Part shown: in pieces, positions 1-64,000 of the stretch
Layout: each line of letters begins with the position of its first letter
Position numbering within the stretch: position 1 is the stretch's first letter
Assembly: GCA_964443495.1 (NCBI GenBank)
Contig: CAYUCS010000002.1
Span: 196,021 to 260,020, forward strand
Direction: 5' to 3'
DNA from: an uncultured Gammaproteobacteria bacterium
GTDB lineage: Bacteria > Patescibacteriota > Patescibacteriia > Patescibacteriales > GWE2-39-37
DNA: 64,000 nt
Translations under genes and position numbers: made by a program
Notes under the pieces: model-generated
Databases searched by the model: none
What the model saw: the letters and a program-made list of their open reading frames with translations, nothing else
Told to the model about the DNA's origin: nothing

Positions 1-1722
1 CGTCTTTTCCGCCTTGTCTTTCTCGAAGGCGCCAGCGCCTAAGCGGTAATATATCTGCGAAGTGGCCGGCTCGTTGGTCTGCCAAGTGATGATGGTCTGG
101 GTCTTTTCTTCCCGTCCAGGCACGATCGCGATTTCGGTGCGGACTTGGGAAATGACCGGTGCGAGATCGTCTTTCGAAGTTGAGAAATTCTCAATTACTT
201 TGTTGACTACCTCATTCTTCTTGGTCTTGCCCGAAAGTTCGACCTGGTAAATGACGCCGCCTTCGAGCGTATCGGCTTGGATCTGGTGGATAATCGATGA
301 AGTCTTGTCGCTGAACGTCTTGGCCTCACTGACCGCCAGCGCTGTGCCACGGAACGGAATGATGCGCAAGGAAGTGTCGGCCTCTTGGTTGGTCAGCCAG
401 CGAAAGATGGCTTTTTCCGGGGAAACTATATCGACATAATAATTCGTGATACCTGGGGCCTCGGGAGCGCTCTTGAAGATATAATCGATCGATTTAGCAG
501 TCGTGCCGAGCGCCGAACGGTTACGAAGCTGGTAATGGTAGGTCTTGCCGGGCGTCAGGCCGAAGATTGTCACCTGGTGGCTCTTGGTCAGGGCATCAGG
601 ATTGCCCACGATCTGATAATACGGCTCTGGCTGTCCTGGCTTGTACATTTCAGCCGTGGCGAAGGCTAGTTGGGAGCCGGACTCCTTGTCCGTCTGCCAG
701 CTGACCACGGCCTTGTCGCCGTCCATTACGATCTGGGGCGCGCCGACTACGGCTGGCCCGGGAATGCCGGAAATGATACCGCGCAGGCCATTCAGATATT
801 CGATCAAGGTGATTTCCAGGTCGCCGGTCGAGATGTTGGCGGAGTAGCGATTGATTGCATCCATAGTGTCGCGCAAGGCCGCCTGCAAGGAATTCGGCTT
901 CTCTGGTTCAGTCGGCGTGGTGGTGGCCTGCCCCTCGGGCTGCGGCTTCTGCGCCTCTTCTTCCAACGTCAAAGTCTTTAATTTCAAGGGCGAAGAAGTA
1001 GCCAGATTGCCTGAACCGTCGCCGCTCATAACCGTGTAAGTATATTCGGTGTCGGCCAGCAGATTGCTCACAACCACTCGATGATTTTGCACTGCATCCC
1101 ACTGTCCCGAGGTGATTTTCCCTCCCACCAGCTGGTAATACTCGATGAAACTGCTAGCATCCTCGTCCGTTTCCCAGCCGATAGTGGCGGAATTAGCACG
1201 GACGTCCAAAACGGTAATCTTCGATATCTTCGGCGCCACCTTGTCGTTCTTGTCGATAATTAAGACGCCACCGCCGGTTACCGGCTCCACTGGCGGAACC
1301 ACCGCTGCCGCGGCTGTCGTAAAGCTGCGAATTGTCGGATCAATGGTGGTGCCGTTGGTCAGGTTGGTTGATTTTATGCGGAAATAATAAGTCGTGGCTG
1401 CTGCCAATCCTCCGAGCGTGACGTTGTGGGCGGCACCGGTTTTAGCCGAAATGCCTTGTTCCCTACTGTTAGCCAAGCCGGCATCAGTGTCGTACTGCAC
1501 GAAAGCATCGGCGAGAGTATCGGTGTTCCAGCTGACCGTAGCTGTCGTCTCGTTGGCCGTCGCGCCGATATAGGTAATGACCGGCCCGGAACCGGCCGTA
1601 TTTTCAAGATTAGCCTCGTAAATCCTGTAGTTGCTGCTCTGCATCACGGCGGAAGCCGAAAAAGGCAGGCACAACATCAAAATGACGATCGCTATTGCTG
1701 ATTTTTTTACTATGACAAGCAT
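1..1722 (-). CDS. Secreted Fn3-repeat surface protein, 3' end cut by the window edge; paralog of the C-terminal ~500 aa of the 2367-aa ORF at 39781..46884
   Basis: Absent from the supplied ORF track because no stop lies in the window. Minus-strand ATG at 1722..1720 is directly preceded by in-frame TAA (1725..1723), and the frame stays open to nt 1 (574 codons). Translation begins MLVIVKKSAIAIVILMLCLPFSASA (signal peptide). It contains GGGVLIIDKNDKVAPKISKI..IGWETDEDASSFIEYY and ..ITWQTNEPATSQIYY, collinear with GGGTLIIDKTDKVAPKISNI..ISWTTDEASNSFVSYG and ..VSWQTNEPTVGQVQY of the 2367-aa protein. Confidence 0.8.
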   Translation of the reverse strand, partial: MLVIVKKSAIAIVILMLCLPFSASAVMQSSNYRIYEANLENTAGSGPVITYIGATANETTATVSWNTDTLADAFVQYDTDAGLANSREQGISAKTGAAHNVTLGGLAAATTYYFRIKSTNLTNGTTIDPTIRSFTTAAAAVVPPVEPVTGGGVLIIDKNDKVAPKISKITVLDVRANSATIGWETDEDASSFIEYYQLVGGKITSGQWDAVQNHRVVVSNLLADTEYTYTVMSGDGSGNLATSSPLKLKTLTLEEEAQKPQPEGQATTTPTEPEKPNSLQAALRDTMDAINRYSANISTGDLEITLIEYLNGLRGIISGIPGPAVVGAPQIVMDGDKAVVSWQTDKESGSQLAFATAEMYKPGQPEPYYQIVGNPDALTKSHQVTIFGLTPGKTYHYQLRNRSALGTTAKSIDYIFKSAPEAPGITNYYVDIVSPEKAIFRWLTNQEADTSLRIIPFRGTALAVSEAKTFSDKTSSIIHQIQADTLEGGVIYQVELSGKTKKNEVVNKVIENFSTSKDDLAPVISQVRTEIAIVPGREEKTQTIITWQTNEPATSQIYYRLGAGAFEKDKAEKT

Positions 1723-1806
1723 TTATAAACTAAAAAATGGCTTATACTATAAGCTTAACGGCGGCAATCATTTGTCGCTAAAATATTCCCATATACAATA
1801 TATATA

Positions 1807-1815
1807 ATTATACCA
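1807..1815 (-). promoter_or_regulatory. Extended -10 promoter element TGGTATAAT for the 1..1722 gene
   Basis: The reverse complement of 1807..1815 reads TGGTATAAT, ~85 nt upstream of the ATG at 1722. The identical 9-mer sits upstream of the paralogous 2367-aa gene (46940..46948). Confidence 0.55.
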
Positions 1816-2005
1816 TAGAAGCTCTTTTAGACTGAAAGGTCCCGACTAAATACTTTTACCAAGGCAATTAGCTATGACATATTTGTCAAGAAAAAAGCAA
1901 ATAATTTAGTCCTTTTACGGACAATAAAATGCGCTAACATTTGCAAAGGCAAGCAATGGCAGCCCAATGACTTCGATTCATGGATACACTTATGCACAGA
2001 CAAAT

Positions 2006-2041
2006 AAAAAAGTGGCTACCCGCGAAAAGTAGCCACTTTTT
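2006..2041 (-). terminator. Rho-independent terminator downstream of the 5747-aa gene
   Basis: Stem aaaagtggctac / gtagccactttt (12 bp) with a 9-nt loop. A T-run follows on the minus strand and an A-run/T-run on both sides makes it potentially bidirectional. Confidence 0.8.
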
Positions 2042-2051
2042 CAAATTTTAT

Positions 2052-2060
2052 TTATCCACA
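2052..2060 (+). promoter_or_regulatory. Perfect DnaA-box-like 9-mer TTATCCACA (copy 1 of 3), between stop codon and terminator
   Basis: Exact TTATCCACA (10-mer TTTATCCACA) read directly. It lies between the TAG stop (2088..2090) and the terminator hairpin. The function is not established. Confidence 0.4.
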
Positions 2061-2087
2061 GTTACCTCGTCTTTTTTAAAAATCTTC

Positions 2088-5000
2088 CTAGTACTTGTTA
2101 ATCTTGACTGAGCCATCAATCTTCACGCCACCCCGGATGCGGGTCGAACCGCCATCCTCGTCGGCACCGATATCCCAGACACCGCCAATCGGACGCATCT
2201 GGCCATCAATATCTGTCATAAACGGCAAATATGGGTCATTGGCCAGACTTGCACCGGCATCGCGCGCGGCAGTATCGGTGTTGGAAAGGTGAAAATCACT
2301 CGAAGAAGCGTTAACGAAAATTACTGTCTGATTTGTTTTAGCATTGGAGCCATTCGCTGTCGCATCTTTTGAAAGATTGTTAGTCGAGCCAGCTTTCGGC
2401 GTGCCCGTGTAATCAACGCCATTGTTGTATGAGACATTATTCGAGTAGTACGAGTTGCTGGTCTGGGCGATGCCAATCGCATTGCCGTAAACGGTATTAT
2501 TATAAACGGCGGTGATGACGCTTGCTGAATTCAATGCCAATTTTATGCCGGTAGAGCCAGCAAAAGTGAAGCCATAAATAATATTGTTATTAACCTTAAC
2601 CTCTGAATCAGTGCCAGTCCAATAAACACCATGGCTAGCATACGTAGAGCTAGCATTCCAGATGATATTATTGGCAACAACCTGGCCCTTGCCGTAAAAC
2701 GGACTATTAGAAAAAACCCCAGAGCTGCCAAGAGTTTTTATTTGCAAACCCTCGACCTGGAAATAACTGATGTGGGTCGCGATTATTCCCTGTCTTACAA
2801 ACTTAGAATCATCCCATTTTCCAAGATGCCTCTGGCTGCTATTCGCCTCTGAATCGGTATCGTGTGGGGTATAAATACGCACATAGTTGTTCGGTCCCGT
2901 CGTGAAATACCCTATCGAGGACAATCCGCTAGAATCGGGGCCGCCGTCAGAGTAGCAAGGTATATTCAATACATAACCTTCTCCGACCAGATTGTTCGTG
3001 TTGAGATGGGTGCTATTTTTTACTCCAAAATTCTGATAATCGTAATCCTGATATGGAAACGCGTCATTAAGCGAGCCAAATGCATGCGCGATCGAGGCAA
3101 CCGGCGCAGTAGTGGTGGCCACTGGCAGTGTGCCCGTAGCGGAGGTGCAGCTCCAGGCTGTTTGTGATAACTTGCCGGCGATGTAGCACTTGTTTGAGCC
3201 ATAAGTCACCACATCTCCAACGCCCATATTTGAGGCCGTCTGGGCTTCAGAGAAAGTGGCGGTCGAGCCGCTAACCGTCACCGTTGGCGAGCCGGTCTTG
3301 TGGTCGTTCGTATTCTGACCGACAGAGTAATAAATCTGCGCCCCAGTCTCGTCCGCGCCAATATCCCAACCCAAACCCTTGCCTCGCGCCTGAGTATCAA
3401 CGTCCGTATTAAAGGCATAATTCGTGTCAGCTGACAAATCAGCGCCGGCATCGCGGGCGTACTTATCTGACAATTTCAAGCGGTAATCGCTCGACGAAGC
3501 GTCCATAAATTCCACCCTTACCCCATTCTTCGAATTAGTGCCAGGCGCATCAGAAGCAAGATCGGACAAATTATTACCAGATGAAGCGTTAAATGACCCA
3601 TGGTACCCATCACCGCAATTTTGCACAAGGTTATTTTTGGCAGTAAAAGTATTTGCCTCGGTAATTATGCCGTAATCACTATTATAGACAGTATTGTTAT
3701 AAGCGTAAGTAGTTAACCATCGTCCGTAAATGCCGCCGCTTAGCCCCCCACCGCCGGTCGGGGTGCTGAAACCGTAAACCAGATTATTTACTATAAGCAT
3801 TACGCCGGCGTTGCCGCCGCCGGAATAATTGACAATTCCGCCACCGCCGCCAGCATTAGCGCCAGAGACCGCTCCGGTATATTTCACTATGCAGTTGGAC
3901 ACCTCGACCTTGCCCGAACCGCTGGCAGACCTCCTGATGCCGTCATTCGTATAACCTCCCGCGCCCTTGGCCTCCACTTGAAGGCCGTCAATCTTTGCAT
4001 ATGCCGCTGTTATAGTCATCGCATTGCCCGTATCGCTAACTCCCAAAGAATATTTGCCGTTATCCCACTTTCCGCTATGCCGCTGGGTTTGATTGACTTC
4101 TGTCAATACATCGTTCGGCGCATACGCTTTTATATAGTTGGGCACTGCCGTTGTGAGGCCGCCTATTGTTACTATTGTCGTATCCTGGCTGCTGTCATAA
4201 TAGGCTGGCAGGTTAAGCTGCAGGTTGGCGGCGTACATGTCCGTTCCATTCATGTGCGTGGCATTGCCCGCTCCAGCAATGGCGGCCGAAAGCGAAGTGA
4301 ACTCGCGCGTGATGGAATCGACCGGCGAATTGGTGATGTTGGCCGGCATGGTGCCGGTGGCCGTCACCACGTACCAGACGGACGTTGAGGCCTTGCCCGA
4401 TATATAGGCCACCGAACTCGAACTGTTGTAAGTCACGCGGTCGCCCACGCCGATATTCCCTGTCTGCGCCGCTGAGAAGGTGGCCGTGCCCGAAGCGATG
4501 GTCACCGTCGGTGAGCCTGATTTCAAATCATTAGTAGTCTGCCCGACGGAATAATAAACGGCATTAGCCGGCTCATCGGCCCCGACGCTCCATGAACCAG
4601 CCCGACGCATCTGACCGTCCACATCAACATTGAAAGCTGAATTTGCATCAGCGCTCAAATCTGCTCCGGCATTTTTTGCAGCCGAATCTGATGGCGATAG
4701 ATGGAAATCCTTGTTCAAAGAGTCGGCAAACACGATATTTTGCGAAACCTTGTCATGGACATTCCCTCCGCCTGTCACAGTGTAGCCCAGACTGGAATTG
4801 GTAGTAACATTGTAGTCACTGCCGGACGCATAAGTATTGCCGCTGTGGAAATCGGCTACGCACCCGCTTAGCAAATTATTCTTCACCAACGCGATGGCCG
4901 TGCTGATTGCGAACGCCTCTTTGCAATTGACAGCCGTATTATTATAAACGGTCAAATTTCCGGTAGTGCCGGCCCACATAGAAAGCTGCACAGCAATGTT

Positions 5001-8000
5001 ACCAAGCGCTCCGGTCAATGGCTTGAAGTCTTGGAAGATATTATTGCTGATAATAAGATTGCCGACATTGACCGCCCCGGCCGGAAACGAAGAAATGGCA
5101 TAACCTGAATAAATACCGGTGGAAACGGCCTTGAATATGTTATTGCTGATTCTGATATCGCCGTAATCGTTAAGTGTCATGCCACCGCCGCCAGAAAAGC
5201 CTGAATTCACCTTGGCAATCTGCAATCCTTCGAATCGCACATGTTTGGCCGTGATATCGAAGGCGTAATTGTTACTATCTGCAATTTCAATCCTGGACTT
5301 ATAATCATCCCATCTGCCGTTGTGCCGTTGCGACTGATTGACCTCAGCCGTAGTGCTTGCCGGAGCATAAAAATTAATATAATTCGGCTGTGACGTAGTC
5401 CATCCGCTGATCGCCACGCTAGCGGTGTTCGCCCCGGAGTCGTAATACAATGGAAAATTAAGCTGATAATTGCCGGCGTACAAGTCTGACGTATTCAAAT
5501 GATTAGCGTCAATCGCACCTGATTCAGCGGTTGAGATGGAATTATAGGCATGGGCAATGGAATTAACCGTAGCGCCCGTCGCAGCGACCGGGGCGGTGCC
5601 GGTGGCCGTGGCGCAGTACCAAGCCGTGGTCGAAGCCTTTGATGTGATGTAGCATTTTTCAGTCGTGTTGTAGGTGATGACGTCGCCAACGCCTAAATTG
5701 GTAGCGGTCTGGGCGGCGGAGAACGTAGCCAGGCCAGTGGTCGAGCTGACAGTCACCGTCGGCGTACCGGTCTTGTGATCGCTCGTATTTTGTCCAACGG
5801 AATAATAGATAGCGACCGCCCCTTCATCGGCGCCGATATCCCAACCGCCCTGATTGCCGCGAGTGTGGCCGTCAAAGTCGGTACCAAAAGAGAAATTGGC
5901 ATCAGAACTCAAGTCTGCGCCGCGGTTGCGGGCGGTCGAGGAGGCGGCCAGGTGATAATCCTTGTTTAACGCATCAGCGAACTGGACGGTGGTTGTTGTC
6001 ATGGAATTAGCTCCTGGCGCCGTCCCATCGGAAGAAATATTGTTGCCGGCATAATCAAAACCGTAATTTTCGTAACCGACAGCCCCTGGATTGACTTGAA
6101 CGATGTTGTTGTAAATGGATATCGGTCCGCCCACATTAGTACTGAACGAAATGCCGACTTCATTCACGTTAACTACCGTATTGTTATATATGGCGACCTT
6201 TACCGGCTCGTAAGGATAGTTCATTCGGATTCCCTCGCCATAATCGTAAACAATATTATTGAAGACGTAAAAATTGGTATTATTATATCTATTTGTGATG
6301 CCCGACGAACCGATGCTTGGCGTCGTGCTGCCGGTTTTTCTTACGATATTATTGGAAATAATTACCACTGCCGACCTATCATCAACATCAGAGACAATTC
6401 CTTGCAAATTACTTGTCTCATCTATAGCGTTATCGATTTGCAAGCCGTCGATAGTAACGCTGCCGTCAATGATGGCGATATTGTTATATTGCCAATCAAA
6501 ATTTACTCTCGAATTGAATTTATTGTCATCCCATCGTCCCTGATGGCGCTGCGAAGCGTTTGCCTCGCTAGGCGTGTTCGGGGTATAAATCTTGATGATA
6601 TTATTCGGACTGGTCTTGATTCCCTCTATGGTCACATGATCGGTATCGGGCCCGGAATCAAAATAGCACGGCAAATTCAGTTGATGATTGGAGGCGGATA
6701 TATCGGCCGTATTCAGATGGCTGGCGTCGATCGACCCCGCAACGGCATTTGCCAAAGAATCGAATGCGTGCGCAATCGAACCGACCGTAGCGCTCGTAGT
6801 GGCTACTGGCGCCGTGCCGGTGGCAGTTTGGCAATACCAGGCGGTCGTCGAGGCTTTGCTTGTGATATAGCACTTGTCCGAGCCATAGGTGATGACATCG
6901 CCCACGCCCATATTGCTGGCGGTCTGGGCGACACTGAATGTGGCGATCCCGGTGGCCGAGCTTATCGTCACCGTCGGCGAGCCTGTCTTGTGGTCATTCG
7001 TATTCTGGCCGACGGAATAATAGACAGCTGTCGCGCCTTCGTCGGCGCCGATGTCCCACGAACCAGCGCGGGCGTGGCCGTCAATGTCGGTGCTGAAAGC
7101 AAAATTGGCATCAGCGCTCAAATCTGCGCCGATGTTGCGCGCGCTGCTTGAGGCCATCAGATGGAAGTCCTTGTTGGCGGGGTCGATGAATTGGATCGTT
7201 GTCGTAGTCAACGAGTTCGCTCCCGGGGCAGTCCCGTCCGAGGAGATGTTGTTTGAAGAGGAGGCGTTGAAGCTGCCCTGAAAGCAGGTGCCAGCTCCGC
7301 AATTTTGGGCGATGTTGTTCTTTGCAATCATATTGCCGCCAACCGCTACCCTGAATGACCAATAGCTATTGTTCACCGTATTGCCATACGCCACCAGGCT
7401 CGCACCATTGTTGACGACAAAGCCGTCACCGCCATCTCCGGCAATATCATAGCTTATATTATTGTAAGCTACCGCATTGCCAGCGGCGCACTCAAGTATC
7501 GCCCCGTAATTCGTCAGGCCACTTGAAACGATGTTGCTGGAAAAATACGCGGTCGAATTAGTGTCTATCAAATTGGCCCTAAAGGCTTGGACCCAACTAC
7601 CGGTTGATGTAAGTTTAACCTGCAAGCCCTCAATCCTGACATATGAATCACGGACTTCCAGGGCGGTCAGATCGCTGCCCGTGACATCGAGCGAATACTT
7701 GTTGCTATCCCACCTGCCACCATGGCGCTGTGACACATTCGCCTGCGTAGCCGTGTCATTGGGGGTGAATATTTTCAGATAGTTGCTCGGTCCCGTTGTT
7801 CTATCAGAAACGATAAGGTTGGTCGTATCCGGGCCGGAATCATAATATAACGAGAAATTGACTTGGAAATTAGCAGTAACCAAATCATAAGTATTTATAT
7901 GATCAGCATCCGAATAGCCTGCTTCGGCCGCGGCCAATGAGGTGTACTCCCTCTTGATCGAAGTGACCGGAGCGCTGGATGTCGCCTCAGGCAAGGTGCC

Positions 8001-11000
8001 GGTGGCAGTCACCAAATACCAAGCGGAAGTCGAGGCTTTGCCGGAGATATAATAAATAGTATTCGTGGCCACGGTTACTCTGTCGCCCACGCCAATGTTC
8101 CCTGTCTGAGCGGTTGAAAAAGTTGCTAGGCCAGTTGAGCTGGATATAGTGACGGTTGAAGTGCCAGTTTGCAGATCGGCCGTCGATTGACCGACAGAAT
8201 AATAGACTGGGGTTGCACCTTCATCAGCACCGATGTCCCAAGCCGTACCGTTTGGCCGGACATTGCCATCGATGTCAGCGTTAAAGTTAAAATCAATATC
8301 GGAGCTCAAATCAGAACCAGCGTTACGAGCGGCCGATGAGGCAGCAAGATGGTAATCTTTATTAGAGGCATCAACAAACTGAACTGTCGTTGTTGTCAAC
8401 GAATTGCTGCCTGGTGCCGTGCCATCGTATGAGATATTGCTAGTTGATGACGCGTGAAAATCACCGTCATAATCAACGCTGCCGGAATAAACTATATTAT
8501 TTTTTGCCAATATTATACGGCCTCCTCCTCCTGGCCCACGAGTATAAACTCCGTCATTGCCTGCGATTATCGTATTGTTATACAAATAGGTCAAGCCGCT
8601 TATTCCGATGGCGTTGTATGAATCATCTCTAAGACCATCGTCAACATCGTAGATAATATTATTTGAAATGTTTATTGAATAATGGTTTCCGGATTCCGGT
8701 TGAATTCCTATTTTAAAATTACTTGCATTTTTATTGCCCTTTACGATATTTTTATTTATATTGATTCCCGACGTACCATCGCTAATGTCCTGAATCAATA
8801 TTCCATTTGCTGGGTCATATTGGTTGTTGCCGAATTCGATTTGGATTCCCTCAATTTTTACATAATCATCGCTTATCGTAATTCCCGACGCAGGATAATT
8901 CTCAATATCATTCTTTATCGAATATTTCGAATCATCCCACTTGCCTTGATGTCGTTGTGATTGGTTAACCTCGACTGTCGAGCTGGCGGGAGTGTAAATT
9001 TTTATATAATTCGGCTGAGCTGTGGTCCAACCATCAATTGTTACGGCGTTTGCATCGGGACCGCTGTCATTATAGCAAGGAAAATTCAATTGATAATTAC
9101 CGGAATAAAGATTGCTAGTGTTTAAGTAATCTACACCAGTAGCATCAGTTTCTGCCGTATTTAGAGAGTCGAAGGCATGAGTGACTGAATCCACAATTGC
9201 ATCGGTCACTGCAAATGGAACAGTGCCGGTGGCAGCTTGACAATACCACGCCGTGGTCGAGGCCTTGCTCGTGATATAGCACTTGTTGGTCGTGCCATAA
9301 GTAATGACATCCCCCACGCCCATGTTTCCGGCTATTTGTTCTTCTGAAAATGTAGCTAAGCCAGTGGTTGAGCTGACGGTCACGGTCGGCGTGCCCGTCT
9401 TGTGGTCGCTCGTGTTCTGACCGACTGAATAATAAACAGCGACCGCCCCCTCATCAGCGCCGATGTCCCAACCGCCCTGATTGCCACGTGGATGGCCGTC
9501 GATGTCTGTGTTAATTGCCAGATTAGAATCGGCACTCAAATCAGCGCCGACATTACGCGCCGTCGAAGAGGCAGCCAGATGGTAATCCCTATTTAAAACA
9601 TCGGAAAACTGAACGGTTGTAGTAGTCAAAGAGTTAGTTCCAGGTGCCGTACCGTCGGAAGAAATATTATTTCCAGCATAATCGAAACCGTAATTCTCAT
9701 ACGCTATCGCCCCGGGATTTGCTTGGACAACATTATTGTAAATAGATATCGGCCCTCCCAAATTTGTGCTGAACGCAATACCGACTTCATTCACATCGAC
9801 TACCGTATTATTATAAATAGCAACCTTGACCGCCGCATAAGGATAATTCGTGCGAATTCCCTCGCCATAATCGTAAACTATGTTATTCCAGACATAAAGA
9901 CTGGTGTTATTATACCTATTATAAATACCGACCGAACCAGTACTTGGTGTGGTGCTGCCTGTTTTTCTAACTATGTTGTTGGAAATATTGATTACGGCTG
10001 AATTATCATCGACATCAGAAACAATGCCGTTAACATTGCTGGTCGCGTCAATCGCATTATCAACCTGCAAGCCGTCAATGGTGACGCTGCCATCAAGAAT
10101 GATTATGTTTTGATAATCAGTACCGTTGCTTACCTTCATACTAAACTTACCATCGTCCCACACGCCTTGATGTCTCTGGCTCTGATTCGCTTCATTAATG
10201 ACACTGTTTGGCGTATAAATTTTTATAAAATTTGCCGGATTGGCTAGGTATCCATCAACAACTATTTTTGAATCGGGGCCGCTATCGTAATAGCAAGGCC
10301 AATTCAATTGATAGTTGCCGGTCACCAAATCAGAAGTGTTCAAATAACTGGCTCCGCCAGATCCCGCCTCGGCCAAGCTTAGGGAGGAAAAAGCATGCGC
10401 GATTGAAGCCACGGTCGCGCTGGTCGTGGCAACTGGCATGGTGCCGGTAGCGGTCACGCAATACCAAGCGGTGGTGGAGGCTTTGGCCACAATAAAGCAC
10501 TTGTCCGAACCGTAGGTAATGACGTCGCCCACGCCCATATTGACGGCCGTCTGGGCGACGCTGAAGGTGGCTAAGCCGGTGGAGCTAGAGATGGTGACGG
10601 TCGGCGAGCCGGTCTTGTGGTCGCTCGTGTTCTGGCCGACCGAGTAATACACCGCCGTCGCGCCCTCATCAGCACCGACATCCCATTTGCCTGATTGTCG
10701 AGCGTGGCCGTCTATATCTGTTGTGAAAGCGAAATAAATATCCGCGCTCAAATCAGCACCGACGTTGCGCGCCGTCGAAGAGGCGGCCAAATGGAAATCA
10801 TCATTGGCATAATCGGCGAACTGCACAGTGGTCGTGGTCAGCGAGTTGGACCCGGGGGCGGTGCCATCGGAAGAGATGTTGTTTGAGGAAGAGGCGGAAT
10901 ACCCGGTTCCGAAGTTGATGTCCGTATTCTGGATAATATTGTTTCTCAATGAAATATTCGCCTTAGTGCCGGGAGTTACGCCGTAATCAGAGTTGATTAT

Positions 11001-14000
11001 GGTGTTGTTATAGACATAAGCGGTCGGATTGGCGCCGTTGATGATTACTCCGCTCGCGTCATTGCCCGGATTAGTGAAATCATATATCAGATTATTGTAA
11101 ACGTAATAAGTCGGATCGGAGTCGCCGATATTTATTGCTCCTATTGGCTGACTTATGTCATTAACAATTCTGGCTTTGAAAATATTGTTCGTGATATGCT
11201 CCTTGCCCGCGGCCAAGCTGTTGAGATACAGCACATCAGCGCCGGTGACTCCGGAGTAGTCGTAATAGAACTGCAAGCCATCGATTGTCACGTTCTCATC
11301 ACTCACGGAAATCAGCGGCGCGAAAGTCAGATAGATGCTGAATTTGCGATCATTCCAAACGCCTTGGTGGCGCTGACTGACATTGGCCTCTGTCGCAGTA
11401 TCAGTCGGCGTGTATATCCTGATGCCGTTATCCGCCCCTGTCGTGTACCCATCTATAGTCACGTCGCCGGCATCGGGACCGGAATCATAATAACACGGCA
11501 GGTTCAAAGACATACCCGCCGCGAAGAGATCGGTGGTGCTCGCATGGTTGGAATCGCTCGCTCCGGTTACAGCTGCCGAAAGTGAAGTGTATTCGCGCTT
11601 GATCGAGGTGACGGGCGCACTGGTCGTGGCAGCCGGTGCCGTGCCGGTAGCTGTCACGACAGACCATTGCGTCGTCGATATCTTGCCAGAAATATATACG
11701 ATCGTGGTAGTGGCAATCGTCACTCGGTCGCCTACGCCGATGTTCCCGGTCTGGGCAGTTGAGAAGGTGGCGAGGCCGGTCGAGCTGGATATGGTGACGG
11801 TCGAGGTGCCAGTCTGCAGATCGGCTGCCGATTGTCCGACTGAATAATAGACAGATTTCGCCGCCTCGTCGGCGCCGATATCCCAAGCGCTACCGCTTGA
11901 CGAACGGTCTATGCCATCGACATCGGAGCTGATGGCATAGCCGGATGCGGCGCTCAAGTCCGTGCCGGCGTTCTTGGCGATCGTGTCTGACGGAGACAGG
12001 TGGAAATCCTTGTTCATCGCGTCAGCGAACGCGACCGTTGCCGAATTCTTGGAATTAGCTCCCGTGGCATCTGCTGCGAAATTGGAGACGTTATAATTTG
12101 ACGGCGCATCGAAAGTGCCGCTCCAACCGTCGCCCGTCGCTTGGGCGATATTGTTTATGGCATATATGGTAGTATTCGATCCTGAATCCAGATAAGCATT
12201 GTAAGTGTTAGCCACTGTGTTGTTATAGGCATAGCTCAAGCCAGCACTAAAATAAATACCCTTGTTATCGTAAGTGCCATTGACGAAGTCGTAGATGATG
12301 TTGTTGTCTATCTTATACTTCGAATTCCAAGTCCTAATCCAGATTCCGTTGTTTCCGGAGCTAGTCCCGCTGAAATTACCCTTGATCAAGTTGCCCGAAA
12401 CTCTGATGTCAGTATTCGCCCCGCCGCCCTCCAACCGGAAACCGCCCGTGGCAAAGACGCCGGCTCCTCCGGCTTTGATTTGCAGCCCCTCAGCCCTGAC
12501 AAAATCGCTATATATCTCAAGGGCCTGTTTGCCGGTATAAGCGACCTCCAGCCGGTACTTGCCGCTGTCCCATTTTCCGGAATGGCGCTGCCCCGAGTTA
12601 GACTCGATGCTTGTGCTTGTTGGCGCGTAAACCCTGATGTAATTAGCCGGACCGGTCAGATAGGTGGCGCCGATTGTAACTTGTGCCGTATCCGGTCCCG
12701 AATCGTAATAGCACGGCAGATTCAGCTGGTAATCATTACTGACCAGGTCGGCTGAATTCATGTGCGACGAATCTGATGAACTGGCCACCGCGCCAGCTAA
12801 CGAAGCGAATGCGTGCTTGACCGAAACGACGGTCGCGCTAGTGGTCGCCGCTGGCAGGGTGCCGGTGGCAGTAAGACAATACCATCCGGTGCTCGAGGCC
12901 TTGGCGGTGATATAACATTTATCCGAACCGTATGTTATCGCGTCACCGACGCCCATATTGGCGACAGTCTGTGCCTCGGAAAAGATAGCCAATCCAGTGG
13001 TCGAACTGACTGTCACGGTCGGCGAACCTGTCTTGTGGTCATTCGTATTCTGACCGACGGAATAATATACCACCTTAGCCGCCTCGTCGGCACCGATATC
13101 CCAAGCGGCAGCACTCGGACGAGCGATGCCGCCGAGGTCGTTGCTGAAAGCATATCTAGCGTCCGCGCTCAAGTCAGTGCCAGCGTCCTTGGCAGAAGCA
13201 TCAGTCGTCAGCAGGTGAAAATCCTTGCCCGTAACGTCGGCAAAGGTAACTGTCTGGTTCCTGCAGCTATGACCGCCACAATCGGTTGACCCGGAATTGG
13301 GCGAGGTCGCATCCTTCGAAATATTCGAGGCGTAAGCCGTCGTTACCGAACCGAGAATCTGCGAAACGTCATAATCGGTCGTATTGCCGTATGAAATATT
13401 ATTTTTGAAACTAACGACGACATTCGCATTATTTGCCGCATAGCTGGCATCAATGCCTTTCCCAGAGTTGTATATGGTATTGCTATGGATAAACACCTGC
13501 TTGGATGCGGAAGCTTGACCTCGCAACCAAAAACCATTCGACTGCTGGTCATAGACCAAGTTATTGGAAGCATATAGCCTCTGCGGTAAATTATACATGG
13601 AGCCTTGGGCATAAAAATACACGCCAGAAGAAGTGGCTGCGGCTGCAGACCTCTTAATAATGTTAGAATCGATTCGATATTCGCTCTGAAGCGTGCCCGG
13701 TTGCAATTCCAAGCCGTAAACGTCACCCGTATTAGTATTGTTAATCTGTAAGCCTTCAATGCGGACATAGGCAGCGCTGACGTTGAGGGCGCCGTTAAAA
13801 TTTCTGGATACCGACAGATTGTATCTAGCGTCGCTCCACCCGCCCTGATGCCTTTGCGATTGATTCACTTCGGTTGCCGTGTTATACGGCGTGTATAATC
13901 TGATAAAATTCGGTGCGGCAGTGATATAGCCTTGCACTGCTGTATAAACCGCGTCTGCACCGCTATCGTAATAACAGGGGAAATTCAACTGATAGTTGCC

Positions 14001-17000
14001 GACTGCCAGATTGGCGGTGTTCAGATAGGACGCGCCGCTGGCTCCGGTCACGGCAGAATTCAAGGCCGAGAAGGCGTGGGCGATCGAAGTGACCGTCGCA
14101 CTGGTCGTGGCCACCGGCATCGTGCCCGTTGCCGTCGAGCAATACCAGCCCGTACTTGAAGCCTTGGCAGTTATATAACATTTGTCCGAACCATAGGTAA
14201 TGACGTCGCCGACGCCCATATTGACCGCCGTCTGCGCGACCGAGAAAACAGCCAGGCCGGTCGAGCTGGAAACCGTTACGGTCGGCGTGCCGGTTTTGTG
14301 GTCGGAAAGATTCTGGCCGACCGAATAATACACGGCAGCCGCTCCTTCATCAGCGCCGACGTCCCAGGAGCCGGTGCGTACATGACCGTCGATATCGGCG
14401 CTGATTGAGTAACCGGAATCCGCACTCAGGTTGACGCCAACATTACGAGCCGTGCTTGAAGCGGCCAGATGGAAATCCTTATTAGCAAGATCGGCGAACT
14501 GCACGGTAGTCGTAGTCAAGGAGCTGGAACCTGGAGCCGTGCCGTCGGACGAGATATTGTTTGAAGATGAAGCATTAAAAGAATCGGTCGATGAAAAATC
14601 TATCACATTTCCGTTAGCGATATTATTTCTTGCTACGCCTTTGAGGTATCCGTGACGCAAACCGATGTAGTTGCCATAAATGGTGTTATTATAAGCATAC
14701 CCCGCGGAAACAGTGGTCCCACCTATAATGACAATTCCAGTAAAGACGCTCATGCCGTTATAACTGTAGCCGTAAACGACATTGTTAAAGACCGCGCTTC
14801 GTCCACCCGAAACATAATTCCCTGCATAAATACCATAAGCGGAGGTTATGGCTGGATCGGAAGTTACTCCAGTGAAGTCAGCCTTGACGATATTGTTGGA
14901 GATAACCGTATTGTCTTGCGAGGCATAAATCCCGATCTTCTGCGCTCCGCTGGTGGTAGAAAATTGGGTCTTGACCTGCAAACCGTCTATGGTTACGTTG
15001 CCGATCTGGGCGTAAACGAAATAATCATTCCCGGCGGAACTCAAAATCTTCTCGATCCTGTACTTGCTGTCGTCCCATTTGCCTTGATGGCGTTGCGAGA
15101 AGTTGGACTCAGCGGTCGTGCTGGCCGGAGTATAAATACGGATTCCGTTGCCAGGACTGGTGGTGTAGCCGCTTATCGTCACGGCCGTGCCGTCGGCACC
15201 GCTGTCATAGTAGCAAGGAAAGTTAAGCTTCACGTTTGTCGTGACCAGGTCGCCCGTATTGAGATGATTGGCATCGGTCGCTCCAGCCTCAGCCGCCGAA
15301 AGCGAGGTGTATTCCCTCTTAATCGAGGTCACCGGAGCGCTGGATGTCGCTTCGGGCAGCGTGCCGGTGGCGGTTACGACGTACCAGGCGGACGATGAAA
15401 CTTTGCCCGAGATGTAATAGATAGTGCTTGTGGCTACGGTCACTCGGTCGCCTACGCCAATATTCCCTGTCTGGGCGGTCGAGAAGGTGGCCAAGCCGGT
15501 CGAGCTGGAAATGGTGACGGTCGAAGTGCCAGTCTGCAGGTCGGCCGTCGATTGGCCGACGGAATAATAGACGGCGGTCGAGCCCTCGTCCGCGCCGATA
15601 TCAAATGAAGGCTGTGACGGGCGACCGATCTTGTCGATATCGTCGGCCAAGGCCAGTTTGGGGTCAGTACTCAGATTGGCGCCGGCATTCCTGGCGGAGG
15701 CATCGGTCGCAGCCAAGTGGAAATCGTCATTGGCAGCATCAGCAAAATCCACGATCTTGTTCCTGAGAGCCGTATTCGGCGAGGTCGCGTCATGCGAAAG
15801 ATTGTTGGTCGAGGAGGCATGGAAGCTGCCGGTGTAGGCCGAGGCCGAATTCTGGACGATGTTGTTCTTGAGCACTCCCGTGCCGCCCCAGCGATATATG
15901 CCGTTGCCGCAATTATAAAAGGTATTGTTGTAGATATACGAAGTAAAGGTGCTGTCTTCGATGCCAATGCCGACGGCATTGTCATTGGATGAGCGGCGGA
16001 AGTCATAAACCAGATTGTTCCAGAATTTCAGGACGCCCGTGCCGCTGGTCTGCCACAGGTCAAGGCCCATGTGCCAATCGCCGGTCGAGGTCGCGCCTCG
16101 CAGGATGCTGTTCGAGACCCTGATATGGCTATTGTTCCCCACGGCACCCGTGACATAGATGCCCATTCGGTTCGAAGTGACGCTAGTCAATTGATCCTGC
16201 AAGCCGTCGAGCCAGACATGGCCGGTCTGCACCTGTATGCCATGATTGTTATTTATGACCAGATTGTATTTTCCGCTATGCCAAACGCCCTGATGCCGCT
16301 GGCTGGCGTTCGCTTCGGCGTTAGTGTCTGTCGGCGTATATATCTTGATGAAATTGGATCGGGCGGTGGCGTAGCCGCTGATTACGACGGGGGCGGTATC
16401 GGGTCCGGAATCGTAGTAACAAGGGATGTTAAGTTGCAGGTTGTTCGAGGCGAGGTCGGAAGTGTTCAAGTGGGTGGCATCCGAAGAGCTTGCCTCGGCG
16501 CCCGAAAGCGACGAGAAGGCGTGGGCGACCGAATTGACCGTCACATCCGTGGCGGCCGTCGGTGCCGTGCCGGTGGCCGTAGCGCAGTACCAGGCAGTAG
16601 TCGAGGCCTTGGCAGTGATATAGCATTTCTCGGACGTGTTGTAGGTAATGACATCACCGACGCCCATATTCGTTGCCGTCTGGGCTTCTGAAAATGTGGC
16701 CAGGCCGGTGGTCGAACTGACGGTCACGGTCGGCGTACCGGTCTTGTGATCTGATGTATTCTGGCCGACGGAGTAATAGACGGCGGTCGCACCCTCGTCA
16801 GCGCCGATGTCCCAGCCCGCCCCGGCTGGCCGGGTGTGGCCATCGATATCCGAAGAAAATGCCAGGTTGCCGTCAGAAGCCAGATCAACGCCGATATTCC
16901 TGGCACTTGATGAACCGGCCAGATGGAAATCCTTATTCAAAGAGTCGGCAAAAGCTACTGAAATGTTTCTGAAGGTGGCATTTGGCGAAGTGTTGTCAGC

Positions 17001-19214
17001 CGAAATGTTGTTAGTCGAAGAAGCGTTATACGTTCCCTGATAGTCACCAGCCAAGTCCCCGGTCGAGGCGCTGCCGAAGACCAGGTTGTTTTTGGCATAA
17101 ACGTCGTTTCCTGAGGCGTAGATGCCGGTGCGGCCACCCATGACCGTATTGTTGTAAATATATATGATTGATTCCGGGATATTGCCATAATACACCCTTA
17201 TTCCACCGCCATAGTCACTGGCATCATTAATATCATAGATAACATTATTCCAAATTTTGGTCACACTACCCGCCTCGGCATCAGACCTTATCCCCCAGCT
17301 ATACCGCCCCGCCCTAACACCTTTAATAATATTATTCGATATGCCATAAGTGCCATAACGACCGCCAAATTCCTGAGAAACTCCCCATTGATTGGTGGAT
17401 GTGCTTGTGATTTCAACTTGCAAACCGTCGACACTGACATCCTTATCTCGAAAAACAATGCCATTACCAGAAGAGATGAGCATTCTGAATCTGCCATCAT
17501 CCCAAGCGCCCTGATGTCTTTGACTCGCATTAGCTTCGGTAACTGTGTCGGTTGGCGTATAAATCCTAATAATGTTGCTTGCGCCAGTCGTCCAGCCGTC
17601 AACAATAACCGTTGCCGTGTCAGGACCAGAATCGTAATAGCATGGGAAGTTGAGCTGTAAGTTAGCCGCGTACAAGTCGGATACGTTCAGGTGGCTCGAA
17701 TCTCCGGCGCCAGCTTCGGCCGAAGTCAATGATGAATAGGCATGGGCAATCGAAGTGACCGTTCCTGTGGTCGTCGCCGTCGGCAAAGTGCCGGTGGCGC
17801 TCAGACAGAACCAATCCGACGTCGACACCTTCGAGGTGATATAGCACTTATCCGAACCGTAGGTTATCGCATCGCCCACGCCCATATTGACCGCTGTCTG
17901 GGCCACACTGAAAGTAACAAGGCCGGTGGAACTCGAGATCGTCACCGTCGGCGAACCGGTCTTGTGATCGCTCGTGTTCTGGCCGACCGAGTAATAGACA
18001 TGCGTTGAGCCTTCATCGGCGCCGACATCCCATTCGCGCGAAACCGGGCTGGTGGTAGAGCGTAAGTGTCCGTCAATATCTGTGCTTAATGGCAGATACG
18101 GATCGCTGCTCAAATCAGAACCGACGTTGCGCGCCGAAGAAGAGGCGGACAAGTGGTAATCTCTGTTCAATGGATCAGCAAAGGCCACGGATGTCGAAGT
18201 GACCGAGCCGGTGCCTGGAGCGGTGCCGTCCGACGAAAAATTGTTCGCTGCTGAGTCCAAATTGCTCGTGTTATAGTCAGTGCCATTGCCAGACGATAAA
18301 TTATTTTTCAAATACAACCCCGGAGTCGCGTTGCCGTTCAAGTCGATTCCATAGCCGTCATTATCTACGGTCGTGTTGTTGTAAACGATATAATTGACGG
18401 CATTGGTGTCCGTATCGGAAACTATTCCTCCATAATAACCATAAACCACATTATTCCAGACCTGGTAATTCAGGCTGCCGTCCAGATAAACGCCGATGCT
18501 GGCGGCGGAATTAGTTCCGGGGCCGCTAGCACGCACGATCAAGTTGGAATACCTGTGCAGGCTCTCAGCGCTCGAACTTGTCGTCCTAATACCCTTGATT
18601 TGTTCGCTCTTGTCCGCGACATTATCAATCTGAAGGCCATCGAGCCAAATATACGTATCCTCCACGGTAAGCGCGTTGCCATAGCCAGAATCAACTGACA
18701 GGCTATACTTCCCGCCATCCCATTTTCCCTGATGTCGTTGCGAGAAATTGGACTCGGCGGTAGTTGAGGTTGGGGTGTAAATCTTAATAAAAGTGGTTGT
18801 GGCGGTAGTATAGCCCGCTACGTTGGCCGTGGCGGTATCAGGGCCTGAGTCGTAATAACAAGGCAGGTTCAGGATAAAATCGCCTCCAACTAGGCTGCTG
18901 GTAGCAGCATGATTGGCGTCACTAGCCCCAGCGATGGCGGCAGCCAGCGAGGTGTATTCGCGTTTGATTGAGGTCACCGGCGCGCTGGAGGTTGCTTCGG
19001 GCATGGTGCCGGTGGCGGTTATTACATACCAGTCGGTCGCCGATGACTTGCCGGAGATATAATAGACGGTATTGGTGGCCACAGTCAGGCGGTCGCCCAC
19101 GCCGATATTGCCGGTCTGGGCGGTCGAGAAGGTGGCTAGGCCAGTGGTGCTAGAAATGGTGACAGTCGAGGTGCCGGTCTGCAGGTCAGCCGTCGATTGG
19201 CCGACGGAATAATA
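2088..19214 (-). repeat. 14 tandem ~1.2-kb coding modules (intragenic repeat array) with a 3-module super-period
   Basis: YYSVGQ codons found at 19197..19214, 17979..17996, 16761..16778, 15552..15569, 14313..14330, 13050..13067, 11832..11849, 10632..10649, 9417..9434, 8187..8204, 7005..7022, 5790..5807, 4539..4556 and 3315..3332. Spacings are 1182-1263 nt. Confidence 0.9.
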
Positions 19215-19331
19215 GATATTCGTGGCGGCGCTGGCGCTGTGGGCGCAGGCAAAAAACAAAAACAGGCCGGCCAGGGCCAGCATATTCTTGATTGCGTTCG
19301 CTTTGAATATATTTGAAAGGCTTGCTAACAT
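2088..19331 (-). CDS. Giant secreted modular protein (5747 aa): 14 tandem modules of conserved head + right-handed parallel beta-helix (PbH1/CASH-like) + conserved cap
   Basis: Uninterrupted 17,244-nt ORF with ATG at 19331 and signal peptide MLASLSNIFKANAIKNMLALAGLFLFFACAHSASA. Each module has a YYSVGQ.T.D..TG..TVT head. This is followed by an NNI/YNNT/KNN-rich repeat region typical of parallel beta-helices. The cap reads D[FY]HL..S.ARN.G..L..D....F..DIDG..R....WDIGADE, resembling the DxxGxxR...DIGA[YF]E end common in beta-helix proteins. Confidence 0.9.
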   Translation of the reverse strand: MLASLSNIFKANAIKNMLALAGLFLFFACAHSASAATNIYYSVGQSTADLQTGTSTVTISSTTGLATFSTAQTGNIGVGDRLTVATNTVYYISGKSSATDWYVITATGTMPEATSSAPVTSIKREYTSLAAAIAGASDANHAATSSLVGGDFILNLPCYYDSGPDTATANVAGYTTATTTFIKIYTPTSTTAESNFSQRHQGKWDGGKYSLSVDSGYGNALTVEDTYIWLDGLQIDNVADKSEQIKGIRTTSSSAESLHRYSNLIVRASGPGTNSAASIGVYLDGSLNYQVWNNVVYGYYGGIVSDTDTNAVNYIVYNNTTVDNDGYGIDLNGNATPGLYLKNNLSSGNGTDYNTSNLDSAANNFSSDGTAPGTGSVTSTSVAFADPLNRDYHLSASSSARNVGSDLSSDPYLPLSTDIDGHLRSTTSPVSREWDVGADEGSTHVYYSVGQNTSDHKTGSPTVTISSSTGLVTFSVAQTAVNMGVGDAITYGSDKCYITSKVSTSDWFCLSATGTLPTATTTGTVTSIAHAYSSLTSAEAGAGDSSHLNVSDLYAANLQLNFPCYYDSGPDTATVIVDGWTTGASNIIRIYTPTDTVTEANASQRHQGAWDDGRFRMLISSGNGIVFRDKDVSVDGLQVEITSTSTNQWGVSQEFGGRYGTYGISNNIIKGVRAGRYSWGIRSDAEAGSVTKIWNNVIYDINDASDYGGGIRVYYGNIPESIIYIYNNTVMGGRTGIYASGNDVYAKNNLVFGSASTGDLAGDYQGTYNASSTNNISADNTSPNATFRNISVAFADSLNKDFHLAGSSSARNIGVDLASDGNLAFSSDIDGHTRPAGAGWDIGADEGATAVYYSVGQNTSDHKTGTPTVTVSSTTGLATFSEAQTATNMGVGDVITYNTSEKCYITAKASTTAWYCATATGTAPTAATDVTVNSVAHAFSSLSGAEASSSDATHLNTSDLASNNLQLNIPCYYDSGPDTAPVVISGYATARSNFIKIYTPTDTNAEANASQRHQGVWHSGKYNLVINNNHGIQVQTGHVWLDGLQDQLTSVTSNRMGIYVTGAVGNNSHIRVSNSILRGATSTGDWHMGLDLWQTSGTGVLKFWNNLVYDFRRSSNDNAVGIGIEDSTFTSYIYNNTFYNCGNGIYRWGGTGVLKNNIVQNSASAYTGSFHASSTNNLSHDATSPNTALRNKIVDFADAANDDFHLAATDASARNAGANLSTDPKLALADDIDKIGRPSQPSFDIGADEGSTAVYYSVGQSTADLQTGTSTVTISSSTGLATFSTAQTGNIGVGDRVTVATSTIYYISGKVSSSAWYVVTATGTLPEATSSAPVTSIKREYTSLSAAEAGATDANHLNTGDLVTTNVKLNFPCYYDSGADGTAVTISGYTTSPGNGIRIYTPASTTAESNFSQRHQGKWDDSKYRIEKILSSAGNDYFVYAQIGNVTIDGLQVKTQFSTTSGAQKIGIYASQDNTVISNNIVKADFTGVTSDPAITSAYGIYAGNYVSGGRSAVFNNVVYGYSYNGMSVFTGIVIIGGTTVSAGYAYNNTIYGNYIGLRHGYLKGVARNNIANGNVIDFSSTDSFNASSSNNISSDGTAPGSSSLTTTTVQFADLANKDFHLAASSTARNVGVNLSADSGYSISADIDGHVRTGSWDVGADEGAAAVYYSVGQNLSDHKTGTPTVTVSSSTGLAVFSVAQTAVNMGVGDVITYGSDKCYITAKASSTGWYCSTATGTMPVATTSATVTSIAHAFSALNSAVTGASGASYLNTANLAVGNYQLNFPCYYDSGADAVYTAVQGYITAAPNFIRLYTPYNTATEVNQSQRHQGGWSDARYNLSVSRNFNGALNVSAAYVRIEGLQINNTNTGDVYGLELQPGTLQSEYRIDSNIIKRSAAAATSSGVYFYAQGSMYNLPQRLYASNNLVYDQQSNGFWLRGQASASKQVFIHSNTIYNSGKGIDASYAANNANVVVSFKNNISYGNTTDYDVSQILGSVTTAYASNISKDATSPNSGSTDCGGHSCRNQTVTFADVTGKDFHLLTTDASAKDAGTDLSADARYAFSNDLGGIARPSAAAWDIGADEAAKVVYYSVGQNTNDHKTGSPTVTVSSTTGLAIFSEAQTVANMGVGDAITYGSDKCYITAKASSTGWYCLTATGTLPAATTSATVVSVKHAFASLAGAVASSSDSSHMNSADLVSNDYQLNLPCYYDSGPDTAQVTIGATYLTGPANYIRVYAPTSTSIESNSGQRHSGKWDSGKYRLEVAYTGKQALEIYSDFVRAEGLQIKAGGAGVFATGGFRLEGGGANTDIRVSGNLIKGNFSGTSSGNNGIWIRTWNSKYKIDNNIIYDFVNGTYDNKGIYFSAGLSYAYNNTVANTYNAYLDSGSNTTIYAINNIAQATGDGWSGTFDAPSNYNVSNFAADATGANSKNSATVAFADAMNKDFHLSPSDTIAKNAGTDLSAASGYAISSDVDGIDRSSSGSAWDIGADEAAKSVYYSVGQSAADLQTGTSTVTISSSTGLATFSTAQTGNIGVGDRVTIATTTIVYISGKISTTQWSVVTATGTAPAATTSAPVTSIKREYTSLSAAVTGASDSNHASTTDLFAAGMSLNLPCYYDSGPDAGDVTIDGYTTGADNGIRIYTPTDTATEANVSQRHQGVWNDRKFSIYLTFAPLISVSDENVTIDGLQFYYDYSGVTGADVLYLNSLAAGKEHITNNIFKARIVNDISQPIGAINIGDSDPTYYVYNNLIYDFTNPGNDASGVIINGANPTAYVYNNTIINSDYGVTPGTKANISLRNNIIQNTDINFGTGYSASSSNNISSDGTAPGSNSLTTTTVQFADYANDDFHLAASSTARNVGADLSADIYFAFTTDIDGHARQSGKWDVGADEGATAVYYSVGQNTSDHKTGSPTVTISSSTGLATFSVAQTAVNMGVGDVITYGSDKCFIVAKASTTAWYCVTATGTMPVATTSATVASIAHAFSSLSLAEAGSGGASYLNTSDLVTGNYQLNWPCYYDSGPDSKIVVDGYLANPANFIKIYTPNSVINEANQSQRHQGVWDDGKFSMKVSNGTDYQNIIILDGSVTIDGLQVDNAIDATSNVNGIVSDVDDNSAVINISNNIVRKTGSTTPSTGSVGIYNRYNNTSLYVWNNIVYDYGEGIRTNYPYAAVKVAIYNNTVVDVNEVGIAFSTNLGGPISIYNNVVQANPGAIAYENYGFDYAGNNISSDGTAPGTNSLTTTTVQFSDVLNRDYHLAASSTARNVGADLSADSNLAINTDIDGHPRGNQGGWDIGADEGAVAVYYSVGQNTSDHKTGTPTVTVSSTTGLATFSEEQIAGNMGVGDVITYGTTNKCYITSKASTTAWYCQAATGTVPFAVTDAIVDSVTHAFDSLNTAETDATGVDYLNTSNLYSGNYQLNFPCYNDSGPDANAVTIDGWTTAQPNYIKIYTPASSTVEVNQSQRHQGKWDDSKYSIKNDIENYPASGITISDDYVKIEGIQIEFGNNQYDPANGILIQDISDGTSGININKNIVKGNKNASNFKIGIQPESGNHYSINISNNIIYDVDDGLRDDSYNAIGISGLTYLYNNTIIAGNDGVYTRGPGGGGRIILAKNNIVYSGSVDYDGDFHASSTSNISYDGTAPGSNSLTTTTVQFVDASNKDYHLAASSAARNAGSDLSSDIDFNFNADIDGNVRPNGTAWDIGADEGATPVYYSVGQSTADLQTGTSTVTISSSTGLATFSTAQTGNIGVGDRVTVATNTIYYISGKASTSAWYLVTATGTLPEATSSAPVTSIKREYTSLAAAEAGYSDADHINTYDLVTANFQVNFSLYYDSGPDTTNLIVSDRTTGPSNYLKIFTPNDTATQANVSQRHGGRWDSNKYSLDVTGSDLTALEVRDSYVRIEGLQVKLTSTGSWVQAFRANLIDTNSTAYFSSNIVSSGLTNYGAILECAAGNAVAYNNISYDIAGDGGDGFVVNNGASLVAYGNTVNNSYWSFRVAVGGNMIAKNNIAQNCGAGTCFQGSFNASSSNNISSDGTAPGANSLTTTTIQFIDPANKDFHLMASSSARNIGADLSADANFAFSTDIDGHARAGSWDIGADEGATAVYYSVGQNTNDHKTGSPTVTISSATGIATFSVAQTASNMGVGDVITYGSDKCYITSKASTTAWYCQTATGTAPVATTSATVGSIAHAFDSLANAVAGSIDASHLNTADISASNHQLNLPCYFDSGPDTDHVTIEGIKTSPNNIIKIYTPNTPSEANASQRHQGRWDDNKFNSRVNFDWQYNNIAIIDGSVTIDGLQIDNAIDETSNLQGIVSDVDDRSAVVIISNNIVRKTGSTTPSIGSSGITNRYNNTNFYVFNNIVYDYGEGIRMNYPYEPVKVAIYNNTVVNVNEVGISFSTNVGGPISIYNNIVQVNPGAVGYENYGFDYAGNNISSDGTAPGANSMTTTTVQFADALNKDYHLAASSTARNRGADLSSDANFSFGTDFDGHTRGNQGGWDIGADEGAVAIYYSVGQNTSDHKTGTPTVTVSSTTGLATFSAAQTATNLGVGDVITYNTTEKCYITSKASTTAWYCATATGTAPVAATGATVNSIAHAYNSISTAESGAIDANHLNTSDLYAGNYQLNFPLYYDSGANTASVAISGWTTSQPNYINFYAPASTTAEVNQSQRHNGRWDDYKSRIEIADSNNYAFDITAKHVRFEGLQIAKVNSGFSGGGGMTLNDYGDIRISNNIFKAVSTGIYSGYAISSFPAGAVNVGNLIISNNIFQDFKPLTGALGNIAVQLSMWAGTTGNLTVYNNTAVNCKEAFAISTAIALVKNNLLSGCVADFHSGNTYASGSDYNVTTNSSLGYTVTGGGNVHDKVSQNIVFADSLNKDFHLSPSDSAAKNAGADLSADANSAFNVDVDGQMRRAGSWSVGADEPANAVYYSVGQTTNDLKSGSPTVTIASGTATFSAAQTGNIGVGDRVTYNSSSSVAYISGKASTSVWYVVTATGTMPANITNSPVDSITREFTSLSAAIAGAGNATHMNGTDMYAANLQLNLPAYYDSSQDTTIVTIGGLTTAVPNYIKAYAPNDVLTEVNQTQRHSGKWDNGKYSLGVSDTGNAMTITAAYAKIDGLQVEAKGAGGYTNDGIRRSASGSGKVEVSNCIVKYTGAVSGANAGGGGGIVNYSGGGNAGVMLIVNNLVYGFSTPTGGGGLSGGIYGRWLTTYAYNNTVYNSDYGIITEANTFTAKNNLVQNCGDGYHGSFNASSGNNLSDLASDAPGTNSKNGVRVEFMDASSSDYRLKLSDKYARDAGADLSADTNYAFNTDVDTQARGKGLGWDIGADETGAQIYYSVGQNTNDHKTGSPTVTVSGSTATFSEAQTASNMGVGDVVTYGSNKCYIAGKLSQTAWSCTSATGTLPVATTTAPVASIAHAFGSLNDAFPYQDYDYQNFGVKNSTHLNTNNLVGEGYVLNIPCYSDGGPDSSGLSSIGYFTTGPNNYVRIYTPHDTDSEANSSQRHLGKWDDSKFVRQGIIATHISYFQVEGLQIKTLGSSGVFSNSPFYGKGQVVANNIIWNASSTYASHGVYWTGTDSEVKVNNNIIYGFTFAGSTGIKLALNSASVITAVYNNTVYGNAIGIAQTSNSYYSNNVSYNNGVDYTGTPKAGSTNNLSKDATANGSNAKTNQTVIFVNASSSDFHLSNTDTAARDAGASLANDPYLPFMTDIDGQMRPIGGVWDIGADEDGGSTRIRGGVKIDGSVKINKY

Positions 19332-19375
19332 TTTATGCTTGTGGGTGCATTAGAATCCAGCGCTTATTCTTTATT

Positions 19376-19384
19376 ATTATATCA
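19376..19384 (-). promoter_or_regulatory. Extended -10 promoter TGATATAAT of the 5747-aa gene
   Basis: The reverse complement reads TGATATAAT inside the block CAGGTGTGATATAATAATAAAGAATAAGCGC. The same block is repeated upstream of the 4499-aa gene (33071..33079). It lies ~45 nt upstream of the ATG at 19331. Confidence 0.65.
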
Positions 19385-19472
19385 CACCTGTGTCATTTTG
19401 GTTATCAAATTATCCTTATTGATTGATATTTTATTAGCTATTTTACACCACATTTTTAATGTTTTTGGCAAA

Positions 19473-19500
19473 TAAAAAACCGCTTATCGCTAAGCGGTCC
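19473..19500 (-). terminator. Rho-independent terminator downstream of the 4499-aa gene
   Basis: Stem accgctta / taagcggt with a 4-nt loop, followed on the minus strand by TTTTTTATTT. Confidence 0.75.
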
Positions 19501-19513
19501 GAAAATCAGTATT

Positions 19514-19522
19514 TTATCCACA
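19514..19522 (+). promoter_or_regulatory. Perfect DnaA-box-like 9-mer TTATCCACA (copy 2 of 3)
   Basis: Exact TTATCCACA, 3 nt from the TAG stop of the 4499-aa gene (19526..19528) and upstream of the terminator hairpin. Confidence 0.4.
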
Positions 19523-19525
19523 CCG

Positions 19526-22500
19526 CTACTCTATCCTCATCTTTCCATCAATAATCATCTTACCCTGTCTGACCCTGGTCGTGCCGTAAAATGCCGTATC
19601 GCCGTCCTCGAAAGCGCCGATATCCCAGGCGCCGCCGAAGTTTCGAGCGTTCCCGGCGATATCGATATTGAATGGCAAAAGCGCGTCAACAGAAAGGTTT
19701 GCCGCTGAATTTCTAGCAGCTGAATCGAACGGCGACAAGCGGAAATCGCTGGACGAAGCATTGATGAATCGGACAACTTGGTTGCGGCAGCCGTGCCCTC
19801 CGCAATCGGTCGCACCAGCATTCGGCGAGGTCAGGTCGAATGATAAATTATTCTGATACTGCTGGGTCACGTTGCCGCCCAAATCAAAGGCGAAATCATC
19901 GCTACCGGCACTGGACAGATTATTTTTCAAATTAACGTAAGCGACTGAGGCCGGGTAACCCCACTGCCCGAATCCGACATCTGCGATACCGTAAACCGTA
20001 TTGTTATATACGTTAATCGTCGCTCCTGGCTGAATGTTGTTGGCCGAACGTATGCCGCCGCCCCAGCCGTAAACGATATTATTGTAAATATCGATGGAAT
20101 AGCCGCCCGAATTCACGCCGTATTCTGCCGGGCTGCCGTTGCGAGAAGGTAGCCTCACAATACTGTTGCTTATCTTCACTCCTTCCGCATTGGCGCTATA
20201 GCCAACTCGGGCATCGGTCTGCGTTGCGACGTGCTCGATCTGCAGGCCGTCCACGACAGTGTACGGCACCCCGATATACAGGACCGAATCCCAGCGTGTC
20301 GCGCCGTAGGACAAGGCGAACTTCGAATCGTCCCAAATACCAGCATGCCGTTGCGAGGAATTGGCTTCGGAAGAAACGCTATTCGGCGCGTATATCTTGA
20401 TATAATTCAAGGCCGAAGCCGTGTAACCGCTGACCGTAACCCTACTCAGATCATGACCGGTGTCGTGATAGGCCGGGAAATTGAGCTGGTAATTGCCGGT
20501 GACCAAATCCGATGCGTTGAGATGGCTAGCGTCAGTCGCGCCCGCCTCGGCCGCGGACAAGGAGGCGTAGGCATGGGCGATCGAGGCGACGGCCGCGCTC
20601 GAAGTCGCGAATGGCGAGGTGCCGGTGGCCGTGACACAGCGCCAAACGCTCGTCGATATTTTTTCAGAAATATAGCATTTGCTGGAAGCTGCGCCATAAG
20701 TAATAACATCCCCTACGCCCATATTAGCCGCCGTTTGCGCCTCCGAGAAAGTGGCCAAGCCCGTAGTCGAACTGACGGTCACGGTCGGAGCGCCGGTCTT
20801 GTGGTCGTTAGTATCCTGGCCGACGGAATAATACACTGGGGCCGGCGCCTCATCCGCCCCGATGTCCCAACCGAGCCCGTTGCCGCGTGCCTGGCCATCA
20901 ATATCGGCACTGAAGGTAAAATTAGCATCAGTGCCCAAATTGGCGCCGGCATTACGGGCCGATGAAGAGGCAGCCAAGTGATAATCAGCATTCGCTTCAT
21001 CGACAAATCGGACGTCTATCGATGACGTGCTATATGTGGCATTGGGCGCGTCGCCAGCCACGTCCGATATATTGTTGTCGGATGCAGATGAAAAAGTGTG
21101 CGTCGTATAATTGGCAAAGCCTTCGGCGCAGCCTTGCGTGATATTGTTTTTCAGTATTGAATTTTCAGCATATTGACCATAAACGCCGATGTCGCAATTT
21201 ACGATGGTATTGTTATAGATATAATGCTTATTTGTCGGAACATATATCGACGATGAGTTGCTGCCGGACAATTTCTTGTAGCCGTAAATTATATTATTGT
21301 AAACTTTGGCGTTCGTGTAGTCGTAACCCAGCTCGATGCCGCGCCCGATATTCGTGATAAGTTGAGTCGATTTTATTATATTATTTCTTAAAATTACATT
21401 ATTTGCGTAAACGACTATGCCATCAGGCATATTGTCAGTGTCTCGCTCGATTTGCAGGCCGTCTATGACAGTGTGGTCTGCCTGGATAGTATAAAAATTA
21501 CCATAGCTACTCCCCAAGGTTCTGTAGCTTGAATTATTCCATTTTCCGCCATGTCTTTGCCTGGAATTAACCTCGGTCACGGCATTTTCTGGCGCATACA
21601 ACCTGATATAATTAGGTGCGCCAGTCGTAAAGCCGATAATATCAACTTCTGCCGCATCGGCACCGCTGTCGTAATATGCCGGTAAATTAAGTTGCAGGTT
21701 CGCCGCAGTCAAATCAGAGGTATTCATATGGCTGGCATCTACCACTCCAGATATTGCCGCCGACATCGAAGTATATTCACGCTTGATCGAATCGACGGTC
21801 GAATTCGTGATGTCAGCCGGCATCGTGCCAGTGGCTGTCACCAGGTACCAGACCGTGGTTGAGGCTTTGCCGGAAATATACGCTACCGAACTGGAGCTGT
21901 TGTAAGTCACGCGATCGCCCACGCCGATATTGCCAATCTGTGCAACGGAGAAGGTGGCGGTTCCAGAGGCGATGGTCACCGTCGGCGAACCGGTCTTCAG
22001 ATCGGCTGTCGATTGCCCGACGGAATAATAGACAGCGTTGGCGGCCTCGTCCGCGCCAATGTCCCAGATTCCGCCATTCGGCCTGGGTTGACCGTCAATG
22101 TCGGCAACAAAGGAGAAATACGGATCGACACTCAAATCCGTGCCCGCGTTTTTGGCTACAATACCGCCTGGCAATAGGTGAAAATCCTTGTTGGCCGAAT
22201 CCGCGAATTGGACGGTCACGGAATTCTTGGAATTAGCGCCTGGTGCGTCGGCAGCCAAATCGGAAATATTGTAATCAGAAGATGAATGCATGACCGACTC
22301 GTAAAACCCGTTGACAGAATTCTGGACAATATTATTCTTAAATGAAACTGCCAAACCGCTACTATCGGTAAATCCTGTATGACAGTTATATGCAGTATTA
22401 TTGTAAACATACACGCCCAGATCATTCCAAGAATTAGAAAAATTATAGCAACGCCCACTGCTGGAGTTGATATCACGAAACCCGTAAATCAAATTATTAT

Positions 22501-25500
22501 AAATCCTCGAACCCTCACCTCCAGTACTAAGGCCTGAACCTACGATATTGGCAGCCGTAGCAACTCCTTGGACGATATTGTTGCTTACTTCCATGGCGGC
22601 CCCATCAATCGCAAAGGAATTTCCGTGACCATACGTCAATTTTACTTGTAAGCCATCAATCTTGGTATAAAAATTAACTATAAACAGCTGCCTCTGCCAG
22701 GTAGTATTCGTCGTGTATTCAAGGCGATATTTCAAGTCATCCCATTTGCCCTGATGCCGCTGGCTGGCGTTCGCTTCGGCCGTCGTGCTTGCCGGGGTGT
22801 ACACGCGAATGTGGTTATTGGGAGATGCTGTCCAGCCATCGATAATAACTCCTGCGGTGTCTGGTCCGCTGTCGTAATAGCATGGTATATTCAATTGATA
22901 ATTATTGCCAGTCAGATTTGAAGTATTCAAATAGCTCGCACCAACTGCCCCGGACTCGGCGGCTGAAAGCGAGGAAAAGGCATGCGCGATCGAGTTGACC
23001 GTCGCATCGGTGGCGGCAACTGGTGGCGTGCCAGTCGCAGATTGGCAATACCAGGCCGTTGTCGAGGCCTTGCTAGTGATATAGCATTTGTTGGTCGTGC
23101 CATAGGTAATAACATCGCCGACGCCCATATTGGTCGCGGTCTGAGCTACTGAAAAGGTGGCCAGGCCGGTGGTCGAACTTATCGTCACCGTCGGCGAACC
23201 GGTCTTGTGGTCGCTCGTATTTTGCCCTACGGAATAATAGATTGGCGTCGCGCCTTCGTCAGACCCGATATCCCAAGATCCAGCCGGTCGCGCATGCGCG
23301 TCGATATCAGAAGCGAAGGCGAAATTAGCGTCGCCCGACAGATTCACGCCGGCATTGCGCGCGCTGGACGAAGCAGCCAAATGAAAGTCTTTGTTGGCCG
23401 AATCCGCAAATTGGACCACGATCGAAGAGGTACTGAAAGTAGCATTCGGCGCGTCGCCGACAATGTCCGAAATGTTGTAATCGGACAACGAATTGAAAGT
23501 GCCGTTAAAACCGTCTGCGCATCCTTGAACTGCATTATTTTTCAACACGCCGTAATTGTTGTAATATGTTTCAACACCGGTTCCGCAATTAACAATCGTA
23601 TTGCTATATACTGAAACGCGGTCTTGGGTTTGAAGGCGGATTGTTTTATAACCGGTGCTTGTGCCGCTCTTTATGTCATAAATTATGTTATTTGCGACAA
23701 CACCCGATGCATCAGCAATGCCGGAACCATTGGCGTAATAAACAGCGGTCGCATTGTTTGCGCCCGAATATTCACCCCTAATAATATTATTCGTGACCCT
23801 AATATCATTGGTCCTGCCATATACACTGCGCGGGTTGGCGCCTATGATATGCTCATTTATCCCAGAGGAAGCTATCCTATGCAATTGCATTCCATCTATG
23901 GTCACGAAAGATGCCAAAACGCTTAGCGTCGTTTGATAATCACCAGCGGAAGTATGAACCAGTCTGTATTTCGTGTCATCCCATTGCCCTTGGTGTCTTT
24001 GATTGTAATTAACCTCGTTAACCGTGTCTGAAGGCGTATACACTTTAAGATAGTTGCTTGGAGAAGTTGTCCAACCATCAATGGCCACTGAGGCGATATC
24101 GGGTCCGGAGTCGTAATAGCATGGAACATTCAGCTGATAGTTGCCTGTCACAAGATCAGATGCGTTCAAAAAACCGGCTCCTTTTGCGCCGCCAGCCCCG
24201 GCAGGAAGTGCGGCATTCAATGAATTAAAAGAATGCGTGATCGAAGTGACGGTAGCACTGGTCGTGGCTACTGGCATGGTGCCGGTCGCCGTGGCGCAGT
24301 ACCAAGCCGTAGTTGAGGCTTTGGCGGTGATATAGCACTTATCTGAGCCATAAGTAATGACATCACCTACCCCCATATTTGATGCGGTCTGGGCCACGTC
24401 GAAGGTGGCCAGGCCGGTCGAACTAGAGATGGTTACGACGGGCGAACCTGTCTTGTGGTCGCTCGTGTTCTGGCCGACAGAGTAATATACTGCGGTCGCC
24501 CCCTCGTCCGCGCCAATGTCCCATAAACCAGACCTGCCATGACCGTCAATGTCAGTCGAAAAAGCAAAATTTGCGTCAGCGCTCAAATCAGCGCCGCGAT
24601 TGCGCGCTGTCGAAGATGCGGCCAAGTGAAAGTCTTTATTTAAAACATCTGCAAAGGCGACGTTGACATTTAGTAAGTCCACGTCAGGCGAGGTGGCGTC
24701 TGAAGAAATATTATTTGTCGAAGAGGCATTCAAATCAAAATAACAATATTCTGTACAAATTTGAGCAGTATTATTTTTTGCAATAATAGTCGCTCCGTTA
24801 GACCACAAAGCCCTCCCGACATTATAAAATGTGTTATTATACACATAAGCCGTCAAAGTCGCGCCGCTTATTCGTATCGCCCTACGTTCAGAACCACCGG
24901 GCACGTTTGATAAGATATTGTTATATATATGCACCTTACTACCAGCTGCACCATCACCGCATTCAATTAACCCAGCCCAATCACCAGCAACATTTGAAAT
25001 CAAATTATTTGAAACATAGCTATCGAAAACATCAGTACTTGAATAATTCAACACTATTGCAAAAGTATTTGAGATTGCCATGTCAATTTCAAGTCCATCA
25101 ACTCTAACATTCTTGCTACCGATTGCGACTGCCCTGCCTGTTGCTGGTTTTATGGAAAAATTACTACCGCCAGTCTTGCCCCGATGTCTCTGGCTAAAAT
25201 TTGCCTCGGTTACTGTATTTCTCGGCGTATACAGCTTTATAAAATTCGGCACCCCGGTCTTATAGCCAATCACATTAACAGTAGCTGTATCGGCACCGCT
25301 ATCATAATAAGCCGGGATGTTGAGTTGCACATTTGCGGTAGCTAAATCAGCGGTGCTCAGATGGCTAGCATCGACAGCCCCGGATACAGCGGCGGCCATC
25401 GAAGTGTACTCACGCTTAATCGAAGTCACTGGCGCCGAGGTAGTGGCTTGCGGCAAGGTGCCGGTGGCGGTCACCACATACCAGGCAGAAGTCGAAGCCT

Positions 25501-28500
25501 TGCTGGAGATATAGTAAACAGTATTGGTCGCTACGGTCAGGCGGTCGCCCACGCCGATATTGCCTGTCTGGGCGGTCGAGAAGGTGGCCAGGCCAGTGGT
25601 GCTGGAGATGGTGACGGTCGAGGTGCCGGTCTGCAGGTCGGCGGTCGATTGGCCGACGGAATAATAGACGGCATTGGCCGGCTCGTCCGCACCGACGCTC
25701 CAAGAACTGCTTCGTCGTACTTGGCCATCAATGTCGGTATTGAAAGCATGATATTGGTCTGAACTAAGATTCGCGCCAGCATTTCGTGCGGTCGATGAAG
25801 CAGCTAAATGGTAATCTTTATTGGCAGCATCGGCAAAAGAAACAACCGTGCTGACCTTATCATTAACACCGCCCGTATTATCACCTGCCAAATCGGAAAT
25901 GTTATAATCAGAAGCGGCATTGAAGTTAGCTCCCCCCGAAAAACCATCGATACAGTTTTGCGCGATATTGTTTTTCGCGTAAAAAAGATGATTAGTGCTC
26001 CCAGCTGCAAAGCCGTCATAACAGTTGTACGCCAGGTTATTATAAGCTACGGTGTCCGTTGTAAAGGTGGCATAACAATTCTGCCTTGAAGAAATTTTCC
26101 CCCAATTATATGAGATATTATTCAAAATTTTCAGATGGCTATTTACGCCAGACAAGGTGGCAACACTTCCCATGTAATCATCGCTAGCGTGCGTATCCGG
26201 CCCCCTAAAAATAGAGGACGCGAGCCGAACGTTAAACGTGGAAATAGTGCTCAAATCGATGGCATACACGTTGCCAGCAGCTGACTTATTGTTGAAAATC
26301 TGGAGGCCTTCGATATTCAGATTCGGGACCTTTATCACCAATGCCGAAAACGCGGACGCTCCCGCGCTAGTGACGGACAAAGCATATTTGCTATCATCCC
26401 ATTTGCCCTGATGTCTCTGTGACTGATTAACCTCATTCGTCGTATTGTACGGCGTATAAATTTTTATATGATTTGACGCGGCAGTGGTATAATTTTGCAC
26501 TGTCACGACTGCCGTGTCTGAGCCGCTATCATAATAACAAGGAAAATTAAGCTGATAATTGCTTGACGCCAAATTTGAAGCGTTCAAATAGCTCGCGCCA
26601 GAAGCGCCTGTAACGCCCGCATTGAGGGATGAAAATGCATGCGCGATTGAATTAACCGTAGCGCCTGTCGCTGCAACTGGGGCGGTGCCGGTGGCGGTTT
26701 GGCAATACCAAGCGGTAGTCGAGGCTTTGGCAGTGATATAGCACTTCTCTGTCGTGTTATAGGTAATCACATCGCCCACACCCATATTGACCGCGGTCTG
26801 GGCCACATCAAAGGTAGCCAGTCCGGTGGTCGAACTGACCGTCACATTGGGCGAGCCGGTCTTGTGGTCTGATGTGTTCTGACCGACGGAATAATATATT
26901 GCCGTAGCGCCTTCGTCAGCTCCGATATCCCAAGCGCCCTGGTTGCCGCGGGCGTGGCCGTCAATGTCGGTCGAGAAGGCATAATTCGCGCCTGAACCCA
27001 AATCCACGCCGCGATTGCGGGCCGTCGAAGAGGCGGCAAGATGAAAATCTTTGTTCAACGCATCGGCAAACTGGACAGATATCGATGACGTGCTGAAAGT
27101 GGCATTCGGCGCATCGCCAGCTATATCTGAAATATTGTTATCCGATGATGAATCGACGATTCCCGTGCCGGTCCAGTTTATATAGCCATCCGAAGATCCC
27201 TGAACCAGATTGTTTTTCAAATACACCCTGCCAGTAGCATACCTGATGCCATGAGTGGAAGAACTCACCGTATTGTTATACGCATACATATTCGTACTCG
27301 ATGAGGACGGTTGGAAGATTATTCCGCGGCTTTCAGTGCCAGTAAACCCGTACAAGATATTGTTTGTCAGGACATATTTACCGTTGCTTCCGGAATCGAC
27401 ACCGAAGCCGCCCACATACGAGGTAGCGCTACCTTTGACGATATTGTTAGAAAAATAAACATTGGCATTATCAACGATATTTCTCACGACGTTATTATCA
27501 GGACTCGAAAGCTGCAATCCGTCGATTATAACATCCCTCTCCATGTTAAAAAGCGCTATTCCGGAGGCTGTGGACAATGCATATTTGCCATTTTCCCACG
27601 CACCGCTCGCACGCTGGCTCGAATTAACCTCGCTGGTTTCGCTGGTCGGCGTGTAAACCCTGATATAATTACTCGCCCCCGTCTCCCAGCCCAATATTGC
27701 GACCGCAGCGGAATCGACACCAGTATCGTAATAGCAAGGAAAATTAAGTTGATAATTACTTAATGCCAAATCAGAAGCATTAAGGTGGGCCGAGTCTGGC
27801 GCCCCGGCTTCAGCGGCCGATAGCGAGGCATAAGCATGAGCAATTGATGCCACAGTAGCACTGGTCGTGGCCACTGGCATCGTACCAGTGGCGGTTTGGC
27901 AGTACCAGGCGGTCGTCGAGGCTTTGCTTGTGATATAGCACTTATCCGATCCGTAAGTTATGACATCGCCCACGCCCATGTTGGCGGCGGTCTGGGCCAC
28001 GTCGAAGGTGGCCAGGCCGGTCGAGCTAGAGATGGTTACGACGGGCGAGCCGGTCTTGTGGTCGCTCGTGTTCTGGCCGACAGAGTAATAAACTGCGGTC
28101 GCGCCCTCGTCCGCGCCGATATCCCAGGCGCCACTACGCGTGTGACCGTCGATATCCGAAGAGAAAGCGAAGTTCGTGTCGGCACTTAAATCCGCACCGA
28201 CATTGCGCGCACTGCTTGATGCGGCAAGATGGTAATCCCCATTGGCAGCATCAGCAAAACTTACCACTGTCGAATCCTTAGGATTTGTTCCTGGCGCATC
28301 TGATGCCAAGTCGGAAATATTATTCGTGGACGAAGCGCTGACTATGAGACGGTATCCATCGACACAGTTCTGGGCAATGTTGTTTTTTACTATCACCGTA
28401 CCGCCTCCATTCGTAAAACAATAATTTGAATTGATTACAGTGTTGTTATAAAAATAACCATACCAGCCGCCAGAGCCGGAAGAAATGCCCTGCCCGTTGC

Positions 28501-31500
28501 TTACGTTGAAATCATAAACGATATTATTCGCAACATACCCGAAGCCAAAACCCATCGATGCTTCATAATTCAAGATAATGCCATACTTATTGGCCGCGTT
28601 GCCGCTATGCTTGATAATGTTATTCTTGATATGCATTTGCGCATTGTTCTCGCCGATCGATTGAGTCGTAATTCCGGTATTATCGATACCGTAAATCTGC
28701 AAGCCGTCAATCATTGTGTTTTTATCGAAAATAATGATGGCGGCGTTCGTAGAAACTTCCAGCCTGTAGCTCGTGTCCGCCCATTTTCCTTGATGCCGCT
28801 GGCTTGAATTGGCTTCATTGGCCGTGTTGTTCGGCGTGTACAGTTTAATGTAGTTAGGCAGTGCGGTTGAATAGCCGCCAATAGCCACGGGCGCCGTGTC
28901 GGCACCCGAATCATAGTAAGCCGGAATATTGAGTTGCATGTTCGAAATGTAAAGATCGGCTGTGTTCAAATGGCTTGAGTTGCTTGCACTAGCTACAGCA
29001 GACGACATCGAAGTAAATTCCCGCTTGATCGAAGTCACTGGGGCCGAGGTGGTGGCTTGCGGCAAAGTGCCGGTCGCGGTCACCACGTACCAGGCAGAGG
29101 TTGAGGCCTTGCCGGAGATATAGTAAACAGTATTGGTTGCTACGGTCACGCGATCGCCCACGCCGATATTGCCTGTCTGAGCGGTAGAGAAGGTGGCCAG
29201 GCCGGTGGTGCTGGAAATGGTGACGGTCGAGGTGCCGGTCTGCAGGTCGGCGGTCGATTGGCCGACGGAATAATAGACCGCGCTGGCGCCTTCGTCGGCA
29301 CCAATGTCCCAGGCAAGGTTATTCGGGCGCGTGTGGCCGTCGATATCCGAGGCAAAGGCCTTGTATGAATCGCTGGCCAGACTAACGCCGCTATCGCGCG
29401 CCGAGGTGTCGGCGCTGGCAAGATGGAAGTCCTTGTTGGCAGCGGAGGCGAAGGCAACATTCTTGTTTCTGAACGCCGTGTTGGGCGAAGAAGCGTCACT
29501 GGAGATATTGTTTGATGAAGAATATGTGGAGGTCCACACATTATACTGCATATTGAAGTTGCCATTCACTAAGTTGTTGGCCATATTCAACGTTCCAGTC
29601 GCATACCTGATGGCCCGGAAACCGTTATCGCTGTAAAACGTGTTGTTGTAAATATTACCAAGAAGGGTTGAATTCAAATTATAATAACCGGTGCTGCTAA
29701 AATCATAAACGTAATTGTTCCAAAAATTGACATTGGTTAAAATATGGGACTGTAAAAACACATCAACGAAATTGTGCAGGATTGAATTGCTTATGGATAC
29801 ATTGAAAGTTACCGACCCGGAAGGATCGATGCGTAAACCCTGGTCGGCGCCAGTGTCGGAATATAGCTCGATGCCGTCGAATTTTATATCCGGCAAAGAA
29901 ATATATAATTTGGCGTTCGCTCTCAAGCGATAACCCGTCCCCGCCTTGCCGGAATGGCGTTGGGAAGCGTTCGCTTCCGAGGCGGCGTTATTCGGCGTAT
30001 ATATTTTTATATAGTTATTCAGGGCCGTGGTGTATCCTGCCAAGGTCACTGCCGCAGTGTCCGCACTGCCATCATTATAGCAAGGCAAATTCAGAATCTT
30101 GTTAGTGCTCGCCAGATCGGCAGTATTAAGATACGATCCGCCGGATGCGCCGCTAATGGCAGCGGACAACGAACTGAACGCATGCGTTATCGAATCGACC
30201 GTAGCGCCAGTCGCGGCGACCGGCGCGGTGCCGGTGGCGGTTTGGCAATACCAAGCGGTAGTCGAGGCTTTGGCGGTGATGTAGCACTTCTCTGTCGTGT
30301 TATAGGTAATGACGTCGCCCACGCCCATATTAACCGCGGTTTGAGCCACATCGAAGGTAGCCAGGCCGGTGGTCGAGCTGACCGTCACATTGGGCGAGCC
30401 GGTCTTGTGGTCGGACGTATTCTGTCCGACCGAATAATAGATATGTGACGCACCCTCGTCGGCACCGATGTCCCAGGCACCCTGGTTGCCACGGGAGTGG
30501 CCGTCAATGTCGGCATTGAAGGCATAATTCGCATCAGCACTCAAGTCCGCGCCGGAGTTGCGCGCGGTCGAAGAAGCAGCCAAGTGAAAGTCTTCATTCA
30601 AGCTATCGGAGAATTGAACTACAGTTGAATTCAACTGGTTTTGACCAGGGGCGTCAGCATGATCAGAAATATTGCTAGTCGATGATGCGGAAAAAATCCC
30701 GCTGTACCCGACAGTCGATGAGGAGACGATGTTATTGGCAAGCACGGTTGACGAACCGTTATATAACCTTGTTACGCCATTAGAAGAATTGTGTACGGTA
30801 TTGTTGGCAATATTAACGCTTCCCTTGCCAACAACTAAAATGCCGGACGAATCCGTCGCTCCATCGTAGAAGCCGTAAATTATGTTGTTCGAGATATGAT
30901 ATTTACTGGCGATGCTGCCCAAGTTCCAATATTGGATCCTGATGCCATTCGGCGGCTCTGAGCCGAACGGAGCAGTAGCGATGCCCCTTATAATATTGCC
31001 CACGACATAAGCCTCGTAAGCCGCGTCTGGATCGGCTGAGCTGTTGTTTTCAATCTGTATGCCCTCTGCGCCAATCTGACCATTGTTATTTACACTGACC
31101 TGCAATCCCTCTATCCGAATATTTTCACTAATTGGGTTGATTGCTCGATCATAACCGTCAACACTCGCGACACTAAGATTGTATTTATTATCATCCCATA
31201 TGCCCTGATGTCGCTGAGACAGGTTGACCTCAATCGATTCGTTACTAGGGGTATAGATCTCAAGGTAATTATTTGCCGTCGTTTTATATCCTTGAACCTG
31301 GACGTGCGTCGTGTCAGGCCCGCTGTCATAGTAACAAGCCCAGTTGAGTTGATAATTATTAGCCGCTAAATCAGCCGTATTTAGATAAGTTGAGTTGGAT
31401 GAATTTGCCTCTGCGTTGAACAAGGAGGAAAATGCATGCGCAATCGACGCGACCGGCGCGCTGGTGGTGGCCACGGGCATGGTGCCGGTCGCCGTGACGC

Positions 31501-32908
31501 AATACCAAGCCGTGGTTGATGCTTTGGCGGTGATATAGCACTTATCCGAGCCGTAAGTAATGACATCGCCCACCCCCATATTTGATGCGGTCTGGGCCAC
31601 ATCAAAAGTAGCTAAGCCGGTGGTCGAGCTGACGGTCACTGTCGGCGTGCCGGTTTTGTGGTCGGACGTATTCTGCCCTACTGAATAATAAATGGCTGTC
31701 GCACCCTCGTCCGCGCCTATGTCCCAGGCGCGTGACACCGGACTGGTGGTCGAACGCGCGTGACCGTCGATATCAGTGCTGAAAGCGAAATAAGGGTCGT
31801 TGCTCAAGTCGGCACCGCGATTACGAGCCGTCGATGACGCGGCGAGATGAAAATCTTTGTTAGCCAGGTCGGCGAACTGCACAGTAGATGAAGCCATGGA
31901 GTTTGAACCTGGTGCAGTGCCATCAAAAGAAAGGTTATTTGTTGATGAAGCGTGAAATATCCCCGAATAACCAGTTACTCCATTTTGAACAACATTATTT
32001 TTTGCAACATCCAAGCTAGACCCAGCACTAATGCCAATATCGCACCCGAAAATAGTATTATTATAAAAATAACTTTCAGTGCCTTCTGCCACATCTTGAA
32101 TACAGCTATCAATTTGCGTTGATAAATTCCAGTTATAAATAATGTTGTTATAAATATAATAACTCCCATAAGCGTTGAAACCGATTCCATTGCCTTCATA
32201 GTCATGTGCAGAATTGTCTGAAGATGCGGTAATAATCGAATTGCTGATAACAAAATAACTGCCGGAATCAGACATTGTCTTTGTTATGCCGTAGTGATAT
32301 TGATTTGTGGTGAGGTTAATCTTGCATTGAACGCCTTCAATAATTGCATCATGTACGTTAGAACTTATGCAATAAGTCCCGCCACTAATATACAAGTTGT
32401 ATCTTACGTCATCCCACCTGCCTTGGTGCCTCTGGCTGAAATTAGCTTCAATACTCGTGCTGGCTGGGGTGTAAATTTTTATATACGTACTGGTGCCGGT
32501 CGTATAGCCTGTCACATTGACTGCGCTCGTGTCCGGGCCGGAGTCGTAATAACAAGGCAGGTTCAGGACAAGGTCGCCTCCAACCAGGCTGCTGGTAGCA
32601 GCATGATTGGCGTCGCTCGCTCCGGCGACTGCCGCGGCTAGCGAGGTGTATTCGCGTTTGATCGAGGTCACCGGCGCGCTGGAGGTTGCTTCGGGCATGG
32701 TGCCGGTGGCGGTAACGACATACCAGCCGGTCGATGAGGCCTTGCCGGAGATATAATAGACGGTGTTGGTGGCCACGGTCACCCGGTCGCCCACGCCGAT
32801 GTTGCCGGTCTGGGCGGCCGAGAAGGTGGCGAGGCCGGTCGTGCTGGAGATGGTCACGGTCGAGGTGCCGGTCTGCAGGTCGGCCGTCGATTGGCCGACA
32901 GAGTAATA
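19526..32908 (-). repeat. 11 tandem ~1.2-kb coding modules (intragenic repeat array)
   Basis: YYSVGQ codons at 32891..32908, 31673..31690, 30422..30439, 29258..29275, 28073..28090, 26879..26896, 25649..25666, 24470..24487, 23222..23239, 22013..22030 and 20816..20833. Spacings are 1164-1251 nt. Confidence 0.9.
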
Positions 32909-33025
32909 AACCGGGGTAGCAGCGTTAGCAGATTGGGCGCAGGCAAAAAACAAAAACACACCGGCCAGGGCCAGCATATTCTTGATCGCGTTCGCTTTGA
33001 ATCTATTTGAAAGGCTTGTTAGCAT
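19526..33025 (-). CDS. Giant secreted modular protein (4499 aa), paralog of 2088..19331 with 11 head/beta-helix/cap modules
   Basis: Uninterrupted 13,500-nt ORF with ATG at 33025 and signal peptide MLTSLSNRFKANAIKNMLALAGVFLFFACAQSANA (~88% nt identity to the other gene's 5' end by eye). It uses the same module grammar and ends with the same last two module types as the 5747-aa protein. Confidence 0.9.
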   Translation of the reverse strand: MLTSLSNRFKANAIKNMLALAGVFLFFACAQSANAATPVYYSVGQSTADLQTGTSTVTISSTTGLATFSAAQTGNIGVGDRVTVATNTVYYISGKASSTGWYVVTATGTMPEATSSAPVTSIKREYTSLAAAVAGASDANHAATSSLVGGDLVLNLPCYYDSGPDTSAVNVTGYTTGTSTYIKIYTPASTSIEANFSQRHQGRWDDVRYNLYISGGTYCISSNVHDAIIEGVQCKINLTTNQYHYGITKTMSDSGSYFVISNSIITASSDNSAHDYEGNGIGFNAYGSYYIYNNIIYNWNLSTQIDSCIQDVAEGTESYFYNNTIFGCDIGISAGSSLDVAKNNVVQNGVTGYSGIFHASSTNNLSFDGTAPGSNSMASSTVQFADLANKDFHLAASSTARNRGADLSNDPYFAFSTDIDGHARSTTSPVSRAWDIGADEGATAIYYSVGQNTSDHKTGTPTVTVSSTTGLATFDVAQTASNMGVGDVITYGSDKCYITAKASTTAWYCVTATGTMPVATTSAPVASIAHAFSSLFNAEANSSNSTYLNTADLAANNYQLNWACYYDSGPDTTHVQVQGYKTTANNYLEIYTPSNESIEVNLSQRHQGIWDDNKYNLSVASVDGYDRAINPISENIRIEGLQVSVNNNGQIGAEGIQIENNSSADPDAAYEAYVVGNIIRGIATAPFGSEPPNGIRIQYWNLGSIASKYHISNNIIYGFYDGATDSSGILVVGKGSVNIANNTVHNSSNGVTRLYNGSSTVLANNIVSSSTVGYSGIFSASSTSNISDHADAPGQNQLNSTVVQFSDSLNEDFHLAASSTARNSGADLSADANYAFNADIDGHSRGNQGAWDIGADEGASHIYYSVGQNTSDHKTGSPNVTVSSTTGLATFDVAQTAVNMGVGDVITYNTTEKCYITAKASTTAWYCQTATGTAPVAATGATVDSITHAFSSLSAAISGASGGSYLNTADLASTNKILNLPCYNDGSADTAAVTLAGYTTALNNYIKIYTPNNAASEANASQRHSGKAGTGYRLRANAKLYISLPDIKFDGIELYSDTGADQGLRIDPSGSVTFNVSISNSILHNFVDVFLQSHILTNVNFWNNYVYDFSSTGYYNLNSTLLGNIYNNTFYSDNGFRAIRYATGTLNMANNLVNGNFNMQYNVWTSTYSSSNNISSDASSPNTAFRNKNVAFASAANKDFHLASADTSARDSGVSLASDSYKAFASDIDGHTRPNNLAWDIGADEGASAVYYSVGQSTADLQTGTSTVTISSTTGLATFSTAQTGNIGVGDRVTVATNTVYYISGKASTSAWYVVTATGTLPQATTSAPVTSIKREFTSMSSAVASASNSSHLNTADLYISNMQLNIPAYYDSGADTAPVAIGGYSTALPNYIKLYTPNNTANEANSSQRHQGKWADTSYRLEVSTNAAIIIFDKNTMIDGLQIYGIDNTGITTQSIGENNAQMHIKNNIIKHSGNAANKYGIILNYEASMGFGFGYVANNIVYDFNVSNGQGISSGSGGWYGYFYNNTVINSNYCFTNGGGTVIVKNNIAQNCVDGYRLIVSASSTNNISDLASDAPGTNPKDSTVVSFADAANGDYHLAASSSARNVGADLSADTNFAFSSDIDGHTRSGAWDIGADEGATAVYYSVGQNTSDHKTGSPVVTISSSTGLATFDVAQTAANMGVGDVITYGSDKCYITSKASTTAWYCQTATGTMPVATTSATVASIAHAYASLSAAEAGAPDSAHLNASDLALSNYQLNFPCYYDTGVDSAAVAILGWETGASNYIRVYTPTSETSEVNSSQRASGAWENGKYALSTASGIALFNMERDVIIDGLQLSSPDNNVVRNIVDNANVYFSNNIVKGSATSYVGGFGVDSGSNGKYVLTNNILYGFTGTESRGIIFQPSSSSTNMYAYNNTVSSSTHGIRYATGRVYLKNNLVQGSSDGYINWTGTGIVDSSSDNNISDIAGDAPNATFSTSSISVQFADALNKDFHLAASSTARNRGVDLGSGANYAFSTDIDGHARGNQGAWDIGADEGATAIYYSVGQNTSDHKTGSPNVTVSSTTGLATFDVAQTAVNMGVGDVITYNTTEKCYITAKASTTAWYCQTATGTAPVAATGATVNSIAHAFSSLNAGVTGASGASYLNASNLASSNYQLNFPCYYDSGSDTAVVTVQNYTTAASNHIKIYTPYNTTNEVNQSQRHQGKWDDSKYALSVTSAGASAFSALVIKVPNLNIEGLQIFNNKSAAGNVYAIDLSTISTFNVRLASSIFRGPDTHASDDYMGSVATLSGVNSHLKILNNISYNWGKISSRQNCYATFTTDTVAYNNLAYNCYDGFAAGSTNHLFYAKNNIAQNCIDGFSGGANFNAASDYNISDLAGDNTGGVNDKVSTVVSFADAANKDYHLAASSTARNAGANLSSDQYHAFNTDIDGQVRRSSSWSVGADEPANAVYYSVGQSTADLQTGTSTVTISSTTGLATFSTAQTGNIGVGDRLTVATNTVYYISSKASTSAWYVVTATGTLPQATTSAPVTSIKREYTSMAAAVSGAVDASHLSTADLATANVQLNIPAYYDSGADTATVNVIGYKTGVPNFIKLYTPRNTVTEANFSQRHRGKTGGSNFSIKPATGRAVAIGSKNVRVDGLEIDMAISNTFAIVLNYSSTDVFDSYVSNNLISNVAGDWAGLIECGDGAAGSKVHIYNNILSNVPGGSERRAIRISGATLTAYVYNNTFYNVGRALWSNGATIIAKNNTAQICTEYCYFDLNASSTNNISSDATSPDVDLLNVNVAFADVLNKDFHLAASSTARNRGADLSADANFAFSTDIDGHGRSGLWDIGADEGATAVYYSVGQNTSDHKTGSPVVTISSSTGLATFDVAQTASNMGVGDVITYGSDKCYITAKASTTAWYCATATGTMPVATTSATVTSITHSFNSLNAALPAGAGGAKGAGFLNASDLVTGNYQLNVPCYYDSGPDIASVAIDGWTTSPSNYLKVYTPSDTVNEVNYNQRHQGQWDDTKYRLVHTSAGDYQTTLSVLASFVTIDGMQLHRIASSGINEHIIGANPRSVYGRTNDIRVTNNIIRGEYSGANNATAVYYANGSGIADASGVVANNIIYDIKSGTSTGYKTIRLQTQDRVSVYSNTIVNCGTGVETYYNNYGVLKNNAVQGCADGFNGTFNSLSDYNISDIVGDAPNATFSTSSIVVQFADSANKDFHLAASSSARNAGVNLSGDANFAFASDIDAHARPAGSWDIGSDEGATPIYYSVGQNTSDHKTGSPTVTISSTTGLATFSVAQTATNMGVGDVITYGTTNKCYITSKASTTAWYCQSATGTPPVAATDATVNSIAHAFSSLSAAESGAVGASYLNTSNLTGNNYQLNIPCYYDSGPDTAGVIIDGWTASPNNHIRVYTPASTTAEANASQRHQGKWDDLKYRLEYTTNTTWQRQLFIVNFYTKIDGLQVKLTYGHGNSFAIDGAAMEVSNNIVQGVATAANIVGSGLSTGGEGSRIYNNLIYGFRDINSSSGRCYNFSNSWNDLGVYVYNNTAYNCHTGFTDSSGLAVSFKNNIVQNSVNGFYESVMHSSSDYNISDLAADAPGANSKNSVTVQFADSANKDFHLLPGGIVAKNAGTDLSVDPYFSFVADIDGQPRPNGGIWDIGADEAANAVYYSVGQSTADLKTGSPTVTIASGTATFSVAQIGNIGVGDRVTYNSSSSVAYISGKASTTVWYLVTATGTMPADITNSTVDSIKREYTSMSAAISGVVDASHMNTSDLTAANLQLNLPAYYDSGADAAEVDIIGFTTGAPNYIRLYAPENAVTEVNSRQRHGGKWNNSSYRTLGSSYGNFYTIQADHTVIDGLQIERDTDNMPDGIVVYANNVILRNNIIKSTQLITNIGRGIELGYDYTNAKVYNNIIYGYKKLSGSNSSSIYVPTNKHYIYNNTIVNCDIGVYGQYAENSILKNNITQGCAEGFANYTTHTFSSASDNNISDVAGDAPNATYSTSSIDVRFVDEANADYHLAASSSARNAGANLGTDANFTFSADIDGQARGNGLGWDIGADEAPAPVYYSVGQDTNDHKTGAPTVTVSSTTGLATFSEAQTAANMGVGDVITYGAASSKCYISEKISTSVWRCVTATGTSPFATSSAAVASIAHAYASLSAAEAGATDASHLNASDLVTGNYQLNFPAYHDTGHDLSRVTVSGYTASALNYIKIYAPNSVSSEANSSQRHAGIWDDSKFALSYGATRWDSVLYIGVPYTVVDGLQIEHVATQTDARVGYSANAEGVKISNSIVRLPSRNGSPAEYGVNSGGYSIDIYNNIVYGWGGGIRSANNIQPGATINVYNNTVYGIADVGFGQWGYPASVAYVNLKNNLSSAGSDDFAFDLGGNVTQQYQNNLSFDLTSPNAGATDCGGHGCRNQVVRFINASSSDFRLSPFDSAARNSAANLSVDALLPFNIDIAGNARNFGGAWDIGAFEDGDTAFYGTTRVRQGKMIIDGKMRIE

Positions 33026-33070
33026 TTTTATGCTTGGGGAAAGTTTAGGATACTGCGCTTATTCTTTATT

Positions 33071-33079
33071 ATTATATCA
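33071..33079 (-). promoter_or_regulatory. Extended -10 promoter TGATATAAT of the 4499-aa gene
   Basis: Same CAGGTGTGATATAATAATAAAGAATAAGCGC block as at 19361..19391, ~46 nt upstream of the ATG at 33025. Confidence 0.65.
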
Positions 33080-33169
33080 CACCTGACGCCTTTTTTGCGA
33101 TTTATTCCACCGTGCCCTGGCATAAAATCAGCTTTATTTTACACCACTTTCAGACGATTAATGCAAATT

Positions 33170-33201
33170 AAAAACGCTGCCCGAAATCGGGCAGCGTTTT
33201 T
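33170..33201 (-). terminator. Rho-independent terminator downstream of the 185-aa gene
   Basis: 13-bp stem aaaacgctgcccg / cgggcagcgtttt with loop aaat and a T-run on the minus strand. Confidence 0.85.
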
Positions 33202-33207
33202 AATTAT

Positions 33208-33216
33208 TTATCCACA
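33208..33216 (+). promoter_or_regulatory. Perfect DnaA-box-like 9-mer TTATCCACA (copy 3 of 3)
   Basis: Exact TTATCCACA between the TAA stop (33228..33230) and the terminator hairpin, the same arrangement as copies 1 and 2. Confidence 0.4.
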
Positions 33217-33227
33217 ATAGAACTAAA

Positions 33228-33785
33228 TTATTTTTCTTTTACAACCTCTTGCCAATCCCAAACCTTGTCGCCGATTACCCGGCCCTTGACCTCGGTGTCG
33301 GCGATGCCGAGCTTCTGCAAGTCAACTCGGAAGCGGCGCAAAGGTTCTTGGGCGGCCTGCTCGCGCTCGCCCGGATCGCCCCTGTCCTCCGCCAGCCGTT
33401 TGCCCTCCCCTTTTTGGCGCAGAAGCAGGTTGGCCTGTTCCTGGGTCAAACCCATCTTGATGATCAGGAAGCCCTCCTGTTCAGCTACGGAAAATTGCTT
33501 GTCTTCCGCTGCCGTCAATATGATGTCGCCGCGTTCGAATCCGCCATTGCCGCGAGAATTATCGATCTTGATCAAAAGCTGATAAGTCTTCTTCTCACCG
33601 ATCTTGCCGGCCTGCTTCATGGTCATTTCGCGAGGCACCCGCGAATAAGCGACGGCCGCCAAGGCAACGACGGCTATTGCCGCGAATAGGATCTTGAAAA
33701 AACGCTTCTTATCCTCCCTATACAACCCCGAGGCCCGCTCGCTAGTTTCCTTGATTTTTGAATGGATTTTTTTGACGGATTTCAT
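33228..33785 (-). CDS. Hypothetical bitopic membrane protein (185 aa)
   Basis: ORF with a basic N-terminus, one hydrophobic helix (FFKILFAAIAVVALAAVAY) and a charged C-terminal domain. I recognise no family. Confidence 0.6.
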   Translation of the reverse strand: MKSVKKIHSKIKETSERASGLYREDKKRFFKILFAAIAVVALAAVAYSRVPREMTMKQAGKIGEKKTYQLLIKIDNSRGNGGFERGDIILTAAEDKQFSVAEQEGFLIIKMGLTQEQANLLLRQKGEGKRLAEDRGDPGEREQAAQEPLRRFRVDLQKLGIADTEVKGRVIGDKVWDWQEVVKEK

Positions 33786-33793
33786 ATGGAAAA

Positions 33794-34366
33794 TTAATTA
33801 CGATTCTGACTTTCGTATTCGAGTATCGCCTTCAAGACTTTTGAATCATCGGCTAACGGTTCCATAAACATGACTTGCGAACGTACGATATTCATCGTGC
33901 CGCTCGGCCCATGGGCTTCCTTGCCCCGCTTGACCAGCCGCATGTTCGGCGTTTCCTCGGCTTTGGGCGCCTCCCCATCTTTCGGCTGGTCATAGTCGTA
34001 ATAGACATTATTCAAGACCACCGGATCGGATGATTGGTCCGCGACCTGGCCGTAAAAAATCTCCTTGTCGGCCAGCCGCACCATATACCACTTAGCCGGG
34101 TCACCTTGCTTCTTTGAAGTATCGTTCGGCGCGACCTCTGGGCGGCGATTGATCTGCCAATAGGCCGCAGCAGCGATAGCAAGCACGGCCAAAACGACTG
34201 TGATGCGCCGGTAGGTCTTTTCTTCCAATCGCCGCGGCGCTTTGGGCTGTTCGATCTTCTGCCATTCCTGGCGCTCCTGGTCGGCCCGCAAATCGACGTA
34301 ATAATTGTCAATCTGCGCACTACGCCGCTGGCTGCGGTTGATATCGGTTTTGTTGGGCTGAGCCAT
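33794..34366 (-). CDS. Hypothetical bitopic membrane protein (190 aa)
   Basis: ORF with one TM helix (ITVVLAVLAIAAAAYW) and an extracytoplasmic domain. It is tightly packed (8-nt gaps) between its neighbours. I recognise no family. Confidence 0.6.
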   Translation of the reverse strand: MAQPNKTDINRSQRRSAQIDNYYVDLRADQERQEWQKIEQPKAPRRLEEKTYRRITVVLAVLAIAAAAYWQINRRPEVAPNDTSKKQGDPAKWYMVRLADKEIFYGQVADQSSDPVVLNNVYYDYDQPKDGEAPKAEETPNMRLVKRGKEAHGPSGTMNIVRSQVMFMEPLADDSKVLKAILEYESQNRN

Positions 34367-34373
34367 AATCTAT

Positions 34374-36803
34374 TTACTGCAAATCATTGAACTGCTCCCT
34401 CACATTTTGCTTCGTCTGCTCGTCCGGCAGGATTGAGAGCAGCTTGTTCAGGGTTTCGCGCGCTTTGTCATCTTCACCGACTTTCTTGTAAAGCAGCGTC
34501 AGGCCGTAAAGCGAGTTGGCATGGTTCGGGTTGGCGGTTATGATGGCGCCGAAGATGCGTTCAGCTAATTCGAGATCCTGATTTTTCTTGATGACCTGCC
34601 CGGGATTCTGCGGCGGCGTGATGACAATCGGGGTTTCGGTCGTCGAGGTGCCGTTCGAGACCGGAATAGTCGGGGTTGGCGGCGCCACGACATTGGACTG
34701 GCCAAGACCGCGGTTGTAATACATGCGACCGAGCTCAAAGGTATAATCGATACTGTTCGAAATGCCGGCAGCCAACTTCAACTGTTCGATCGAATCGTCA
34801 TTCTTGGAAAGCTTCTCCAAAGCGACGGCTTTGCTGTAATAGGCGGCAGCCAGATCCTTCTTCTTGCTGATAGCTTCATCGTAATATTTGACCGCCTCGT
34901 TCAAAAACTTCTGCTTCTGGGCCGAGTCCTCGACCAGATTGGCCTTGGCCATGCTGATCAGGCCCAAGCGCAGGCTCGGATTCGGATTGGTCGGATCAAG
35001 CTCGGCGTCCTTCTTGTAAAGCTCTTCGGAAAAGCCGAGTGCCGCCTGGTCGTAAAACGAAGCGTTCTCGTAAACCAATGCCAAAGACTCGACGTTGCCC
35101 ACATTGTTCGGGGCGATTTCGACGGCGCGACGGCCGATACTGATGGCGGAAGAAAGATAATTGGCGATTGCTTCCTTGTTGCCGCCCTTCTTGGCCTCTT
35201 GGTCGGACAAGAGCAGATAATCATTGGCCAGGGCCAGATAATAGCTGTCGCGATATGAAGCCAACTGCACCGCCTTAGCCATATTGCTGACGCGCTGCGG
35301 CAGGTCGGCCGCACGAATCGAGCGCTGAGCGTACATGTCGGCGAGATACATCTTGAAACCCATAATGAACAGCACGGTCGCACCGGCGCTCAAAGACAGG
35401 AAAAGAGCGGCCAGGGCCAAGGCGTACTGCGGCGCGGCGCGGAACGAGAGCTCGACCGACTTCTGCTTGGAGCCAGCCACCATCTGCGACGATACCGCTA
35501 CAGCTAGGACTGCTACTAAGAAAAAAATCAGAGTGACTGAAACATCGATAGTAAAGAACAGGGCGTAAACCAGCATGATGAAAAAGCTGGCGGTCAGGCC
35601 CAGGATCAAAGAGCGGTCCTCTTTCGTTTCCACTTTCAGAAGCGACATCACGGACATTGTCGCCGCGATCAGTATGATCGCCAAAGCTGCCAAGGCGCCG
35701 AGCAGGCCGACGGTTGACGCCAATTCCAGCAAAACGCCGCTGGCCGCGTCGAAGCGGGCATTCCAGATTCCGGTATAGTTGAACTGCTGATCCTTGTACT
35801 TGGCGAAGGAGTAGGCGAAGGTTGACGGACCGGAGCCGAAGAACGGATCCTTGACGACGCTCTGCTTGGCGATGTTCCACGAAGACTTCAGGGACAGGCT
35901 GACCTCGTTAGGCAGCCGGACATTGGCGAAATTGAAATTGCCCAACGAGAACTGAGCAACCAGCAAAATAAAAATCCCGACCAGAAAGGCCATTCCGGTC
36001 CGGTTGGTGGTGATGATTTTGGAAAGGAAGAACAACAGCAGGACGACCGCGCCGATCATCGCAGCCGGCCAGAAGGTGTAATTGTTCAGGATAGACAATG
36101 TCGCCAGATCAAAAACAGCGGCCAAAGCCAGAATGCCGCGCATAACGTACTGCAACGGCGCCTTGATGTCCGGAAAGATTTCCTTGAACTGGGTGAAGCC
36201 GATCATCAGCATCGGCAATACCGAAACCAGGAACATGGACAAGGCCGTGATCGATCCCAGCGGATTGAAGGCCTGGGTCTTGGCGAATTGGAACGGCAAA
36301 GCGAACACGCCAAGCAACTGAAGGAAAGAATAAAGCAGGATCAAAACAGCCGATGCCAAGAAAGAGCCGAAAAACAGGCGGATCCTGGCGGCGGTCAGAT
36401 TATTGATGATGAGATAGTAGAACAAAATGAAAATCACGACGGCGAACAAACCCTTGGTCGGGCTGCCGAAAGCGCCCAGCAGGCTGTCCTTCTGATTGAC
36501 TGACATGAAAGTGGCCGCGACGTAAGCCAGGAAGAAGGCCAGGATCGGCCAGTCGAGCGGCGTGCGCTTGAGCTCCAGCTTGCCGACCAAAACGCCCTTG
36601 CTCACCCAGCACACGATCCCGACCAGTACCAGGAAATAGAAAAGCATCATCTTCTCGAAGCCGACACCCTGGAAGGCCGTACCGGAGAAGAACATCGGAC
36701 ACAAGAAAAAAACAATGGCCAGGATAACCGAGATGGCATTGTCAAAAATCTTGTCAGTCGAAACATTTTTTGATGAGCCGAAAAGCTTCTCAAAATACTT
36801 CAT
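34374..36803 (-). CDS. Polytopic membrane protein with C-terminal TPR repeats; O-antigen ligase/Wzy_C-like (tentative)
   Basis: 809 aa. Roughly 12 hydrophobic helices span the first ~480 aa. The C-terminal ~300 aa has TPR-like A..Y...A repeats (AIANYLSSAISIGRRAVEIAPNN.., AAAYYSKAVALEKLSKNDDSIE.., ANSLYGLTLLYKKVGEDDKA). The Wzy_C assignment comes from overall architecture only. Confidence 0.5.
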   Translation of the reverse strand: MKYFEKLFGSSKNVSTDKIFDNAISVILAIVFFLCPMFFSGTAFQGVGFEKMMLFYFLVLVGIVCWVSKGVLVGKLELKRTPLDWPILAFFLAYVAATFMSVNQKDSLLGAFGSPTKGLFAVVIFILFYYLIINNLTAARIRLFFGSFLASAVLILLYSFLQLLGVFALPFQFAKTQAFNPLGSITALSMFLVSVLPMLMIGFTQFKEIFPDIKAPLQYVMRGILALAAVFDLATLSILNNYTFWPAAMIGAVVLLLFFLSKIITTNRTGMAFLVGIFILLVAQFSLGNFNFANVRLPNEVSLSLKSSWNIAKQSVVKDPFFGSGPSTFAYSFAKYKDQQFNYTGIWNARFDAASGVLLELASTVGLLGALAALAIILIAATMSVMSLLKVETKEDRSLILGLTASFFIMLVYALFFTIDVSVTLIFFLVAVLAVAVSSQMVAGSKQKSVELSFRAAPQYALALAALFLSLSAGATVLFIMGFKMYLADMYAQRSIRAADLPQRVSNMAKAVQLASYRDSYYLALANDYLLLSDQEAKKGGNKEAIANYLSSAISIGRRAVEIAPNNVGNVESLALVYENASFYDQAALGFSEELYKKDAELDPTNPNPSLRLGLISMAKANLVEDSAQKQKFLNEAVKYYDEAISKKKDLAAAYYSKAVALEKLSKNDDSIEQLKLAAGISNSIDYTFELGRMYYNRGLGQSNVVAPPTPTIPVSNGTSTTETPIVITPPQNPGQVIKKNQDLELAERIFGAIITANPNHANSLYGLTLLYKKVGEDDKARETLNKLLSILPDEQTKQNVREQFNDLQ

Positions 36804-36882
36804 AACGTATTTACATTATTATTAATACACTCCTTAACTTCAGTATAATTATACTATTTTGCCATACGTTTGGCAAAACAAA

Positions 36883-36906
36883 ACAGCCCTTTTGATTAAG
36901 GACTGT
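36883..36906 (-). terminator. Probable terminator downstream of the yqeY-type gene
   Basis: Stem acagccctt / aaggactgt (8 of 9 bp) with a T-rich tract after it on the minus strand. A second hairpin ttttgcca/tggcaaaa lies at 36857..36878. Confidence 0.5.
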
Positions 36907-36933
36907 TTTTGTTTATCTTTAGCTGAAATATTA

Positions 36934-37392
36934 CTATTTTGCCAACGCTGCTTTCACGGCTTCTCCGACAATCTTGCCGTCGGCCTTGCCCTTGAGCGCG
37001 GCCATCGCCAGACCCATGACCTGACCAAAAGCGGCTCCGGCATTTTCGGCCACGATGCCGGCCACGATCGCGTCGATTTCAGAGCGTTCAAGCTGGGCCG
37101 GCAGATATTTCTTCAAGATCGACTGTTCGGCCAGCTCTTTTTCGGCCAATTCGCTACGGCCGGCGGCCTGATAGCTTTCGACCGAGTCCTGGCGTTTTTT
37201 CACTTCGCTGGCAATGACCTCTTGCACCTGCTCATCGGTCAGGACGACCTCGTCGCCGGAGCGCAGGCTGATCATCTTGTTCTTAAGCGCACTGGATAGC
37301 ATGCGCAGAGTTGACAAGGCGAGTTCGTTCTTGTCGCGCATGGCCTGCTTGATGTCCTCATTGATCTGATTTTGCAAAGCACCGATTGACAT
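36934..37392 (-). CDS. yqeY: GatB/YqeY domain-containing protein
   Basis: 152 aa. MSIGALQNQINEDIKQAMRDKNELALSTLRMLSSALKN...KKRQDSVESYQAAGRSELAEKELAEQSILKKYLP matches the YqeY family pattern. It sits next to rpsU, as is typical. Confidence 0.85.
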   Translation of the reverse strand: MSIGALQNQINEDIKQAMRDKNELALSTLRMLSSALKNKMISLRSGDEVVLTDEQVQEVIASEVKKRQDSVESYQAAGRSELAEKELAEQSILKKYLPAQLERSEIDAIVAGIVAENAGAAFGQVMGLAMAALKGKADGKIVGEAVKAALAK

Positions 37393-37431
37393 AATTTTTA
37401 TCTTATTTCGTAAAGAAAACCGACGGTAATA

Positions 37432-37668
37432 TTACCATCGGTTTCTTGGCTTTTCTTCGAGTTTGCCGATCTTGCGCAGATACTCGTTTTTCAACTTGTA
37501 ATCGCGTGAGATCAAAGCGCTGCGCTTCTGGAGATTACGGCTCTTGGTTTCGCTGAAATACTGGCCCTTGCGGACTTTCCTCAGGTTGCCGCTCTGCTGT
37601 AATCGCTTATTGAAACGACGCAAGAAACTTTCAAAGCTTTCTTCCTTCTTCCTTTTTGATTCTACCAC
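37432..37668 (-). CDS. rpsU: 30S ribosomal protein S21
   Basis: 78 aa. ESFESFLRRFNKRLQQSGNLRKVRKGQYFSETKSRNLQKRSA matches the S21 pattern. GTG start (37668..37666) is preceded by AAGGAAGGTG. Confidence 0.85.
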   Translation of the reverse strand: MVESKRKKEESFESFLRRFNKRLQQSGNLRKVRKGQYFSETKSRNLQKRSALISRDYKLKNEYLRKIGKLEEKPRNRW

Positions 37669-37751
37669 GGAAACACACCTTCCTTTCTATGTGATTTTAA
37701 TTCTTAACGCTTATATAAAATAATATAAACCGACGTAAAAGTCAAGATTGG

Positions 37752-39101
37752 CTACTGTCCCAAACGCTTGCCCATCTCGGTCCGGACCTTGTTCAGATCG
37801 ATGATCTCCTGCACGCCCGATTCCATGTCGCGGATCAGGATAGTGCCGTCGGAAAGCTCTTTCTGTCCCAAAATCAGGCTGTATTTGACGTTGAGGCGAT
37901 TAGCCTCTTCGAGTTGGACCTTCAAGCTATCCTTGGAGAACAGCTGGCCGACCTTGAAACCGGCACGGCGCAGCTCCTCAAACAGGACCATGGCGCGACG
38001 GCGCGGCAATTCGCCCAATTGAGCGATGAACAGGTCGACTTCAGCATCTTCCTTGACGGCGATATTCTTTTCCTTGATCTTCATGATCGTGCGTTCGATA
38101 CCGATACCGAAACCGCAGGCCGGAGTCGGGCGGCCGCCCATATACTCGACCAGTTCATCGTAACGGCCGCCGCCGCCGAGAGAACTCTGGCGAGATTCGC
38201 CATCCTCTTCGGTGGTCGTTATTTCAAAGACGGTACGGTTATAATAGTCCAAACCGCGGACCAAAAACGGCTCGAGGTTGTAATTCACGCCCAATTCATC
38301 CAGGTATTCGAGCACCTTGACGAAGTGGTCACGGCAAGGCTCGCAGAGCGAATCAACGATCTGCGGCGCTTCGGCACGCATAGCCACGCACTTCTCTTCC
38401 TTGCAATCCAAAAGCCGCAATGGGTTCTTGGTCAGGCGCTTCTTGCAATCCAAGCACAGTTTGGAGTGGCGGGACTTATCCTTATAATACTTGGTCAGCT
38501 TATCGAGATAACCCTTGCGGCAGTCCTTGCAACCGATGCTATTGATCTGGACCTGGACATCGACCTGGAGTTCGCGGAAAAAATTATAAGCTACCAGGAT
38601 CAGCTGGGCATCAGCCACCGGACCGGCCTCGCCGAACATTTCCATGTCGAATTGGGTAAACTGGCGGTAACGGCCAGCCTGTGGCTTGTCGTGGCGGAAA
38701 GCCGGACCGATCCAGAACATCTTGACCGGCTGCGGCAAATTGAACAGGCCGTGCTCGATATAGGCACGGACCAAGCCCGGCGTGCCTTCGGGACGCAAAG
38801 CCACCTTCTCGGCATTCTTATCGACGAAGGAGTACATCTCCTTGGTCACGATATCGCTGGTCTTGCCTGAAGATCGTTCATAAAGCTCGAGCTTTTCCAG
38901 GACGGGAGTGTCGATCCGCTTGAAGCCGTAAACGCGGGCTAAATCAGATGCTTTCTTGTAAACAACATCCCAGTATTTATACTCATCGAACAGCACATCG
39001 CGCATGCCGCGCAGACGCGAAAAAGTCTTGACGCGCTTGCCCTTGGCCGCAGCGTCTTCCTTGATAGCTGTCTTTTTAGGACTTTTTTTCATCATATACA
39101 T
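37752..39101 (-). CDS. hisS: Histidine--tRNA ligase
   Basis: 449 aa with class II motifs: RGMRDVLFDE, LRPEGTPGLVRAY, FRHDKPQAGRYRQFTQFDMEMFG, GGGGRYDELV. The start overlaps the lepB stop (TAATG at 39099..39103). Alternative ATGs lie 2-3 codons downstream. Confidence 0.95.
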   Translation of the reverse strand: MYMMKKSPKKTAIKEDAAAKGKRVKTFSRLRGMRDVLFDEYKYWDVVYKKASDLARVYGFKRIDTPVLEKLELYERSSGKTSDIVTKEMYSFVDKNAEKVALRPEGTPGLVRAYIEHGLFNLPQPVKMFWIGPAFRHDKPQAGRYRQFTQFDMEMFGEAGPVADAQLILVAYNFFRELQVDVQVQINSIGCKDCRKGYLDKLTKYYKDKSRHSKLCLDCKKRLTKNPLRLLDCKEEKCVAMRAEAPQIVDSLCEPCRDHFVKVLEYLDELGVNYNLEPFLVRGLDYYNRTVFEITTTEEDGESRQSSLGGGGRYDELVEYMGGRPTPACGFGIGIERTIMKIKEKNIAVKEDAEVDLFIAQLGELPRRRAMVLFEELRRAGFKVGQLFSKDSLKVQLEEANRLNVKYSLILGQKELSDGTILIRDMESGVQEIIDLNKVRTEMGKRLGQ

Positions 39102-39667
39102 TAATTGAAATTATACTGCTGCTGATTAAAGAGTTGGACGCGATCGAAGGGGAATCCGCGGAAAAAGACCTTGCCGATGAAAAAGCTCTTATTTACAGGC
39201 CCGAAGTAGCGCGAATCCCTCGAAGAATTGCGGTTATCGCCCAGAACGAAAAACTGATTGTCACTCAAGGTTACCGGCTCCTCGTTCAAGGCATAGGTCC
39301 TCAGGTTAGCCGGCAGATAGGGCTCATCAAGCTTGATGCCGTCAGGATTGGTCTGATTGAAGACATAGACATCGCCGCCCTTGAGCTGGACTTTTTCGCC
39401 AGGCAGGCCGATGATGCGCTTGATGAAATACTCCTGTGGATCCTGCGGGTAGCGGAAAACTACGATGTCGCCGCGCTTCGGCGCGTTGAAACGATAGCTT
39501 ATCTCATCGATGATCAGATACTCCTTATCAAAAAAATTCGGCTCCATCGAGGCGCCTTTGACATAGAACGGCTGTATTAGGAAATACCGGATCGGTATGA
39601 TAATGACCAGCGAGATAACGATAATTTTGACCAACTCAAAAACGAAGGCAAAAAAATCTTTTATCAT
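39101..39667 (-). CDS. lepB: Signal peptidase I
   Basis: 188 aa with an N-terminal TM helix and S26 boxes GASMEPNF, RGDIVVF, KRIIGLPGE and LGDNRNSSRDSRYFGPV. Confidence 0.9.
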   Translation of the reverse strand: MIKDFFAFVFELVKIIVISLVIIIPIRYFLIQPFYVKGASMEPNFFDKEYLIIDEISYRFNAPKRGDIVVFRYPQDPQEYFIKRIIGLPGEKVQLKGGDVYVFNQTNPDGIKLDEPYLPANLRTYALNEEPVTLSDNQFFVLGDNRNSSRDSRYFGPVNKSFFIGKVFFRGFPFDRVQLFNQQQYNFN

Positions 39668-39748
39668 ATTTTCTCTTTATTTTAGCTAATTTTAAACAAA
39701 AAATAACCTTTTCACTGTCTTCTGAGGAATAGGTTGTTTAGCAGTAGA

Positions 39749-39777
39749 ACTATAACACAAAGGGTATCAAAAATCAA
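39749..39777 (-). promoter_or_regulatory. Candidate sigma70-type promoter for lepB-hisS
   Basis: The minus strand reads TTGATT-17 nt-TATAGT with TGT immediately upstream of the -10. It starts 4 nt after the stop of the 2367-aa gene, and no terminator hairpin lies between the genes. Confidence 0.5.
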
Positions 39778-39780
39778 GGG

Positions 39781-42700
39781 CTAGTTTCCCACCTTGCCCA
39801 CCCAGCCGAAGATGTCCTCGAAGTTCTTGAGGATCAGCTGGAAGACGGATTCCTTCTGTTTGGGGGTGAGGATGGTATAGACCTTGCTCGTGGTCTTGTT
39901 GCCGGAGGAATCGGTGGCGGTGATGCGGAAGGTATAGACGGTGCCGGAGTCGAACTTGGTGACCACGGCCACGTGCTTCCTCGAATAGGTGGTCTCGAGA
40001 GCGGTCTTGTCCGGGAACTCCTTGTCGTCGGTGACCACGCCTTTGACGTACTGGACCTGTCCGACGGTCGGCTCGTTGGTCTGCCAGGAGACGATGGTCT
40101 GGACCTTCAACTGCTTGCCCTGGGACAGGGCGGATTCGGTCTGGACGTTGGTGATCTGCGGCGGCAGGTCGTCCTTGGAGGTGGTGAACGGGTCGATGAT
40201 CTCCTCGGCCGTACGCTTCTTGTCATCAACGGCCTTCATGGCCACCTTGTAGATGATACCGGATTCGATATCCTTGACTCTTGCTTCGTGGCGGGTAGAG
40301 CGGGCCTTGTCGTCGATGGTCTGGCTCTCTTCCACGGCCAGCTTGCCCGAGTGGTACGGGGTAATGATGAGCTGGCCGACCGATTCGATGTTAGTGGCCC
40401 AGCGGAAAACCGCCTCCTGGGCGGAAACGACCTCGCTGGAGCTGTTCACTATCTCCAGAGTCTCTTCCCTGGTGGTGAAGACGAAATCGCGCGACTTGGA
40501 CTCCGGTCCGACCGGCGCCTTGCTCCTCAATTGGTAGTGGTAAGTGGTGTCGGGCTTCAATCCTGAAACTTTGACCTGGTGGGCTTTGGTGAAATCATTG
40601 GCTTCGCCCACGGTCTGGATGTATTTGCCTTGGAGATAGCTGCCTTCGGGCGCGTAGGAGACCATACTGTTGGAGTTCTTGTCCGTATTCCAGGAAATGG
40701 TGGCCGTGGTCGCCCCGGTGACCACCAGCGGCTCGCCGCCGAGGATGGGGCCGGGGATGGAGCCGGCCAGCTTCTCGATGGTGTCGAACTGGGTCAGGAG
40801 CGTGGTCTCGAGGGTGCCCAGGGAGACCTGGTTGGCTACCTGGCTCATGATCTCCATGGCCTTGGCGGCAGCGGCCAGGAGGATATTGGTCTTGTTCTCT
40901 TCCTTGCTGGCCGCCTCCTCGGTCAGCTTCTTGATTTCCTCGTCGGTCTTGCCTTCATCTTTCAGTTGGGCTTCGAGGGTGGGGGTGGTGAAGGTCTGGT
41001 CTGATGAAACGCTCAGGTTGCCGGACGCGTCCATTGAGGCGACCTTGTAACTGTAGGTCGTGGCCGGGACAAGGCCCTTGAGTTCGGCTGAGTGATTGGT
41101 CACGTTCTGCCAATCGCCGAAGCTGCCGCTGGTCGTGCCGGTGCCGTAGCTAACGAAGCTGTTCGAGGCCTCGTCGGTAGTCCAGCTAATCCTGGCACTC
41201 TCGGCCTTAACCTCATCAGTCTTGATATTGGAAATCTTGGGGGCGACCTTGTCGGTCTTGTCGATGATGAGGGTGCCGCCCCCGCCCTTCGCATTGGCGG
41301 CAGCCAATTGCTGTTGCAAGCTGGCGACCTGGCTCTGCAGGCTGGAGATGGTGGCGGCATCGGCCGAGCCGGTCGAGGAAGCGGTTGCCTGGAGCGCGGC
41401 GATCTGGGTCAGCAGGGCGTCGATCTGGTCAAGCTTGTCTTGATAGGCGGCGGGGTCGATCGGGGCATCGGCCGTGGTGAAGGAATATTCGCTCGAAGTC
41501 GCCGTCTGGCCGAGAGCGTCATTGGAGACGACGCGGAAGAAGTACTGGGTGGTCGAGGCTAGGCCGTTAAGGATAATGGTATGCTCTGTGGTCGAGGCGG
41601 CATTCGCCTGATTCAGGGTATAGGTATCAGACTGGGTGCCATAGATGACGCTGGAATCGGACTGGTGATTGGTCGACCAGGTAATGACAGCCGAGGTGTC
41701 GGTAATGGTGCTCGTAGCGACGTTGGAGATGGCCAGTGGTTGGACGATAGCGCTGAAAGAGTAGAAGTCCGGAGCGGCTGGCATGACCGTGGTATTGCCC
41801 GAGGCGTCAGTCGAACGGATACGGAAATAGTATGTCTGATTGGCGGTCAGGCCGTCGATGGCGACGACGTGGCTGTTTGAGAGGTCGCTCCGGCCGACCT
41901 GCTTGTAGGTCGACTCGAAGGTGGAAGTAACGTTGGTAGTGGCATACTCGACGTAGCCGGTAGCCGTTTCGTCGGGCGTAGTCCAGGTAATGACCGCGTT
42001 GGTCTGGCTCGTAACGATGAAGTCGGACGAGGTGGCGATGGTCGGGGCGGTCGTGTCAGGCGCGGCCAAAGTGGTCGTCGTGGCGGTGTTGTCGGTGTCG
42101 GTGTTGCCGTTAGCATCACGAGCCTCGATGGCGATACTATAGATTGTGGCGGCAGTCAGGCCGGCAAAATCGAAACGATGGGCGGTGTTCAGGGTATCGA
42201 TGGTCATGGCCCAAGTCTCATCGCTGGTCGTCAGAATTACGGTAGTGGTTGCCGGCTTGGCGGTCGCGAATTGGATTACGGCTGAATTATTAGTAGCCGA
42301 AGAGGTGATATTCGAAATAGTCGGCGGGGTCAGGTCACGGGTGGTGGTGAAGGTAAAGTAGTTCCCTGAGTTGTCGTCGCGGGCGTTAGAAGATTTGACG
42401 TAGAAATAGTATTTGGTACCAGGATTTAGACCGAACAGGGTGACGGCGTGACTCATGACCGAGTCGGAACTGCCCAACTCGACCGAACCGGCCATGGTCG
42501 GATTGGTCGAGAAGACGACGTAGGAGTCGGCGTTCTGGTCGGTCTCCCAGGCGATATCGACCGTGTTGTTGGCGACGGATGTGACTTGGGTGGAGGAGGC
42601 GACGATTGACGGGCCGGATTGGGTGGTGAACGCCGGTGCGAGCGTGTCGCAAGTCGAGAGACCGGTCACGCCGCCAGCACCGGTCGAGCGAGCTTGGAAG

Positions 42701-45700
42701 TAGTAGGTGGTGTTGGGTAAGAGGCTGGTGATAGTCACCTGATGGCGGCCGAGCCCGGCTGCGTTATTAACCATGGTGGCCAGACCGACCGAGGTGGCGG
42801 CCGAAAAATCGCAACTCGAAGTCCCAGTCTGATAGTAAACGACCGAGTCGGAGAGCATATCGGTGTCCCAGGAAACGGTAGCCTGGGTGGTAAAGACCGA
42901 GGAGGTGGCGATGCTCGAGATGACCGGCGGCACGGTGCCAGCGCCTCCGCCTCCCTCGCCGCGATCCTGGATGCCATTGGCATTGCCCCACATAGCATCG
43001 GAAAGGTAGGAAATGTTGCCGTCATTGTCCTCGATGGCCGCCTTGTACCAGACATCAATGACGGACGGCATATCGACATCAGTGAAATAATTGACGTTGA
43101 AGACCGTAGTGGTGGCAATGAGGCTGTAGGGACCGCTGGCGGCCGTAGCACGGTAGATATCATAACGCCTGAAGCCGTGGACCGGTGTGCTAGTCGGGCG
43201 CTTCCAGGAGATGAATAGGCGATACTCTTCCTGTCCGGCCGTCTTGACGTTCGAGGTGTCCTGAATCATGGTCATCAAGAGCTGCTCCGGCAGTGTGGTC
43301 GAGGTGGTGGTGATGTTATTGTAAGCATCCCTGAAGGCAGCATAAACGGTAGTGGCCAGCGGGCCGGTCGGCAGGGTCATGGTGGCGTTGGCGAGATAGG
43401 CCGGCCAGGCGGAATTATCAGAGAGGGGGTCATAGGCGTCGAGGTCGGTCCAGAGCTTGTAGGCAAAGGTGGAGTTGTCGGTGGCCGAGAGGGTGACGGT
43501 GGCCGGATTGGCGCGGGCATCGACAATGACAGGAGTAGCGCCCAGGATCGGATTCTTGGTGTCGAGGATGAAGTAGTTCGAGGTCGAGTAGGAGATATTG
43601 TTAGCGCCCTCAGTGTCGTCAGCCGAGAGCCGGACCTTGAAATTGGCGCCGTTGTACTGGTCGGGATAATTGGCCTTAGCATTCCAAAGCAGGCTGTAAT
43701 TGGTGTAATTGGTCGAACTGGCAGTATCGACAGAGGTGGTGGCATATTGGCCAGAGATAGTCGCGGCATCGGCAGTCGCCCAGACTTCGGTACCGGTGGC
43801 GGCGCAGTTGGCGGTGCAGTACTGGAGACGGATGACAACCTCGCCCGGAATCTTAGTGCCGGTAATCGAGTCGGTGTCACGAACGGCGTAGTCGATAGCG
43901 ACCGAGCCGGTGGCTGAGAGGACGAGCGGGGTGGTCGTGGCGATGTAGAGTTCAGGGACAACATTGACCACGTAGGTCAGGGTGACACCGGAGAGGGTGG
44001 GAGTGTAGTCACCGGCCGAGGTCAGGCGGGTGCGGTATTGGATCCACTTGTCGTTCGAGCCGTCGCCCAGAACGGAGGCCACGCCCTCGGCGGCGCCGGT
44101 GTAGTCAGTGTAGCTGGTGGTGGTGCCGGTCGGGCCGTACCACTCAGTCCAGGAAGAGCCGTCTGGCGAGGTGCGGAGCTGGAACGTGATGTCGGTGCCC
44201 GTGGCCAGACTCTCGACCCATTGGATATCAGAGAGAAGATTGCCACCGTCGGTGGTGTCGTAGGCGGATGAGGTGAGGTAAGAAGATGTGGCGTAGTAAT
44301 TGTAATTCAGAGTAACATCATTCAGGATGGGGGTGGCATTGTTGTTTATGGAGTAACGCCAAAAGGCATTGGTGTTGTTGCCTCTGAAAGCGTATAGATT
44401 ACCATTCATATCATACGTGAGCGAACCGCCATCATATACATTTGCGGGGGCGTTGGTCATGACGGTCCAAGTATTGGAAGTGATGCTGTAGCGCCAAAAT
44501 TCCGTAGTGGACCTTCCGCGAAAAGCATAGATATTACCGTTAAAATCATATGCCAAAGAAGCACCATCATTAGTAACGGCCGGCGCAGGTGCCATGGTCG
44601 ACCATGCGTTGGTGGCTAAATTATACTTGTAAAATGTGGCCGAGTCATTGGCGGCAAACATAAACATGTTGCCATTGCCATCATAAGCAGTCGCGGAATG
44701 ATTATAAACACCGCTCGGAACCGGACTTAACGATGTCCAAGTATTGGAAGCGGTGTTATATAAATAAAACGAACTTCCGCTATACCCAGCCGGGGCATAA
44801 ATATTGCCGTTATACCCAAATGACATGCCGGCTCCCATGTGTGTAGACGGCATGTAAGGGGGGCCGGTGGAGGTCCAGGTATTTGCTGCTATGGAATATC
44901 GATTAAGCGACGCCGTGTTTCCGGCAATATAATAAATATAACCCTTGTTGTCATAAGCGATGCCGCCACCTTCATGCGAGTAAACATTTGTCTTGGTTGA
45001 CCAGGTGCCGGATGCGATATTATATTTATAAAAACCGTAATTGTATCCACCCTGAGTAACGTACACATTCCCATTGTTATCGTAAACCGAGGCTCCGCCA
45101 TGCCCCACATTCGCCAAAGTTACCGGCATCGACGACCACCCTCCACCGCTCAGATACGCTTTGTAGCGGAAGTATCTCTTTTGATTTAGACTGGCCGGCA
45201 CTGCCTGGCCAGGAGTGGTAAAATAGGTGCTAGTAGCGCCGTTCGGGCCGACATAAACCCAAGGCCCGCCAACGGCATCAGCCGTAGCGATCTGCAACTG
45301 TAAGGTCGTGCCAGCTGGGGTCGAAGAAGAATAGTTTAAAGTCGTCAAAAAACTCTTGGCCCCCAAGTCAATGGTAGCTGATTCGATAGTGCCGGAATTA
45401 GCAAAGACATCATTGATATTGTACTTCCGAAAACTGTTGGTCAGGTTTCCGTTAAGCGAATAGACTGATCCATTATAATCATAAGCGAGGGCTCCGCAGT
45501 GATTGCCGCAACTCAAGCCTGAAGCCTTGGCTGTCCACGAGTTAGCCGCGATGTTGTATTTATAAAACCCTCCCCCGGTAACAGGCCCGAGATAAATGTT
45601 GCCATTGCCGTCATAAGTCAAGACATTATCAGTATTGTTCACCGTTACCGGAGTATCGGCTACTGGCGTCCACGTATTCGCGGCAATATTATATTTCTTG

Positions 45701-46884
45701 AATACGCTCGAGCCATTACCAGGAAGTCCGAAAATATTGCCGTTGCCGTCCGAAACCAGCGATCCGCCATTGTATACGCCAACACCAAAATCGGCCTTAC
45801 TAGTCCAGACATTAGAAGCTATGTTATATTGATAAAAAGTCGAATTGTATTCCCCCTGAAAGGCAAACATGTTGCCATTGCCATCAAAAGCCATCGCGGA
45901 GCCGTGCCAATAATTCACCGGAAAATTAGCTTTGGCCGTCCAGTTATTGGCAGCAATGTCATATCTGTAAAAAGCGTTGCTATTACCTCCTAAAAGAGAA
46001 AAGAAGCCGCCATTGCCATCATATGCAAGAGAGGCGCCCAAAGTTGCTCCTGGTGAAGGCAGGTTTGCCTTTGTGACCCAAGTGTTAGAAGCGATACTAT
46101 ATTTCCAAAACCCTGTTCCGCCCCATCCAGCCAAAGCGTAAAAATTACCATTACTGTCATATGCCAGCCCGGTGGCATACTGAGTGGCCAATGGTGTATT
46201 TGCCAAGACGCTCCAGGTGTCGGCCGAGGAAAGCTTATTTAATTGCACATTGCCCGCAGCCCCGCTGCCGTTGACCAGCACGCTCGATGAAGCTACGGCG
46301 CTCAAGAAGTCTGCGTCAGATGTCTGCGTTTTTGAGGCAGAAGAGGTGGCGACTTGTACGGTCGAACCGACCAGCTTGATGCTTGAGGATGCATTAAGGT
46401 AATAATTCCAGCCGGTGCGATTGCTGGCATGGGTGGCGACGGTCGTAGTAGCACCGCCGGACCAGCCGGACTGGTTCCAGCCGAAAGTAGCGGCTTGTCC
46501 TGGCAGCTTGCCGCCGAAAAGAAAGTTGGTAATCAGCGAAGTTGTGACGGAAACGACAACCAGGGCAGTCGCACCTGCGACGGAAAAGAGCCTGATGCGC
46601 TGGCGGATGGCCTTAAATTGGTGATATGAGTAGGGACAGCTCTTTAACTCACGCTGCCGAAAAAAAAGATTGAAAGAGTCGCCAGGATCGGAAAATAAAA
46701 TCACGATGAACTTGACGTTATCGGTGACGATTTGCCAAAACACCAGCTGGATATTCAGGATGATCAACTCAAAATAAAATAGCCTGGTAGCATAATCCTC
46801 TCCTAAGCGCGCCTCAAGCTTACTGGAAAGCTTGATTTCAGTAATTTGTATTTTTGATTGTAAGAATTTATACAGGGTAAGCAT
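39781..46884 (-). CDS. Giant membrane-anchored surface protein (up to 2367 aa): two six-bladed Kelch-like beta-propellers, beta-sandwich domains, ~9 Fn3-like domains and a coiled coil
   Basis: Twelve ~47-aa blades in two sets of six with the motif [FW][YWR][KR]Y[NS]IA.N.WT...(L)AYDGNGN[IFM][YF], for example AYDSNGNFY, AYDGNGGFF, AFDGNGNMF. Repeated Fn3-like units include VSWDTD..VVYY, IAWETD..YVVF, ISWTTDEASNSFVSYG. Coiled-coil segment: LDQIDALLTQIAALQ...LQSQVASLQQQLAAANA. TM anchor: IRLFSVAGATALVVVSVTTSLITNFLF. The true start is uncertain (see findings). Confidence 0.85.
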   Translation of the reverse strand: MLTLYKFLQSKIQITEIKLSSKLEARLGEDYATRLFYFELIILNIQLVFWQIVTDNVKFIVILFSDPGDSFNLFFRQRELKSCPYSYHQFKAIRQRIRLFSVAGATALVVVSVTTSLITNFLFGGKLPGQAATFGWNQSGWSGGATTTVATHASNRTGWNYYLNASSSIKLVGSTVQVATSSASKTQTSDADFLSAVASSSVLVNGSGAAGNVQLNKLSSADTWSVLANTPLATQYATGLAYDSNGNFYALAGWGGTGFWKYSIASNTWVTKANLPSPGATLGASLAYDGNGGFFSLLGGNSNAFYRYDIAANNWTAKANFPVNYWHGSAMAFDGNGNMFAFQGEYNSTFYQYNIASNVWTSKADFGVGVYNGGSLVSDGNGNIFGLPGNGSSVFKKYNIAANTWTPVADTPVTVNNTDNVLTYDGNGNIYLGPVTGGGFYKYNIAANSWTAKASGLSCGNHCGALAYDYNGSVYSLNGNLTNSFRKYNINDVFANSGTIESATIDLGAKSFLTTLNYSSSTPAGTTLQLQIATADAVGGPWVYVGPNGATSTYFTTPGQAVPASLNQKRYFRYKAYLSGGGWSSMPVTLANVGHGGASVYDNNGNVYVTQGGYNYGFYKYNIASGTWSTKTNVYSHEGGGIAYDNKGYIYYIAGNTASLNRYSIAANTWTSTGPPYMPSTHMGAGMSFGYNGNIYAPAGYSGSSFYLYNTASNTWTSLSPVPSGVYNHSATAYDGNGNMFMFAANDSATFYKYNLATNAWSTMAPAPAVTNDGASLAYDFNGNIYAFRGRSTTEFWRYSITSNTWTVMTNAPANVYDGGSLTYDMNGNLYAFRGNNTNAFWRYSINNNATPILNDVTLNYNYYATSSYLTSSAYDTTDGGNLLSDIQWVESLATGTDITFQLRTSPDGSSWTEWYGPTGTTTSYTDYTGAAEGVASVLGDGSNDKWIQYRTRLTSAGDYTPTLSGVTLTYVVNVVPELYIATTTPLVLSATGSVAIDYAVRDTDSITGTKIPGEVVIRLQYCTANCAATGTEVWATADAATISGQYATTSVDTASSTNYTNYSLLWNAKANYPDQYNGANFKVRLSADDTEGANNISYSTSNYFILDTKNPILGATPVIVDARANPATVTLSATDNSTFAYKLWTDLDAYDPLSDNSAWPAYLANATMTLPTGPLATTVYAAFRDAYNNITTTSTTLPEQLLMTMIQDTSNVKTAGQEEYRLFISWKRPTSTPVHGFRRYDIYRATAASGPYSLIATTTVFNVNYFTDVDMPSVIDVWYKAAIEDNDGNISYLSDAMWGNANGIQDRGEGGGGAGTVPPVISSIATSSVFTTQATVSWDTDMLSDSVVYYQTGTSSCDFSAATSVGLATMVNNAAGLGRHQVTITSLLPNTTYYFQARSTGAGGVTGLSTCDTLAPAFTTQSGPSIVASSTQVTSVANNTVDIAWETDQNADSYVVFSTNPTMAGSVELGSSDSVMSHAVTLFGLNPGTKYYFYVKSSNARDDNSGNYFTFTTTRDLTPPTISNITSSATNNSAVIQFATAKPATTTVILTTSDETWAMTIDTLNTAHRFDFAGLTAATIYSIAIEARDANGNTDTDNTATTTTLAAPDTTAPTIATSSDFIVTSQTNAVITWTTPDETATGYVEYATTNVTSTFESTYKQVGRSDLSNSHVVAIDGLTANQTYYFRIRSTDASGNTTVMPAAPDFYSFSAIVQPLAISNVATSTITDTSAVITWSTNHQSDSSVIYGTQSDTYTLNQANAASTTEHTIILNGLASTTQYFFRVVSNDALGQTATSSEYSFTTADAPIDPAAYQDKLDQIDALLTQIAALQATASSTGSADAATISSLQSQVASLQQQLAAANAKGGGGTLIIDKTDKVAPKISNIKTDEVKAESARISWTTDEASNSFVSYGTGTTSGSFGDWQNVTNHSAELKGLVPATTYSYKVASMDASGNLSVSSDQTFTTPTLEAQLKDEGKTDEEIKKLTEEAASKEENKTNILLAAAAKAMEIMSQVANQVSLGTLETTLLTQFDTIEKLAGSIPGPILGGEPLVVTGATTATISWNTDKNSNSMVSYAPEGSYLQGKYIQTVGEANDFTKAHQVKVSGLKPDTTYHYQLRSKAPVGPESKSRDFVFTTREETLEIVNSSSEVVSAQEAVFRWATNIESVGQLIITPYHSGKLAVEESQTIDDKARSTRHEARVKDIESGIIYKVAMKAVDDKKRTAEEIIDPFTTSKDDLPPQITNVQTESALSQGKQLKVQTIVSWQTNEPTVGQVQYVKGVVTDDKEFPDKTALETTYSRKHVAVVTKFDSGTVYTFRITATDSSGNKTTSKVYTILTPKQKESVFQLILKNFEDIFGWVGKVGN

Positions 46885-46939
46885 GACGGCCTAAAAATTT
46901 CCGGAAAAATAGTGAATCTTATTTTTAGATTGTCATTTT

Positions 46940-46948
46940 ATTATACCA
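46940..46948 (-). promoter_or_regulatory. Extended -10 promoter TGGTATAAT of the 2367-aa gene
   Basis: The reverse complement of 46940..46948 is TGGTATAAT, ~56 nt upstream of the annotated ATG (46884). Confidence 0.55.
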
Positions 46949-46971
46949 CATCACCCCTTAACGCTCAAAGC

Positions 46972-47005
46972 AAAAAACAGCCGCCAATATCGGCGGCTGT
47001 TTTTA
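46972..47005 (-). terminator. Rho-independent terminator downstream of parB
   Basis: Stem acagccgcc / ggcggctgt with a 6-nt loop, followed on the minus strand by TTTTTTG. Confidence 0.85.
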
Positions 47006-47015
47006 TCTGAATTCG

Positions 47016-47891
47016 CTATTTCACTAATTTTCCCATCAATCCGGAAAGCTCTTCATCGCTGTAAAAATCCACGACGATCTGCCCGCCCTTGGATTTGCGC
47101 CTAATCTCCACCTTAGTGCCGAGCGCCGTCCGGAGTTTCTGCTCCTTGTCCTGGTCCTGCAGGTTCGGCTGGACGCGCGCCTGCTTGGTGCCACCCATCT
47201 TGCGCGATTCATGTGCTGCATCGTTGACCGACAGGCCGGTGTGGACGATATTGCGATACAGAGTCATCTGCTTGACCTCGGTGTCCAGACCCAGGATCAG
47301 CTTGGCGTGACTCTCGGTAATCTTGCCCTCTATCAGCCCCTGCTGGATATCATTAGGCAAGTTGAGAAGCCTGATCGTATTAGCAATGCTCGGTCGCGGT
47401 TTGCCTAGGCGCTTGGACAAATCTTCCTGACTCAGGTTGAACTCGTTCATCAGCTTCTGATATGACAAGGCCGTTTCAACAGGATTCAGGTTCTCGCGCT
47501 GGATATTCTCTATCAAGGCGATTTCTAGCATTTCCTGCTCCTTGGTGTCGCGCACGATGACCGGCACGGTTGGCAACTTCAAAATCCGAGCAGACCGCAA
47601 ACGGCGCTCGCCGGCAATCAATTCATAGCCGTTACCTTTCTTGGTGACGATCAACGGCTGGATGATGCCATACTGCCTGATCGATTCGACCAATTCGTTC
47701 TGCTGCTGTTCGGAAAACTGCTTGCGTGGCTGCAAATGATTGACGACGACATCGTTCGGTGCCAGATGCAAGATGCGATCCTTGTCCGATTCGCTGGTCG
47801 TAGCAACGATAGTTTCGCCGCTCTCAGTCGTCACCTTATTCACTTTTTGCGGGATGAGCGAACCCAATCCGCGACCTAAAGCTGTGGCCAT
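47016..47891 (-). CDS. parB: Chromosome partitioning protein ParB/Spo0J
   Basis: 291 aa. GRGLGSLIP, IQPLIVTKKGNGYELIAGERRLRSARILKLPTVPVIV and an HTH region LSQEDLSKRLGKPRPSIANTIRLL. Confidence 0.95.
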   Translation of the reverse strand: MATALGRGLGSLIPQKVNKVTTESGETIVATTSESDKDRILHLAPNDVVVNHLQPRKQFSEQQQNELVESIRQYGIIQPLIVTKKGNGYELIAGERRLRSARILKLPTVPVIVRDTKEQEMLEIALIENIQRENLNPVETALSYQKLMNEFNLSQEDLSKRLGKPRPSIANTIRLLNLPNDIQQGLIEGKITESHAKLILGLDTEVKQMTLYRNIVHTGLSVNDAAHESRKMGGTKQARVQPNLQDQDKEQKLRTALGTKVEIRRKSKGGQIVVDFYSDEELSGLMGKLVK

Positions 47892-47983
47892 GTTTTGAAA
47901 TTTTAAATTTAAAATTTTAAATTTTTAAACCGCCAGTACGCAGCGGGCCTGCAAATGTCTCAGCTGACGGAAAAAATCAATGC

Positions 47984-48748
47984 CTACTTCTCTAATCCAA
48001 TCACTTCCCTGGCTAACCGCTCGTACGCTTTGCCGCCCTTGGAGTTCTTGTCATAATGCAGAATCGAGCGGCCGAACGACGGCGACTCGGCCAGACGGAC
48101 GCTGCGCGGAATCACTGAACGGAAAATACGATTCGGGAAATATTGATAAAGCTCCTGCATGACTGAATCGGACAAGCGGTTGCGCTTGTCGAACATGGTA
48201 ATGACCGCGCCCATAATTCCCAAATCCGGCTTCAGGTTGGCCTGCACCAGGTTGATAGTGTTAAGAAGCTGGCCCAAGCCTTCGAGCGCATAGTACTCGC
48301 TCTGGATCGGGATAAGCACCTCGTCCGAGGCGACCAAACTGTTAACGGTTAGTAAGCCGAGCGAAGGCGGGCCGTCGATTATGATATAGTCATATTCATC
48401 CTTGATCTCATCCAGAATCTGCTTCAAGCGGTATTCGCGCTCATCCATGCCGACCAGCTCGATACCGGCACCAGCCAACGAGGTGGTAGCCGGAGCCACA
48501 TGATAGCCCGATTGCATGGTCTGTTTCACGATATCGAATATCTCTTTTTCGCCAAGCAAAGCTTCATAAAGGCCGTGTTCCAAATTCTTGTGGTCGATAC
48601 CCAGTCCGGAAGTGGCATTGGCCTGCGGATCCAAATCAACCAAAAGGACCTGGCGGCCAAGGTGCGCCAAATAAGCCCCCAGATTGACTGCTGTGGTGGT
48701 CTTGCCGACTCCGCCTTTTTGATTGACTACTGAGATTATTTTGCCCAT
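47984..48748 (-). CDS. parA: ParA/Soj family partitioning ATPase
   Basis: 254 aa with deviant Walker A MGKIISVVNQKGGVGKTTTAVNLGAYLA, plus LLVDLDPQANAT and IIIDGPPSLG. Confidence 0.95.
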   Translation of the reverse strand: MGKIISVVNQKGGVGKTTTAVNLGAYLAHLGRQVLLVDLDPQANATSGLGIDHKNLEHGLYEALLGEKEIFDIVKQTMQSGYHVAPATTSLAGAGIELVGMDEREYRLKQILDEIKDEYDYIIIDGPPSLGLLTVNSLVASDEVLIPIQSEYYALEGLGQLLNTINLVQANLKPDLGIMGAVITMFDKRNRLSDSVMQELYQYFPNRIFRSVIPRSVRLAESPSFGRSILHYDKNSKGGKAYERLAREVIGLEK

Positions 48749-48809
48749 ATTAGCCCAAACTTCAAAATAAGGGTAAATCGACCCTTGATTCCGGCTTAAA
48801 TATAGCGTA

Positions 48810-48838
48810 ATTATAACCTAAAAAAAGGGCTTTGACAA
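48810..48838 (-). promoter_or_regulatory. Candidate parA promoter (TTGTCA-17-TATAAT)
   Basis: The minus strand reads TTGTCA, 17 nt, TATAAT. Its -35 overlaps the -35 of the divergent tRNA promoter, offset by 1 nt. Confidence 0.55.
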
Positions 48839-48860
48839 TTTATATTTCCTTTATTATAAT
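48832..48860 (+). promoter_or_regulatory. Consensus sigma70 promoter of tRNA-Leu (TTGACA-17-TATAAT)
   Basis: TTGACA at 48832..48837, exactly 17 nt of spacer, TATAAT at 48855..48860. The tRNA starts 41 nt downstream of the -10. Confidence 0.8.
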
Positions 48861-48900
48861 ACTATAAAAGCTGGCATGTGCCCGTTTTTTTGTGAAATTA

Positions 48901-48984
48901 GCCTGGGTGGTGAAACTGGTAAACGCGCACGACTCAAAATCGTGTGGGAGTGATCCCTTGAGGGTTCGAGTCCCTCCCTAGGCA
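48901..48984 (+). tRNA. tRNA-Leu (anticodon CAA), class II with a long variable arm; CCA not encoded
   Basis: Manual cloverleaf. Acceptor gcctggg/cctaggc (one G-U). Anticodon stem cacga/tcgtg with loop ctCAAaa (CAA at 48935..48937). Variable arm ggga-gtga-tccc. T arm gaggg-ttcgagt-ccctc. Discriminator A. Confidence 0.9.
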
Positions 48985-48992
48985 CAAAAATG

Positions 48993-49023
48993 AAAATGTC
49001 CCGAATGGGGCATTTTTATTTTT
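48993..49023 (+). terminator. Rho-independent terminator after tRNA-Leu
   Basis: Stem aatgtccc / ggggcatt (one G-U) with loop gaat, followed by TTTTATTTTT. Confidence 0.75.
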
Positions 49024-49145
49024 GTGTTTAGGGAGTGCGAGAATTCTCCCTTGAGATAGACTGATGTTTGAAAAACTAGTGACTTGTTTAAAGATATTTC
49101 AAGTAAAAACTATTCAGAAATGATAAGTGAAGGGGCTTCCGCCCC

Positions 49146-49168
49146 GTTCGAGTCCCTCCCTAGGCACA
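49146..49168 (+). repeat. Exact 23-nt direct repeat of the tRNA-Leu 3' end (T-loop to discriminator); att-like scar or remnant
   Basis: gttcgagtccctccctaggcaca at 49146..49168 is identical to 48964..48986. The preceding bases cannot form the 5' half of a T stem, so it is not a second tRNA. Confidence 0.85.
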
Positions 49169-49213
49169 CATAAACATAAAGCACCCCTAGTAGGGGTGCT
49201 TTATGTTTATGTG
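49167..49213. repeat. Perfect 21-bp inverted repeat (hairpin, 5-nt loop)
   Basis: cacataaacataaagcacccc (49167..49187), loop tagta, ggggtgctttatgtttatgtg (49193..49213). It is followed on the + strand by TATTTTG, so it could act as a terminator. It is flanked by 14-nt inverted arms cccgttcgagtccc (49143..49156) and gggactcgaacggg (49225..49238). Confidence 0.85.
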
Positions 49214-49224
49214 TATTTTGAAAT

Positions 49225-49365
49225 GGGACTCGAACGGGCAGCAGTGAACAAGAGGCTGCTCAGCAGAGCAGCCTCGCAGTGAACGCCGATGAATGCGACC
49301 AGCATTCAGCGCTGCCCTGGGCAACGAACAAGCCCGCGGCGGCGGGCTTGTGAGGCGGAAGTCCC
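49225..49365. ncRNA. Candidate structured RNA or element of unknown class (multi-hairpin, ~140 nt)
   Basis: Nested complementarity read directly. Closing stem gggact/agtccc (49225..49230 with 49360..49365). Stem gggcagc/gctgccc (49236..49242 with 49311..49317) encloses hairpins gaggctgct-cagcag-agcagcctc (49252..49275) and tgaatgc-gacca-gcattca (49290..49308). A third hairpin is caagcccgc-ggcg-gcgggcttg (49329..49350). No plausible coding potential. Strand and class are undetermined. Confidence 0.3.
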
Positions 49366-49402
49366 GACTTACCTTGCCATTCAGCGCAAATATTCTGATA
49401 AT

Positions 49403-49430
49403 AAAAACATCCGAAATTCGGATGTTTTTT
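49403..49430. terminator. Bidirectional rho-independent terminator (3' of the AI-2E transporter gene and of the structured region)
   Basis: Palindromic stem aacatccgaa / ttcggatgtt flanked by an A-run and a T-run, giving a U-tract in either orientation. Confidence 0.8.
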
Positions 49431-49449
49431 ATTATTTCCAAAAAGTATT

Positions 49450-50505
49450 TTATTCGAAATCCGGCTCAGACCGCTCCCCTCTCCGGCGCGCCAACACGTC
49501 GCCGATAAATACGCTGATGGCGGCTGCCACTGGAATGGATAGGATGGCCCCGGGTATGCCGCCGACATTGAAGCCGATCATGAAAACCACGATACTGATG
49601 ATCGGATTAAGCCCGATCGTCTTCTGCATGATTTTAGGCACCAAAACATTGTTCTCAATCAGTTGGGTGATATAAAAGAAGATTGCTACAAAAACTGCCA
49701 AGATCGGCGATTGGGTGAATGCCAAAAATACTGCCGGTACCGCACCCAAAGTCGGACCGATATACGGAATGGCTTCGCTAATGCCGGCAATCAAGGCCAG
49801 TACCAAAGCATAATTGACCTTCATTATAGTCAACCCAGGCCATACCATGAAGAAGATTATCAGACACAAGATTAGCTGGCCGCGAAGCCACAAACCGATC
49901 TTCTTCTGCATCCGATTAACCAAATCAAGGATATACTGCTGGTTATGCACGGGGGTGATCAGCCAGACCAGACGCTTGATCGCGTTCTCTTCGACCGTCA
50001 TATAAAAAGTGATAACCAAAACTAAGATAGTCGAAAAGATGCCGCCAAAGATACTGAAAACGAAACCGAAGATATTGCCGGCCGCGCCTGACAGATTGGA
50101 ATTGAAGGAGTTAAGATTGCTGGTTAGCGTATCGGAAATGCCCGCCTTGATCGAAAAATCTTTGATGCTGTCGAACAACTGGGTCAGCTTTTCCTGGTAA
50201 TGAGGGTAATTTTGGGAAAAAGCGCCGATTTCCTTGGCGATCGGCGGAGTAATCATATAGACCGCTGATCCTAGGACAAAGAACAAAGCCAGGTAAATCA
50301 GCAGGATGCCCAACGAACGCGGGATTCTCTTTTTCTGGAGCCAATCGACCCAGGGATCAACCGCGCTGGCCAAAACCAGGGAAATAAATAGGATCATCAG
50401 GATGTCCCGAACAAAATACAGGAAATACACCAGCAAAGCGACACCGACCACTTTGAACATGGTTTTGGTGCTGATATTTATCTCTGGAATCTTATTCAAT
50501 GTCAT
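49450..50505 (-). CDS. AI-2E family transporter (PerM/YhhT-like, UPF0118)
   Basis: Polytopic membrane protein with the family-typical C-terminal region GISEAIPYIGPTLGAVPAVFLAF..LVPKIMQKTIGLNPIISIVVFMIG. I place the start at ATG 50505 (MTLNKIPE...) because TATAAT (50512..50517) lies 6 nt upstream and a terminator occupies 50550..50577. The ORF-track start at 50568 falls inside that terminator. Confidence 0.8.
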   Translation of the reverse strand: MTLNKIPEINISTKTMFKVVGVALLVYFLYFVRDILMILFISLVLASAVDPWVDWLQKKRIPRSLGILLIYLALFFVLGSAVYMITPPIAKEIGAFSQNYPHYQEKLTQLFDSIKDFSIKAGISDTLTSNLNSFNSNLSGAAGNIFGFVFSIFGGIFSTILVLVITFYMTVEENAIKRLVWLITPVHNQQYILDLVNRMQKKIGLWLRGQLILCLIIFFMVWPGLTIMKVNYALVLALIAGISEAIPYIGPTLGAVPAVFLAFTQSPILAVFVAIFFYITQLIENNVLVPKIMQKTIGLNPIISIVVFMIGFNVGGIPGAILSIPVAAAISVFIGDVLARRRGERSEPDFE

Positions 50506-50549
50506 GTCTATATTATATGACAATAATCGCGGGTGCACAACAAAGCGGC

Positions 50550-50577
50550 AAAAAAAGAACCCCTTCAAGGAAGGGGC
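50550..50577 (-). terminator. Rho-independent terminator overlapping the stop codon of the 105-aa ORF
   Basis: The minus strand reads ccccttc-ctt-gaagggg followed by TTCTTTTTTT. The TGA stop (50565..50567) spans the loop and 3' arm of the hairpin (ccTTGAagggg). Confidence 0.75.
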
Positions 50578-50882
50578 CTAAGGCGGTAATATCGTCCGCT
50601 GATTTTGGTTCGTCGGCAGGCTGGGCAGGTTTTGGCTGGGCCGCCATGATGGCAGTTGCCCTCTTGGGGTAAAGATTGTTCATCCAGGTTCATAGCTGGA
50701 ACAGCTTTGCCATAGGCAAGAATGAGCAGAAGGGCGCCATAAACGATGGCTGAAATGATCAGCCAGAAAGTCAGCCGGTCATCGCCGTCATAAAAAAAGA
50801 ACATCCCGATTTCATGCCTTAATCCGTTAGCAATCAGTCCTGAAATGAAAATCGACATTCCGGCAATCTTGATCCGCCTCAT
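50565..50882 (-). CDS. Small two-helix membrane protein with a Cys/His-containing C-terminal tail (105 aa)
   Basis: ATG at 50882 is preceded by AAAGGAG with 5-nt spacing. A candidate promoter TTGACA-17-CAAAAT lies at 50922..50950. Two hydrophobic helices (IAGMSIFISGLIANGL and FWLIISAIVYGALLLILAY) and a tail NCHHGGPAKTCPAC. No family recognised. Confidence 0.55.
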   Translation of the reverse strand: MRRIKIAGMSIFISGLIANGLRHEIGMFFFYDGDDRLTFWLIISAIVYGALLLILAYGKAVPAMNLDEQSLPQEGNCHHGGPAKTCPACRRTKISGRYYRLRPLP

Positions 50883-50995
50883 ATAGGCTCCTTTCAGGGT
50901 CATATTTGCTGCCGATTCTCAATTTTGCTACAAAATAGCACCCTTGTCAATAAATGAGCCAGGGGGTTCAAAACCAGCCCGCCAAAGCTCGTCTT

Positions 50996-51036
50996 ACAAA
51001 AAACAGGGGCGGAATGGAATTCTGCCCCTGTTTTTA
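50996..51036 (-). terminator. Rho-independent terminator downstream of groEL
   Basis: Stem acaggggc / gcccctgt with a 13-nt loop and TTTTTTG on the minus strand. Confidence 0.75.
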
Positions 51037-51052
51037 TATATAGAAACTGATT

Positions 51053-52744
<1,692 letters not shown>

Positions 52745-52854
52745 TCATATATCATACAGCATGCAACAAAATATTATTTATTCTTTTTCAAAAATCATGG
52801 TCGCATTTTGTGCAACATGCAAGAACCACCGTGTTGCATGTTACACGCTACACG

Positions 52855-53142
52855 TTACATGATAACCGCCACTACGTCCCCCTCGCGGATGATCAGGTAC
52901 TCCTGCCCTTCGATCTTGACCTCGTCCGGCGAGTACTTCTTGAACATCACCTTATCGCCAACCTTGACGCTCATTGGGGCGCGCTGGCCGGTCTCGAGCA
53001 TCTTGCCTTCGCCGACGGCGACGACTTCGCCTTGCTGCGGCCTTTCCTTAGAAACGGTATCCGGCAGGACGATGCCGGACTTGGTCACCTCTTCGGTAAC
53101 CGCCTTGACTACCAGGTAGTCAGAAAGTGGTTTGATATTCAT
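52855..53142 (-). CDS. groS: Co-chaperonin GroES (Cpn10)
   Basis: 95 aa. MNIKPLSDYLVVKAV...KSGIVLPDT...GEVVAVGEGK...VGDKVMFKKY. Confidence 0.95.
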   Translation of the reverse strand: MNIKPLSDYLVVKAVTEEVTKSGIVLPDTVSKERPQQGEVVAVGEGKMLETGQRAPMSVKVGDKVMFKKYSPDEVKIEGQEYLIIREGDVVAVIM

Positions 53143-53221
53143 ACATTTGCGTCGTGCAACTTTGGGCCTGCAATAAATCAGGCCACATTTGCACTAAAAT
53201 TAAATAGATTTCAAAAAGAAA

Positions 53222-53248
53222 TTAGCACTTATAAATAATGAGTGCTAA
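53222..53248. promoter_or_regulatory. CIRCE operator (HrcA binding site) upstream of groES
   Basis: TTAGCACTT-ataaataat-GAGTGCTAA matches the consensus TTAGCACTC-N9-GAGTGCTAA with one mismatch. It lies 80 nt upstream of the groES ATG, immediately downstream of the promoter -10. Confidence 0.85.
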
Positions 53249-53252
53249 CCGT

Positions 53253-53280
53253 ATTTTAGCACGGCCGGGTAACCTGTCAA
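53253..53280 (-). promoter_or_regulatory. groES-groEL sigma70-type promoter (TTGACA-16-TAAAAT with TGC extension)
   Basis: The minus strand reads TTGACA (53280..53275), 16 nt, TGC-TAAAAT (53258..53253). CIRCE starts 5 nt downstream. Confidence 0.7.
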
Positions 53281-53291
53281 GATTCCCTGAA

Positions 53292-53324
53292 ATAAAAAAC
53301 GACCCGGGAGTTCCGCACCGGGTC
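53292..53324 (-). terminator. Rho-independent terminator of the CA-like operon
   Basis: Stem gacccgg / ccgggtc followed on the minus strand by GTTTTTTATTT. Confidence 0.75.
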
Positions 53325-53331
53325 ATGCATT

Positions 53332-53469
53332 CTAGCCAGCCAATTTCCTGGCCAACTTTTCAATCCGTTCAAACAAGGCATCGAGCGGCCGCCAGCTATG
53401 CAGCAGGTCGATCAAGCCCCAGACAATAAATATGAGCGCGAGCGGCCCATACATCTTCAAAAGAATCAT
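53332..53469 (-). CDS. 45-aa single-helix membrane peptide co-transcribed with the CA-like gene
   Basis: Below the 60-aa cut-off of the track. ATG at 53469 lies 12 nt after the upstream TAA and is preceded by GGGAGGAGG. Translation: MILLKMYGPLALIFIVWGLIDLLHSWRPLDALFERIEKLARKLAG. TAG at 53334..53332, terminator immediately downstream. Confidence 0.6.
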   Translation of the reverse strand: MILLKMYGPLALIFIVWGLIDLLHSWRPLDALFERIEKLARKLAG

Positions 53470-53481
53470 ACCTCCTCCCGG

Positions 53482-54555
53482 TTATTCGATGACCTTGAAC
53501 ATCCGATCATCAAGATTAGTGACAGTAGTCAGCGGATGCATGTACCCGAGCATGTCGGGGTAATCCTTCATGATCTTCAGTCCGAGCTTGCGATAGCCGA
53601 GAGCCCTCTCCCTGGCACGGTCGAAGGTCAGGCCGTTTTCGTTGCCGAAAGCGGCAGTGGATAAGAGAACAAAACCGTCCTCTTTCTTGATCCGCCCGTC
53701 AGCGATATTGTGCTGGACGACGCCGATCGCCTCGCGTATGGCCTCTTCCGGTTCGTCTGAATACATCCCGACGATCAATGCCAGATTAGGCTCATAGATC
53801 GAATCCGCGCCGCGACCGATGACGATGACCCTTTCCTTGTGGTCTAGGTCGGCTATCGGCCGGTTCGAGCTTCGAACCTCAGCTGTGTGTTCCATGTTCT
53901 TCTGTGCCATGAAGCACAGATCACCGATGGCGCTGCTGGGTTTCTTGGGGAGAATCTTCCTGAACTCAGCCAAGAGAAATCTTTTGAGCTCGCTCTCAGA
54001 ACAGAAGTTACTGATGTCCAGCGCGCCCAAGTCGAGCTTGTCGCCTTTGTCCCCATGAAAGACCAGAGAGTCTTCATCAGTTTCCAGTCCGACTACGATC
54101 GGAATCATCGATTCCGTGTTGTCGCCATAGACGCGCCTGAACTGCTCTTGCAGTCCGAACATGCCAGCGATGGCCGCCTCTTTGTCAAAATTGAAGCCCT
54201 TACAGCCGCGAAACTTGTCTCCCTTTGACCAGTGATAGTTCAGCATGGCCAAACTGCCCTTGCCCTCCTCTTTCAAGTGGTGCATGTAGCAGCGGAAAAC
54301 CGCCTCGTCGAATTTCTCCCACTCCAGATTGAAGCGGGCACCCAGGTTGCGGAAATGCTTGCCGACTCCGACCGGCACCTTGGTGACTTTCGGGATATCG
54401 ACGCGGCTGTCCATGCAGACGACCCACATCTTGAAATACTTTTCTTTGGCCCGGTAAAAGAGCCGGTTAGACCTCGCGGTGGCGCTAGCGAAAAGCTTGG
54501 AACAGCGCCGGTTGATGTTGATTACTTCTTGGACCAGTGTCGGACGATTCAGCAT
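53482..54555 (-). CDS. Carbonic-anhydrase-like protein with a beta-CA CxDxR motif and extended His...Cys spacing (CsoSCA/DabA-like), 357 aa
   Basis: VVCMDSRVD (Cys-x-Asp-x-Arg, nt 54403..54417) is the beta-class CA active-site signature. NYHWSKGDKFRGC supplies a His (54232..54234) 61 residues later and a Cys (54202..54204) 10 residues after that. This resembles the Cys/His/Cys spacing reported for CsoSCA rather than the canonical HxxC. Start placed at ATG 54555, preceded by AGGAGGG; the track start at 54630 has no SD and lies ~25 nt from the predicted transcription start. Confidence 0.5.
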   Translation of the reverse strand: MLNRPTLVQEVININRRCSKLFASATARSNRLFYRAKEKYFKMWVVCMDSRVDIPKVTKVPVGVGKHFRNLGARFNLEWEKFDEAVFRCYMHHLKEEGKGSLAMLNYHWSKGDKFRGCKGFNFDKEAAIAGMFGLQEQFRRVYGDNTESMIPIVVGLETDEDSLVFHGDKGDKLDLGALDISNFCSESELKRFLLAEFRKILPKKPSSAIGDLCFMAQKNMEHTAEVRSSNRPIADLDHKERVIVIGRGADSIYEPNLALIVGMYSDEPEEAIREAIGVVQHNIADGRIKKEDGFVLLSTAAFGNENGLTFDRARERALGYRKLGLKIMKDYPDMLGYMHPLTTVTNLDDRMFKVIE

Positions 54556-54659
54556 GTTTTCCCTCCTGTGGTTTGCTGGTTTTGTGGTTGGGTTGGATTT
54601 ATGTTCTTTTTGAACGTAACGAAATTTCAATGATCATACCACTTTCATGATAATATTTA

Positions 54660-54688
54660 ATATTACCACAAAAATGGCATTCTGTCAA
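54660..54688 (-). promoter_or_regulatory. Promoter of the CA-like operon (TTGACA-17-TAATAT with TGG extension)
   Basis: The minus strand reads TTGACA (54688..54683), a 17-nt spacer ending in TGG, then TAATAT (54665..54660). Confidence 0.7.
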
Positions 54689-54825
54689 TATATTAGCCTC
54701 ATAATTGGCTAATAACTGGCAAAATAAAAATGCAGTACAGACACTGCACAACTTCTAATGCTACTACTCTTATTGGAATAGTCAAGGGTATTTTGGTGGA
54801 TAACTGAATTAATCGTTAAACATAC

Positions 54826-54854
54826 TTGACACATTTTAAAAAGTATGCTATATT
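54826..54854 (+). promoter_or_regulatory. Near-consensus promoter of the 36-aa ORF (TTGACA-17-TATATT with TGC extension)
   Basis: TTGACA at 54826..54831, 17-nt spacer ending in TGC, TATATT at 54849..54854. Confidence 0.7.
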
Positions 54855-54891
54855 ATTAATAGTTGAACAATAAAAACTTGGAGGAACAAAG

Positions 54892-55002
54892 ATGATCTGG
54901 CATTCAATTCAGCAAATGAGTGGATACTTCACCACAATCGGCGCAGCTCTGTTCGTTTTCGGAGTCTATCAATTCCAAGGACTCTTCCTCAAAGAGTATT
55001 AA
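54892..55002 (+). CDS. 36-aa hydrophobic small protein
   Basis: Below the track cut-off. GGAGGA (54880..54885) lies 6 nt upstream of the ATG. Translation: MIWHSIQQMSGYFTTIGAALFVFGVYQFQGLFLKEY. It has its own promoter and terminator and is one of only two plus-strand genes in the window. Confidence 0.55.
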   Translation: MIWHSIQQMSGYFTTIGAALFVFGVYQFQGLFLKEY

Positions 55003-55027
55003 CCGAACTTTCAAGTTCAACTCGCAC

Positions 55028-55057
55028 AGCCCCAAAGAACCGGGGCTTATTTTTTTA
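55028..55057 (+). terminator. Rho-independent terminator after the 36-aa ORF
   Basis: Stem agcccc / ggggct with an 8-nt loop, followed by TATTTTTTT. Confidence 0.7.
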
Positions 55058-55074
55058 CAAAAAATCATCCGCAT

Positions 55075-55107
55075 AAAAACAGCCGCATCGTTCGATGCGG
55101 CTGTTTT
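55075..55107. terminator. Bidirectional terminator; ends the Ehr-like operon on the minus strand
   Basis: Stem acagccgcat / atgcggctgt (10-12 bp) flanked by AAAAA and TTTT, 20 nt downstream of the large-subunit stop (55128). Confidence 0.8.
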
Positions 55108-55127
55108 CTATTTGAAACTTCTTTCAT

Positions 55128-56687
55128 TTACATGTCCGTGCCGGAGTAGCTCAGGTTGAGCGACTTGTTGCACAACGGAAAGTCAGGCACGATGTTGCCC
55201 GGGCCAATAATGGCGAAGAGCGCCCAGTTGCAGAACGAAGGATCGCGCGGGAAACAGCGCTCGATGCGTCCATCCTTCAAGTGGACAGCGCAAAGAACCT
55301 CCCCGCGCCAGGATTCGACCGCGCCGATGGCCATGCCTTCGGTAACCTGGACATCGGCCTTGATCGGGCCGCTCGGCAGGTTGTGGCAGATCTTGTTGAG
55401 CAAAGAAAGGATGGCGTCGCATTCGCGGATACGCGCAGTGTAACGACCGTAAACATCACCGGTCGGCTTAGTGACCACGGTTACCGGATATTGGGCATAA
55501 GTAGCGTACGGGTGGTCGCGGCGGACGTCGCGGTCCAGGCCGGAAGCCCGGGCCGGCAAGCCGACCGCGCCAAAAGCCTTGGCCGCTTCGAGCGGCAAGC
55601 GGCCAGTCGTCTGCAGACGATCGAGGAAACCGTCCGAGCCGAAAGCGGTCACGACGATGCTACGCATCTCGACCCAGGCCTCTTCCGCCACCTTAAGCAG
55701 CTTCAGTATCTCAGCATCTTCAAGATCCTTGGATACGCCGCCGGGGACAACAAAGCCGCGCCAGAAGCGATTGCCGAAAACCTCCTCGGAAGAGAGCATC
55801 AGGCGTTCCTTGATGCGGAAGCCGTTGGCTGCGATAAAGCTGTAGCCGGTACCCATGCCGCCGATGTTAGCTAGGTCGTGGATGTGCATGGTCAAACGCT
55901 CCATCTCGGTCACCAAAGTGCGCAAGAACTGCGCCCGTTGCGGCACCTCGCACTTGGCAATGGTCTCGACCGCCTGGACGAAGGCCAAAGCATTGGCGGC
56001 GGCCATATCGCCAGACAGGCGCTCGATGAATGGCAGCGCCTCAGCAGGCGTCTTGCCTTCCAGCAGCTTCTCGACGCCCTTGTGGGTGAAGAACAGTTTG
56101 CCTTCGAGCGTCAGGATGCGTTCGCCCGCTACATTGAAGCGGAAGTGTCCGGGCTCGATGATGCCGGCATGGATCGGACCGACCGGTATTTCGTAGATGC
56201 CCTCGCCTTCGACGTGGCCCATCGGGTACGGCTCGTTGGCATGATCCAATTTCTTATTCCAGGCAAAATCCTTGCGCAAAGGATAGGTGCCGTTGGGGAT
56301 GTTTTCGTGGTTGACGAGGCGGCGCAGATCGGGGTGCCCTTCCGGCACGATGCCGAACATATCATGGAGGTAGCGCTCATACCAATGAGCCGCCATCACG
56401 GTCGCGGTCAGCGACGGATAGCGCGGATCATCGGCCGGCACAGCGGTCGAAAGCAGCAGCCACTCGTGCTCTGCGTCCAGCGACAGCAAGGCGTGGACCT
56501 TGAAAGTGCCGTCGGCCGCTCGCTCATCGGTAGCATAGACCAAGGACAGTGGCAGGTCATGCTCATTGGCCAAGGCAGTCACGGCCTCGGCGAAAAACTC
56601 GCGTTTTACCGCCGCCTTCTGGACGCCCTGCTCCTTGCCTTCCATCGTTACCCCTTGCAGCTCTTTGAGTATATCTAGTGCTTTCAT
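55128..56687 (-). CDS. Group-4 [NiFe]-hydrogenase large-subunit-like protein (HycE/HyfG-type NuoC+NuoD fusion) lacking all four NiFe cysteine ligands
   Basis: N-terminal NuoC-like WYERYLHDMFGIVPEGHPDLRRL, then GPIHAGIIEPGHFRF and FTHKGVEKL. The RxCGxCxxxH position reads ERLSGDMAAAN (56004..56024). The C-terminal DPCxxCxx[HR] position reads NLSYSGTDM-stop (55131..55163 covers SLNLSYSGTDM). Start placed at ATG 56687 (MKALDILKEL), 4 nt after the upstream stop; the track start at 56855 overlaps the preceding gene by 164 nt. Confidence 0.85.
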   Translation of the reverse strand: MKALDILKELQGVTMEGKEQGVQKAAVKREFFAEAVTALANEHDLPLSLVYATDERAADGTFKVHALLSLDAEHEWLLLSTAVPADDPRYPSLTATVMAAHWYERYLHDMFGIVPEGHPDLRRLVNHENIPNGTYPLRKDFAWNKKLDHANEPYPMGHVEGEGIYEIPVGPIHAGIIEPGHFRFNVAGERILTLEGKLFFTHKGVEKLLEGKTPAEALPFIERLSGDMAAANALAFVQAVETIAKCEVPQRAQFLRTLVTEMERLTMHIHDLANIGGMGTGYSFIAANGFRIKERLMLSSEEVFGNRFWRGFVVPGGVSKDLEDAEILKLLKVAEEAWVEMRSIVVTAFGSDGFLDRLQTTGRLPLEAAKAFGAVGLPARASGLDRDVRRDHPYATYAQYPVTVVTKPTGDVYGRYTARIRECDAILSLLNKICHNLPSGPIKADVQVTEGMAIGAVESWRGEVLCAVHLKDGRIERCFPRDPSFCNWALFAIIGPGNIVPDFPLCNKSLNLSYSGTDM

Positions 56688-56691
56688 ATGT

Positions 56692-58164
56692 TTATTTGGT
56701 TGAAATATAAACGGCATCATTGACAACGCCTTGGACGAAATCAAGTCCCGGCACCGAGGTGACCCAAGCCGCGAAAACGAAAAGCGCGACGAGCTGGACC
56801 AGCATGACGGAATGGGTGATGTTCCAGCGTTCGGTCTTGGCCGGAGCGGAGTCATCGTGTCCGAAAAGCATCGGCAGCACCAAACGCAGCATCGAATAGG
56901 CGATGACGCTCAACGAGATGAAGAGCAGCAGGGCCAAGAGCGGATACTGCGCCAAAGCGCTGGCGAACATGGCGTATTCACTGACGAACAAGGCGGACGG
57001 CGGCATGGCCACGATGGCCAGCATGCCGAAGAGGAACAGGATGGCGGTATAGCGGTCGTGGGCGAAGACGCTCTTGACCTTATCGACCGTAGTGGTCTTC
57101 CAGCGCAAGAGGATCTCTCCGGCTCCGAAGAACAAAAGCGACTTGGTCAGGGTGTGCCCAACCATATGGATGACAGCGGCGATAGCGCCCAGCGGCGAAA
57201 GGCCGAGGGCGAAGCTGATCAAGCCCATATGTTCGATGCTAGAATAGGCCAACATGCGCTTGTAATTGTTCTGGACGATCATCATCAAGGCCGAGAGGAC
57301 GATCGAGGCGGTGCCGAAAATCAGGAAAAAATTGCTGGTCCAGCCGGAATGGAGCGAACTGTTAGCCACATAAGCGAAACGCATGATGGCGTACAGGGCG
57401 ACGTTCAGGAGGATGCCGGAAAACAGACCGGAAATCGGTGACGGCGCCTTGCTGTGCGCGTCAGGCAGCCAGGTGTGCATCGGGGCTAAGCCGACCTTAG
57501 CACCGAAGCCGACAAACAGGAAGACGAAGGCCAGTTTGACCGTGCCGGCTGAGAGCAGCGGCGCGTTGTGCTGGAGCGAGGTCAGGAGGAACATATCGAT
57601 GCCGGTCGCTCCAGCCAGGCGTGAACCATAACCCAGAAGCAGGATGCCGATCAGGCCCAAGCTGATGCCGGTCGAGCAGATGATGATATATTTCCAGGCG
57701 GCCTCGACTGAGGTCTTCTTGCGGTACAGCCCGACCAGGAAAGTCGAGGATAAAGTCGTGCCTTCAAGCGCGATCCATAAAAGCAAAGTGTTATTGGTCA
57801 GGACCGTCACGATCATGGTCAGCGCGAAAAGATGCAGGAGTGAGAAGTACAAGCGGACGTCGTTGGCGGTGATTATGCCCTCATGATGCTCGTGGCCGAT
57901 ATAGCGGACACTGACAAGCGTGGCGGCCATATAGACGACAGCGACCAAGGCGGCGATCAGTGCGGAAAAGCGATCGACCAAAAGCAGCTGGCTCGACCAG
58001 GAAACGGAGGCGCCGGACAGCACTGGCAGGACCAGGGCCAAGACCGCTCCGCCGCCGACCAGGGCGGCGATGCCGGAAATTGTCCGGACCGCCTTTTCTT
58101 TGGAGATGATGGCAGCGGCCAATGAAGCGGAAACGAATACTGCTAGAACGATGATGAAGTTCAT
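56692..58164 (-). CDS. Antiporter-like membrane subunit (HyfF/HyfD, NuoM/N family)
   Basis: 490 aa, polytopic. Contains WKYIIICSTGISLGLIGILLLGY and PMHTWLPDAHSKAPSPISGLFSGILLNVALYAI, typical of the proton-conducting membrane transporter family. Confidence 0.85.
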   Translation of the reverse strand: MNFIIVLAVFVSASLAAAIISKEKAVRTISGIAALVGGGAVLALVLPVLSGASVSWSSQLLLVDRFSALIAALVAVVYMAATLVSVRYIGHEHHEGIITANDVRLYFSLLHLFALTMIVTVLTNNTLLLWIALEGTTLSSTFLVGLYRKKTSVEAAWKYIIICSTGISLGLIGILLLGYGSRLAGATGIDMFLLTSLQHNAPLLSAGTVKLAFVFLFVGFGAKVGLAPMHTWLPDAHSKAPSPISGLFSGILLNVALYAIMRFAYVANSSLHSGWTSNFFLIFGTASIVLSALMMIVQNNYKRMLAYSSIEHMGLISFALGLSPLGAIAAVIHMVGHTLTKSLLFFGAGEILLRWKTTTVDKVKSVFAHDRYTAILFLFGMLAIVAMPPSALFVSEYAMFASALAQYPLLALLLFISLSVIAYSMLRLVLPMLFGHDDSAPAKTERWNITHSVMLVQLVALFVFAAWVTSVPGLDFVQGVVNDAVYISTK

Positions 58165-58167
58165 ATA

Positions 58168-59766
58168 TTACTCGGTTAAATTGCGTAATTTTTCCGTATC
58201 AGTCGAGTCGTAGAACTGCCTGATGCGCGCGCTCAAAATCGACAGGATGAACGCGCTGGCGATGGTGACTGAGAATACCCCCATCTCGACGAGCAAAGGC
58301 AAAGATTCGACCGTCACCAGGACGAAAATCGCGATGCCGTTCTCGATTATCAGCAAGCCGACGATCTGGGAAAAGACGTTGCGATGGACGATCATCATAG
58401 CCAGTCCCAAGGCGATCATAGCCACGGAAATGAACAGCATGTTGCTGTAGCCGATAACGCCGGAAAGGGTGATCTGCCTGACCGCGAAAAAGGCGACGGC
58501 CAGGATGGCGATGGCCAAGAGATAGCTCGAGGCCGGCCGCAGGAACGAGGCCAAGCTGACGATCTTCCTCTGGCGCCGCTGGATATAGCTGACCAAATAA
58601 GGGACGGCGATCGATTTGACGAGGATGGTGACCGCGGCAAAGATCCACAAGTGCCCCTTCTCTTCCGGCCGCAGGAACGAGAGCCCCACGGCGATACCAG
58701 CGATAGACAGTGAAGAGAGAGCGTAGTAGCGCAGAATAGCCTTCAGCCTGACGCGGCCGAAAAGCAGCACCACGAAGATCAGGGCCAATGCGGCAAAGAA
58801 GGCGTGATACTGGACGGCGACGTTGCCGTAACGGGCATACATCGTAATGATCATGCCGGCCAGGGCGGCCATAAAGGCCAAGGACAGGTACTCCTGCATG
58901 CGGTAGAAGCGCATCTTGACGATGGTCGATTCAAGCAAAGCCAGAAGCACCATCGCGATGATGACTTTAGCCGCAGCTGCCAGCAAGCCGACCACAACGG
59001 CTGCGAACGATAACCCTGCACCGGCAAAAATCAGCGTGCCAGGGAAAACAAGGTTCGCGATCAAAAGCGAGAAGACGGTCAATTTGATAGCGGAAGCGTA
59101 TTCGAGCATGGCCAGATAAGGGCCGGAATATTCCAAGATCATGGCCTCATGGACCATGGTCAGTTCGAGGTGGGTGGCCGGATTGTCAACCGGATAGCGC
59201 GCATTCTCAGCCAGCGCCACCAAGACCAAAGCGATTATCGAGAAGATCAGATAGGGGTGGGACAAGAGCAGGCCACGGCCTACCATGCCATCGATCATGA
59301 ACGAACCGGTAACGACGCTCAATGTGGCGAAGACCATGATGATGATCGGCTCGACCAAGGAAGCGAGCGTCATCTCGCGGCTGGAGCCCATGCCGCCGAA
59401 GGCGCTGCCCGGGTCGATGCCGCCCAGGACCAAAAAGATCGAGCCGACAACCAGAACGCCGCTGATTACCAAGAAGTCAGACAGCGAAGCCAGGCTGCCG
59501 CCCTGGAAGATGAGGGGCAAAACGAGCATCAAGATAGCGCTCGATGACAATACCACGAACGGAACCGCGCGGAAAATCCAAGAAGTTGCGCTCGAGATGA
59601 CCATCTCTTTGCGGAAAAGCGTAGCGAAAGTAGCGTACGGCAAGAACGGCGAAGCGCCGCGTCGGCCCTGCAAGCGCGCCTTGCAGAACCGCACCAAACC
59701 GGCCGCGAACGGGGCGATCGAAAGGATGAAAAGCCCCTGCAATATTGTTGCTAATATCAGGTTCAT
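58168..59766 (-). CDS. Fusion of a HyfC/HycD (NuoH-like) subunit and a HyfE (NuoK-like) membrane subunit
   Basis: 532 aa. The N-terminal ~310 aa (..RLQGRRGASPFLPYATFATLFRKEMVISSATSWIF..) match the HycD/HyfC pattern. The C-terminal ~220 aa (..HRNVFSQIVGLLIIENGIAIFVLV..) match the HyfE pattern with a membrane-embedded Glu. From memory, E. coli HyfC is ~315 aa and HyfE ~216 aa, which sums to this length. Confidence 0.7.
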   Translation of the reverse strand: MNLILATILQGLFILSIAPFAAGLVRFCKARLQGRRGASPFLPYATFATLFRKEMVISSATSWIFRAVPFVVLSSSAILMLVLPLIFQGGSLASLSDFLVISGVLVVGSIFLVLGGIDPGSAFGGMGSSREMTLASLVEPIIIMVFATLSVVTGSFMIDGMVGRGLLLSHPYLIFSIIALVLVALAENARYPVDNPATHLELTMVHEAMILEYSGPYLAMLEYASAIKLTVFSLLIANLVFPGTLIFAGAGLSFAAVVVGLLAAAAKVIIAMVLLALLESTIVKMRFYRMQEYLSLAFMAALAGMIITMYARYGNVAVQYHAFFAALALIFVVLLFGRVRLKAILRYYALSSLSIAGIAVGLSFLRPEEKGHLWIFAAVTILVKSIAVPYLVSYIQRRQRKIVSLASFLRPASSYLLAIAILAVAFFAVRQITLSGVIGYSNMLFISVAMIALGLAMMIVHRNVFSQIVGLLIIENGIAIFVLVTVESLPLLVEMGVFSVTIASAFILSILSARIRQFYDSTDTEKLRNLTE

Positions 59767-61760
59767 AGGGCGATGATTAATGTGACGATTAAGGTAAGCA
59801 GCAGGAACGCCAGATAATACTGCACGCGGCCGCTCTGGATAGCTTTGACCCGGTCAGCAGCGAAGACGAAAGACCGGGCAATCGGCTGATACAGCTTCTC
59901 TTTCCAACCGGAAGTTATGACCAAGGAAAAGCTGTATTTCCTGATCCAAGGATTGGTTTCGATAACCGGCACCGACTTGATCATCTTGATGCTTGAAAGA
60001 AAGCGGAGGAAGAAGAAGCGGACGGGCGCCGAAAAAGCAGTGGCAGTATATTCCATGGTCGAATTGATCGGCTGGCCGCAATCCCAAGTATGATATTCCC
60101 TCTCGATATTCTTGGACATTATAATTTTCTTGATCAGCCACACTAGCGCGAGAACTCCGAAGGATGCCACGAACAGCACCGAAGAAGAGAGCGCGCTATT
60201 GAGCTCGACCGTACCGACGGAGGCACCGCCCAAGCCCAGATTCGCCAGGAGCCAATCAAGAGCCGGGCGAGCGAAAGCGCCAAGTACCAGCAAAGACGCG
60301 GACAGGGCGAAAATCGGCCAAGTCAGAAGGCGATCATGGCTTTCCGGCTCGTCATCCAGGTGCTTGGCGCGAGACAAGCCGAGCATCGAGATGCCAAACA
60401 CCCTGACCATGGCGAATATCGCCAAGCCGCCGATCAGGCCGATCGAACCGAGGACGGTCAGAAGAACGGTAATGCCGTTGACGCCTAGATATGCTCCGCT
60501 GAGCAGACTGACGATGGTCTGGATAAGGCCCCACTCTCCGTAGAAAGTGGCGAACGGCGCCAAAGGCAGCGATCCGAGGATGGCCAAAAGGAAAGCTAGC
60601 GTAAAGAAAGGCAAAAGCTTTGCCAAGCCGCCCATGACTTCCAAGCTTTTGGAATGGACGCGGCTGATGATGACGCCGCTCGACAAGAAGAGGGCCGTCT
60701 TGAAGAACATATGGCTCAAGGCATGGAACAAAGCGAAAGTCACGATAGTCAGGGCAAGCAGCCGTCCAGCTCCTTGGCCTGCTTGCGACATCAGGTACAG
60801 GCCGAGTCCGAGCATCGTGAAGATGATACCCATGTTCTCGATACTGCTGTAGGCAAAGACCCGTTTAAGATCCTTTTCGATCAGGGCATAAAGTACGCCG
60901 ACCGCGCCAGAGAACAGCCCCAAGCCAATAACCAGAAGTCCCGCCCAAGAAGGCAGCTGAGCAAAATTGAAAACAACGGCAATGAAGCCGTAAACAGCGA
61001 CTTTAAGCATCAAGCCAGACATCATGGCCGAAATGTTGCTCGGAGCCTGAGGATGAGCCTCTGGCAGCCAGACGTGGAATGGCACCAAACCAGCCTTCGA
61101 ACCGAAACCGAACAGGAAGAGCACGAAAGCTGAAGCCAGAAGTGCCGGTGAAAGACCGGCAGTAGCAGCGCTGATGTCGCGCAGATCAAGGAGCAACGAA
61201 CCATGGCTCAACAGCAGGAACCCGCCCATGATGGCCGAAGCTCCGAGATGAGTCATTATGAAATATAGGAATGCCGCACGCAGCGATTCCTGGGTCTTGT
61301 CCGCCATGACCAGGAAAAACGAGCTGATCGACATCACCTCCCAGAAAAACAGGAAGCCGAAAGCGTTGTTGGCAAGCAGCACGCCCTGCATCCCAAGTAC
61401 GAAGATAGCGGTCAGCGACTGCACCATTCCAGGATTATAGGTCTTGGCGTAAAGAGTGAGGTAGCGCAAGCTATAAACGCCAACCAGCGCGGAAACCAAG
61501 CTGATGGCGGCAAAGAAGATGCTTGAAAGCACGGTCAGCCTCGGAGCGAACTGGAAAAACCAGCCGTAGCTGCCCAGAACCAGTTCAGTGCCGGGGAAAT
61601 ACAAAAGGTAAGCCGCGCCTGCGACAAAACCGACAAGGTTGGCGAACGAAAAGATGACGGCGGCAGGCTTAAAGAAGCCTTTCACCAGGGCCAGCAAAGC
61701 CGCGACGGCCAAACCGCCGAAATAGATCGCAATGCAGTTAATTATAAGATTCTCGGTCAT
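59763..61760 (-). CDS. Antiporter-like membrane subunit (HyfB/HycC, NuoL family)
   Basis: 665 aa, polytopic. Contains FHVWLPEAHPQAPSNISAMMSGLMLKVAVYG and a C-terminal extension with HTWDCGQP...YTATAFSAPVRFFF typical of HycC/HyfB. Its stop overlaps the downstream start by 4 nt. Confidence 0.85.
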   Translation of the reverse strand: MTENLIINCIAIYFGGLAVAALLALVKGFFKPAAVIFSFANLVGFVAGAAYLLYFPGTELVLGSYGWFFQFAPRLTVLSSIFFAAISLVSALVGVYSLRYLTLYAKTYNPGMVQSLTAIFVLGMQGVLLANNAFGFLFFWEVMSISSFFLVMADKTQESLRAAFLYFIMTHLGASAIMGGFLLLSHGSLLLDLRDISAATAGLSPALLASAFVLFLFGFGSKAGLVPFHVWLPEAHPQAPSNISAMMSGLMLKVAVYGFIAVVFNFAQLPSWAGLLVIGLGLFSGAVGVLYALIEKDLKRVFAYSSIENMGIIFTMLGLGLYLMSQAGQGAGRLLALTIVTFALFHALSHMFFKTALFLSSGVIISRVHSKSLEVMGGLAKLLPFFTLAFLLAILGSLPLAPFATFYGEWGLIQTIVSLLSGAYLGVNGITVLLTVLGSIGLIGGLAIFAMVRVFGISMLGLSRAKHLDDEPESHDRLLTWPIFALSASLLVLGAFARPALDWLLANLGLGGASVGTVELNSALSSSVLFVASFGVLALVWLIKKIIMSKNIEREYHTWDCGQPINSTMEYTATAFSAPVRFFFLRFLSSIKMIKSVPVIETNPWIRKYSFSLVITSGWKEKLYQPIARSFVFAADRVKAIQSGRVQYYLAFLLLTLIVTLIIAL

Positions 61761-61764
61761 ATGT

Positions 61765-62307
61765 TTATTTCTGTGCTTGATTATGGAGAGCTTCCAGGAT
61801 GCCTTTGAGCATGGCGGTCGGTGTCGGCGGATCGCCAGGAATGCGGACGTGCACCGGGATGACGGCCTCGACCGGACCGACTACCGCATAGGAATCCTTC
61901 CAAATGCCTCCAGTGCAAGCGCCGTCACCGACGGCGACGACGATGCAAGGCTGCGGCGCAGCTTCGTAGGTGGTACGAACCGCAGTTTCCAGATTCCTGG
62001 TTACGGGACCGGTCACGAAAAGCATATCGGCGTGGCGCGGCGAAGCGACAAAACTCAAGCCGAAGCGATCAATGTCATAATAAGCATTGTTCAAAGCAGT
62101 CAGTTCGATCTCTTCGGCATTGGTCGAACCTCCATCGACCGCCCGGATGCGCAACGAGCGCCCTCCATAAAGCCGATCAACGATCTTTTTCACTTCCGCA
62201 CCCGCTTTCTCGAAAGCCTCGTCCCCGGTTTTTTCGAGGATCTTTTCCTTTTTTTCGGTCACTTTCGGCGGGAACAGCAAAAACCCTAGCAATTTTAACA
62301 GTCTCAT
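61765..62307 (-). CDS. NuoB/HycG-like small subunit lacking 3 of 4 [4Fe-4S] cysteine ligands
   Basis: 180 aa with conserved ASPRHADMLFVTGPVT. The GSCNGCE position reads GSTNAEE (62110..62130). GACTGG retains one Cys. The PGCPP position reads PGDPP (61825..61839). Confidence 0.8.
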   Translation of the reverse strand: MRLLKLLGFLLFPPKVTEKKEKILEKTGDEAFEKAGAEVKKIVDRLYGGRSLRIRAVDGGSTNAEEIELTALNNAYYDIDRFGLSFVASPRHADMLFVTGPVTRNLETAVRTTYEAAPQPCIVVAVGDGACTGGIWKDSYAVVGPVEAVIPVHVRIPGDPPTPTAMLKGILEALHNQAQK

Positions 62308-62375
62308 ACTGTGCGAGCTTTAAATATAATAAATTTTCTTAATAACCATTCGTGGCAATAGATAAGGTAACTGAT

Positions 62376-62403
62376 ATTGTAATACTCCTATCGAAAAAAT
62401 CAA
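62376..62403 (-). promoter_or_regulatory. Candidate promoter of the Ehr-like operon (TTGATT-16-TACAAT)
   Basis: The minus strand reads TTGATT (62403..62398), 16 nt, TACAAT (62381..62376). It lies between the atpC terminator and the ATG at 62307. Confidence 0.45.
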
Positions 62404-62419
62404 GGCTAATAATAAACAA

Positions 62420-62453
62420 TAAAAATACCACCTTACGAAAAATAAGGTGGTAT
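62420..62453 (-). terminator. Rho-independent terminator downstream of atpC
   Basis: 11-bp stem ataccacctta / taaggtggtat with a 7-nt loop, followed on the minus strand by TTTTTATTG. Confidence 0.85.
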
Positions 62454-62461
62454 CTTGATAC

Positions 62462-62902
62462 CTAATCGATCTTGACGTTGTGACGTGTATGATGTTTTTT
62501 GGCAACCTTGATGCGGGCCAATTCCTTTTCGATAGCTGCTGCGACGCGAGCATATTCCATTTCGCCCATAGTAACCTTCTCTTTCTTAAGCTCTTCGGCG
62601 CGCTGGCGAGCAGCCTCGGCGCGCTGCAAATCGATTTCCGCTGCGGCTTCGGCCGTGTCAGCCAGAACTATCAGTTCGTTATTATTGAATTCGATAAAAC
62701 CCCCGGAAACCGCCATGCTGACCTCATCTTCGCCGTCCTTGAGCATGATCTCGCCCGGCTTCAGCGCGGCGATGTAGGAACGATGGTTAGGCAGGATCGT
62801 CACCTGGCCATCAACCACCGGCAAGGTGGCTTGGCCGACCTGGCTTTCATAAACCGTACGTTCCGGAGTGACTATCTTGAATTTTATAGTTTGGTCGGAC
62901 AT
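62462..62902 (-). CDS. atpC: F-type ATP synthase subunit epsilon
   Basis: 146 aa. KFKIVTPERTVYESQVGQATLPVVDGQVTILPNHRSYIAALKPGEI... plus a helical C-terminal domain. It lies immediately downstream of atpD. Confidence 0.9.
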   Translation of the reverse strand: MSDQTIKFKIVTPERTVYESQVGQATLPVVDGQVTILPNHRSYIAALKPGEIMLKDGEDEVSMAVSGGFIEFNNNELIVLADTAEAAAEIDLQRAEAARQRAEELKKEKVTMGEMEYARVAAAIEKELARIKVAKKHHTRHNVKID

Positions 62903-62910
62903 AAATTATT

Positions 62911-64000
<1,090 letters not shown>

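Follow-up and report, generated by a model that had tools for sequence, protein, structure and literature searches.

How can a giant array of protein modules keep a rhythm of three when the bulk of each module is unrelated to the one three places away? The question is raised by two adjacent minus-strand genes in the window analysed here, a 64,000-nt stretch of a genome that sequence comparison assigns to the Patescibacteria (CPR); the nearest named relative of its HisRS is that of Candidatus Falkowbacteria (84%). Patescibacteria are tiny, mostly epibiotic bacteria whose host-contacting surface molecules are largely unknown. The original prediction described the two genes as paralogues made of a three-module (A-B-C) super-repeat of ∼ 3.6 kb, of which one gene has exactly one more unit than the other.

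Two giant genes built of autonomous modules

Both of the predicted open reading frames are present. Together they occupy 30.7 kb of the window and encode putative secreted proteins that differ in length by 1248 aa (Table 1). Matches to the motif Y[YF]S[VI]G mark the starts of 14 modules in gene 1 and of 11 in gene 2; a module measures about 405 aa. Since single-module homologues start right at YYSVGQ, the module is an autonomous unit, and the two proteins are head-to-tail strings of such units without linkers.

Each module consists, in this order, of a six-strand beta-barrel head (∼ 90 aa), a right-handed parallel beta-helix with a pectate-lyase-like fold and a conserved C-terminal cap that is choice-of-anchor-Q-like. 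Modelled with AlphaFold2, module 4 of gene 1 (mean pLDDT 93.5) shows short strands in regular succession between residues ∼ 115 and 330. The best PDB matches found by Foldseek were pectate lyase Pel9A (E = 4e-4), Rhombotarget A and lacto-N-biosidase LnbX; all top matches were beta-helix enzymes, with TM-scores of only ∼ 0.3, and matches in BFVD were phage right-handed beta-helix proteins. Profile searches produced local PL6 matches (to 7o78 and chondroitinase B, over ∼ 120–130 residues, E = 1.9e-5 to 1.6e-4) and no full-length significant match to the lyase families PL6/PL9, and a Pfam search of five modules returned no family. The choice-of-anchor Q model NF041518, which describes a 58-residue domain and no functional family, matches the cap motif DFHL...A.N.G...DIDG..R...WDIGADE above its cut-off of 25 bits in gene 1 modules 1–3 (26.7 bits) but below it in the last two modules (16.4 bits). 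The asparagines N254/N255, N280 and N304/N305 (NNI, YNNT, KNN) are invariant, are spaced like the coils in each of the 25 modules and may form a stacked Asn ladder; conserved polar residues, numbered as in the first sequence of alignment A2, are Y120, D122, D126, Q159, R160, H161, D392, R398, D407 and E408. Modelled alone, the head forms a six-strand barrel (pLDDT 83), and a head-only fold search retrieved, with E values of at least 0.07, six-strand barrels of a generic kind (phage endosialidase barrel, F1-ATPase crown, E1 barrel). The family comprises 6776 representative proteins at E<=1e-10. A phage tailspike origin found no support, as a PHROGs search with the modules and with single-module homologues brought up no relevant match.

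The two genes are terminated separately, and each has its own predicted signal peptide and a copy of a common upstream box. The N-termini, read by eye, display a charged n-region, a hydrophobic core and an A-x-A site, and the DNA of the two signal peptides is about 93% identical; a gene caller placed the start of gene 2 at M17, inside the putative signal peptide. The 31-nt box includes an extended -10-like TGTGATATAAT and could act as a promoter, with no -35/-10 promoter called by a consensus scan at the gene 1 copy. At the C-termini of both proteins we found no transmembrane segment or LPXTG motif and identified no membrane or cell-wall anchor; the short basic tag in which they end is also present in relatives. 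The same modular plan, the common box and the 86% identity of the 5'-most 564 nt support paralogy of the two genes, at least in their scaffold.

The full locus is known from one assembly. Same-species contigs (L001, 3.7 kb, and a 13.9-kb HisRS contig from sample ERZ27247100) are both shorter than an array, and an exact neighbour protein could be traced only to a 1.8-kb contig. In a synteny walk from HisRS through relatives with 77–81% identical HisRS, the order signal peptidase–HisRS–small ORF–YqeY was kept in both loci that reach past HisRS (a third contig stops just past it), and the giant genes were not found downstream of HisRS.

Table 1. Window coordinates of the two genes, their modules and their flanking elements
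Feature	Position	Strand	Description
Gene 1	2088..19331	(-)	ORF, 5747 aa, 14 modules, (A-B-C)x4 + A'B', putative secreted
Gene 2	19526..33025	(-)	ORF, 4499 aa, 11 modules, (A-B-C)x3 + A'B', putative secreted
Putative signal peptide, gene 1	19215..19331	(-)	39 aa, ...FFACAHSASA, then AT; read from translation
Putative signal peptide, gene 2	32909..33025	(-)	39 aa, ...FFACAQSANA, then AT; read from translation
31-nt box CAGGTGTGATATAATAATAAAGAATAAGCGC	19360..19390	(-)	Upstream of gene 1; exact repeat
31-nt box, identical copy	33055..33085	(-)	Upstream of gene 2; exact repeat and alignment
Terminator-like hairpin + T-run	19477..19500	(-)	Directly 3' of gene 2 stop codon
Terminator-like hairpin + T-run	2005..2043	(-)	3' of gene 1 stop codon
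Hairpin GCTGCCCG-ATTT-CGGGCAGC + T-run	33176..33195	(-)	Between upstream 185-aa gene and gene 2 box; read from alignment
Gene 1 module 1	17997..19214	(-)	A head
Gene 1 module 2	16779..17996	(-)	B head
Gene 1 module 3	15570..16778	(-)	C head; body homologous to A-headed module 2 of L007
Gene 1 module 4	14331..15569	(-)	A head; modelled with AlphaFold2
Gene 1 module 5	13068..14330	(-)	B head
Gene 1 module 6	11850..13067	(-)	C position, B-like head (ITYGSDKCYIT)
Gene 1 module 7	10650..11849	(-)	A head
Gene 1 module 8	9435..10649	(-)	B head; core 78% identical to module 11 core
Gene 1 module 9	8205..9434	(-)	C head
Gene 1 module 10	7023..8204	(-)	A head
Gene 1 module 11	5808..7022	(-)	B head; old in-register duplicate of module 8 body
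Gene 1 module 12	4557..5807	(-)	C head
Gene 1 module 13	3333..4556	(-)	A' head
Gene 1 module 14	2091..3332	(-)	B' head, then ∼ 25-aa basic C-terminal tag (...RIRGGVKIDGSVKINKY)
Gene 2 module 1	31691..32908	(-)	A head
Gene 2 module 2	30440..31690	(-)	B head
Gene 2 module 3	29276..30439	(-)	C head
Gene 2 module 4	28091..29275	(-)	A head
Gene 2 module 5	26897..28090	(-)	B head
Gene 2 module 6	25667..26896	(-)	C head
Gene 2 module 7	24488..25666	(-)	A head; core GC3 lowest (29%); 69% identical counterpart in L076
Gene 2 module 8	23240..24487	(-)	B head
Gene 2 module 9	22031..23239	(-)	C head
Gene 2 module 10	20834..22030	(-)	A' head
Gene 2 module 11	19529..20833	(-)	B' head, then basic C-terminal tag (...RVRQGKMIIDGKMRIE)

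A three-module pattern of head types

The heads behave as the original prediction had it. Those of type A recur at every third module, at 19214, 15569, 11849, 8204 and 4556 in gene 1 (spacings of 3645, 3720, 3645 and 3648 nt) and at 32908, 29275, 25666 and 22030 in gene 2 (3633, 3609 and 3636 nt). They contain no Cys, whereas B and C heads carry two (CYIT...WYC). Both genes follow the plan (A-B-C)n + A'B', with n = 4 in gene 1 and n = 3 in gene 2, and the head of module 6 of gene 1, described as a B/C hybrid, is B-like and sits in a C position.

Head identity amounts to 81–87% at lag 3, 80–83% at lag 6 and 64–68% at other lags, and the lag-3 signal was reached by 0 of 2000 permutations (p 0.000). 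The peak of position-specific similarity at lag 3 and its multiples is present for the head only: the period-3 signal is limited to alignment columns 0–95 of ∼ 480 (the first ∼ 90 aa of the module), is marginal in the core (p = 0.04, due to one pair), absent from columns 135–180 and weak in the last 50 columns (∼ 50 aa). A head phylogeny recovers the three expected classes in part, with 100% bootstrap for A and for the A' pair and 70% for a C clade that takes in six of the seven C-position heads (module 6 of gene 1 falls outside), but leaves B unresolved. B is told apart from C most clearly by an indel of a single residue ahead of the first Cys, a character with which 13 of 14 heads agree.

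Beta-helix cores (∼ 200 aa) share ∼ 25% identity whatever the lag, both within and between the genes, and the 25 modules hold 24 mutually unrelated cores at this level of identity. The sole similar pair in the window, modules 8 and 11 of gene 1 (pS 0.73), lies exactly three modules apart. Tandem Repeats Finder, run on 2000–33300 with periods of up to 500 nt covered, reported no arrays, and self-BLASTN revealed junction blocks of 0.3–0.75 kb at 68–86% identity plus one 2-kb block at 71%; in neither the self-BLASTN nor the lag-3 core comparison were there 3.6-kb units alignable along their full length. Because the period is confined to the heads and self-BLASTN finds junction blocks plus a single longer block, the rhythm is a pattern of head types and not a 3.6-kb DNA repeat. 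Thus, the super-repeat that was predicted survives as an order of heads, but not as repeated DNA. Likewise, the 1248-aa difference is three modules' worth of protein but does not equal one ABC unit, as these units measure 1203–1240 aa, and in the terminal A'B' pairs, described as orthologous, a specific relationship is seen for the A' heads (87% identical) but not for the B' heads (71%) or for the cores of A' (34%) and B' (26%).

Outside the heads, pS is 0.78–0.87, i.e. synonymous sites are saturated; in the heads it is 0.52–0.65, with a dS of about 1.0–1.6. The longest exact DNA match in the array is 62 nt, 29 of the 38 exact matches of at least 24 nt start within the first 300 nt of a module, and long identical tracts such as recent conversion would leave are absent. 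Nor is a recent unequal crossover visible.

The plan itself extends beyond the window. With head classes assigned by a simple motif rule and several relatives coming from related, non-independent genomes, nine genes of five modules are listed as A-x-x-A-x (L051, L081, L095, L018, L006, L068, L056, L052/L011), and L063 and P0181, with eight modules, are A-x-x-A-x-x-A-x. Two of the five-module genes have two identical bodies in common, but bodies are mostly unshared among relatives: the maximum core identity is 41% or less in 46 of 55 gene pairs (11 genes). The three-module steps expected from the original prediction find some support in these five- and eight-module genes, but there are also genes of 3, 4, 6, 7, 10 and 17 modules. 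Head periods of 2, 4 and 5 occur in the family as well, and since many members have no head periodicity or another period, a period of three is not general in it.

Junctions and bodies compared

The junction, comprising the last ∼ 60 aa of a module and the next head, is highly conserved within the genome in two classes, A (every third) and B/C. Same-class pairs within the genome are 93–100% identical in columns 0–75 and 73–83% at the tail end, but 8–30% in the core, whereas homologous modules from different genomes display a flat ∼ 50–70% identity along their whole length. In heads and tail ends only, in-genome paralogues are more alike than between-genome homologues. The A heads of the window form a genome-specific clade (82%), and the heads of relatives likewise cluster by genome. 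Window cores with 48–69% identical counterparts elsewhere are those of gene 1 modules 3 (L007 module 2), 4 (L054), 12 (L007 module 1) and 14 (L004 module 2) and gene 2 modules 4 (L070) and 7 (L076 module 1). The homologous bodies of gene 1 module 3 and L007 module 2 (55% overall) carry a C and an A head, respectively; head class differs in 10 of 88 homologous-body pairs across the family, and the order of bodies is rearranged between L068 and L063.

Codon usage separates the same two parts. Identical amino acids in the heads use the same codon in 47–66% of cases (32–36% expected); head2 and core conform to expectation, and the last 50 tail columns are slightly raised (0.42–0.44 versus 0.36–0.37). 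GC3 is 69% in the heads and 50% in the cores (sd 9.6, with 3.6 expected), compared with 61–77% in neighbouring genes of the window, and mean head GC3 exceeded mean core GC3 in all 27 of the relatives' genes examined. Amino-acid composition was rejected as the cause, as the difference holds within single amino acids, and so was accuracy selection for preferred codons, as the heads of low-GC relatives are also GC3-richer than their cores.

The best reading of these data, to which we give a probability of about 0.6, is that exchangeable beta-helix bodies sit in a scaffold of conserved, homogenised junctions. That junctions and bodies have had separate histories, through class-wise gene conversion within the genome, junction-anchored cassette exchange or both, seems quite probable from the sequence comparisons. 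By the first route, gene conversion would even out the junctions inside a genome, class by class; by the second, bodies would be traded as cassettes by recombination anchored at the conserved junctions; the two could both operate. Whether heads were converted or bodies imported, the resulting mosaic would look alike. In the window, the GC3 of heads matches that of neighbouring genes and that of cores is low, as expected of imported bodies; among low-GC relatives, heads lie above their flanks in GC3, which fits biased conversion. A core identity of ∼ 25% is far beyond the output of diversity-generating retroelements or other targeted mutagenesis. Because A junctions are clearly unlike B/C junctions, recombination between like junctions would add, remove or swap material in register; this would preserve the (A-x-x)n + A-x plan and make three-module steps the easiest change of length. 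Homogenisation of the heads, if any, is old or slow, given exact matches of no more than 62 nt and the head dS, with a small remaining chance that lineage-specific purifying selection on the heads acts in its place. Relatives whose bodies are for the most part unrelated follow the plan too, which points to maintenance of the head order as such; a period of three could reflect how three-module units fold or pack, or a binding partner of the A heads.

A simpler history, in which the gene was duplicated and a single in-register unequal crossover then gained or lost exactly one 3.6-kb ABC unit, leaving otherwise collinear copies, would account for a plan that both genes follow and that differs in n alone (4 and 3), the common box and similar 5' ends, the closeness of the A' heads, the position of the module 8/11 pair and the relatives with five and eight modules. 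It is nevertheless improbable. With ∼ 25% identity between the cores of the two genes at whichever position they are compared, collinear orthology is lacking, and this absence of collinear body pairs argues above all against a recent event; synonymous sites outside the heads are saturated, exact matches are short and no ABC unit measures 1248 aa. Nor would duplication followed by deletion of one unit be sufficient, because heads cluster by genome and some bodies are closer to those of other genomes than to any in the sister gene. Of the duplication and in-register recombination originally proposed, scaffold paralogy and the 8/11 pair three modules apart remain, but no gained or lost unit can be named; an ancient duplication or crossover may have been followed by complete turnover of bodies.

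We consider it equally doubtful that an ancient A-B-C amplification took place with no homogenisation at all, purifying selection keeping the heads alike and diversifying selection driving the bodies apart. In its favour, the head is better conserved than the rest of the module throughout the family, long identical tracts are missing and head dS is about 1 or more. However, the heads of homologous modules from different genomes are 50–66% identical and those of in-genome paralogues 85–100%, whereas cores behave in the opposite way (48–69% versus ∼ 25%); genome-wise clustering of heads, an excess of identical synonymous codons in the heads only and different head classes on homologous bodies also speak against this model.

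Finally, a periodic pattern created by the assembly, through collapsed or chimeric joins at similar junctions, is extremely unlikely: junction similarity of up to 86% is enough to trouble short-read assemblers, L001 ends within a head, the gene 1 protein is absent from the protein collections searched and the exact gene 2 product has no record in the contig index, but the reading frames are uninterrupted across 17.2 and 13.5 kb, all cores are unique, junction identity is too low for collapse, the independent contig L001 matches the 3' end of gene 1 (last 1.9 modules) at 98% identity, residues 17–4499 of gene 2 are identical to library protein P0175 and the same architecture occurs in independent MAGs.

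Known systems and possible roles

Several known systems resemble these arrays in part. Titin and nebulin are also giant tandem arrays with a fixed multi-domain period, in which domains at the same position are more alike than neighbours; there, position specificity extends over the entire Ig/Fn3 or nebulin module and the period follows the filament lattice, whereas here the ∼ 90-aa N-terminal barrel alone carries the period, the bodies are unrelated and there is no homology. The AlgE mannuronan C-5 epimerases of Azotobacter, whose AlgE4 and AlgE6 A modules were among the weak Foldseek matches, are likewise secreted, can have more than one complete right-handed beta-helix module and include paralogues that differ in module number. 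They have one or two mutually similar A modules, separated by RTX-type R modules, in contrast to 11–14 consecutive beta-helices with unrelated cores and no linkers. PL6/PL9 lyases and phage tailspike depolymerases, each with a single beta-helix, share the fold, with sequence similarity that is local only; unlike in tailspikes, we found no trimerisation or phage context and no PHROG matches.

Giant adhesins (SasG/Aap G5-E arrays, Bap, SiiE and the Marinomonas ice-binding adhesin) offer a parallel in predicted Sec export, very long tandem arrays and repeats kept alike within the genome, but in these the whole repeat is near-identical, whereas here the junction alone is kept alike and every repeat body differs. 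In the glucan-degradation locus of Caldicellulosiruptor, glycanases have near-identical binding modules and linkers and two or three differing catalytic domains. Conserved connectors and shuffled, diverse bodies in adjacent paralogues, carbohydrate-active there and putatively so here, are common to both loci, although those enzymes lack a positional period and have different folds.

Each module may be a distinct glycan-binding or glycan-cleaving unit, and the two arrays would then provide an epibiotic scavenging cell with 11 and 14 specificities, displayed at its surface or outside the cell, a view for and against which we see about equal chances. If each core does recognize or cut a different glycan, 25 modules with 24 cores would make up a major part of the cell's attachment or scavenging toolkit. 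A bolder and somewhat unlikely proposal sees in the periodic junctions an 'assembly code' under selection and not a fossil of duplication: one A and two non-A junctions would define three-module units and anchor register-keeping swaps of bodies within and between Patescibacteria genomes. Were this true, these bacteria would have a built-in way of re-assorting a surface glycan-recognition battery with the fibre architecture kept.

As a natural example the locus is clean: within one tandem array, small junction domains and large bodies evolve separately, the junctions alike and periodic, the bodies ancient, diverse and occasionally re-assorted. It offers a concrete hypothesis of how such arrays change length in quanta, and a family with thousands of members and periods of 2 to 5 modules opens it to comparative study.

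Two giant genes and their surroundings

The two giant ORFs (see the table) both begin, as read from the translation, with a signal peptide of typical form, and their products are predicted to carry one. Their first 564 nt share 86% DNA identity in self-BLASTN, an identical 31-nt box that includes TGTGATATAAT lies upstream of each, and each is followed at its 3' end by a terminator-like hairpin; the arrangement suggests two separate transcription units. In one public annotation, P0175, gene 2 begins at Met17, which would strip the signal peptide of its charged n-region; since DNA conservation between the two genes extends through codons 1–16, the sequence favours a start at Met1. The C-termini of the Patescibacteria family members (besides genes 1 and 2, loci L063, L068, L029, L024, L062 and L064) are of two kinds: a basic tag of ~16–25 aa straight after the last module (RIRGGVKIDGSVKINKY in gene 1, RVRQGKMIIDGKMRIE in gene 2, VQFNRNVQLKRNVQIK in L063), or one or two LamG-like domains closing with ...GQV.IRK. 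Either ending may act as a sorting or retention signal.

Features of the window and their coordinates
Feature	Position	Strand	Remarks
Match to contig L001	1702–4481		98% identity
Gene 1	2088–19331	−	ORF, 5747 aa
C-terminal tag, gene 1	2091–2165
Gene 2	19526–33025	−	ORF, 4499 aa, adjoins gene 1
C-terminal tag, gene 2	19529–19600
Segment missing from public call of gene 2	32978–33025
185-, 190- and 809-aa proteins	33228–36803	−
HisRS gene	37752–39101
Third giant gene	39781–46884	−	2367 aa
DNA of unusual composition	40–44 kb		GC 0.58–0.60, GC skew 0.16–0.25 (both unusually high)
Hydrogenase-like module	55128–62307	−	adjoins ATP synthase genes
ATP synthase epsilon/beta	62462–63834

Directly upstream of gene 2 are two small proteins (185 and 190 aa), each with an apparent hydrophobic segment and no match in Pfam, and beyond them an apparently polytopic 809-aa protein with C-terminal TPR repeats. 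Relatives without the giant genes also lack these three genes at the syntenic position. The three possibly have a role in export or anchoring. In the product of the third giant gene, the N-terminal half carries Kelch repeats and the rest at least six purple-acid-phosphatase-N/FN3-like domains. The complex-I-like or group-4 [NiFe]-hydrogenase-like module of this Patescibacteria genome comprises a fused 30-kDa and 49-kDa large subunit with a NiFeSe_Hases match, two Mrp/NuoL-M-like antiporter subunits, a 20-kDa small subunit and a NuoH-like protein fused to a 4L-like segment.

The nearest named relatives of the HisRS gene are Candidatus Falkowbacteria (84%) and 'Patescibacteria group' MAGs, and the best relatives of the modules, at 40–60% identity, come from Moranbacteria, Parcubacteria and Falkowbacteria MAGs. 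Synteny was followed in three loci of relatives with 77–81% identical HisRS: the giant genes are missing from both loci that reach past HisRS, with the neighbouring genes kept, and the third contig stops just after HisRS. The 3' end of gene 1 is independently confirmed by the same-species L001 (3.7 kb, ENA sample ERZ27247100), which stops within the head of module 13. Short-read assemblies break in the junctions, so that complete arrays are under-represented in public data. Module 1 of L004 (Moranbacteria GW2011_GWE2_36_40) and the starting module of L008 (Planctomycetes GWF2_42_9) have 100% identical cores; near-identical sequence filed under two phyla suggests a mis-binned contig.

Modules, head classes and the three-module rhythm

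Cutting at the YYSVGQ motif divides gene 1 into 14 and gene 2 into 11 modules of 388–435 aa each and reproduces exactly the A-head coordinates and spacings given in the original prediction. Alignment of these 25 modules distinguishes four parts: a very conserved head (~95 columns), a moderately conserved second part (head2; next ~85 columns, ~50% identity), a core or body of ~200 columns with only ~25% identity between any two modules, and a ~100-column tail (40–80% identity) that terminates in WDIGADE and abuts the next YYSVGQ with no linker. An AlphaFold2 model of module 4 of gene 1 (mean pLDDT 93.5) has six short strands (residues ~17–84), one helix (90–96) and then a regular right-handed beta-helix. 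Its Foldseek matches, all weak (TM about 0.3), were pectate lyase Pel9A, Rhombotarget A, lacto-N-biosidase LnbX, pectin methylesterase, PL6 alginate lyases and A modules of AlgE epimerases; BFVD gave phage right-handed beta-helix proteins. The module sequence profile matched PL6 lyases over ~130 residues (E = 1e-5 to 1e-4). Pectate-lyase-like enzymes and phage depolymerases have the same fold; the lyase-family match being local and weak, the likeness appears to lie at the level of the fold. No Pfam family was found in the five modules searched, and the sole NCBIfam match is a 58-residue choice-of-anchor-Q domain in the tail. The isolated head was modelled as a six-strand barrel (pLDDT 83), and a structure search with it alone gave no informative match. 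Because single-module homologues in many uncultured bacteria open directly at the head, the module is an autonomous unit. Searches at E ≤ 1e-3 and E ≤ 1e-10 place 15,799 and 6776 cluster representatives, respectively, in the family.

The head classes proposed originally (A, B and C by position, with a terminal A'B' pair in each gene) are real. Head identity is 81–87% at a lag of three modules, 80–83% at lag 6 and 64–68% at other lags, a lag-3 signal matched by none of 2000 permutations. A neighbour-joining head tree, suggested as a check, gives A plus A', A proper and the two A' heads 100% bootstrap support each, whereas the C heads form only a weak group (70%, with module 6 of gene 1 excluded) and the B heads, an unresolved grade, are not recovered as a clade. 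An indel of one residue ahead of the first Cys tells B heads from C heads in 13 of 14 cases, and module 6 of gene 1 has, as predicted, a B-like head at a C position. Periodicity ends with the head: it is absent from columns 135–180, weak in the last 50 columns and marginal in the core (p = 0.04), where it is due to one module pair.

Head patterns were compared in 27 non-redundant multi-module genes among 119 related loci, an A-type head being recognized by S.ADL.TG, G-NIGVGD, absence of Cys and SIK[RH]E. Such heads usually come at intervals of three modules, and an A-x pair (x, non-A) usually closes the gene: A-x-x-A-x in the five-module genes L051, L081, L095, L018, L006, L068, L056 and L052/L011, A-x-x-A-x-x-A-x in L063 (eight modules), 2+3+3+2 modules in L024 and 1+3+2 in L007. 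A lag-3 peak was seen in 13 of the 20 relatives' genes with at least five modules, and in all of these core identity is ~25% whatever the lag. Other members have A-x-A-x (L005, L012, L060), a head period of five (L102, P0176, P0178) or of four (P0177; 17 modules, lag-4 identity 74%), or again of three (P0181 and P0196, eight modules). Genes of Desulfarculales have Cys-type heads only, and many family members have no head period. The three-module steps of the original prediction (5, 8, 11, 14) thus hold in the closest architectural relatives but are no law of the family. Periodic head scaffolds of one period or another seem to be a general property of its members, beyond the locus of genes 1 and 2. 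Pairwise comparison of 11 rhythm genes gave no common body in 46 of 55 pairs (core identity at most 41%). Of the others, L068/L063 have five related bodies, L056/L052 two identical ones, and seven pairs a single related body each. Head order is not just carried along with the bodies, and, because some pairs share bodies, the rhythm genes cannot count as fully independent.

Probable separate histories of heads and bodies

Within the genome, modules of the same class are 93–100% identical over columns 0–75 and 73–83% at the tail end, compared with 8–30% in the core, whereas homologous modules of other genomes show a flat ~50–70% over the whole module, head included (sliding windows). The A heads of the window form their own clade (82%), and heads of relatives likewise group by genome or genome group. 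Several bodies are much closer to those of other genomes than to any in the window: in gene 1, module 3 to L007 module 2 (core identity 62%), module 12 to L007 module 1 (51%), module 4 to L054 module 1 (48%) and module 14 to L004 module 2 (48%); in gene 2, module 7 to L076 module 1 (69%) and module 4 to L070 (50%). Homologous bodies can stand under different head classes. Module 3 of gene 1 has a C head with a Cys pair and its counterpart in L007 an A head (55% identity overall, ~65–70% from residue 119 on); family-wide, the class is switched in 10 of 88 homologous-body pairs. Body order also changes: modules 1–5 of L068 correspond to modules 1, 7, 2, 4 and 5 of the eight in L063.

At identical amino acids the heads use the same codon in 47–66% of cases (32–36% expected); the frequency matches expectation in head2 and core (0.38–0.41 vs 0.39–0.41) and slightly high in the last 50 tail columns (0.42–0.44 vs 0.36–0.37). 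Head GC3 (69%, sd 6) is at the level of neighbouring window genes (61–77%), and core GC3 (50%, sd 9.6, range 29–73) is over-dispersed against a binomial expectation of 3.6. The gap persists within single amino acids (T, A, S, G, V, D, I, K, F, H), and in each of the 27 relatives' genes examined the heads have, on average, a higher GC3 than the cores. In low-GC relatives head GC3 lies far above overall flank G+C (L018: head 60, core 30, flank 35%). Across genes 1 and 2 and loci L004–L122 the difference is about 20–30 points in many genes (5–30 family-wide), regardless of genome G+C; it could reflect biased gene conversion, foreign origin of the bodies, or both.

We consider it likely (probability about 0.7) that heads and bodies have separate histories, through conversion and/or cassette exchange. 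By the first route, gene conversion would homogenise junctions (tail end plus next head) class by class, as the codon sharing and higher head GC3 indicate; by the second, bodies would be replaced through recombination anchored in the junctions, as indicated by switched heads, reordered bodies and over-dispersed core GC3. Either route is consistent with the data, and they may act together. Six head-versus-body results combined, among them the sequence profiles, trees, switched heads, codon sharing and GC3, exclude that heads and bodies simply diverged together.

The original prediction also envisaged a ~3.6-kb super-repeat and unequal recombination in register, an interpretation supported in part. 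As a DNA repeat this unit does not exist: TRF found no tandem repeat (periods up to 500 nt), and the blocks aligned by self-BLASTN are junctions of 0.3–0.75 kb (68–86% identity). The one exception, a 2-kb block (71%) between modules 7–9 and 10–12 of gene 1, arises because modules 8 and 11, exactly three modules apart, are one similar core pair (78% aa); with a pS of 0.73, this similarity is old. The 1248-aa length difference between the genes does correspond to three modules but matches the length of no ABC unit (1203–1240 aa), and in the terminal pairs, claimed as orthologous, the A' heads are specifically related but the rest is not. The cores of genes 1 and 2 are ~25% identical at every position and therefore show no collinear orthology. 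Head2, core and tail are saturated for synonymous differences (pS 0.78–0.87), and only the heads lie below saturation (pS 0.52–0.65, dS about 1–1.6), the first heads of the two genes being the least diverged pair (dS 0.38). The 31 kb contain no exact DNA match longer than 62 nt. On all these counts a recent crossover in register is rejected.

Proposed working of the arrays

Tandem complete beta-helix modules, unique cores and conserved, class-structured junctions are settled features of the two products, each of which is probably a giant modular surface or extracellular protein with a super-repeat. The junctions would be the only sequence homology along the array, and, because like junctions are more identical (85–95%) than A is to B/C (~57–63%), like would be expected to pair with like in homologous recombination. 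Segments could then be added, deleted or swapped in register, which would keep the (A-x-x)n + A-x plan. A similar logic underlies the super-repeats of titin and nebulin, but here position specificity is limited to a small sub-domain. Among multi-beta-helix secreted proteins the AlgE epimerases come nearest, with one or two similar A modules and R modules between them. In giant adhesins whole near-identical repeats evolve in concert, whereas concerted evolution here appears confined to the junctions. We found no description of this architecture in open-access literature text.

Each core would give its own binding groove, so that the two arrays would display 11 and 14 different glycan-binding or -cleaving units outside the cell, a reading which we rate at even odds and which would be plausible for an epibiotic, scavenging Patescibacteria cell. 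What is most interesting is that periodic, apparently homogenised junctions are decoupled from ancient bodies that seem to be exchangeable.

Follow-up and report, generated by a model that had tools for sequence, protein, structure and literature searches.

Two adjoining giant genes of an uncultivated Candidatus Falkowbacteria (Patescibacteria/CPR) bacterium encode tandem modules that resemble one another at their ends and differ in their middles. The taxon assignment rests on GroEL, which has 95% identity to a Falkowbacteria GroEL. The question is which processes produced this pattern. An earlier note on this DNA proposed a ligand-recognition repertoire that is diversifying in its middles and is kept in register by gene conversion of its ends.

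Organization of the locus

Genes A and B lie in the window, the 64,000-nucleotide stretch of DNA that was analyzed (Table 1). Their reading frames are open for 17.2 and 13.5 kb, respectively, and the N-terminal signal peptides visible in both translations mark the products as Sec-secreted chains. Protein B is P0244 when called from a downstream start. Module boundaries were set at [VI]YYSVGQ, giving a total of 25 modules of 388-436 residues (~400 aa). The head consists of an uncharacterized N-terminal β domain of roughly 100 aa (YYSVGQ...GVGD...SQRHQGxWD motifs) and the first helix rungs, the core is formed by the five to six central rungs of a right-handed parallel β-helix, and the cap contains the last rungs and a choice-of-anchor-Q-like DxDGxxR...WDIGADE motif. 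The NCBIfam choice_anch_Q model (NF041518) sits on the cap and scores 84 bits over 7 stretches of protein B (cut-off 25). The modules in this window matched no Pfam model at E ≤ 1 and no PDB sequence. Neither A nor B has a recognized C-terminal sorting signal, and the window contains no reverse transcriptase and no phage context.

Table 1. Positions of the genes, modules and shared or divergent segments within the window
Feature	Position	Strand	Description	Basis
Gene A	2088..19331	-	5,747 aa; signal peptide then 14 modules (A1-A14)	ORF list, translation, [VI]YYSVGQ segmentation
Gene B	19526..33025	-	4,499 aa; signal peptide then 11 modules (B1-B11)	ORF list, translation, [VI]YYSVGQ segmentation
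Module A8	9438..10652	-	head 10155-10652, core 9678-10154, cap 9438-9677	
Module A11	5811..7025	-	head 6528-7025, core 6051-6527, cap 5811-6050	
38-nt exact match	10603..10640	-	A8 head, matching B5 head (28044-28081)	exact match confirmed
62-nt exact match	29217..29278	-	longest in register; B4 head start, matching B7 head start (25608-25669)	
5′ block of gene A	18845..19390	-	common to gene B (32539-33084)	pairwise alignment; coordinates approximate
A8/A11 mutual-closest block, A8 side	9654..10103	-	central helix rungs and first cap residues, alignment columns ~196-392	sliding-window identity
A8/A11 mutual-closest block, A11 side	6027..6476	-		sliding-window identity
Divergent patch in A13 head	4212..4364	-	residues 66-116; 31/50 differences from 98.2%-identical L001	

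Divergence is concentrated in the core

Mean identity over 300 module pairs is 63% in amino acids and 62% in nucleotides for heads, 26% and 40% for cores, and 54% and 57% for caps; modules are ~50-60% identical overall in nucleotides. The degree of divergence varies strongly from one part of the module to another, and the observation of conserved heads and caps around divergent cores in the earlier note is confirmed. There are 24 distinct core types among the 25 modules. Every core pair other than A8/A11 is at most 36% identical in amino acids, and a floor of ~25% core identity restricts what these values say about the depth of paralogy. Synonymous divergence (pS) between modules is near saturation (head 0.72, core 0.80, cap ~0.79), and codon identity at same-residue sites in cores is 0.407 versus 0.410 at random. 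The claim of conservation down to the nucleotide level was overstated, as only 19.6% of the nucleotide columns in heads are invariant and no run invariant across all 25 modules exceeds 5 nt. Exact runs between modules are nevertheless above chance.

Column-wise conservation of the window modules follows that of 120 proteins from other genomes (Spearman 0.82), and all 14 external arrays tabulated have head identities of 0.43-0.72 and core identities of 0.24-0.35. Because this profile extends across the family, ends and middles can differ as they do without a locus-specific mechanism. The pattern is real, and its source is mostly old divergence and purifying selection.

Conversion-like tracts lie in the first half of the head

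The 38-mer shared by the A8 and B5 heads is exact, as reported, and exceeds a null in which codons were shuffled among modules that share a residue in a given column (200 shuffles). Seven in-register exact runs of at least 38 nt were observed versus 0.2 under the null, and the longest run was 62 nt versus 34 nt; 0/200 shuffles reached the observed values. The 62-nt match between B4 and B7 lies within a ~270-nt tract of 84-100% nucleotide identity (maximal-segment synonymous test, p = 0.0009). The 5′ block common to A and B starts ~59 nt upstream, includes there a 32-nt identical TATAAT-containing element, spans the signal peptide and ends after the first ~125 head codons. It has a nucleotide identity of 84-98% and a third-position identity of 0.53-0.93, and identity drops downstream; between the cores of A1 and B1, amino acid identity is 23%.

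The conversion-like tracts are ~100-400 nt long with about 85-100% nucleotide identity and third-position identities of 0.6-1.0. They link only heads that share a subtype, within each gene and between A and B, and stay within the first half of the head, roughly its first 90-135 codons. In A1-B1, B4-B7, B3-B6 and B5-B8, third-position identity is about 0.6-1.0 over head columns 0-90/135 and at background beyond; in B4-B7, B5-B8 and A1-B1 the opening 30-90 codons reach 0.8-1.0, and codons further along the same module are at the random level. Protein-level constraint cannot account for such a drop within one module. The remaining head and the cap have a third-position identity of 0.36-0.38 versus 0.28 at random, and the earlier proposal of gene conversion fits these early-head tracts, not homogenization of whole heads and caps. 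The maximal-segment test gave 5 pairs with p ≤ 0.001 versus 0.3 expected, with all segments within columns 0-91. Once corrected for 300 pairs, single tracts reach only moderate significance, and 1 passes Bonferroni. Site-specific codon preference early in the head could inflate these within-pair tests, and the column-preserving shuffle controls for it. A PHI-like test on third positions gave p = 0.018 for the head and p = 0.001 for the whole module.

Head subtypes are cyclic and disagree with core genealogies

Heads belong to three subtypes (S, N1 and N2) in cyclic order along the array, hence the 3.6-kb period. In A, B and arrays L010, L002, L009 and L005, heads show identity maxima at lags 3, 6 and 9, and the 3.6-kb period also occurs in arrays from Moranbacteria and Parcubacteria. 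The order of heads is kept from lineage to lineage, and cores show no periodicity. Quartet bootstraps give heads one topology (955-1000/1000) and cores another (941-972/1000). The cap goes with the core in the discordant quartets (930-998/1000). This discordance is compatible with either conversion of heads or a swap of core and cap, and both the discordance and the tracts of excess synonymous identity fit gene conversion or recombination.

The A8/A11 core duplication is old

Modules A8 and A11 share a core, as the earlier note recognized, at 78% amino acid and 74% nucleotide identity versus 36% amino acid identity for the second-ranked core pair. Their caps are 82% and their heads 74% identical in amino acids. 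The modules were correctly recognized, at positions (5808..7022 and 9435..10649) that were 3 nt off, and their start-to-start distance of 3,627 nt agrees with the ~3.6 kb given. The claim that the core was copied recently does not hold. The A8/A11 pS is 0.69 in the head, 0.735 in the core and 0.67 in the cap, and where the residue is the same, codon identity reaches 0.50 versus ~0.40 at random. Near-saturation at synonymous sites makes the core copy an old one. The corresponding pN values are 0.21, ~0.13 (0.129) and 0.09, with an omega of ~0.05. No core duplication in the locus is younger than A8/A11, yet this one is old, and strong purifying selection keeps the two cores alike.

Sliding-window identity in the A8/A11 block is 0.69-0.88 versus 0.41-0.67 for the best other module; beyond the block, other modules are closer to each than A8 is to A11. 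The specific block excludes the head and the neighboring modules, and the neighboring pairs one period apart have cores that are 26% (A9-A12) and 33% (A10-A13) identical. The shared segment is a single ~450-nt block, not a copy of the whole super-repeat.

Cores are stable between strains and lineages

In orthologous module pairs, pN of the core is about equal to pN of the head and cap, and pN/pS is well below 1. These ratios indicate that cores change no faster than heads and are under purifying selection. Moranbacteria modules match the cores of A3, A4, A12 and A14 at 50-58% identity, and nothing else exceeds 0.33. Several core types thus have Moranbacteria orthologues, which argues that the repertoire is ancient and stable and not diversifying. 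Strain contig L001, from an independent ENA assembly, matches positions 1702-4481 at 98.2% identity, and the two cores covered contain one synonymous and no non-synonymous change. A donor for the divergent patch in the A13 head was not found in any of the other 24 window modules. Within its divergent patch, L001 has a stop codon in frame.

Variable core positions face outward

The AF2 model of A8 (pLDDT 95.5, pTM 0.94) has an N-terminal β domain followed by a three-stranded right-handed β-helix; a two-module model is not confident (pTM 0.56). Foldseek matched only β-helix enzymes and phage β-helix proteins, and weakly. The best matches to solved structures were 5c1e, 7dmk, 5gqc and 9cdu (best E 8.5e-3, TM at most 0.41), and the best fold match to phage β-helix proteins had E 1.9e-6. 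In the core, the T2 turn (0.84) and PB3 (0.44) have high column identity compared with PB1 (0.19), T1 (0.14) and T3 (0.15). The interior is kept, with 36 interior columns staying hydrophobic, the Asn turn is retained, and indels are limited to T1, PB1 and T3. The variable core positions are the outward-facing and loop positions of PB1, T1 and T3. DSSP strand order and textbook β-helix topology would place them on one face, and each core would present a different groove, built from PB1 together with loops T1 and T3. Fold and context suggest that these proteins probably act outside the cell as multivalent binders, with surface polysaccharides or similar polymers as ligands, or possibly as depolymerases of such polymers. 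An episymbiotic CPR cell would likely use them for attachment to a host surface.

Discussion

The pattern is probably the outcome of three layers. Cores would be anciently separated paralogous types, each under purifying selection at about the head's rate. Heads and caps would be held by common family-wide constraints, with three old head subtypes placed cyclically. The first half of the head would be further homogenized among same-subtype modules by conversion-like tracts. Over deep time, heads would also have been exchanged relative to core and cap. The interpretation in the earlier note is partly supported.

A possible but less probable account is that recombination at conserved flanks relocated or replaced core or core-cap units between modules, arrays or genomes while heads stayed in S-N1-N2 order. 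It would explain why caps track cores in discordant quartets, why head order is kept across lineages with no periodicity in cores, and why A3-type and A12-type cores stand behind head subtypes S and N1 in Moranbacteria and N2 here. The patchy spread of the family across phyla, which suggests horizontal transfer, also favors it. However, the near-identical third-position tracts end mid-head and not at the head-core junction, the promoter, signal peptide and head block common to A and B is left unexplained, and no recent core transfer is visible, with A8/A11 the only core pair above 36%. Such shuffling is compatible with the three-layer explanation as an additional, older process.

Active diversification of a ligand repertoire, with ongoing conversion of whole heads and caps and a recent A8/A11 copy, is improbable and largely contradicted. 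Conserved ends around divergent cores, exact 38-62-nt matches between modules and between both genes, variability at surface and loop positions, and an A8-A11 distance of exactly one 3.6-kb period agree with it. Against it, pS is near saturation in heads and caps overall and in every region of A8/A11, the A8/A11 block comes without its head or neighbors, orthologous cores change at a rate no higher than that of heads, core sequence is stable from strain to strain, and unrelated genomes share the conservation profile.

Tree-like module duplication with region-specific constraint and no recombination, the short identical runs arising from conserved peptides and codon bias, is very unlikely. The family-wide profile, the near-saturated average synonymous divergence and the failure of most single-pair tests to reach significance after Bonferroni correction agree with it. 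It does not account for runs that shuffles preserving peptide and column codons never reached, the early-head tracts in B4-B7, B5-B8 and A1-B1, or the well-supported conflict between head and core quartets. Nor does it account for modules m1 and m4 of the Moranbacteria array L002, where head and cap have pS values of 0.45 and 0.46 versus a core pN of 0.57. Chimeric assembly of metagenome repeats is highly improbable: the source contig is metagenome-derived and L001 has its stop, but normal k-mers resolve modules with this nucleotide identity and a longest exact repeat of 62 nt, both long frames are open, and the independent ENA assembly repeats the segment that it covers.

The modules resemble right-handed parallel β-helix (pectin-lyase-like) extracellular proteins (PF13229 Beta_helix, PF05048 NosD, polysaccharide lyases, pectin methylesterase, GH136 and rhombotarget A) in their three-stranded rungs, the Asn-Asn turn ladder between PB2 and PB3, the variable T1 and T3 loops around PB1 and their extracellular location, and some module homologues carry PF13229 or PF05048. 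They differ in the absence of a Pfam match, the uncharacterized head, the low fold TM and the chaining of 11-14 complete helices in one polypeptide. The cap motif FHL...A.N.G.DLS.D...DIDG..R....WDIGADE is matched by NF041518, a family that marks surface or secreted proteins, and homologues found carry T9SS (PF18962) or pilin-like (PF07963) signals. This model, however, spans ~58 aa of a 400-aa module, and single modules score 17.7-18.1 bits, below cut-off.

Phage tailspikes are mosaics in which a conserved N-terminal adaptor carries an exchangeable β-helix receptor-binding domain. Tailspikes and capsule depolymerases, like these modules, join a conserved N-terminal part to sequence-unrelated β-helix bodies with recombination near the junction, but the genes here are cellular CPR genes and their modules are linked covalently in one chain instead of forming separate trimers. 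Like tandem-repeat bacterial surface proteins under concerted evolution, antigenic-variation cassettes (pilE/pilS, vlsE and msp2) and DGRs, the arrays have a variable center between conserved flanks, inter-repeat conversion-like tracts and discordant genealogies. The repeats here are ~62% rather than nearly identical in nucleotides, every unit is expressed in frame, without silent donor cassettes, the variable centers are stable between strains, and no reverse transcriptase lies in the window. The giant proteins of ultra-small or predatory bacteria (Omnitrophota 'Archaeovorins' and dockerin-type giants), for which roles in adhesion or cell-wall attack have been proposed (bioRxiv 10.1101/2023.11.21.568195), are likewise very large, repetitive and predicted to be extracellular in reduced-genome, host-associated bacteria. 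Their domains are unrelated to those found here (HEAT, TPR, dockerin and an antiparallel β-helix tube), whereas proteins A and B are smaller, at 4.5-5.7 kaa, and repeat a single module type.

Results

Genes A and B are tandem arrays of one module

Genes A and B lie on the same strand and open with near-identical signal peptides (MLxSLSNxFKANAIKNMLALAGxFLFFACAxSAxAAT). Both proteins are built wholly of tandem units that start with [VI]YYSVGQ and are 388–436 aa long. The reading frame is kept in 25/25 modules, all within the two ORFs. The 25 modules (A1–A14 and B1–B11) were aligned with MAFFT and divided into a head (columns 0–179, through SQRHQGxWDD), a core (columns 179–380) and a cap (columns 380–476, SSxNNIS to WDIGADEG).

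Coordinates of the features in the window, head tracts and best-partner identities
Feature	Position	Strand	Nucleotide identity	Third-position identity	Description
Gene A	2088..19331	-			ORF, 5,747 aa, 14 modules
Gene B	19526..33025	-			ORF, 4,499 aa, 11 modules
Module A8	9438..10652	-			
Module A11	5811..7025	-			
A8/A11-specific block	9654-10103 (A8), 6027-6476 (A11)				Delimited by sliding identity
Cys-pair columns in A8	10455-10500				Head columns ~50-66
A13 head patch	4212-4364				Residues 66-116; 118-270 in L001
Upstream segments	19332-19390 (A), 33026-33084 (B)				~59 nt before start codon
C-terminal tails	2091-2160 (A), 19529-19610 (B)				~25 aa
Small ORFs	33228-33785, 33794-34366	-			185 and 190 aa
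TPR protein	34374-36803	-			809 aa
Signal peptidase I gene	39101-39667				
Kelch/FN3 gene	39781-46884	-			2,367 aa
Complex-I-like cluster	55128-62307	-			
V/A-type ATPase subunit	62911-63834				
B4-B7 tract	head columns 0-90		1.00 to 0.84	1.0 to 0.6	Third-position ~0.3-0.45 in remaining head
B3-B6 tract	head columns 0-75		0.87-0.96	0.60-0.87	
B5-B8 tract	head columns 0-30		0.93-0.98	0.80-0.93	
A1-B1 tract	head columns 0-135		0.84-0.98	0.53-0.93	
Best partner	head N-terminal half		0.82	0.62	
Best partner	head C-terminal half		0.64	0.45	
Best partner	core		0.47	0.36	
Best partner	cap		0.66	0.46	

The segments upstream of A and B are almost identical; 32 nt within them (CAGGTGTGATATAATAATAAAGAATAAGCGC, which contains a TATAAT box) match exactly, and A and B probably share a promoter. 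Beyond their last WDIGA[DF]E motif, A and B end in similar basic tails (…TRIRGGVKIDGSVKINKY and …TRVRQGKMIIDGKMRIE), and a comparable tail is present in P0245, a 6,257-aa protein from another genome. No known model matched the A and B tails, which may serve in anchoring or sorting. A second protein, P0244, was rejected as an orthologue of B because it is B itself from a later start codon.

Two small ORFs without a Pfam match lie directly upstream of gene B and are adjoined by a TPR protein on the same strand; these genes may have a functional connection to A and B. The product of a third large gene contains Kelch repeats and seven or more FN3/purple-acid-phosphatase-N-like domains, and a signal peptidase I gene is directly downstream of this gene. 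The 40–44 kb stretch is compositionally odd, with a GC content of 0.58–0.60 versus ~0.50 elsewhere and a GC skew of +0.16 to +0.25. A complex-I or group-4-hydrogenase/Mrp-like subunit cluster, with a V/A-type ATPase subunit nearby, contains a fused 30-kDa/49-kDa subunit (NiFeSe_Hases match) and NuoH-like, two Proton_antipo_M and NuoB-like subunits, which is noteworthy for a CPR genome. GroEL is 95% identical to Falkowbacteria GroEL, and we infer that the organism belongs to the Falkowbacteria.

Heads and caps are alike and cores diverge

Mean identity over the 300 module pairs was 63% aa/62% nt in the head, 26%/40% in the core and 54%/57% in the cap, which bears out the earlier note's description of similar heads and caps around divergent cores. 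A8–A11 is the only similar core pair (78% aa, 74% nt), and the runner-up has 36% aa identity. The 38-mer that had been reported as identical between two modules is an exact match, and such runs exceed the number expected when codons are shuffled among modules that agree in residue at a given column (200 shuffles). Seven runs of at least 38 nt were observed versus 0.2 expected, and the longest in-register match was 62 nt (B4 versus B7) versus 34 nt expected, values reached in 0/200 shuffles. Conservation down to the nucleotide level is nevertheless untrue in general: the 25 modules share no invariant run of more than 5 nt, and only 19.6% of the head nucleotide columns are invariant. Synonymous proportions (pS, Nei-Gojobori) are near saturation in every region (head 0.72, core 0.80, cap 0.785). 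Full concerted homogenization is not seen at these head and cap values of nucleotide identity and pS.

The similar A8 and A11 cores appear to be old

The A8 and A11 cores had been taken for a recent copy, a reading contradicted by their synonymous sites. The A8–A11 pS values are 0.685, 0.735 and 0.674 for head, core and cap, with non-synonymous proportions (pN) of 0.21, 0.13 and 0.09 and an omega of ~0.05–0.13. Codons are identical at 62/124 (0.50) of the core sites with the same residue versus ~0.40 for random codons. This near-saturation argues for an old duplication, apparently kept by strong purifying selection, rather than a recent copy.

A8 and A11 are mutually closest only over alignment columns ~196–392, and their heads are each closer to other modules; head columns 40–70 of A11 are 91–95% identical to B5. 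The spacing of the pair, 3,627 nt, is one super-repeat (~3.6 kb) as had been noted, but the shared block covers ~450 nt and is not a super-repeat copy. The cores of the neighboring modules are unrelated (A9–A12 26%, A10–A13 33%). Duplication of a whole super-repeat was rejected as the origin of the pair because neither the flanking modules nor the A8/A11 heads are specifically related.

The head/cap versus core contrast extends across the family

The A8 query found 168 relatives in many metagenomes, mostly single-module proteins of 400–700 aa. When the 25 modules were aligned with 120 relatives, the external proteins alone gave identities of 0.41, 0.25 and 0.41 for head, core and cap, and the external and in-window conservation profiles correlate column by column (Spearman 0.82). 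A one-genome-per-species scan yielded 50 loci in Moranbacteria, Parcubacteria, Falkowbacteria, Desulfarculales, Planctomycetes, Nitrospiraceae, Omnitrophota and others, many with ORFs of 5–10 modules. Heads were 0.43–0.72, cores 0.24–0.35 and caps 0.45–0.68 identical in every tabulated array. The shared profile of external relatives and arrays argues that the contrast belongs to the family and is not locus-specific.

The cores were not found to evolve faster. Between orthologous modules of different genomes, pN is about the same in all three regions and pN/pS is well below 1. The pN values are 0.09, 0.10 and 0.14 (head, core, cap) for Desulfarculales UBA702 versus UBA696 (pS 0.40–0.51), and 0.04, 0.02, 0.10 and 0.15, 0.10, 0.16 for Desulfobacterales pairs. 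An independent ENA contig from a close strain (L001) matches window positions 1702–4481 at 98.2% nt, and in this single strain pair the cores of two modules, A13 and A14, differ by one synonymous and zero non-synonymous changes. The idea that the core is merely the fast-evolving part was rejected on the equal orthologous pN. The same data speak against the diversifying repertoire proposed in the earlier note: the pN/pS comparison found no excess of non-synonymous change in cores, and the cores are stable relative to L001.

Core counterparts were found in Moranbacteria/Parcubacteria arrays for A3 (module m2 of array L005, 0.58), A12 (L005 m1, 0.51), A4 (L002_16804 m1, 0.53) and A14 (L009 m2, 0.50); no other core exceeds 0.33 identity to any of these four. 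Judged by these comparisons, the cores appear to be ancient types that are each conserved separately, and their low mutual identity would reflect deep paralogy and type-specific constraint, not a faster clock.

One patch in the A13 head differs from L001 at 31/153 nt, with both flanks identical. The differences comprise 21 synonymous and 8 non-synonymous codons and an in-frame TGA in L001. No donor was found among the 24 other modules (best identities 0.73 and 0.70), and there was no allele bias, which leaves intra-locus conversion unsupported for this patch. Its source may be a diverged allele or an array beyond the window, and the remainder of the 407-kb contig may hold further arrays or donors.

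The three-module period appears to be old

Three head subtypes, S (QSTADLQ...VYYISGK, without a Cys pair), N1 (QNTSDHK...G-SDKCYIT...WYC) and N2 (...NTTEKCYIT or GTTNKCYIT), follow one another in the order S-N1-N2 along both A and B. Head identity is 0.67–0.74 at lags 3, 6 and 9 versus 0.59–0.62 at other lags, and the cores have no periodicity besides the A8–A11 pair. The lag-3 signal and the subtype motifs, in an unchanged cyclic order, recur in the Parcubacteria array L010 (lag 3 0.69, lag 6 0.65) and in the Moranbacteria arrays L002 (0.89), L009 (0.75) and L005 (0.65). This recurrence argues that the 3.6-kb period is an old architectural feature rather than a mark left by recent duplication of 3.6 kb.

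The Cys pair KCYIT…WYC is conserved in N-type heads, and S-type heads carry VYYIS…WYV, pointing to a disulfide that only the N subtypes would have. At the position of a third Cys (PCYYD), modules A10, A12, A13, B4, B7, B10 and B11 have Ala or Leu. P0245 has both a YYSVGQ head and a divergent second type of head (KIYRSVAPSATGAL…DNIGVGD…) within a single chain, which extends the head family beyond the three subtypes of the window.

Short tracts are shared among heads of the same subtype

Nucleotide and third-position identities drop sharply partway along the head in specific module pairs (random third-position identity 0.279). Pair-specific tracts of synonymous excess with sharp ends occur only in head columns 0–90/135 and involve B4–B7, B3–B6, B5–B8, A1–B1, A8–B5 and A11–B5. 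The A1–B1 block extends over the signal peptide and ~59 nt upstream; the A1 and B1 cores have only 23% aa identity. A maximal-segment synonymous test within heads gave five pairs at p ≤ 0.001 versus 0.3 expected, each moderately significant, and the top segments all fall within columns 0–91. With third positions coded as R or Y, a PHI-like four-gamete test returned p = 0.018 (head) and p = 0.001 (whole module). The version with all codon positions (head z = -8.4) was set aside, since the sites of one codon are not independent.

Head and core genealogies disagree in two of three quartets. With L005 m2 and L005 m1, the heads of A3 and A12 join each other in 1000/1000 bootstraps, the cores join their cross-class orthologues in 941/1000 and the cap sides with the core in 930. 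The quartet of A12 and A14 with L005 m1 and L009 m2 is likewise discordant (head 955, core 972, cap 998), and that of A4 and A14 with L002_16804 m1 and L010 m4 is fully congruent. The A3 and A12 heads are 0.73 identical versus 0.52–0.57 to the heads of their core-orthologues. In Moranbacteria L002, the lag-3 pair m1/m4 has head and cap pS values of 0.45 and 0.46, with a core pN of 0.57. The discordant quartets and the L002 values argue that heads, and caps in some arrays, have younger and different histories than the cores.

Together with the pair-specific tracts and the best-partner identities, the discordant genealogies support gene conversion in a restricted form, as putative short tracts that connect same-subtype heads and fall mostly in the N-terminal half of the head. 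The gene conversion of the earlier note survives to this extent and does not hold for whole heads and caps, given their pS. Either conversion of heads or swapping of cores plus caps could account for the discordance.

The module is predicted to be a β-helix with one variable face

The AF2 model of A8 (pLDDT 95.5, pTM 0.94) has an N-terminal β domain at residues ~1–100, and DSSP assigns 5–6 regular strand triplets (PB1-PB2-PB3) between residues 181 and 331. The module is modeled as a right-handed parallel β-helix of the pectin-lyase-like type. NN dipeptides at 225/226, 256/257, 281/282, 306/307 and 328/329, with hydrophobic positions flanking the turn, form an Asn ladder with stacked aliphatics at the PB2–PB3 turn (T2 column identity 0.84). 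Core column identity is 0.84 in the NN turn and 0.44 in PB3 versus 0.19 in PB1, 0.14 in T1 and 0.15 in T3. Core indels occur only in T1, PB1 and T3, and 36 interior core columns are hydrophobic in at least 70% of the modules. The ligand groove of pectate-lyase-like proteins is formed by PB1 and the T1 and T3 loops. Placed on the DSSP strand order of the model, the variable positions are those of PB1, T1 and T3, which by textbook topology would line one face, as the earlier note expected. Divergence is thus neither uniform along the module nor scattered through the interior, which stays hydrophobic.

Foldseek matches were weak and all β-helix proteins. The solved structures (E ≥ 8.5e-3, TM ≤ 0.41, sequence identity 11–16%) were pectin methylesterase 5c1e, PL6 alginate lyase 7dmk, GH136 lacto-N-biosidase 5gqc and rhombotarget A 9cdu; phage β-helix proteins gave a best E of 1.9e-6. 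Conserved R160, H161, W165 and Q196 are candidate catalytic residues only. Pfam had no meaningful match in single modules, PF13229 and PF05048 had none in A8, A11 and B4 even at E ≤ 1 and match a minority of homologues, and the module profile matched no PDB sequence. The choice-of-anchor Q model NF041518 matches the cap, scoring 84 bits over seven stretches of protein B (cut-off 25 bits) and a sub-threshold 17.7 and 18.1 bits on single modules A8 and A11. Some homologues carry PF18962 (T9SS) or PF07963; A and B end in the short conserved tail. A two-module model of A8+A9 (23-sequence alignment; pLDDT 76.7, pTM 0.56) has a disordered junction and supports no conclusion on inter-module packing.

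Discussion

The main value of these results is corrective: the pattern of alike heads and divergent cores is no sign of recent copying or ongoing diversification. It is a natural example of ancient, stable specificity types beside a scaffold partly homogenized by short conversion tracts within one repeat unit, with a three-module periodicity older than the divergence of the CPR classes. We rate the family as extracellular β-helix repeat proteins with partial concerted evolution.

CPR/Patescibacteria have ~1-Mb genomes and live attached to other cells, and to our knowledge their host recognition is largely unknown. Here, 30.7 kb is devoted to two predicted secreted proteins that show ~24 different β-helix surfaces on a common scaffold. 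From the β-helix fold, the signal peptides, the Kelch/FN3 neighbor and the signal peptidase I gene, we infer that the A and B products would be multivalent extracellular binders or depolymerases of surface polymers; host attachment would be the natural guess for their role in Falkowbacteria. A head-only profile matched 1,403 cluster representatives (50% identity) at E ≤ 1e-3 among 1.84 billion, 519 of them at E ≤ 1e-30, in proteins of up to 7,731 aa and 17 heads. With ~1,400 head clusters, up to 17 modules in a chain and no Pfam model for the head, the family thus offers a concrete candidate, open to testing, for multivalent recognition or degradation of host surfaces. A full-text literature search found no description of the module family, and the domain content in a preprint on Omnitrophota giant genes is unrelated to the A/B modules (10.1101/2023.11.21.568195).

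The S-N1-N2 order, kept from Falkowbacteria to Moranbacteria and Parcubacteria with unrelated cores behind the heads, invites a speculative analogy. It is improbable, though conceivable, that the three modules form a functional unit, a single-chain pseudo-trimer with three packed heads and three different β-helix specificities. The N-terminal domains of trimeric phage tailspikes pack together. By the same long shot, the giant protein would be a string of 4–5 hetero-specific 'spikes' with cores exchangeable at conserved junctions. If real, such an assembly would amount to a host-recognition organelle of CPR episymbionts that has not been described before.

Several known systems were compared with these arrays. 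Phage tailspikes are homotrimeric β-helices with a conserved N-terminal adaptor; the models here cover a monomer and a two-module chain. Diversity-generating retroelements (DGRs) have a reverse transcriptase and a template repeat, and no reverse transcriptase domain occurs among the scanned ORFs of the 64-kb window. Cassette-type antigenic variation draws on silent donors and one expression site; here, every module is in frame within two ORFs. In both cassette and DGR systems the variable region differs between close strains, whereas the A13 and A14 cores, the two modules compared, are nearly unchanged relative to L001.

Follow-up and report, generated by a model that had tools for sequence, protein, structure and literature searches.

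The window, a 64,000-nt stretch of DNA, carries on its minus strand (62307..55128) five co-oriented open reading frames encoding, in this order, a NuoB-like small subunit, a HyfB-like subunit, a HyfC-HyfE fusion, a HyfF-like subunit and a NuoC/D (HycE-like) large subunit. The genes are either separated by 3–4 nt or overlap by 4 nt, and all reading frames are intact. An earlier interpretation made from the DNA alone (the sequence-only reading) had described this five-gene layout and gaps or overlaps of at most 4 nt; Pfam and NCBIfam matches for each subunit and the measured spacing agree with both, although none of the NCBIfam scores reaches its equivalog cut-off. In sequence, each subunit is best matched by those of E. 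coli Hyf/formate hydrogenlyase (FHL; HycE 7z0s) and Pyrococcus Mbh (6cfw), which share with the window complex the fused NuoC-NuoD large subunit, the HyfB/HyfF-type antiporter-like subunits and HyfE. In contrast to these enzymes, the window complex lacks the NiFe site, the proximal cluster, HycF/MbhN and the Mrp-type small subunits. Conservation was surveyed in 80 related genome loci, mostly from CPR/Patescibacteria with some from Acidobacteriota. The complex is common in ultra-small (CPR) bacteria.

The large subunit (55128..56687, minus strand; 519 aa) is a NuoC-NuoD fusion that matches PF00329, PF00346 and PF00374, and its phmmer score against HycE (7z0s_E) is 3.4e-69. In the phmmer alignment, the segment erlSGdM faces HycE drvCGiC, and nlSysGtd faces dpCysCtd. 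All four NiFe cysteines are therefore absent, their columns being occupied by S225, M228, S513 and G516. The same columns contain serine (78/80), M/A/S, serine (79/80) and glycine (80/80) in the 80 relatives, so that the substitution of both NiFe motifs, already inferred by the sequence-only reading, extends to the relatives. The four NiFe cysteines (RxCGxC and DPCxxC) expected of a group 4 [NiFe] hydrogenase are thus missing from this subunit.

The NuoB/HycG/MbhJ-like small subunit (61765..62307, minus strand; 180 aa; PF01058, 4.1e-24) was aligned to MbhJ (6cfw_J, 4.1e-28), HycG (7z0s_G) and NDUFS7. T62, E65, G129 and D159 fill the four columns of the [4Fe-4S] cysteines. Cysteine is replaced by threonine and glutamate in the motif GSTNAEE and by aspartate in PGDPP, and the third canonical column holds glycine; a displaced cysteine, missing in 14 of 68 relatives, lies two residues past this column. 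The sequence-only reading had counted three of four ligands as lost in this copy. The loss stands, whereas neither the count nor the single-copy framing does: by strict columns, all four ligands are non-Cys, and the relay has been lost in a large clade, in which the replacement residues are themselves conserved (T/S/N, E in 68/68, G in 68/68 and D/N/S). No canonical NiFe or N2 column contains a cysteine, and the requirement of group 4 hydrogenases for a proximal [4Fe-4S] cluster held by four small-subunit cysteines is not met.

Two criteria for Ehr complexes are satisfied: the large subunit is without NiFe ligands, as seen both in the HycE alignment and across relatives, and its gene shares a cluster with genes for NuoB-, NuoH- and antiporter-like subunits. 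PF00146 and, twice, PF00361 mark the NuoH- and NuoL-like membrane subunit genes beside those of the large and small subunits, an arrangement expected of group 4 hydrogenases. As the sequence-only reading had noted, Ehr complexes are known relatives without an assigned role: they have been reported in Margulisbacteria, Saganbacteria, Elusimicrobia and Nitrospirales, and their function is stated as unknown (PMC6349859; bioRxiv 10.1101/765248; PMC12342949). The complexes were defined in 2013 (Marreiros). The window cluster has the group-4-hydrogenase-like subunit set of Ehr. It differs from sister Ehr clusters, which keep all four N2 cysteines, in having lost every canonical [4Fe-4S] ligand of the small subunit; the four cysteines are kept in 88 of the 150 closest small-subunit representatives. 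Published Ehr models assume redox coupling through a retained N2-type cluster, the ligands of which are absent here. The window cluster also lacks a ferredoxin-like subunit, has no FDH/NuoEF neighbour such as has been proposed for FDH-Ehr and, in contrast to reported Ehr clusters, is linked to atp and carbonic anhydrase (CA) genes. No description of an Fe-S-less Ehr form, or of its link to carbonic anhydrase, was found in the literature searched.

The complex could still be a redox enzyme if an unlinked electron-input module, such as a formate dehydrogenase or a ferredoxin-like subunit of the sort proposed for FDH-Ehr, docked on the peripheral arm and a non-canonical cofactor site were used. 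Such a role has been the subject of published speculation for other Ehr complexes (PMC6349859), and the N2 cysteines retained in sister clades are compatible with it. Across the clade, however, all eight canonical ligand columns are non-Cys, the small subunit contains two cysteines in total, and the relatives share no other group of at least three conserved cysteines. Most members do retain Cys121, Cys131 and His153 in this subunit, which leaves room for a non-canonical single-metal site. Ferredoxin-like ORFs with a CxxCxxCxxxC[PAG] motif are absent from the window and from the 80 related loci (up to ±10 kb), and no hyp or hycI domain was detected among the window ORFs scanned. The absence from the window of a HycF/HyfH/NuoI-type subunit and of maturation genes, both claimed beforehand, is consistent with these scans, the latter within the ORFs covered. 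Accordingly, the 2x[4Fe-4S] ferredoxin-like subunit (HycF/HyfH/EchF/MbhN) expected in group 4 hydrogenase operons is missing, and the locus does not qualify as complex I, having neither N2 ligands nor a NuoI-type motif and consisting of five genes only, without separate NuoA and NuoJ. To our knowledge, no electron path reaches the membrane interface without an N2-type cluster in the structures of complex I, Mbh and FHL, and a redox function is disfavoured; we regard it as very improbable.

The membrane arm has a different fate. The HyfB/NuoL/MrpA-like antiporter-type subunit (59763..61760, minus strand; 665 aa; PF00361, 1.2e-43; NF005086, 1.3e-132, below cut-off) has a full proton-channel set (E141, K222, K253 and K354), each residue of which is shared by 63 or more of 65 relatives. 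The protein encoded at 58168..59766 (minus strand; 532 aa) matches PF00146 (2.9e-27) as well as PF00420 (5.4e-6) and HyfE (NF008556, 3.8e-21), and is therefore regarded as a fusion of a NuoH/HyfC-like half (residues 12–308) and a HyfE/NuoK-like half (residues 325–530). Its NuoK-type glutamates E475 and E494 are kept, and are conserved in 30/30 fused relatives. The HyfF/NuoM-N/MrpD-like antiporter-type subunit (56692..58164, minus strand; 490 aa; PF00361, 3.1e-53; NF005044, 1.3e-108) keeps E134, K223 and K341, and has Asn254 in place of the TM8 lysine in alignments to MbhH (6cfw_H) and NuoM. Across relatives, the Glu/Lys residues of antiporter type show almost no variation, and the same holds for the NuoK-type glutamates.

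The loss of all catalytic ligands might be expected of a hydrogenase operon decaying into a relic with no current function. The five frames are nonetheless intact, more than 5,700 homologues exist, the nearest of which have the same length and are 61–87% identical, the five-gene order is kept across phyla, and both the replacement and the channel residues are near-invariant; a functionless relic is in effect ruled out by these data. Conservation is not uniform along the complex. The peripheral NuoB and NuoC/D arm is its most conserved part, with median identities of 73% and 63% versus 44–47% for the membrane subunits. Taken together, the ligand loss throughout the clade, the lack of a NuoI/HycF-like gene within about 10 kb in 80 genomes and of an alternative cysteine set, and the near-invariant channel residues make a non-redox, ion-translocating role, as put forward by the sequence-only reading, well supported.

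Directly upstream of the cluster lie, on the same strand, atpC (F1 epsilon; 62462..62902) and atpD (F1 beta; 62911..63834), both recognized from their translations. AtpD is 81–94% identical to its counterparts in related loci; its ORF is probably truncated at the N terminus, as it begins at an internal GTG. The atpD-atpC-cluster order is found in at least 30 of the 50 CPR loci with enough upstream sequence. The interval between atpC and the small-subunit gene contains a terminator-like hairpin (62456..62422, minus strand) and a promoter-like site (62403..62376, minus strand), both detected by pattern scan only and neither being evidence of function. The ATP synthase and carbonic anhydrase genes are the most informative neighbours of the cluster, and neither was mentioned in the sequence-only reading.

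On the other side of the cluster, between it and GroES/GroEL, a gene (53482..54555, minus strand) encodes a 357-residue CsoSCA-type beta-carbonic anhydrase, a putative partner of the complex, identified by its fold and active-site residues. No Pfam family is matched at E ≤ 0.01, and the match to TIGR02701 is weak (9.6e-4; 18 bits versus a 241-bit cut-off). The homologue P0128 matches PF20686 (CsoSCA_cat) at 8.8e-7, above cut-off. The AF2 model (pLDDT 88.8) is that of a soluble alpha/beta protein without a DabA-like membrane "finger", and its Foldseek matches include the CsoSCA structures 8thm (E 2.1e-16, TMq 0.73), 9g4t and 2fgy. The zinc and catalytic residues C47, D49, R51, H108 and C118 are intact and invariant. 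The protein thus shares with carboxysomal CsoSCA (2fgy, 8thm, 9g4t) the two-domain beta-CA fold, made of a catalytic domain and a C-terminal pseudo-domain, and the Cys-Asp-Arg...His...Cys active site. It differs in lacking the N-terminal domain (357 aa versus 457–471 residues in the matched chains), in showing 16–19% identity, in having no carboxysome genes or cso operon nearby and in coming from a CPR bacterium. A gap of 572 nt separates the CA gene from the cluster and contains a promoter-like site of its own (TTGACA-17-TAATAT with TG; 54660..54688, minus strand; pattern scan only), which counts against coupling.

The association with carbonic anhydrases recurs in relatives. CA-type genes lie within 1 kb of the cluster in 33 of 50 non-Acidobacteria loci with intact flanks (24 of 50 when a divergent beta-CA-like family is left out), and none of the CA-type genes detected in the ±10 kb flanks lies farther away. 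Four lineages are represented, namely the CsoSCA type, which is next to the cluster at 18 of the 80 loci from genomes as well as in L001 and L002; a gamma-CA of CcmM/Cam type (3kwc, 4.3e-36); Pro_CA_2 (PF20393, 5e-13); and a Cab-like beta-CA fold family with an invariant C..D...H..C pattern, the top 50 PDB fold matches of which are all beta-CAs. The CA gene takes one of two positions, either separating atpC from the small-subunit gene or following the large-subunit gene, and stays with the cluster in loci where atp is absent (L027, L030, L050 and L058). No nearby CA was found in 17 of 50 CPR loci and in 9/9 Acidobacteriota loci with intact flanks. For the CsoSCA-like family, in turn, 32 metagenomic loci had adequate flanks, and 21 of these show no such complex nearby. 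As this family is not specific to the complex, it is conceivable that the CA is not a subunit but an accessory enzyme.

Having an ATP synthase on one flank and a carbonic anhydrase on the other suggests that the complex handles ions and CO2/bicarbonate, not electrons. DAB (DabA/DabB) and MpsAB likewise pair a beta-class CA with PF00361 proton-conducting subunits, and take energy from an ion gradient rather than from redox chemistry (PMC13144422). The locus meets the DAB criterion of a PF00361 partner beside a CA with intact zinc ligands. It does not meet that of a DabA (PF10070) subunit with a transmembrane finger, as the CA is of CsoSCA type (gamma-CA or other beta-CAs in relatives). A further difference from DAB is on the membrane side, where the partner consists of five proteins and includes both a full NuoH/NuoK E-channel and a NuoB/C/D arm. 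CA-type proteins are also mounted on complex-I-family machines in cyanobacterial NDH-1MS/MS' with CupA/CupB (PMC6981117; PMC12435202) and, as gamma-CA subunits, in plant and protist mitochondrial complex I (PDB 7aqq and 6x89, among the gamma-CA matches). The membrane-arm proton channels of these machines are thought to pull CO2 hydration off equilibrium. Both NDH-1MS and mitochondrial complex I are redox-driven and keep the Fe-S chain, whereas the window complex has no redox centres. The coupling of a CA to complex-I-type proton channels has precedents in DAB2 (PMC13144422) and NDH-1MS (PMC6981117). The best reading, which we hold tentatively and at a little less than an even chance, is that of an ion-gradient-coupled CO2/bicarbonate machine like DAB or NDH-1MS.

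The main rival is a plain Mrp-like antiporter, that is, a stand-alone cation/proton secondary antiporter that would serve the adjacent ATP synthase by converting gradients of H+ and of Na+ (or K+) into each other. The peripheral arm would be a mere structural cap, and the CA genes would belong to a shared pH-homeostasis regulon or a loose "transport metabolon" supplying or removing protons, with no obligatory coupling. Mrp (CPA3) resembles the complex in its MrpA/MrpD-like and MrpC/NuoK-like subunits, its conserved Glu/Lys chains and its lack of redox cofactors (PMC7419157), and the two PF00361 subunits with intact channel residues, the NuoK-type glutamates, the recurrent atpD-atpC order and the loci without a nearby CA (Acidobacteriota and a third of CPR) all fit an antiporter. 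Complex I of mammals is reported to behave, in its deactive form, as a Na+/H+ antiporter (PMC3464577). However, Mrp has no NuoH, NuoB or NuoC/D homologues, and of the MrpA-G set the five-gene cluster has equivalents of MrpA, MrpD and MrpC only, without any ORF that would correspond to MrpB, E, F or G. Antiport also leaves unexplained why the peripheral arm is the part with the highest conservation, and how the same two cluster-side positions came to be taken by four unrelated CA lineages. We consider this alternative rather unlikely, though far from dismissed.

The CO2/bicarbonate machine could work as follows. The complex would be a derived Ehr form that stems from group-4 [NiFe] hydrogenases and complex I and has lost all redox activity. 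In it, the membrane arm (NuoL-type, NuoM/N-type and NuoH-NuoK fusion subunits) may still be a working H+ (or Na+/H+) translocator and the cofactor-free NuoB and NuoC/D arm is inferred to be a coupling or docking module. Redox chemistry would be replaced by CO2/bicarbonate interconversion through the associated carbonic anhydrase, here the CsoSCA-type beta-CA, and this enzyme would pass the proton that it makes or uses to the membrane-arm ion channels. The ion gradient set up or used by the neighbouring F1Fo ATPase might then drive directional CO2 hydration, so that the cell would accumulate bicarbonate or control its cytoplasmic pH, in the manner of DAB pumps and NDH-1MS/CupA. The ligand loss, the retained channel residues, the intact CA active site and the recurrent gene adjacency are observed; the physical association of the CA with the complex, for which there are no contact data, is inferred, and so are the reaction's direction and the identity of the coupling ion. 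A fermentative CPR cell has no clear need for bicarbonate accumulation.

In its most specific form, the proposal is that of an ion-gradient-driven (ATPase-linked) vectorial CA rebuilt from a complex-I/hydrogenase descendant that abandoned redox chemistry, with interchangeable CA heads (CsoSCA-type, other beta-CAs or gamma-CA) on the cofactor-less NuoB/C/D arm or on the antiporter-like subunits. This version is possible, and we would not call it probable. If true, it would be the third independent pairing of a carbonic anhydrase with complex-I-type proton channels and the first functional assignment for an Ehr-type complex, and CPR bacteria would have in it a major device for membrane bioenergetics or for the handling of pH and CO2.

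In favour of the CO2/bicarbonate reading, CsoSCA-like neighbours are also found in two further, more divergent Ehr clades. One of them (L090) is Fe-S-less and has atp genes upstream; the other retains the Fe-S cluster and carries a SulP anion transporter gene (PF00916, 4.3e-51) between the cluster and the CsoSCA-like gene. Finally, and against a tie specific to this complex, one CsoSCA-like locus adjoins a genuine DabA and PF00361 operon; the true DabA in L139 scores 8.6e-225 against the PF10070 model.

The five genes of the cluster, all on the minus strand and either separated by 3-4 nt or overlapping by 4 nt, encode a NuoB-type small subunit of 180 aa (62307..61765; PF01058), a HyfB/NuoL-type subunit of 665 aa (61760..59763; PF00361), a 532-aa fusion of NuoH/HyfC and HyfE/NuoK (59766..58168; PF00146 and PF00420), a HyfF-type subunit of 490 aa (58164..56692; PF00361) and, as the large subunit, a 519-aa NuoC-NuoD fusion of the HycE type (56687..55128; PF00329, PF00346 and PF00374). 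The HyfB-like subunit matches the NCBIfam "hydrogenase 4 subunit B" model at 1.3e-132, the HyfF-like subunit its NCBIfam model at 1.3e-108, and residues 325-530 of the fusion the HyfE model at 3.8e-21. Because every NCBIfam score is far under the curated equivalog cut-off, these are not true Hyf proteins. A 575-aa large-subunit ORF starting at 56855 was discarded for the 519-aa version, as homologues are 517-521 aa long and the longer ORF would overlap the HyfF-like gene. The cluster is preceded by atpD and atpC and followed by a gene encoding a 357-aa protein, then by groES and groEL.

The solved structure closest to the large subunit is E. coli HycE (7z0s_E, 3.4e-69), whose drvCGiC and dpCysCtd motifs align with erlSGdM and nlSysGtd, respectively. 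All four NiFe cysteines are therefore substituted, in agreement with the sequence-only reading of this operon. The small subunit can be aligned to MbhJ (4.1e-28), HycG and NDUFS7; Thr, Glu, Gly and Asp occupy the first, second, third and fourth (PGCPP) ligand columns. Ligand loss in this subunit had been correctly recognised, but not its extent, as four rather than three of the four positions are non-Cys when counted strictly by column. The whole protein contains only two cysteines, and a displaced cysteine is found two residues beyond the third (Gly) column. A motif search for ferredoxin-type CxxCxxCxxxC ORFs found none in the window, as had been claimed, and none in any of 80 related loci. 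Similarly, the reported absence of hyp and hycI genes holds for the window ORFs scanned for domains. Clade alignments revealed no other set of at least three conserved cysteines in either the large or the small subunit, and it is unlikely that the complex relies on a hidden redox partner.

At E <= 1e-10, the large subunit has more than 5,700 homologues. Identity to it ranges from 61 to 87% among the best 120, which are nearly all full-length (~519 aa) and, where the source is named, come almost exclusively from Patescibacteria (CPR), such as Moran-, Falkow-, Uhr- and Parcubacteria. Scanning species-representative genomes identified 80 loci, including loci of Acidobacteriota/Vicinamibacterales at ~57% identity, and the order of the five genes is unchanged in every complete locus. 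Across the 80 large subunits, the NiFe columns feature Ser (78 sequences), Met, Ala or Ser, Ser (79) and Gly (80). In 68 small subunits, the Fe-S columns feature Thr, Ser or Asn, Glu (68/68), Gly (68/68), and Asp, Asn or Ser, while the displaced cysteine is found in only 54 of the 68. The replacement residues are therefore conserved in their own right, and ligand loss is a property of the clade. The lack of an Fe-S relay, first ascribed to this copy, is real but not copy-specific, as it is common to the 68 small subunits. The same conservation rules out that the cluster is a relic.

Energy-converting hydrogenase-related (Ehr) complexes, the large subunits of which lack NiFe ligands, are already known, and their function is described as unknown (PMC6349859; bioRxiv 10.1101/765248; PMC12342949, 2025); what is required of the Ehr small subunit was taken from secondary quotations only. 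A more divergent Ehr clade (L110, L121, L128, L134, L143, L152 and L156) has large subunits 38-45% identical to that of the window and the gene order HyfB-CE-F-CD-B, followed by a gene resembling that of carboxysome shell carbonic anhydrase (CsoSCA). These clusters lack the NiFe cysteines and keep all four Fe-S cysteines. Of the 150 small-subunit representatives (clustered at 50% identity, from 1.84 billion proteins) that are nearest to the window's, 88 have CCCC in the four columns and about 30 show various Cys-poor patterns. On this comparative evidence, the Fe-S-less state is derived. Further Cys-poor patterns, for instance D-V-D-D and D-A-A-D, recur in close NuoB-like relatives (P0151-P0300), and the Fe-S cluster may have been lost in more than one event. 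In the Acidobacteriota/Vicinamibacterales loci (L059-L070 and L073), which belong to large genomes, the Fe-S-less five-gene cluster has neither atp nor carbonic anhydrase (CA) neighbours, and no shared theme was found among the genes flanking these loci. Its occurrence in Acidobacteriota suggests that it either originated long ago or was transferred between widely separated lineages.

In the HyfB-like subunit, the TM5 glutamate and the TM7, TM8 and TM12 lysines (E141, K222, K253 and K354) are each present in 63 or more of the 65 sequences. All 75 HyfF-like subunits of the clade share E134 and K341, 74 have K223, and 69 have Asn at the TM8 position (N254 in the window). Since the TM8 lysine is retained in the HyfB-like subunit, one of the two antiporter-type channels may work differently. 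Both glutamates of the NuoK-like part (E475 and E494) are found in 30/30 sequences, and the NuoH-like part features many invariant acidic residues. These residues suggest that the membrane arm is functional. The peripheral subunits have median identities to their window counterparts of 73% and 63%, the membrane subunits of 44-47%. This difference argues against decay and suggests that the peripheral arm, although without cofactors, continues to play an important role. Clade-wide ligand loss, the lack of a nearby ferredoxin-type ORF and the conservation of channel residues thus support the initial proposal that the machine does not run on redox chemistry but translocates ions or is conformationally coupled.

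The 357-aa protein encoded next to the cluster (54555..53482, minus strand) weakly matches a CsoSCA model. No Pfam domain was matched by the protein itself; its homologues match CsoSCA_cat above threshold. Residues C47, D49, R51, H108 and C118, which are invariant in the family alignment (30-87% identity), correspond to the zinc and catalytic residue set of beta-CAs and CsoSCA. The AlphaFold model (pLDDT 88.8) matched CsoSCA structures across both domains, with 8thm (E 2.1e-16, TMq 0.73), 9g4t and 2fgy preceding other beta-CAs. As detected by a family HMM, a CsoSCA-like gene adjoins the cluster in 18/80 genome loci, where it either comes right after the large-subunit gene, as in the window, or separates atpC from the small-subunit gene.

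Other CAs occupy the same positions: a gamma-CA of the CcmM/Cam type in six loci (3kwc, 4.3e-36; 3/3 His ligands aligned) and a Pro_CA_2 protein (PF20393, 5e-13) in five. A neighbour family of 210-260 aa, found in nine loci, is assigned to beta-CAs because of its conserved C..D...H..C residues (C39, D41, H114 and C117, all invariant) and of a fold search, in which the top 50 PDB matches of the model (pLDDT 85.7) are all beta-CAs, with modest TM values (0.37-0.49). Profile-profile comparisons gave no match to the CsoSCA-like family (probability 0.07%) and a weak match to the Pro_CA_2-like family (E 1.2e-3, probability 20%). Of the non-Acidobacteria loci, 50 are flanked by 1.3 kb or more on either side; a CA-type gene lies within 1 kb of the cluster in 33 of these, or in 24 if the 210-260 aa family is left out. 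Every CA-type gene detected within the +/-10 kb flanks lies at such a distance, and the CA gene is still found with the cluster where atp genes are not adjacent (L027, L030, L050 and L058). The main rival explanation, a plain antiporter resembling Mrp (the multi-subunit Na+/H+ antiporter) with which the CA is merely co-regulated, is favoured by the Acidobacteriota loci, which lack CA genes, and by the absence of a nearby CA from one CPR locus in three. An AI-2E/PerM-family transporter is encoded near the cluster in the window (49450..50568; PF01594). In three loci with no atp genes upstream (L027, L030 and L058), a similar-looking 352-aa membrane protein, for which Pfam was not checked, is encoded ahead of the CA gene and cluster.

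A metagenome scan with the CsoSCA-like alignment identified 80 loci; complex-type neighbours are present in 11 of the 32 with adequate flanks and absent in 21. The 11 include loci of three kinds. In L090, a second Fe-S-less CPR clade lies beside the CsoSCA-like gene, with atp genes upstream and groES/EL downstream. In the Fe-S-retaining Ehr clade (L121 and L143), a SulP-family anion transporter (PF00916, 4.3e-51) is encoded between the small subunit and the CA. In L139 (10570..18508, minus strand), three PF00361 subunits, not one, are encoded after DabA (PF10070, 8.6e-225), in an operon convergent with the CsoSCA-like gene; this looks like an unusual multi-antiporter operon of the DAB (DabA/DabB vectorial CA) type, and L161 probably has the same arrangement. 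PF00361 genes beside stand-alone CsoSCA-like genes are no longer regarded as DAB-like pairs, as Pfam analysis of L139 revealed a genuine DabA operon. Given the SulP and DabA-operon neighbours, the CsoSCA-like family is not exclusive to the complex and accompanies membrane inorganic-carbon/ion systems generally.

In the mechanism that we propose, CO2/bicarbonate interconversion by the associated CA would be the chemistry replacing redox, the proton of this reaction would pass through the membrane arm, and energy would be linked in by the ion gradient of the neighbouring F1Fo ATPase. DAB pumps work in this manner (PMC13144422), and the cyanobacterial CO2-hydrating complex NDH-1MS/CupA is thought to do so (PMC6981117; PMC12435202). 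Physical association of CA and complex, direction of the reaction and identity of the coupling ion are inferences. In the literature searched, which left out most subscription journals, we found no paper combining "CsoSCA" with a CPR term and none linking a CA to CPR hydrogenase-like complexes. A considerable part of bacterial diversity belongs to CPR bacteria, which are believed to have no respiratory chain. The conserved five-protein membrane complex encoded beside their ATP synthase genes may thus be among the few machines with which they handle energy or ions. Ehr complexes occur widely, and a form without any redox centre is a natural experiment on ways to drive a complex-I membrane arm without electrons. 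The recurring CA partners supply what had been missing, a specific hypothesis open to testing, and suggest a new inorganic-carbon/pH-handling class alongside DAB and NDH-1MS.

Pattern matches alone point to a long hairpin plus T-tract downstream of atpC, a promoter-like site ahead of the small-subunit gene and another (TTGACA-17-TAATAT) within the 572 nt that separate the CA gene from the cluster. Because these signals intervene, co-transcription of atp, cluster and CA genes is not shown in the window; in L001, the equivalent gaps are 10 and 118 nt. Intergenic gaps gave no Rfam matches, the sole match in the window being a tRNA (48901..48984). Almost half of the window is taken up by two neighbouring giant ORFs on the minus strand (2088..19331 and 19526..33025) encoding 5,747 and 4,499 aa; no Pfam domain was found at E <= 0.001 in the 4,499-aa protein or in residues 1-4,500 of the other. 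A 2,367-aa protein (39781..46884, minus strand) features Kelch repeats, fibronectin-III domains and six domains of the purple-acid-phosphatase N-terminal type, and its gene coincides with a region, at 40-44 kb, where G+C is elevated (0.58-0.60) and GC skew is strong. The parB and parA genes (47016..48984) adjoin the tRNA gene, and this region may be near the chromosome origin.
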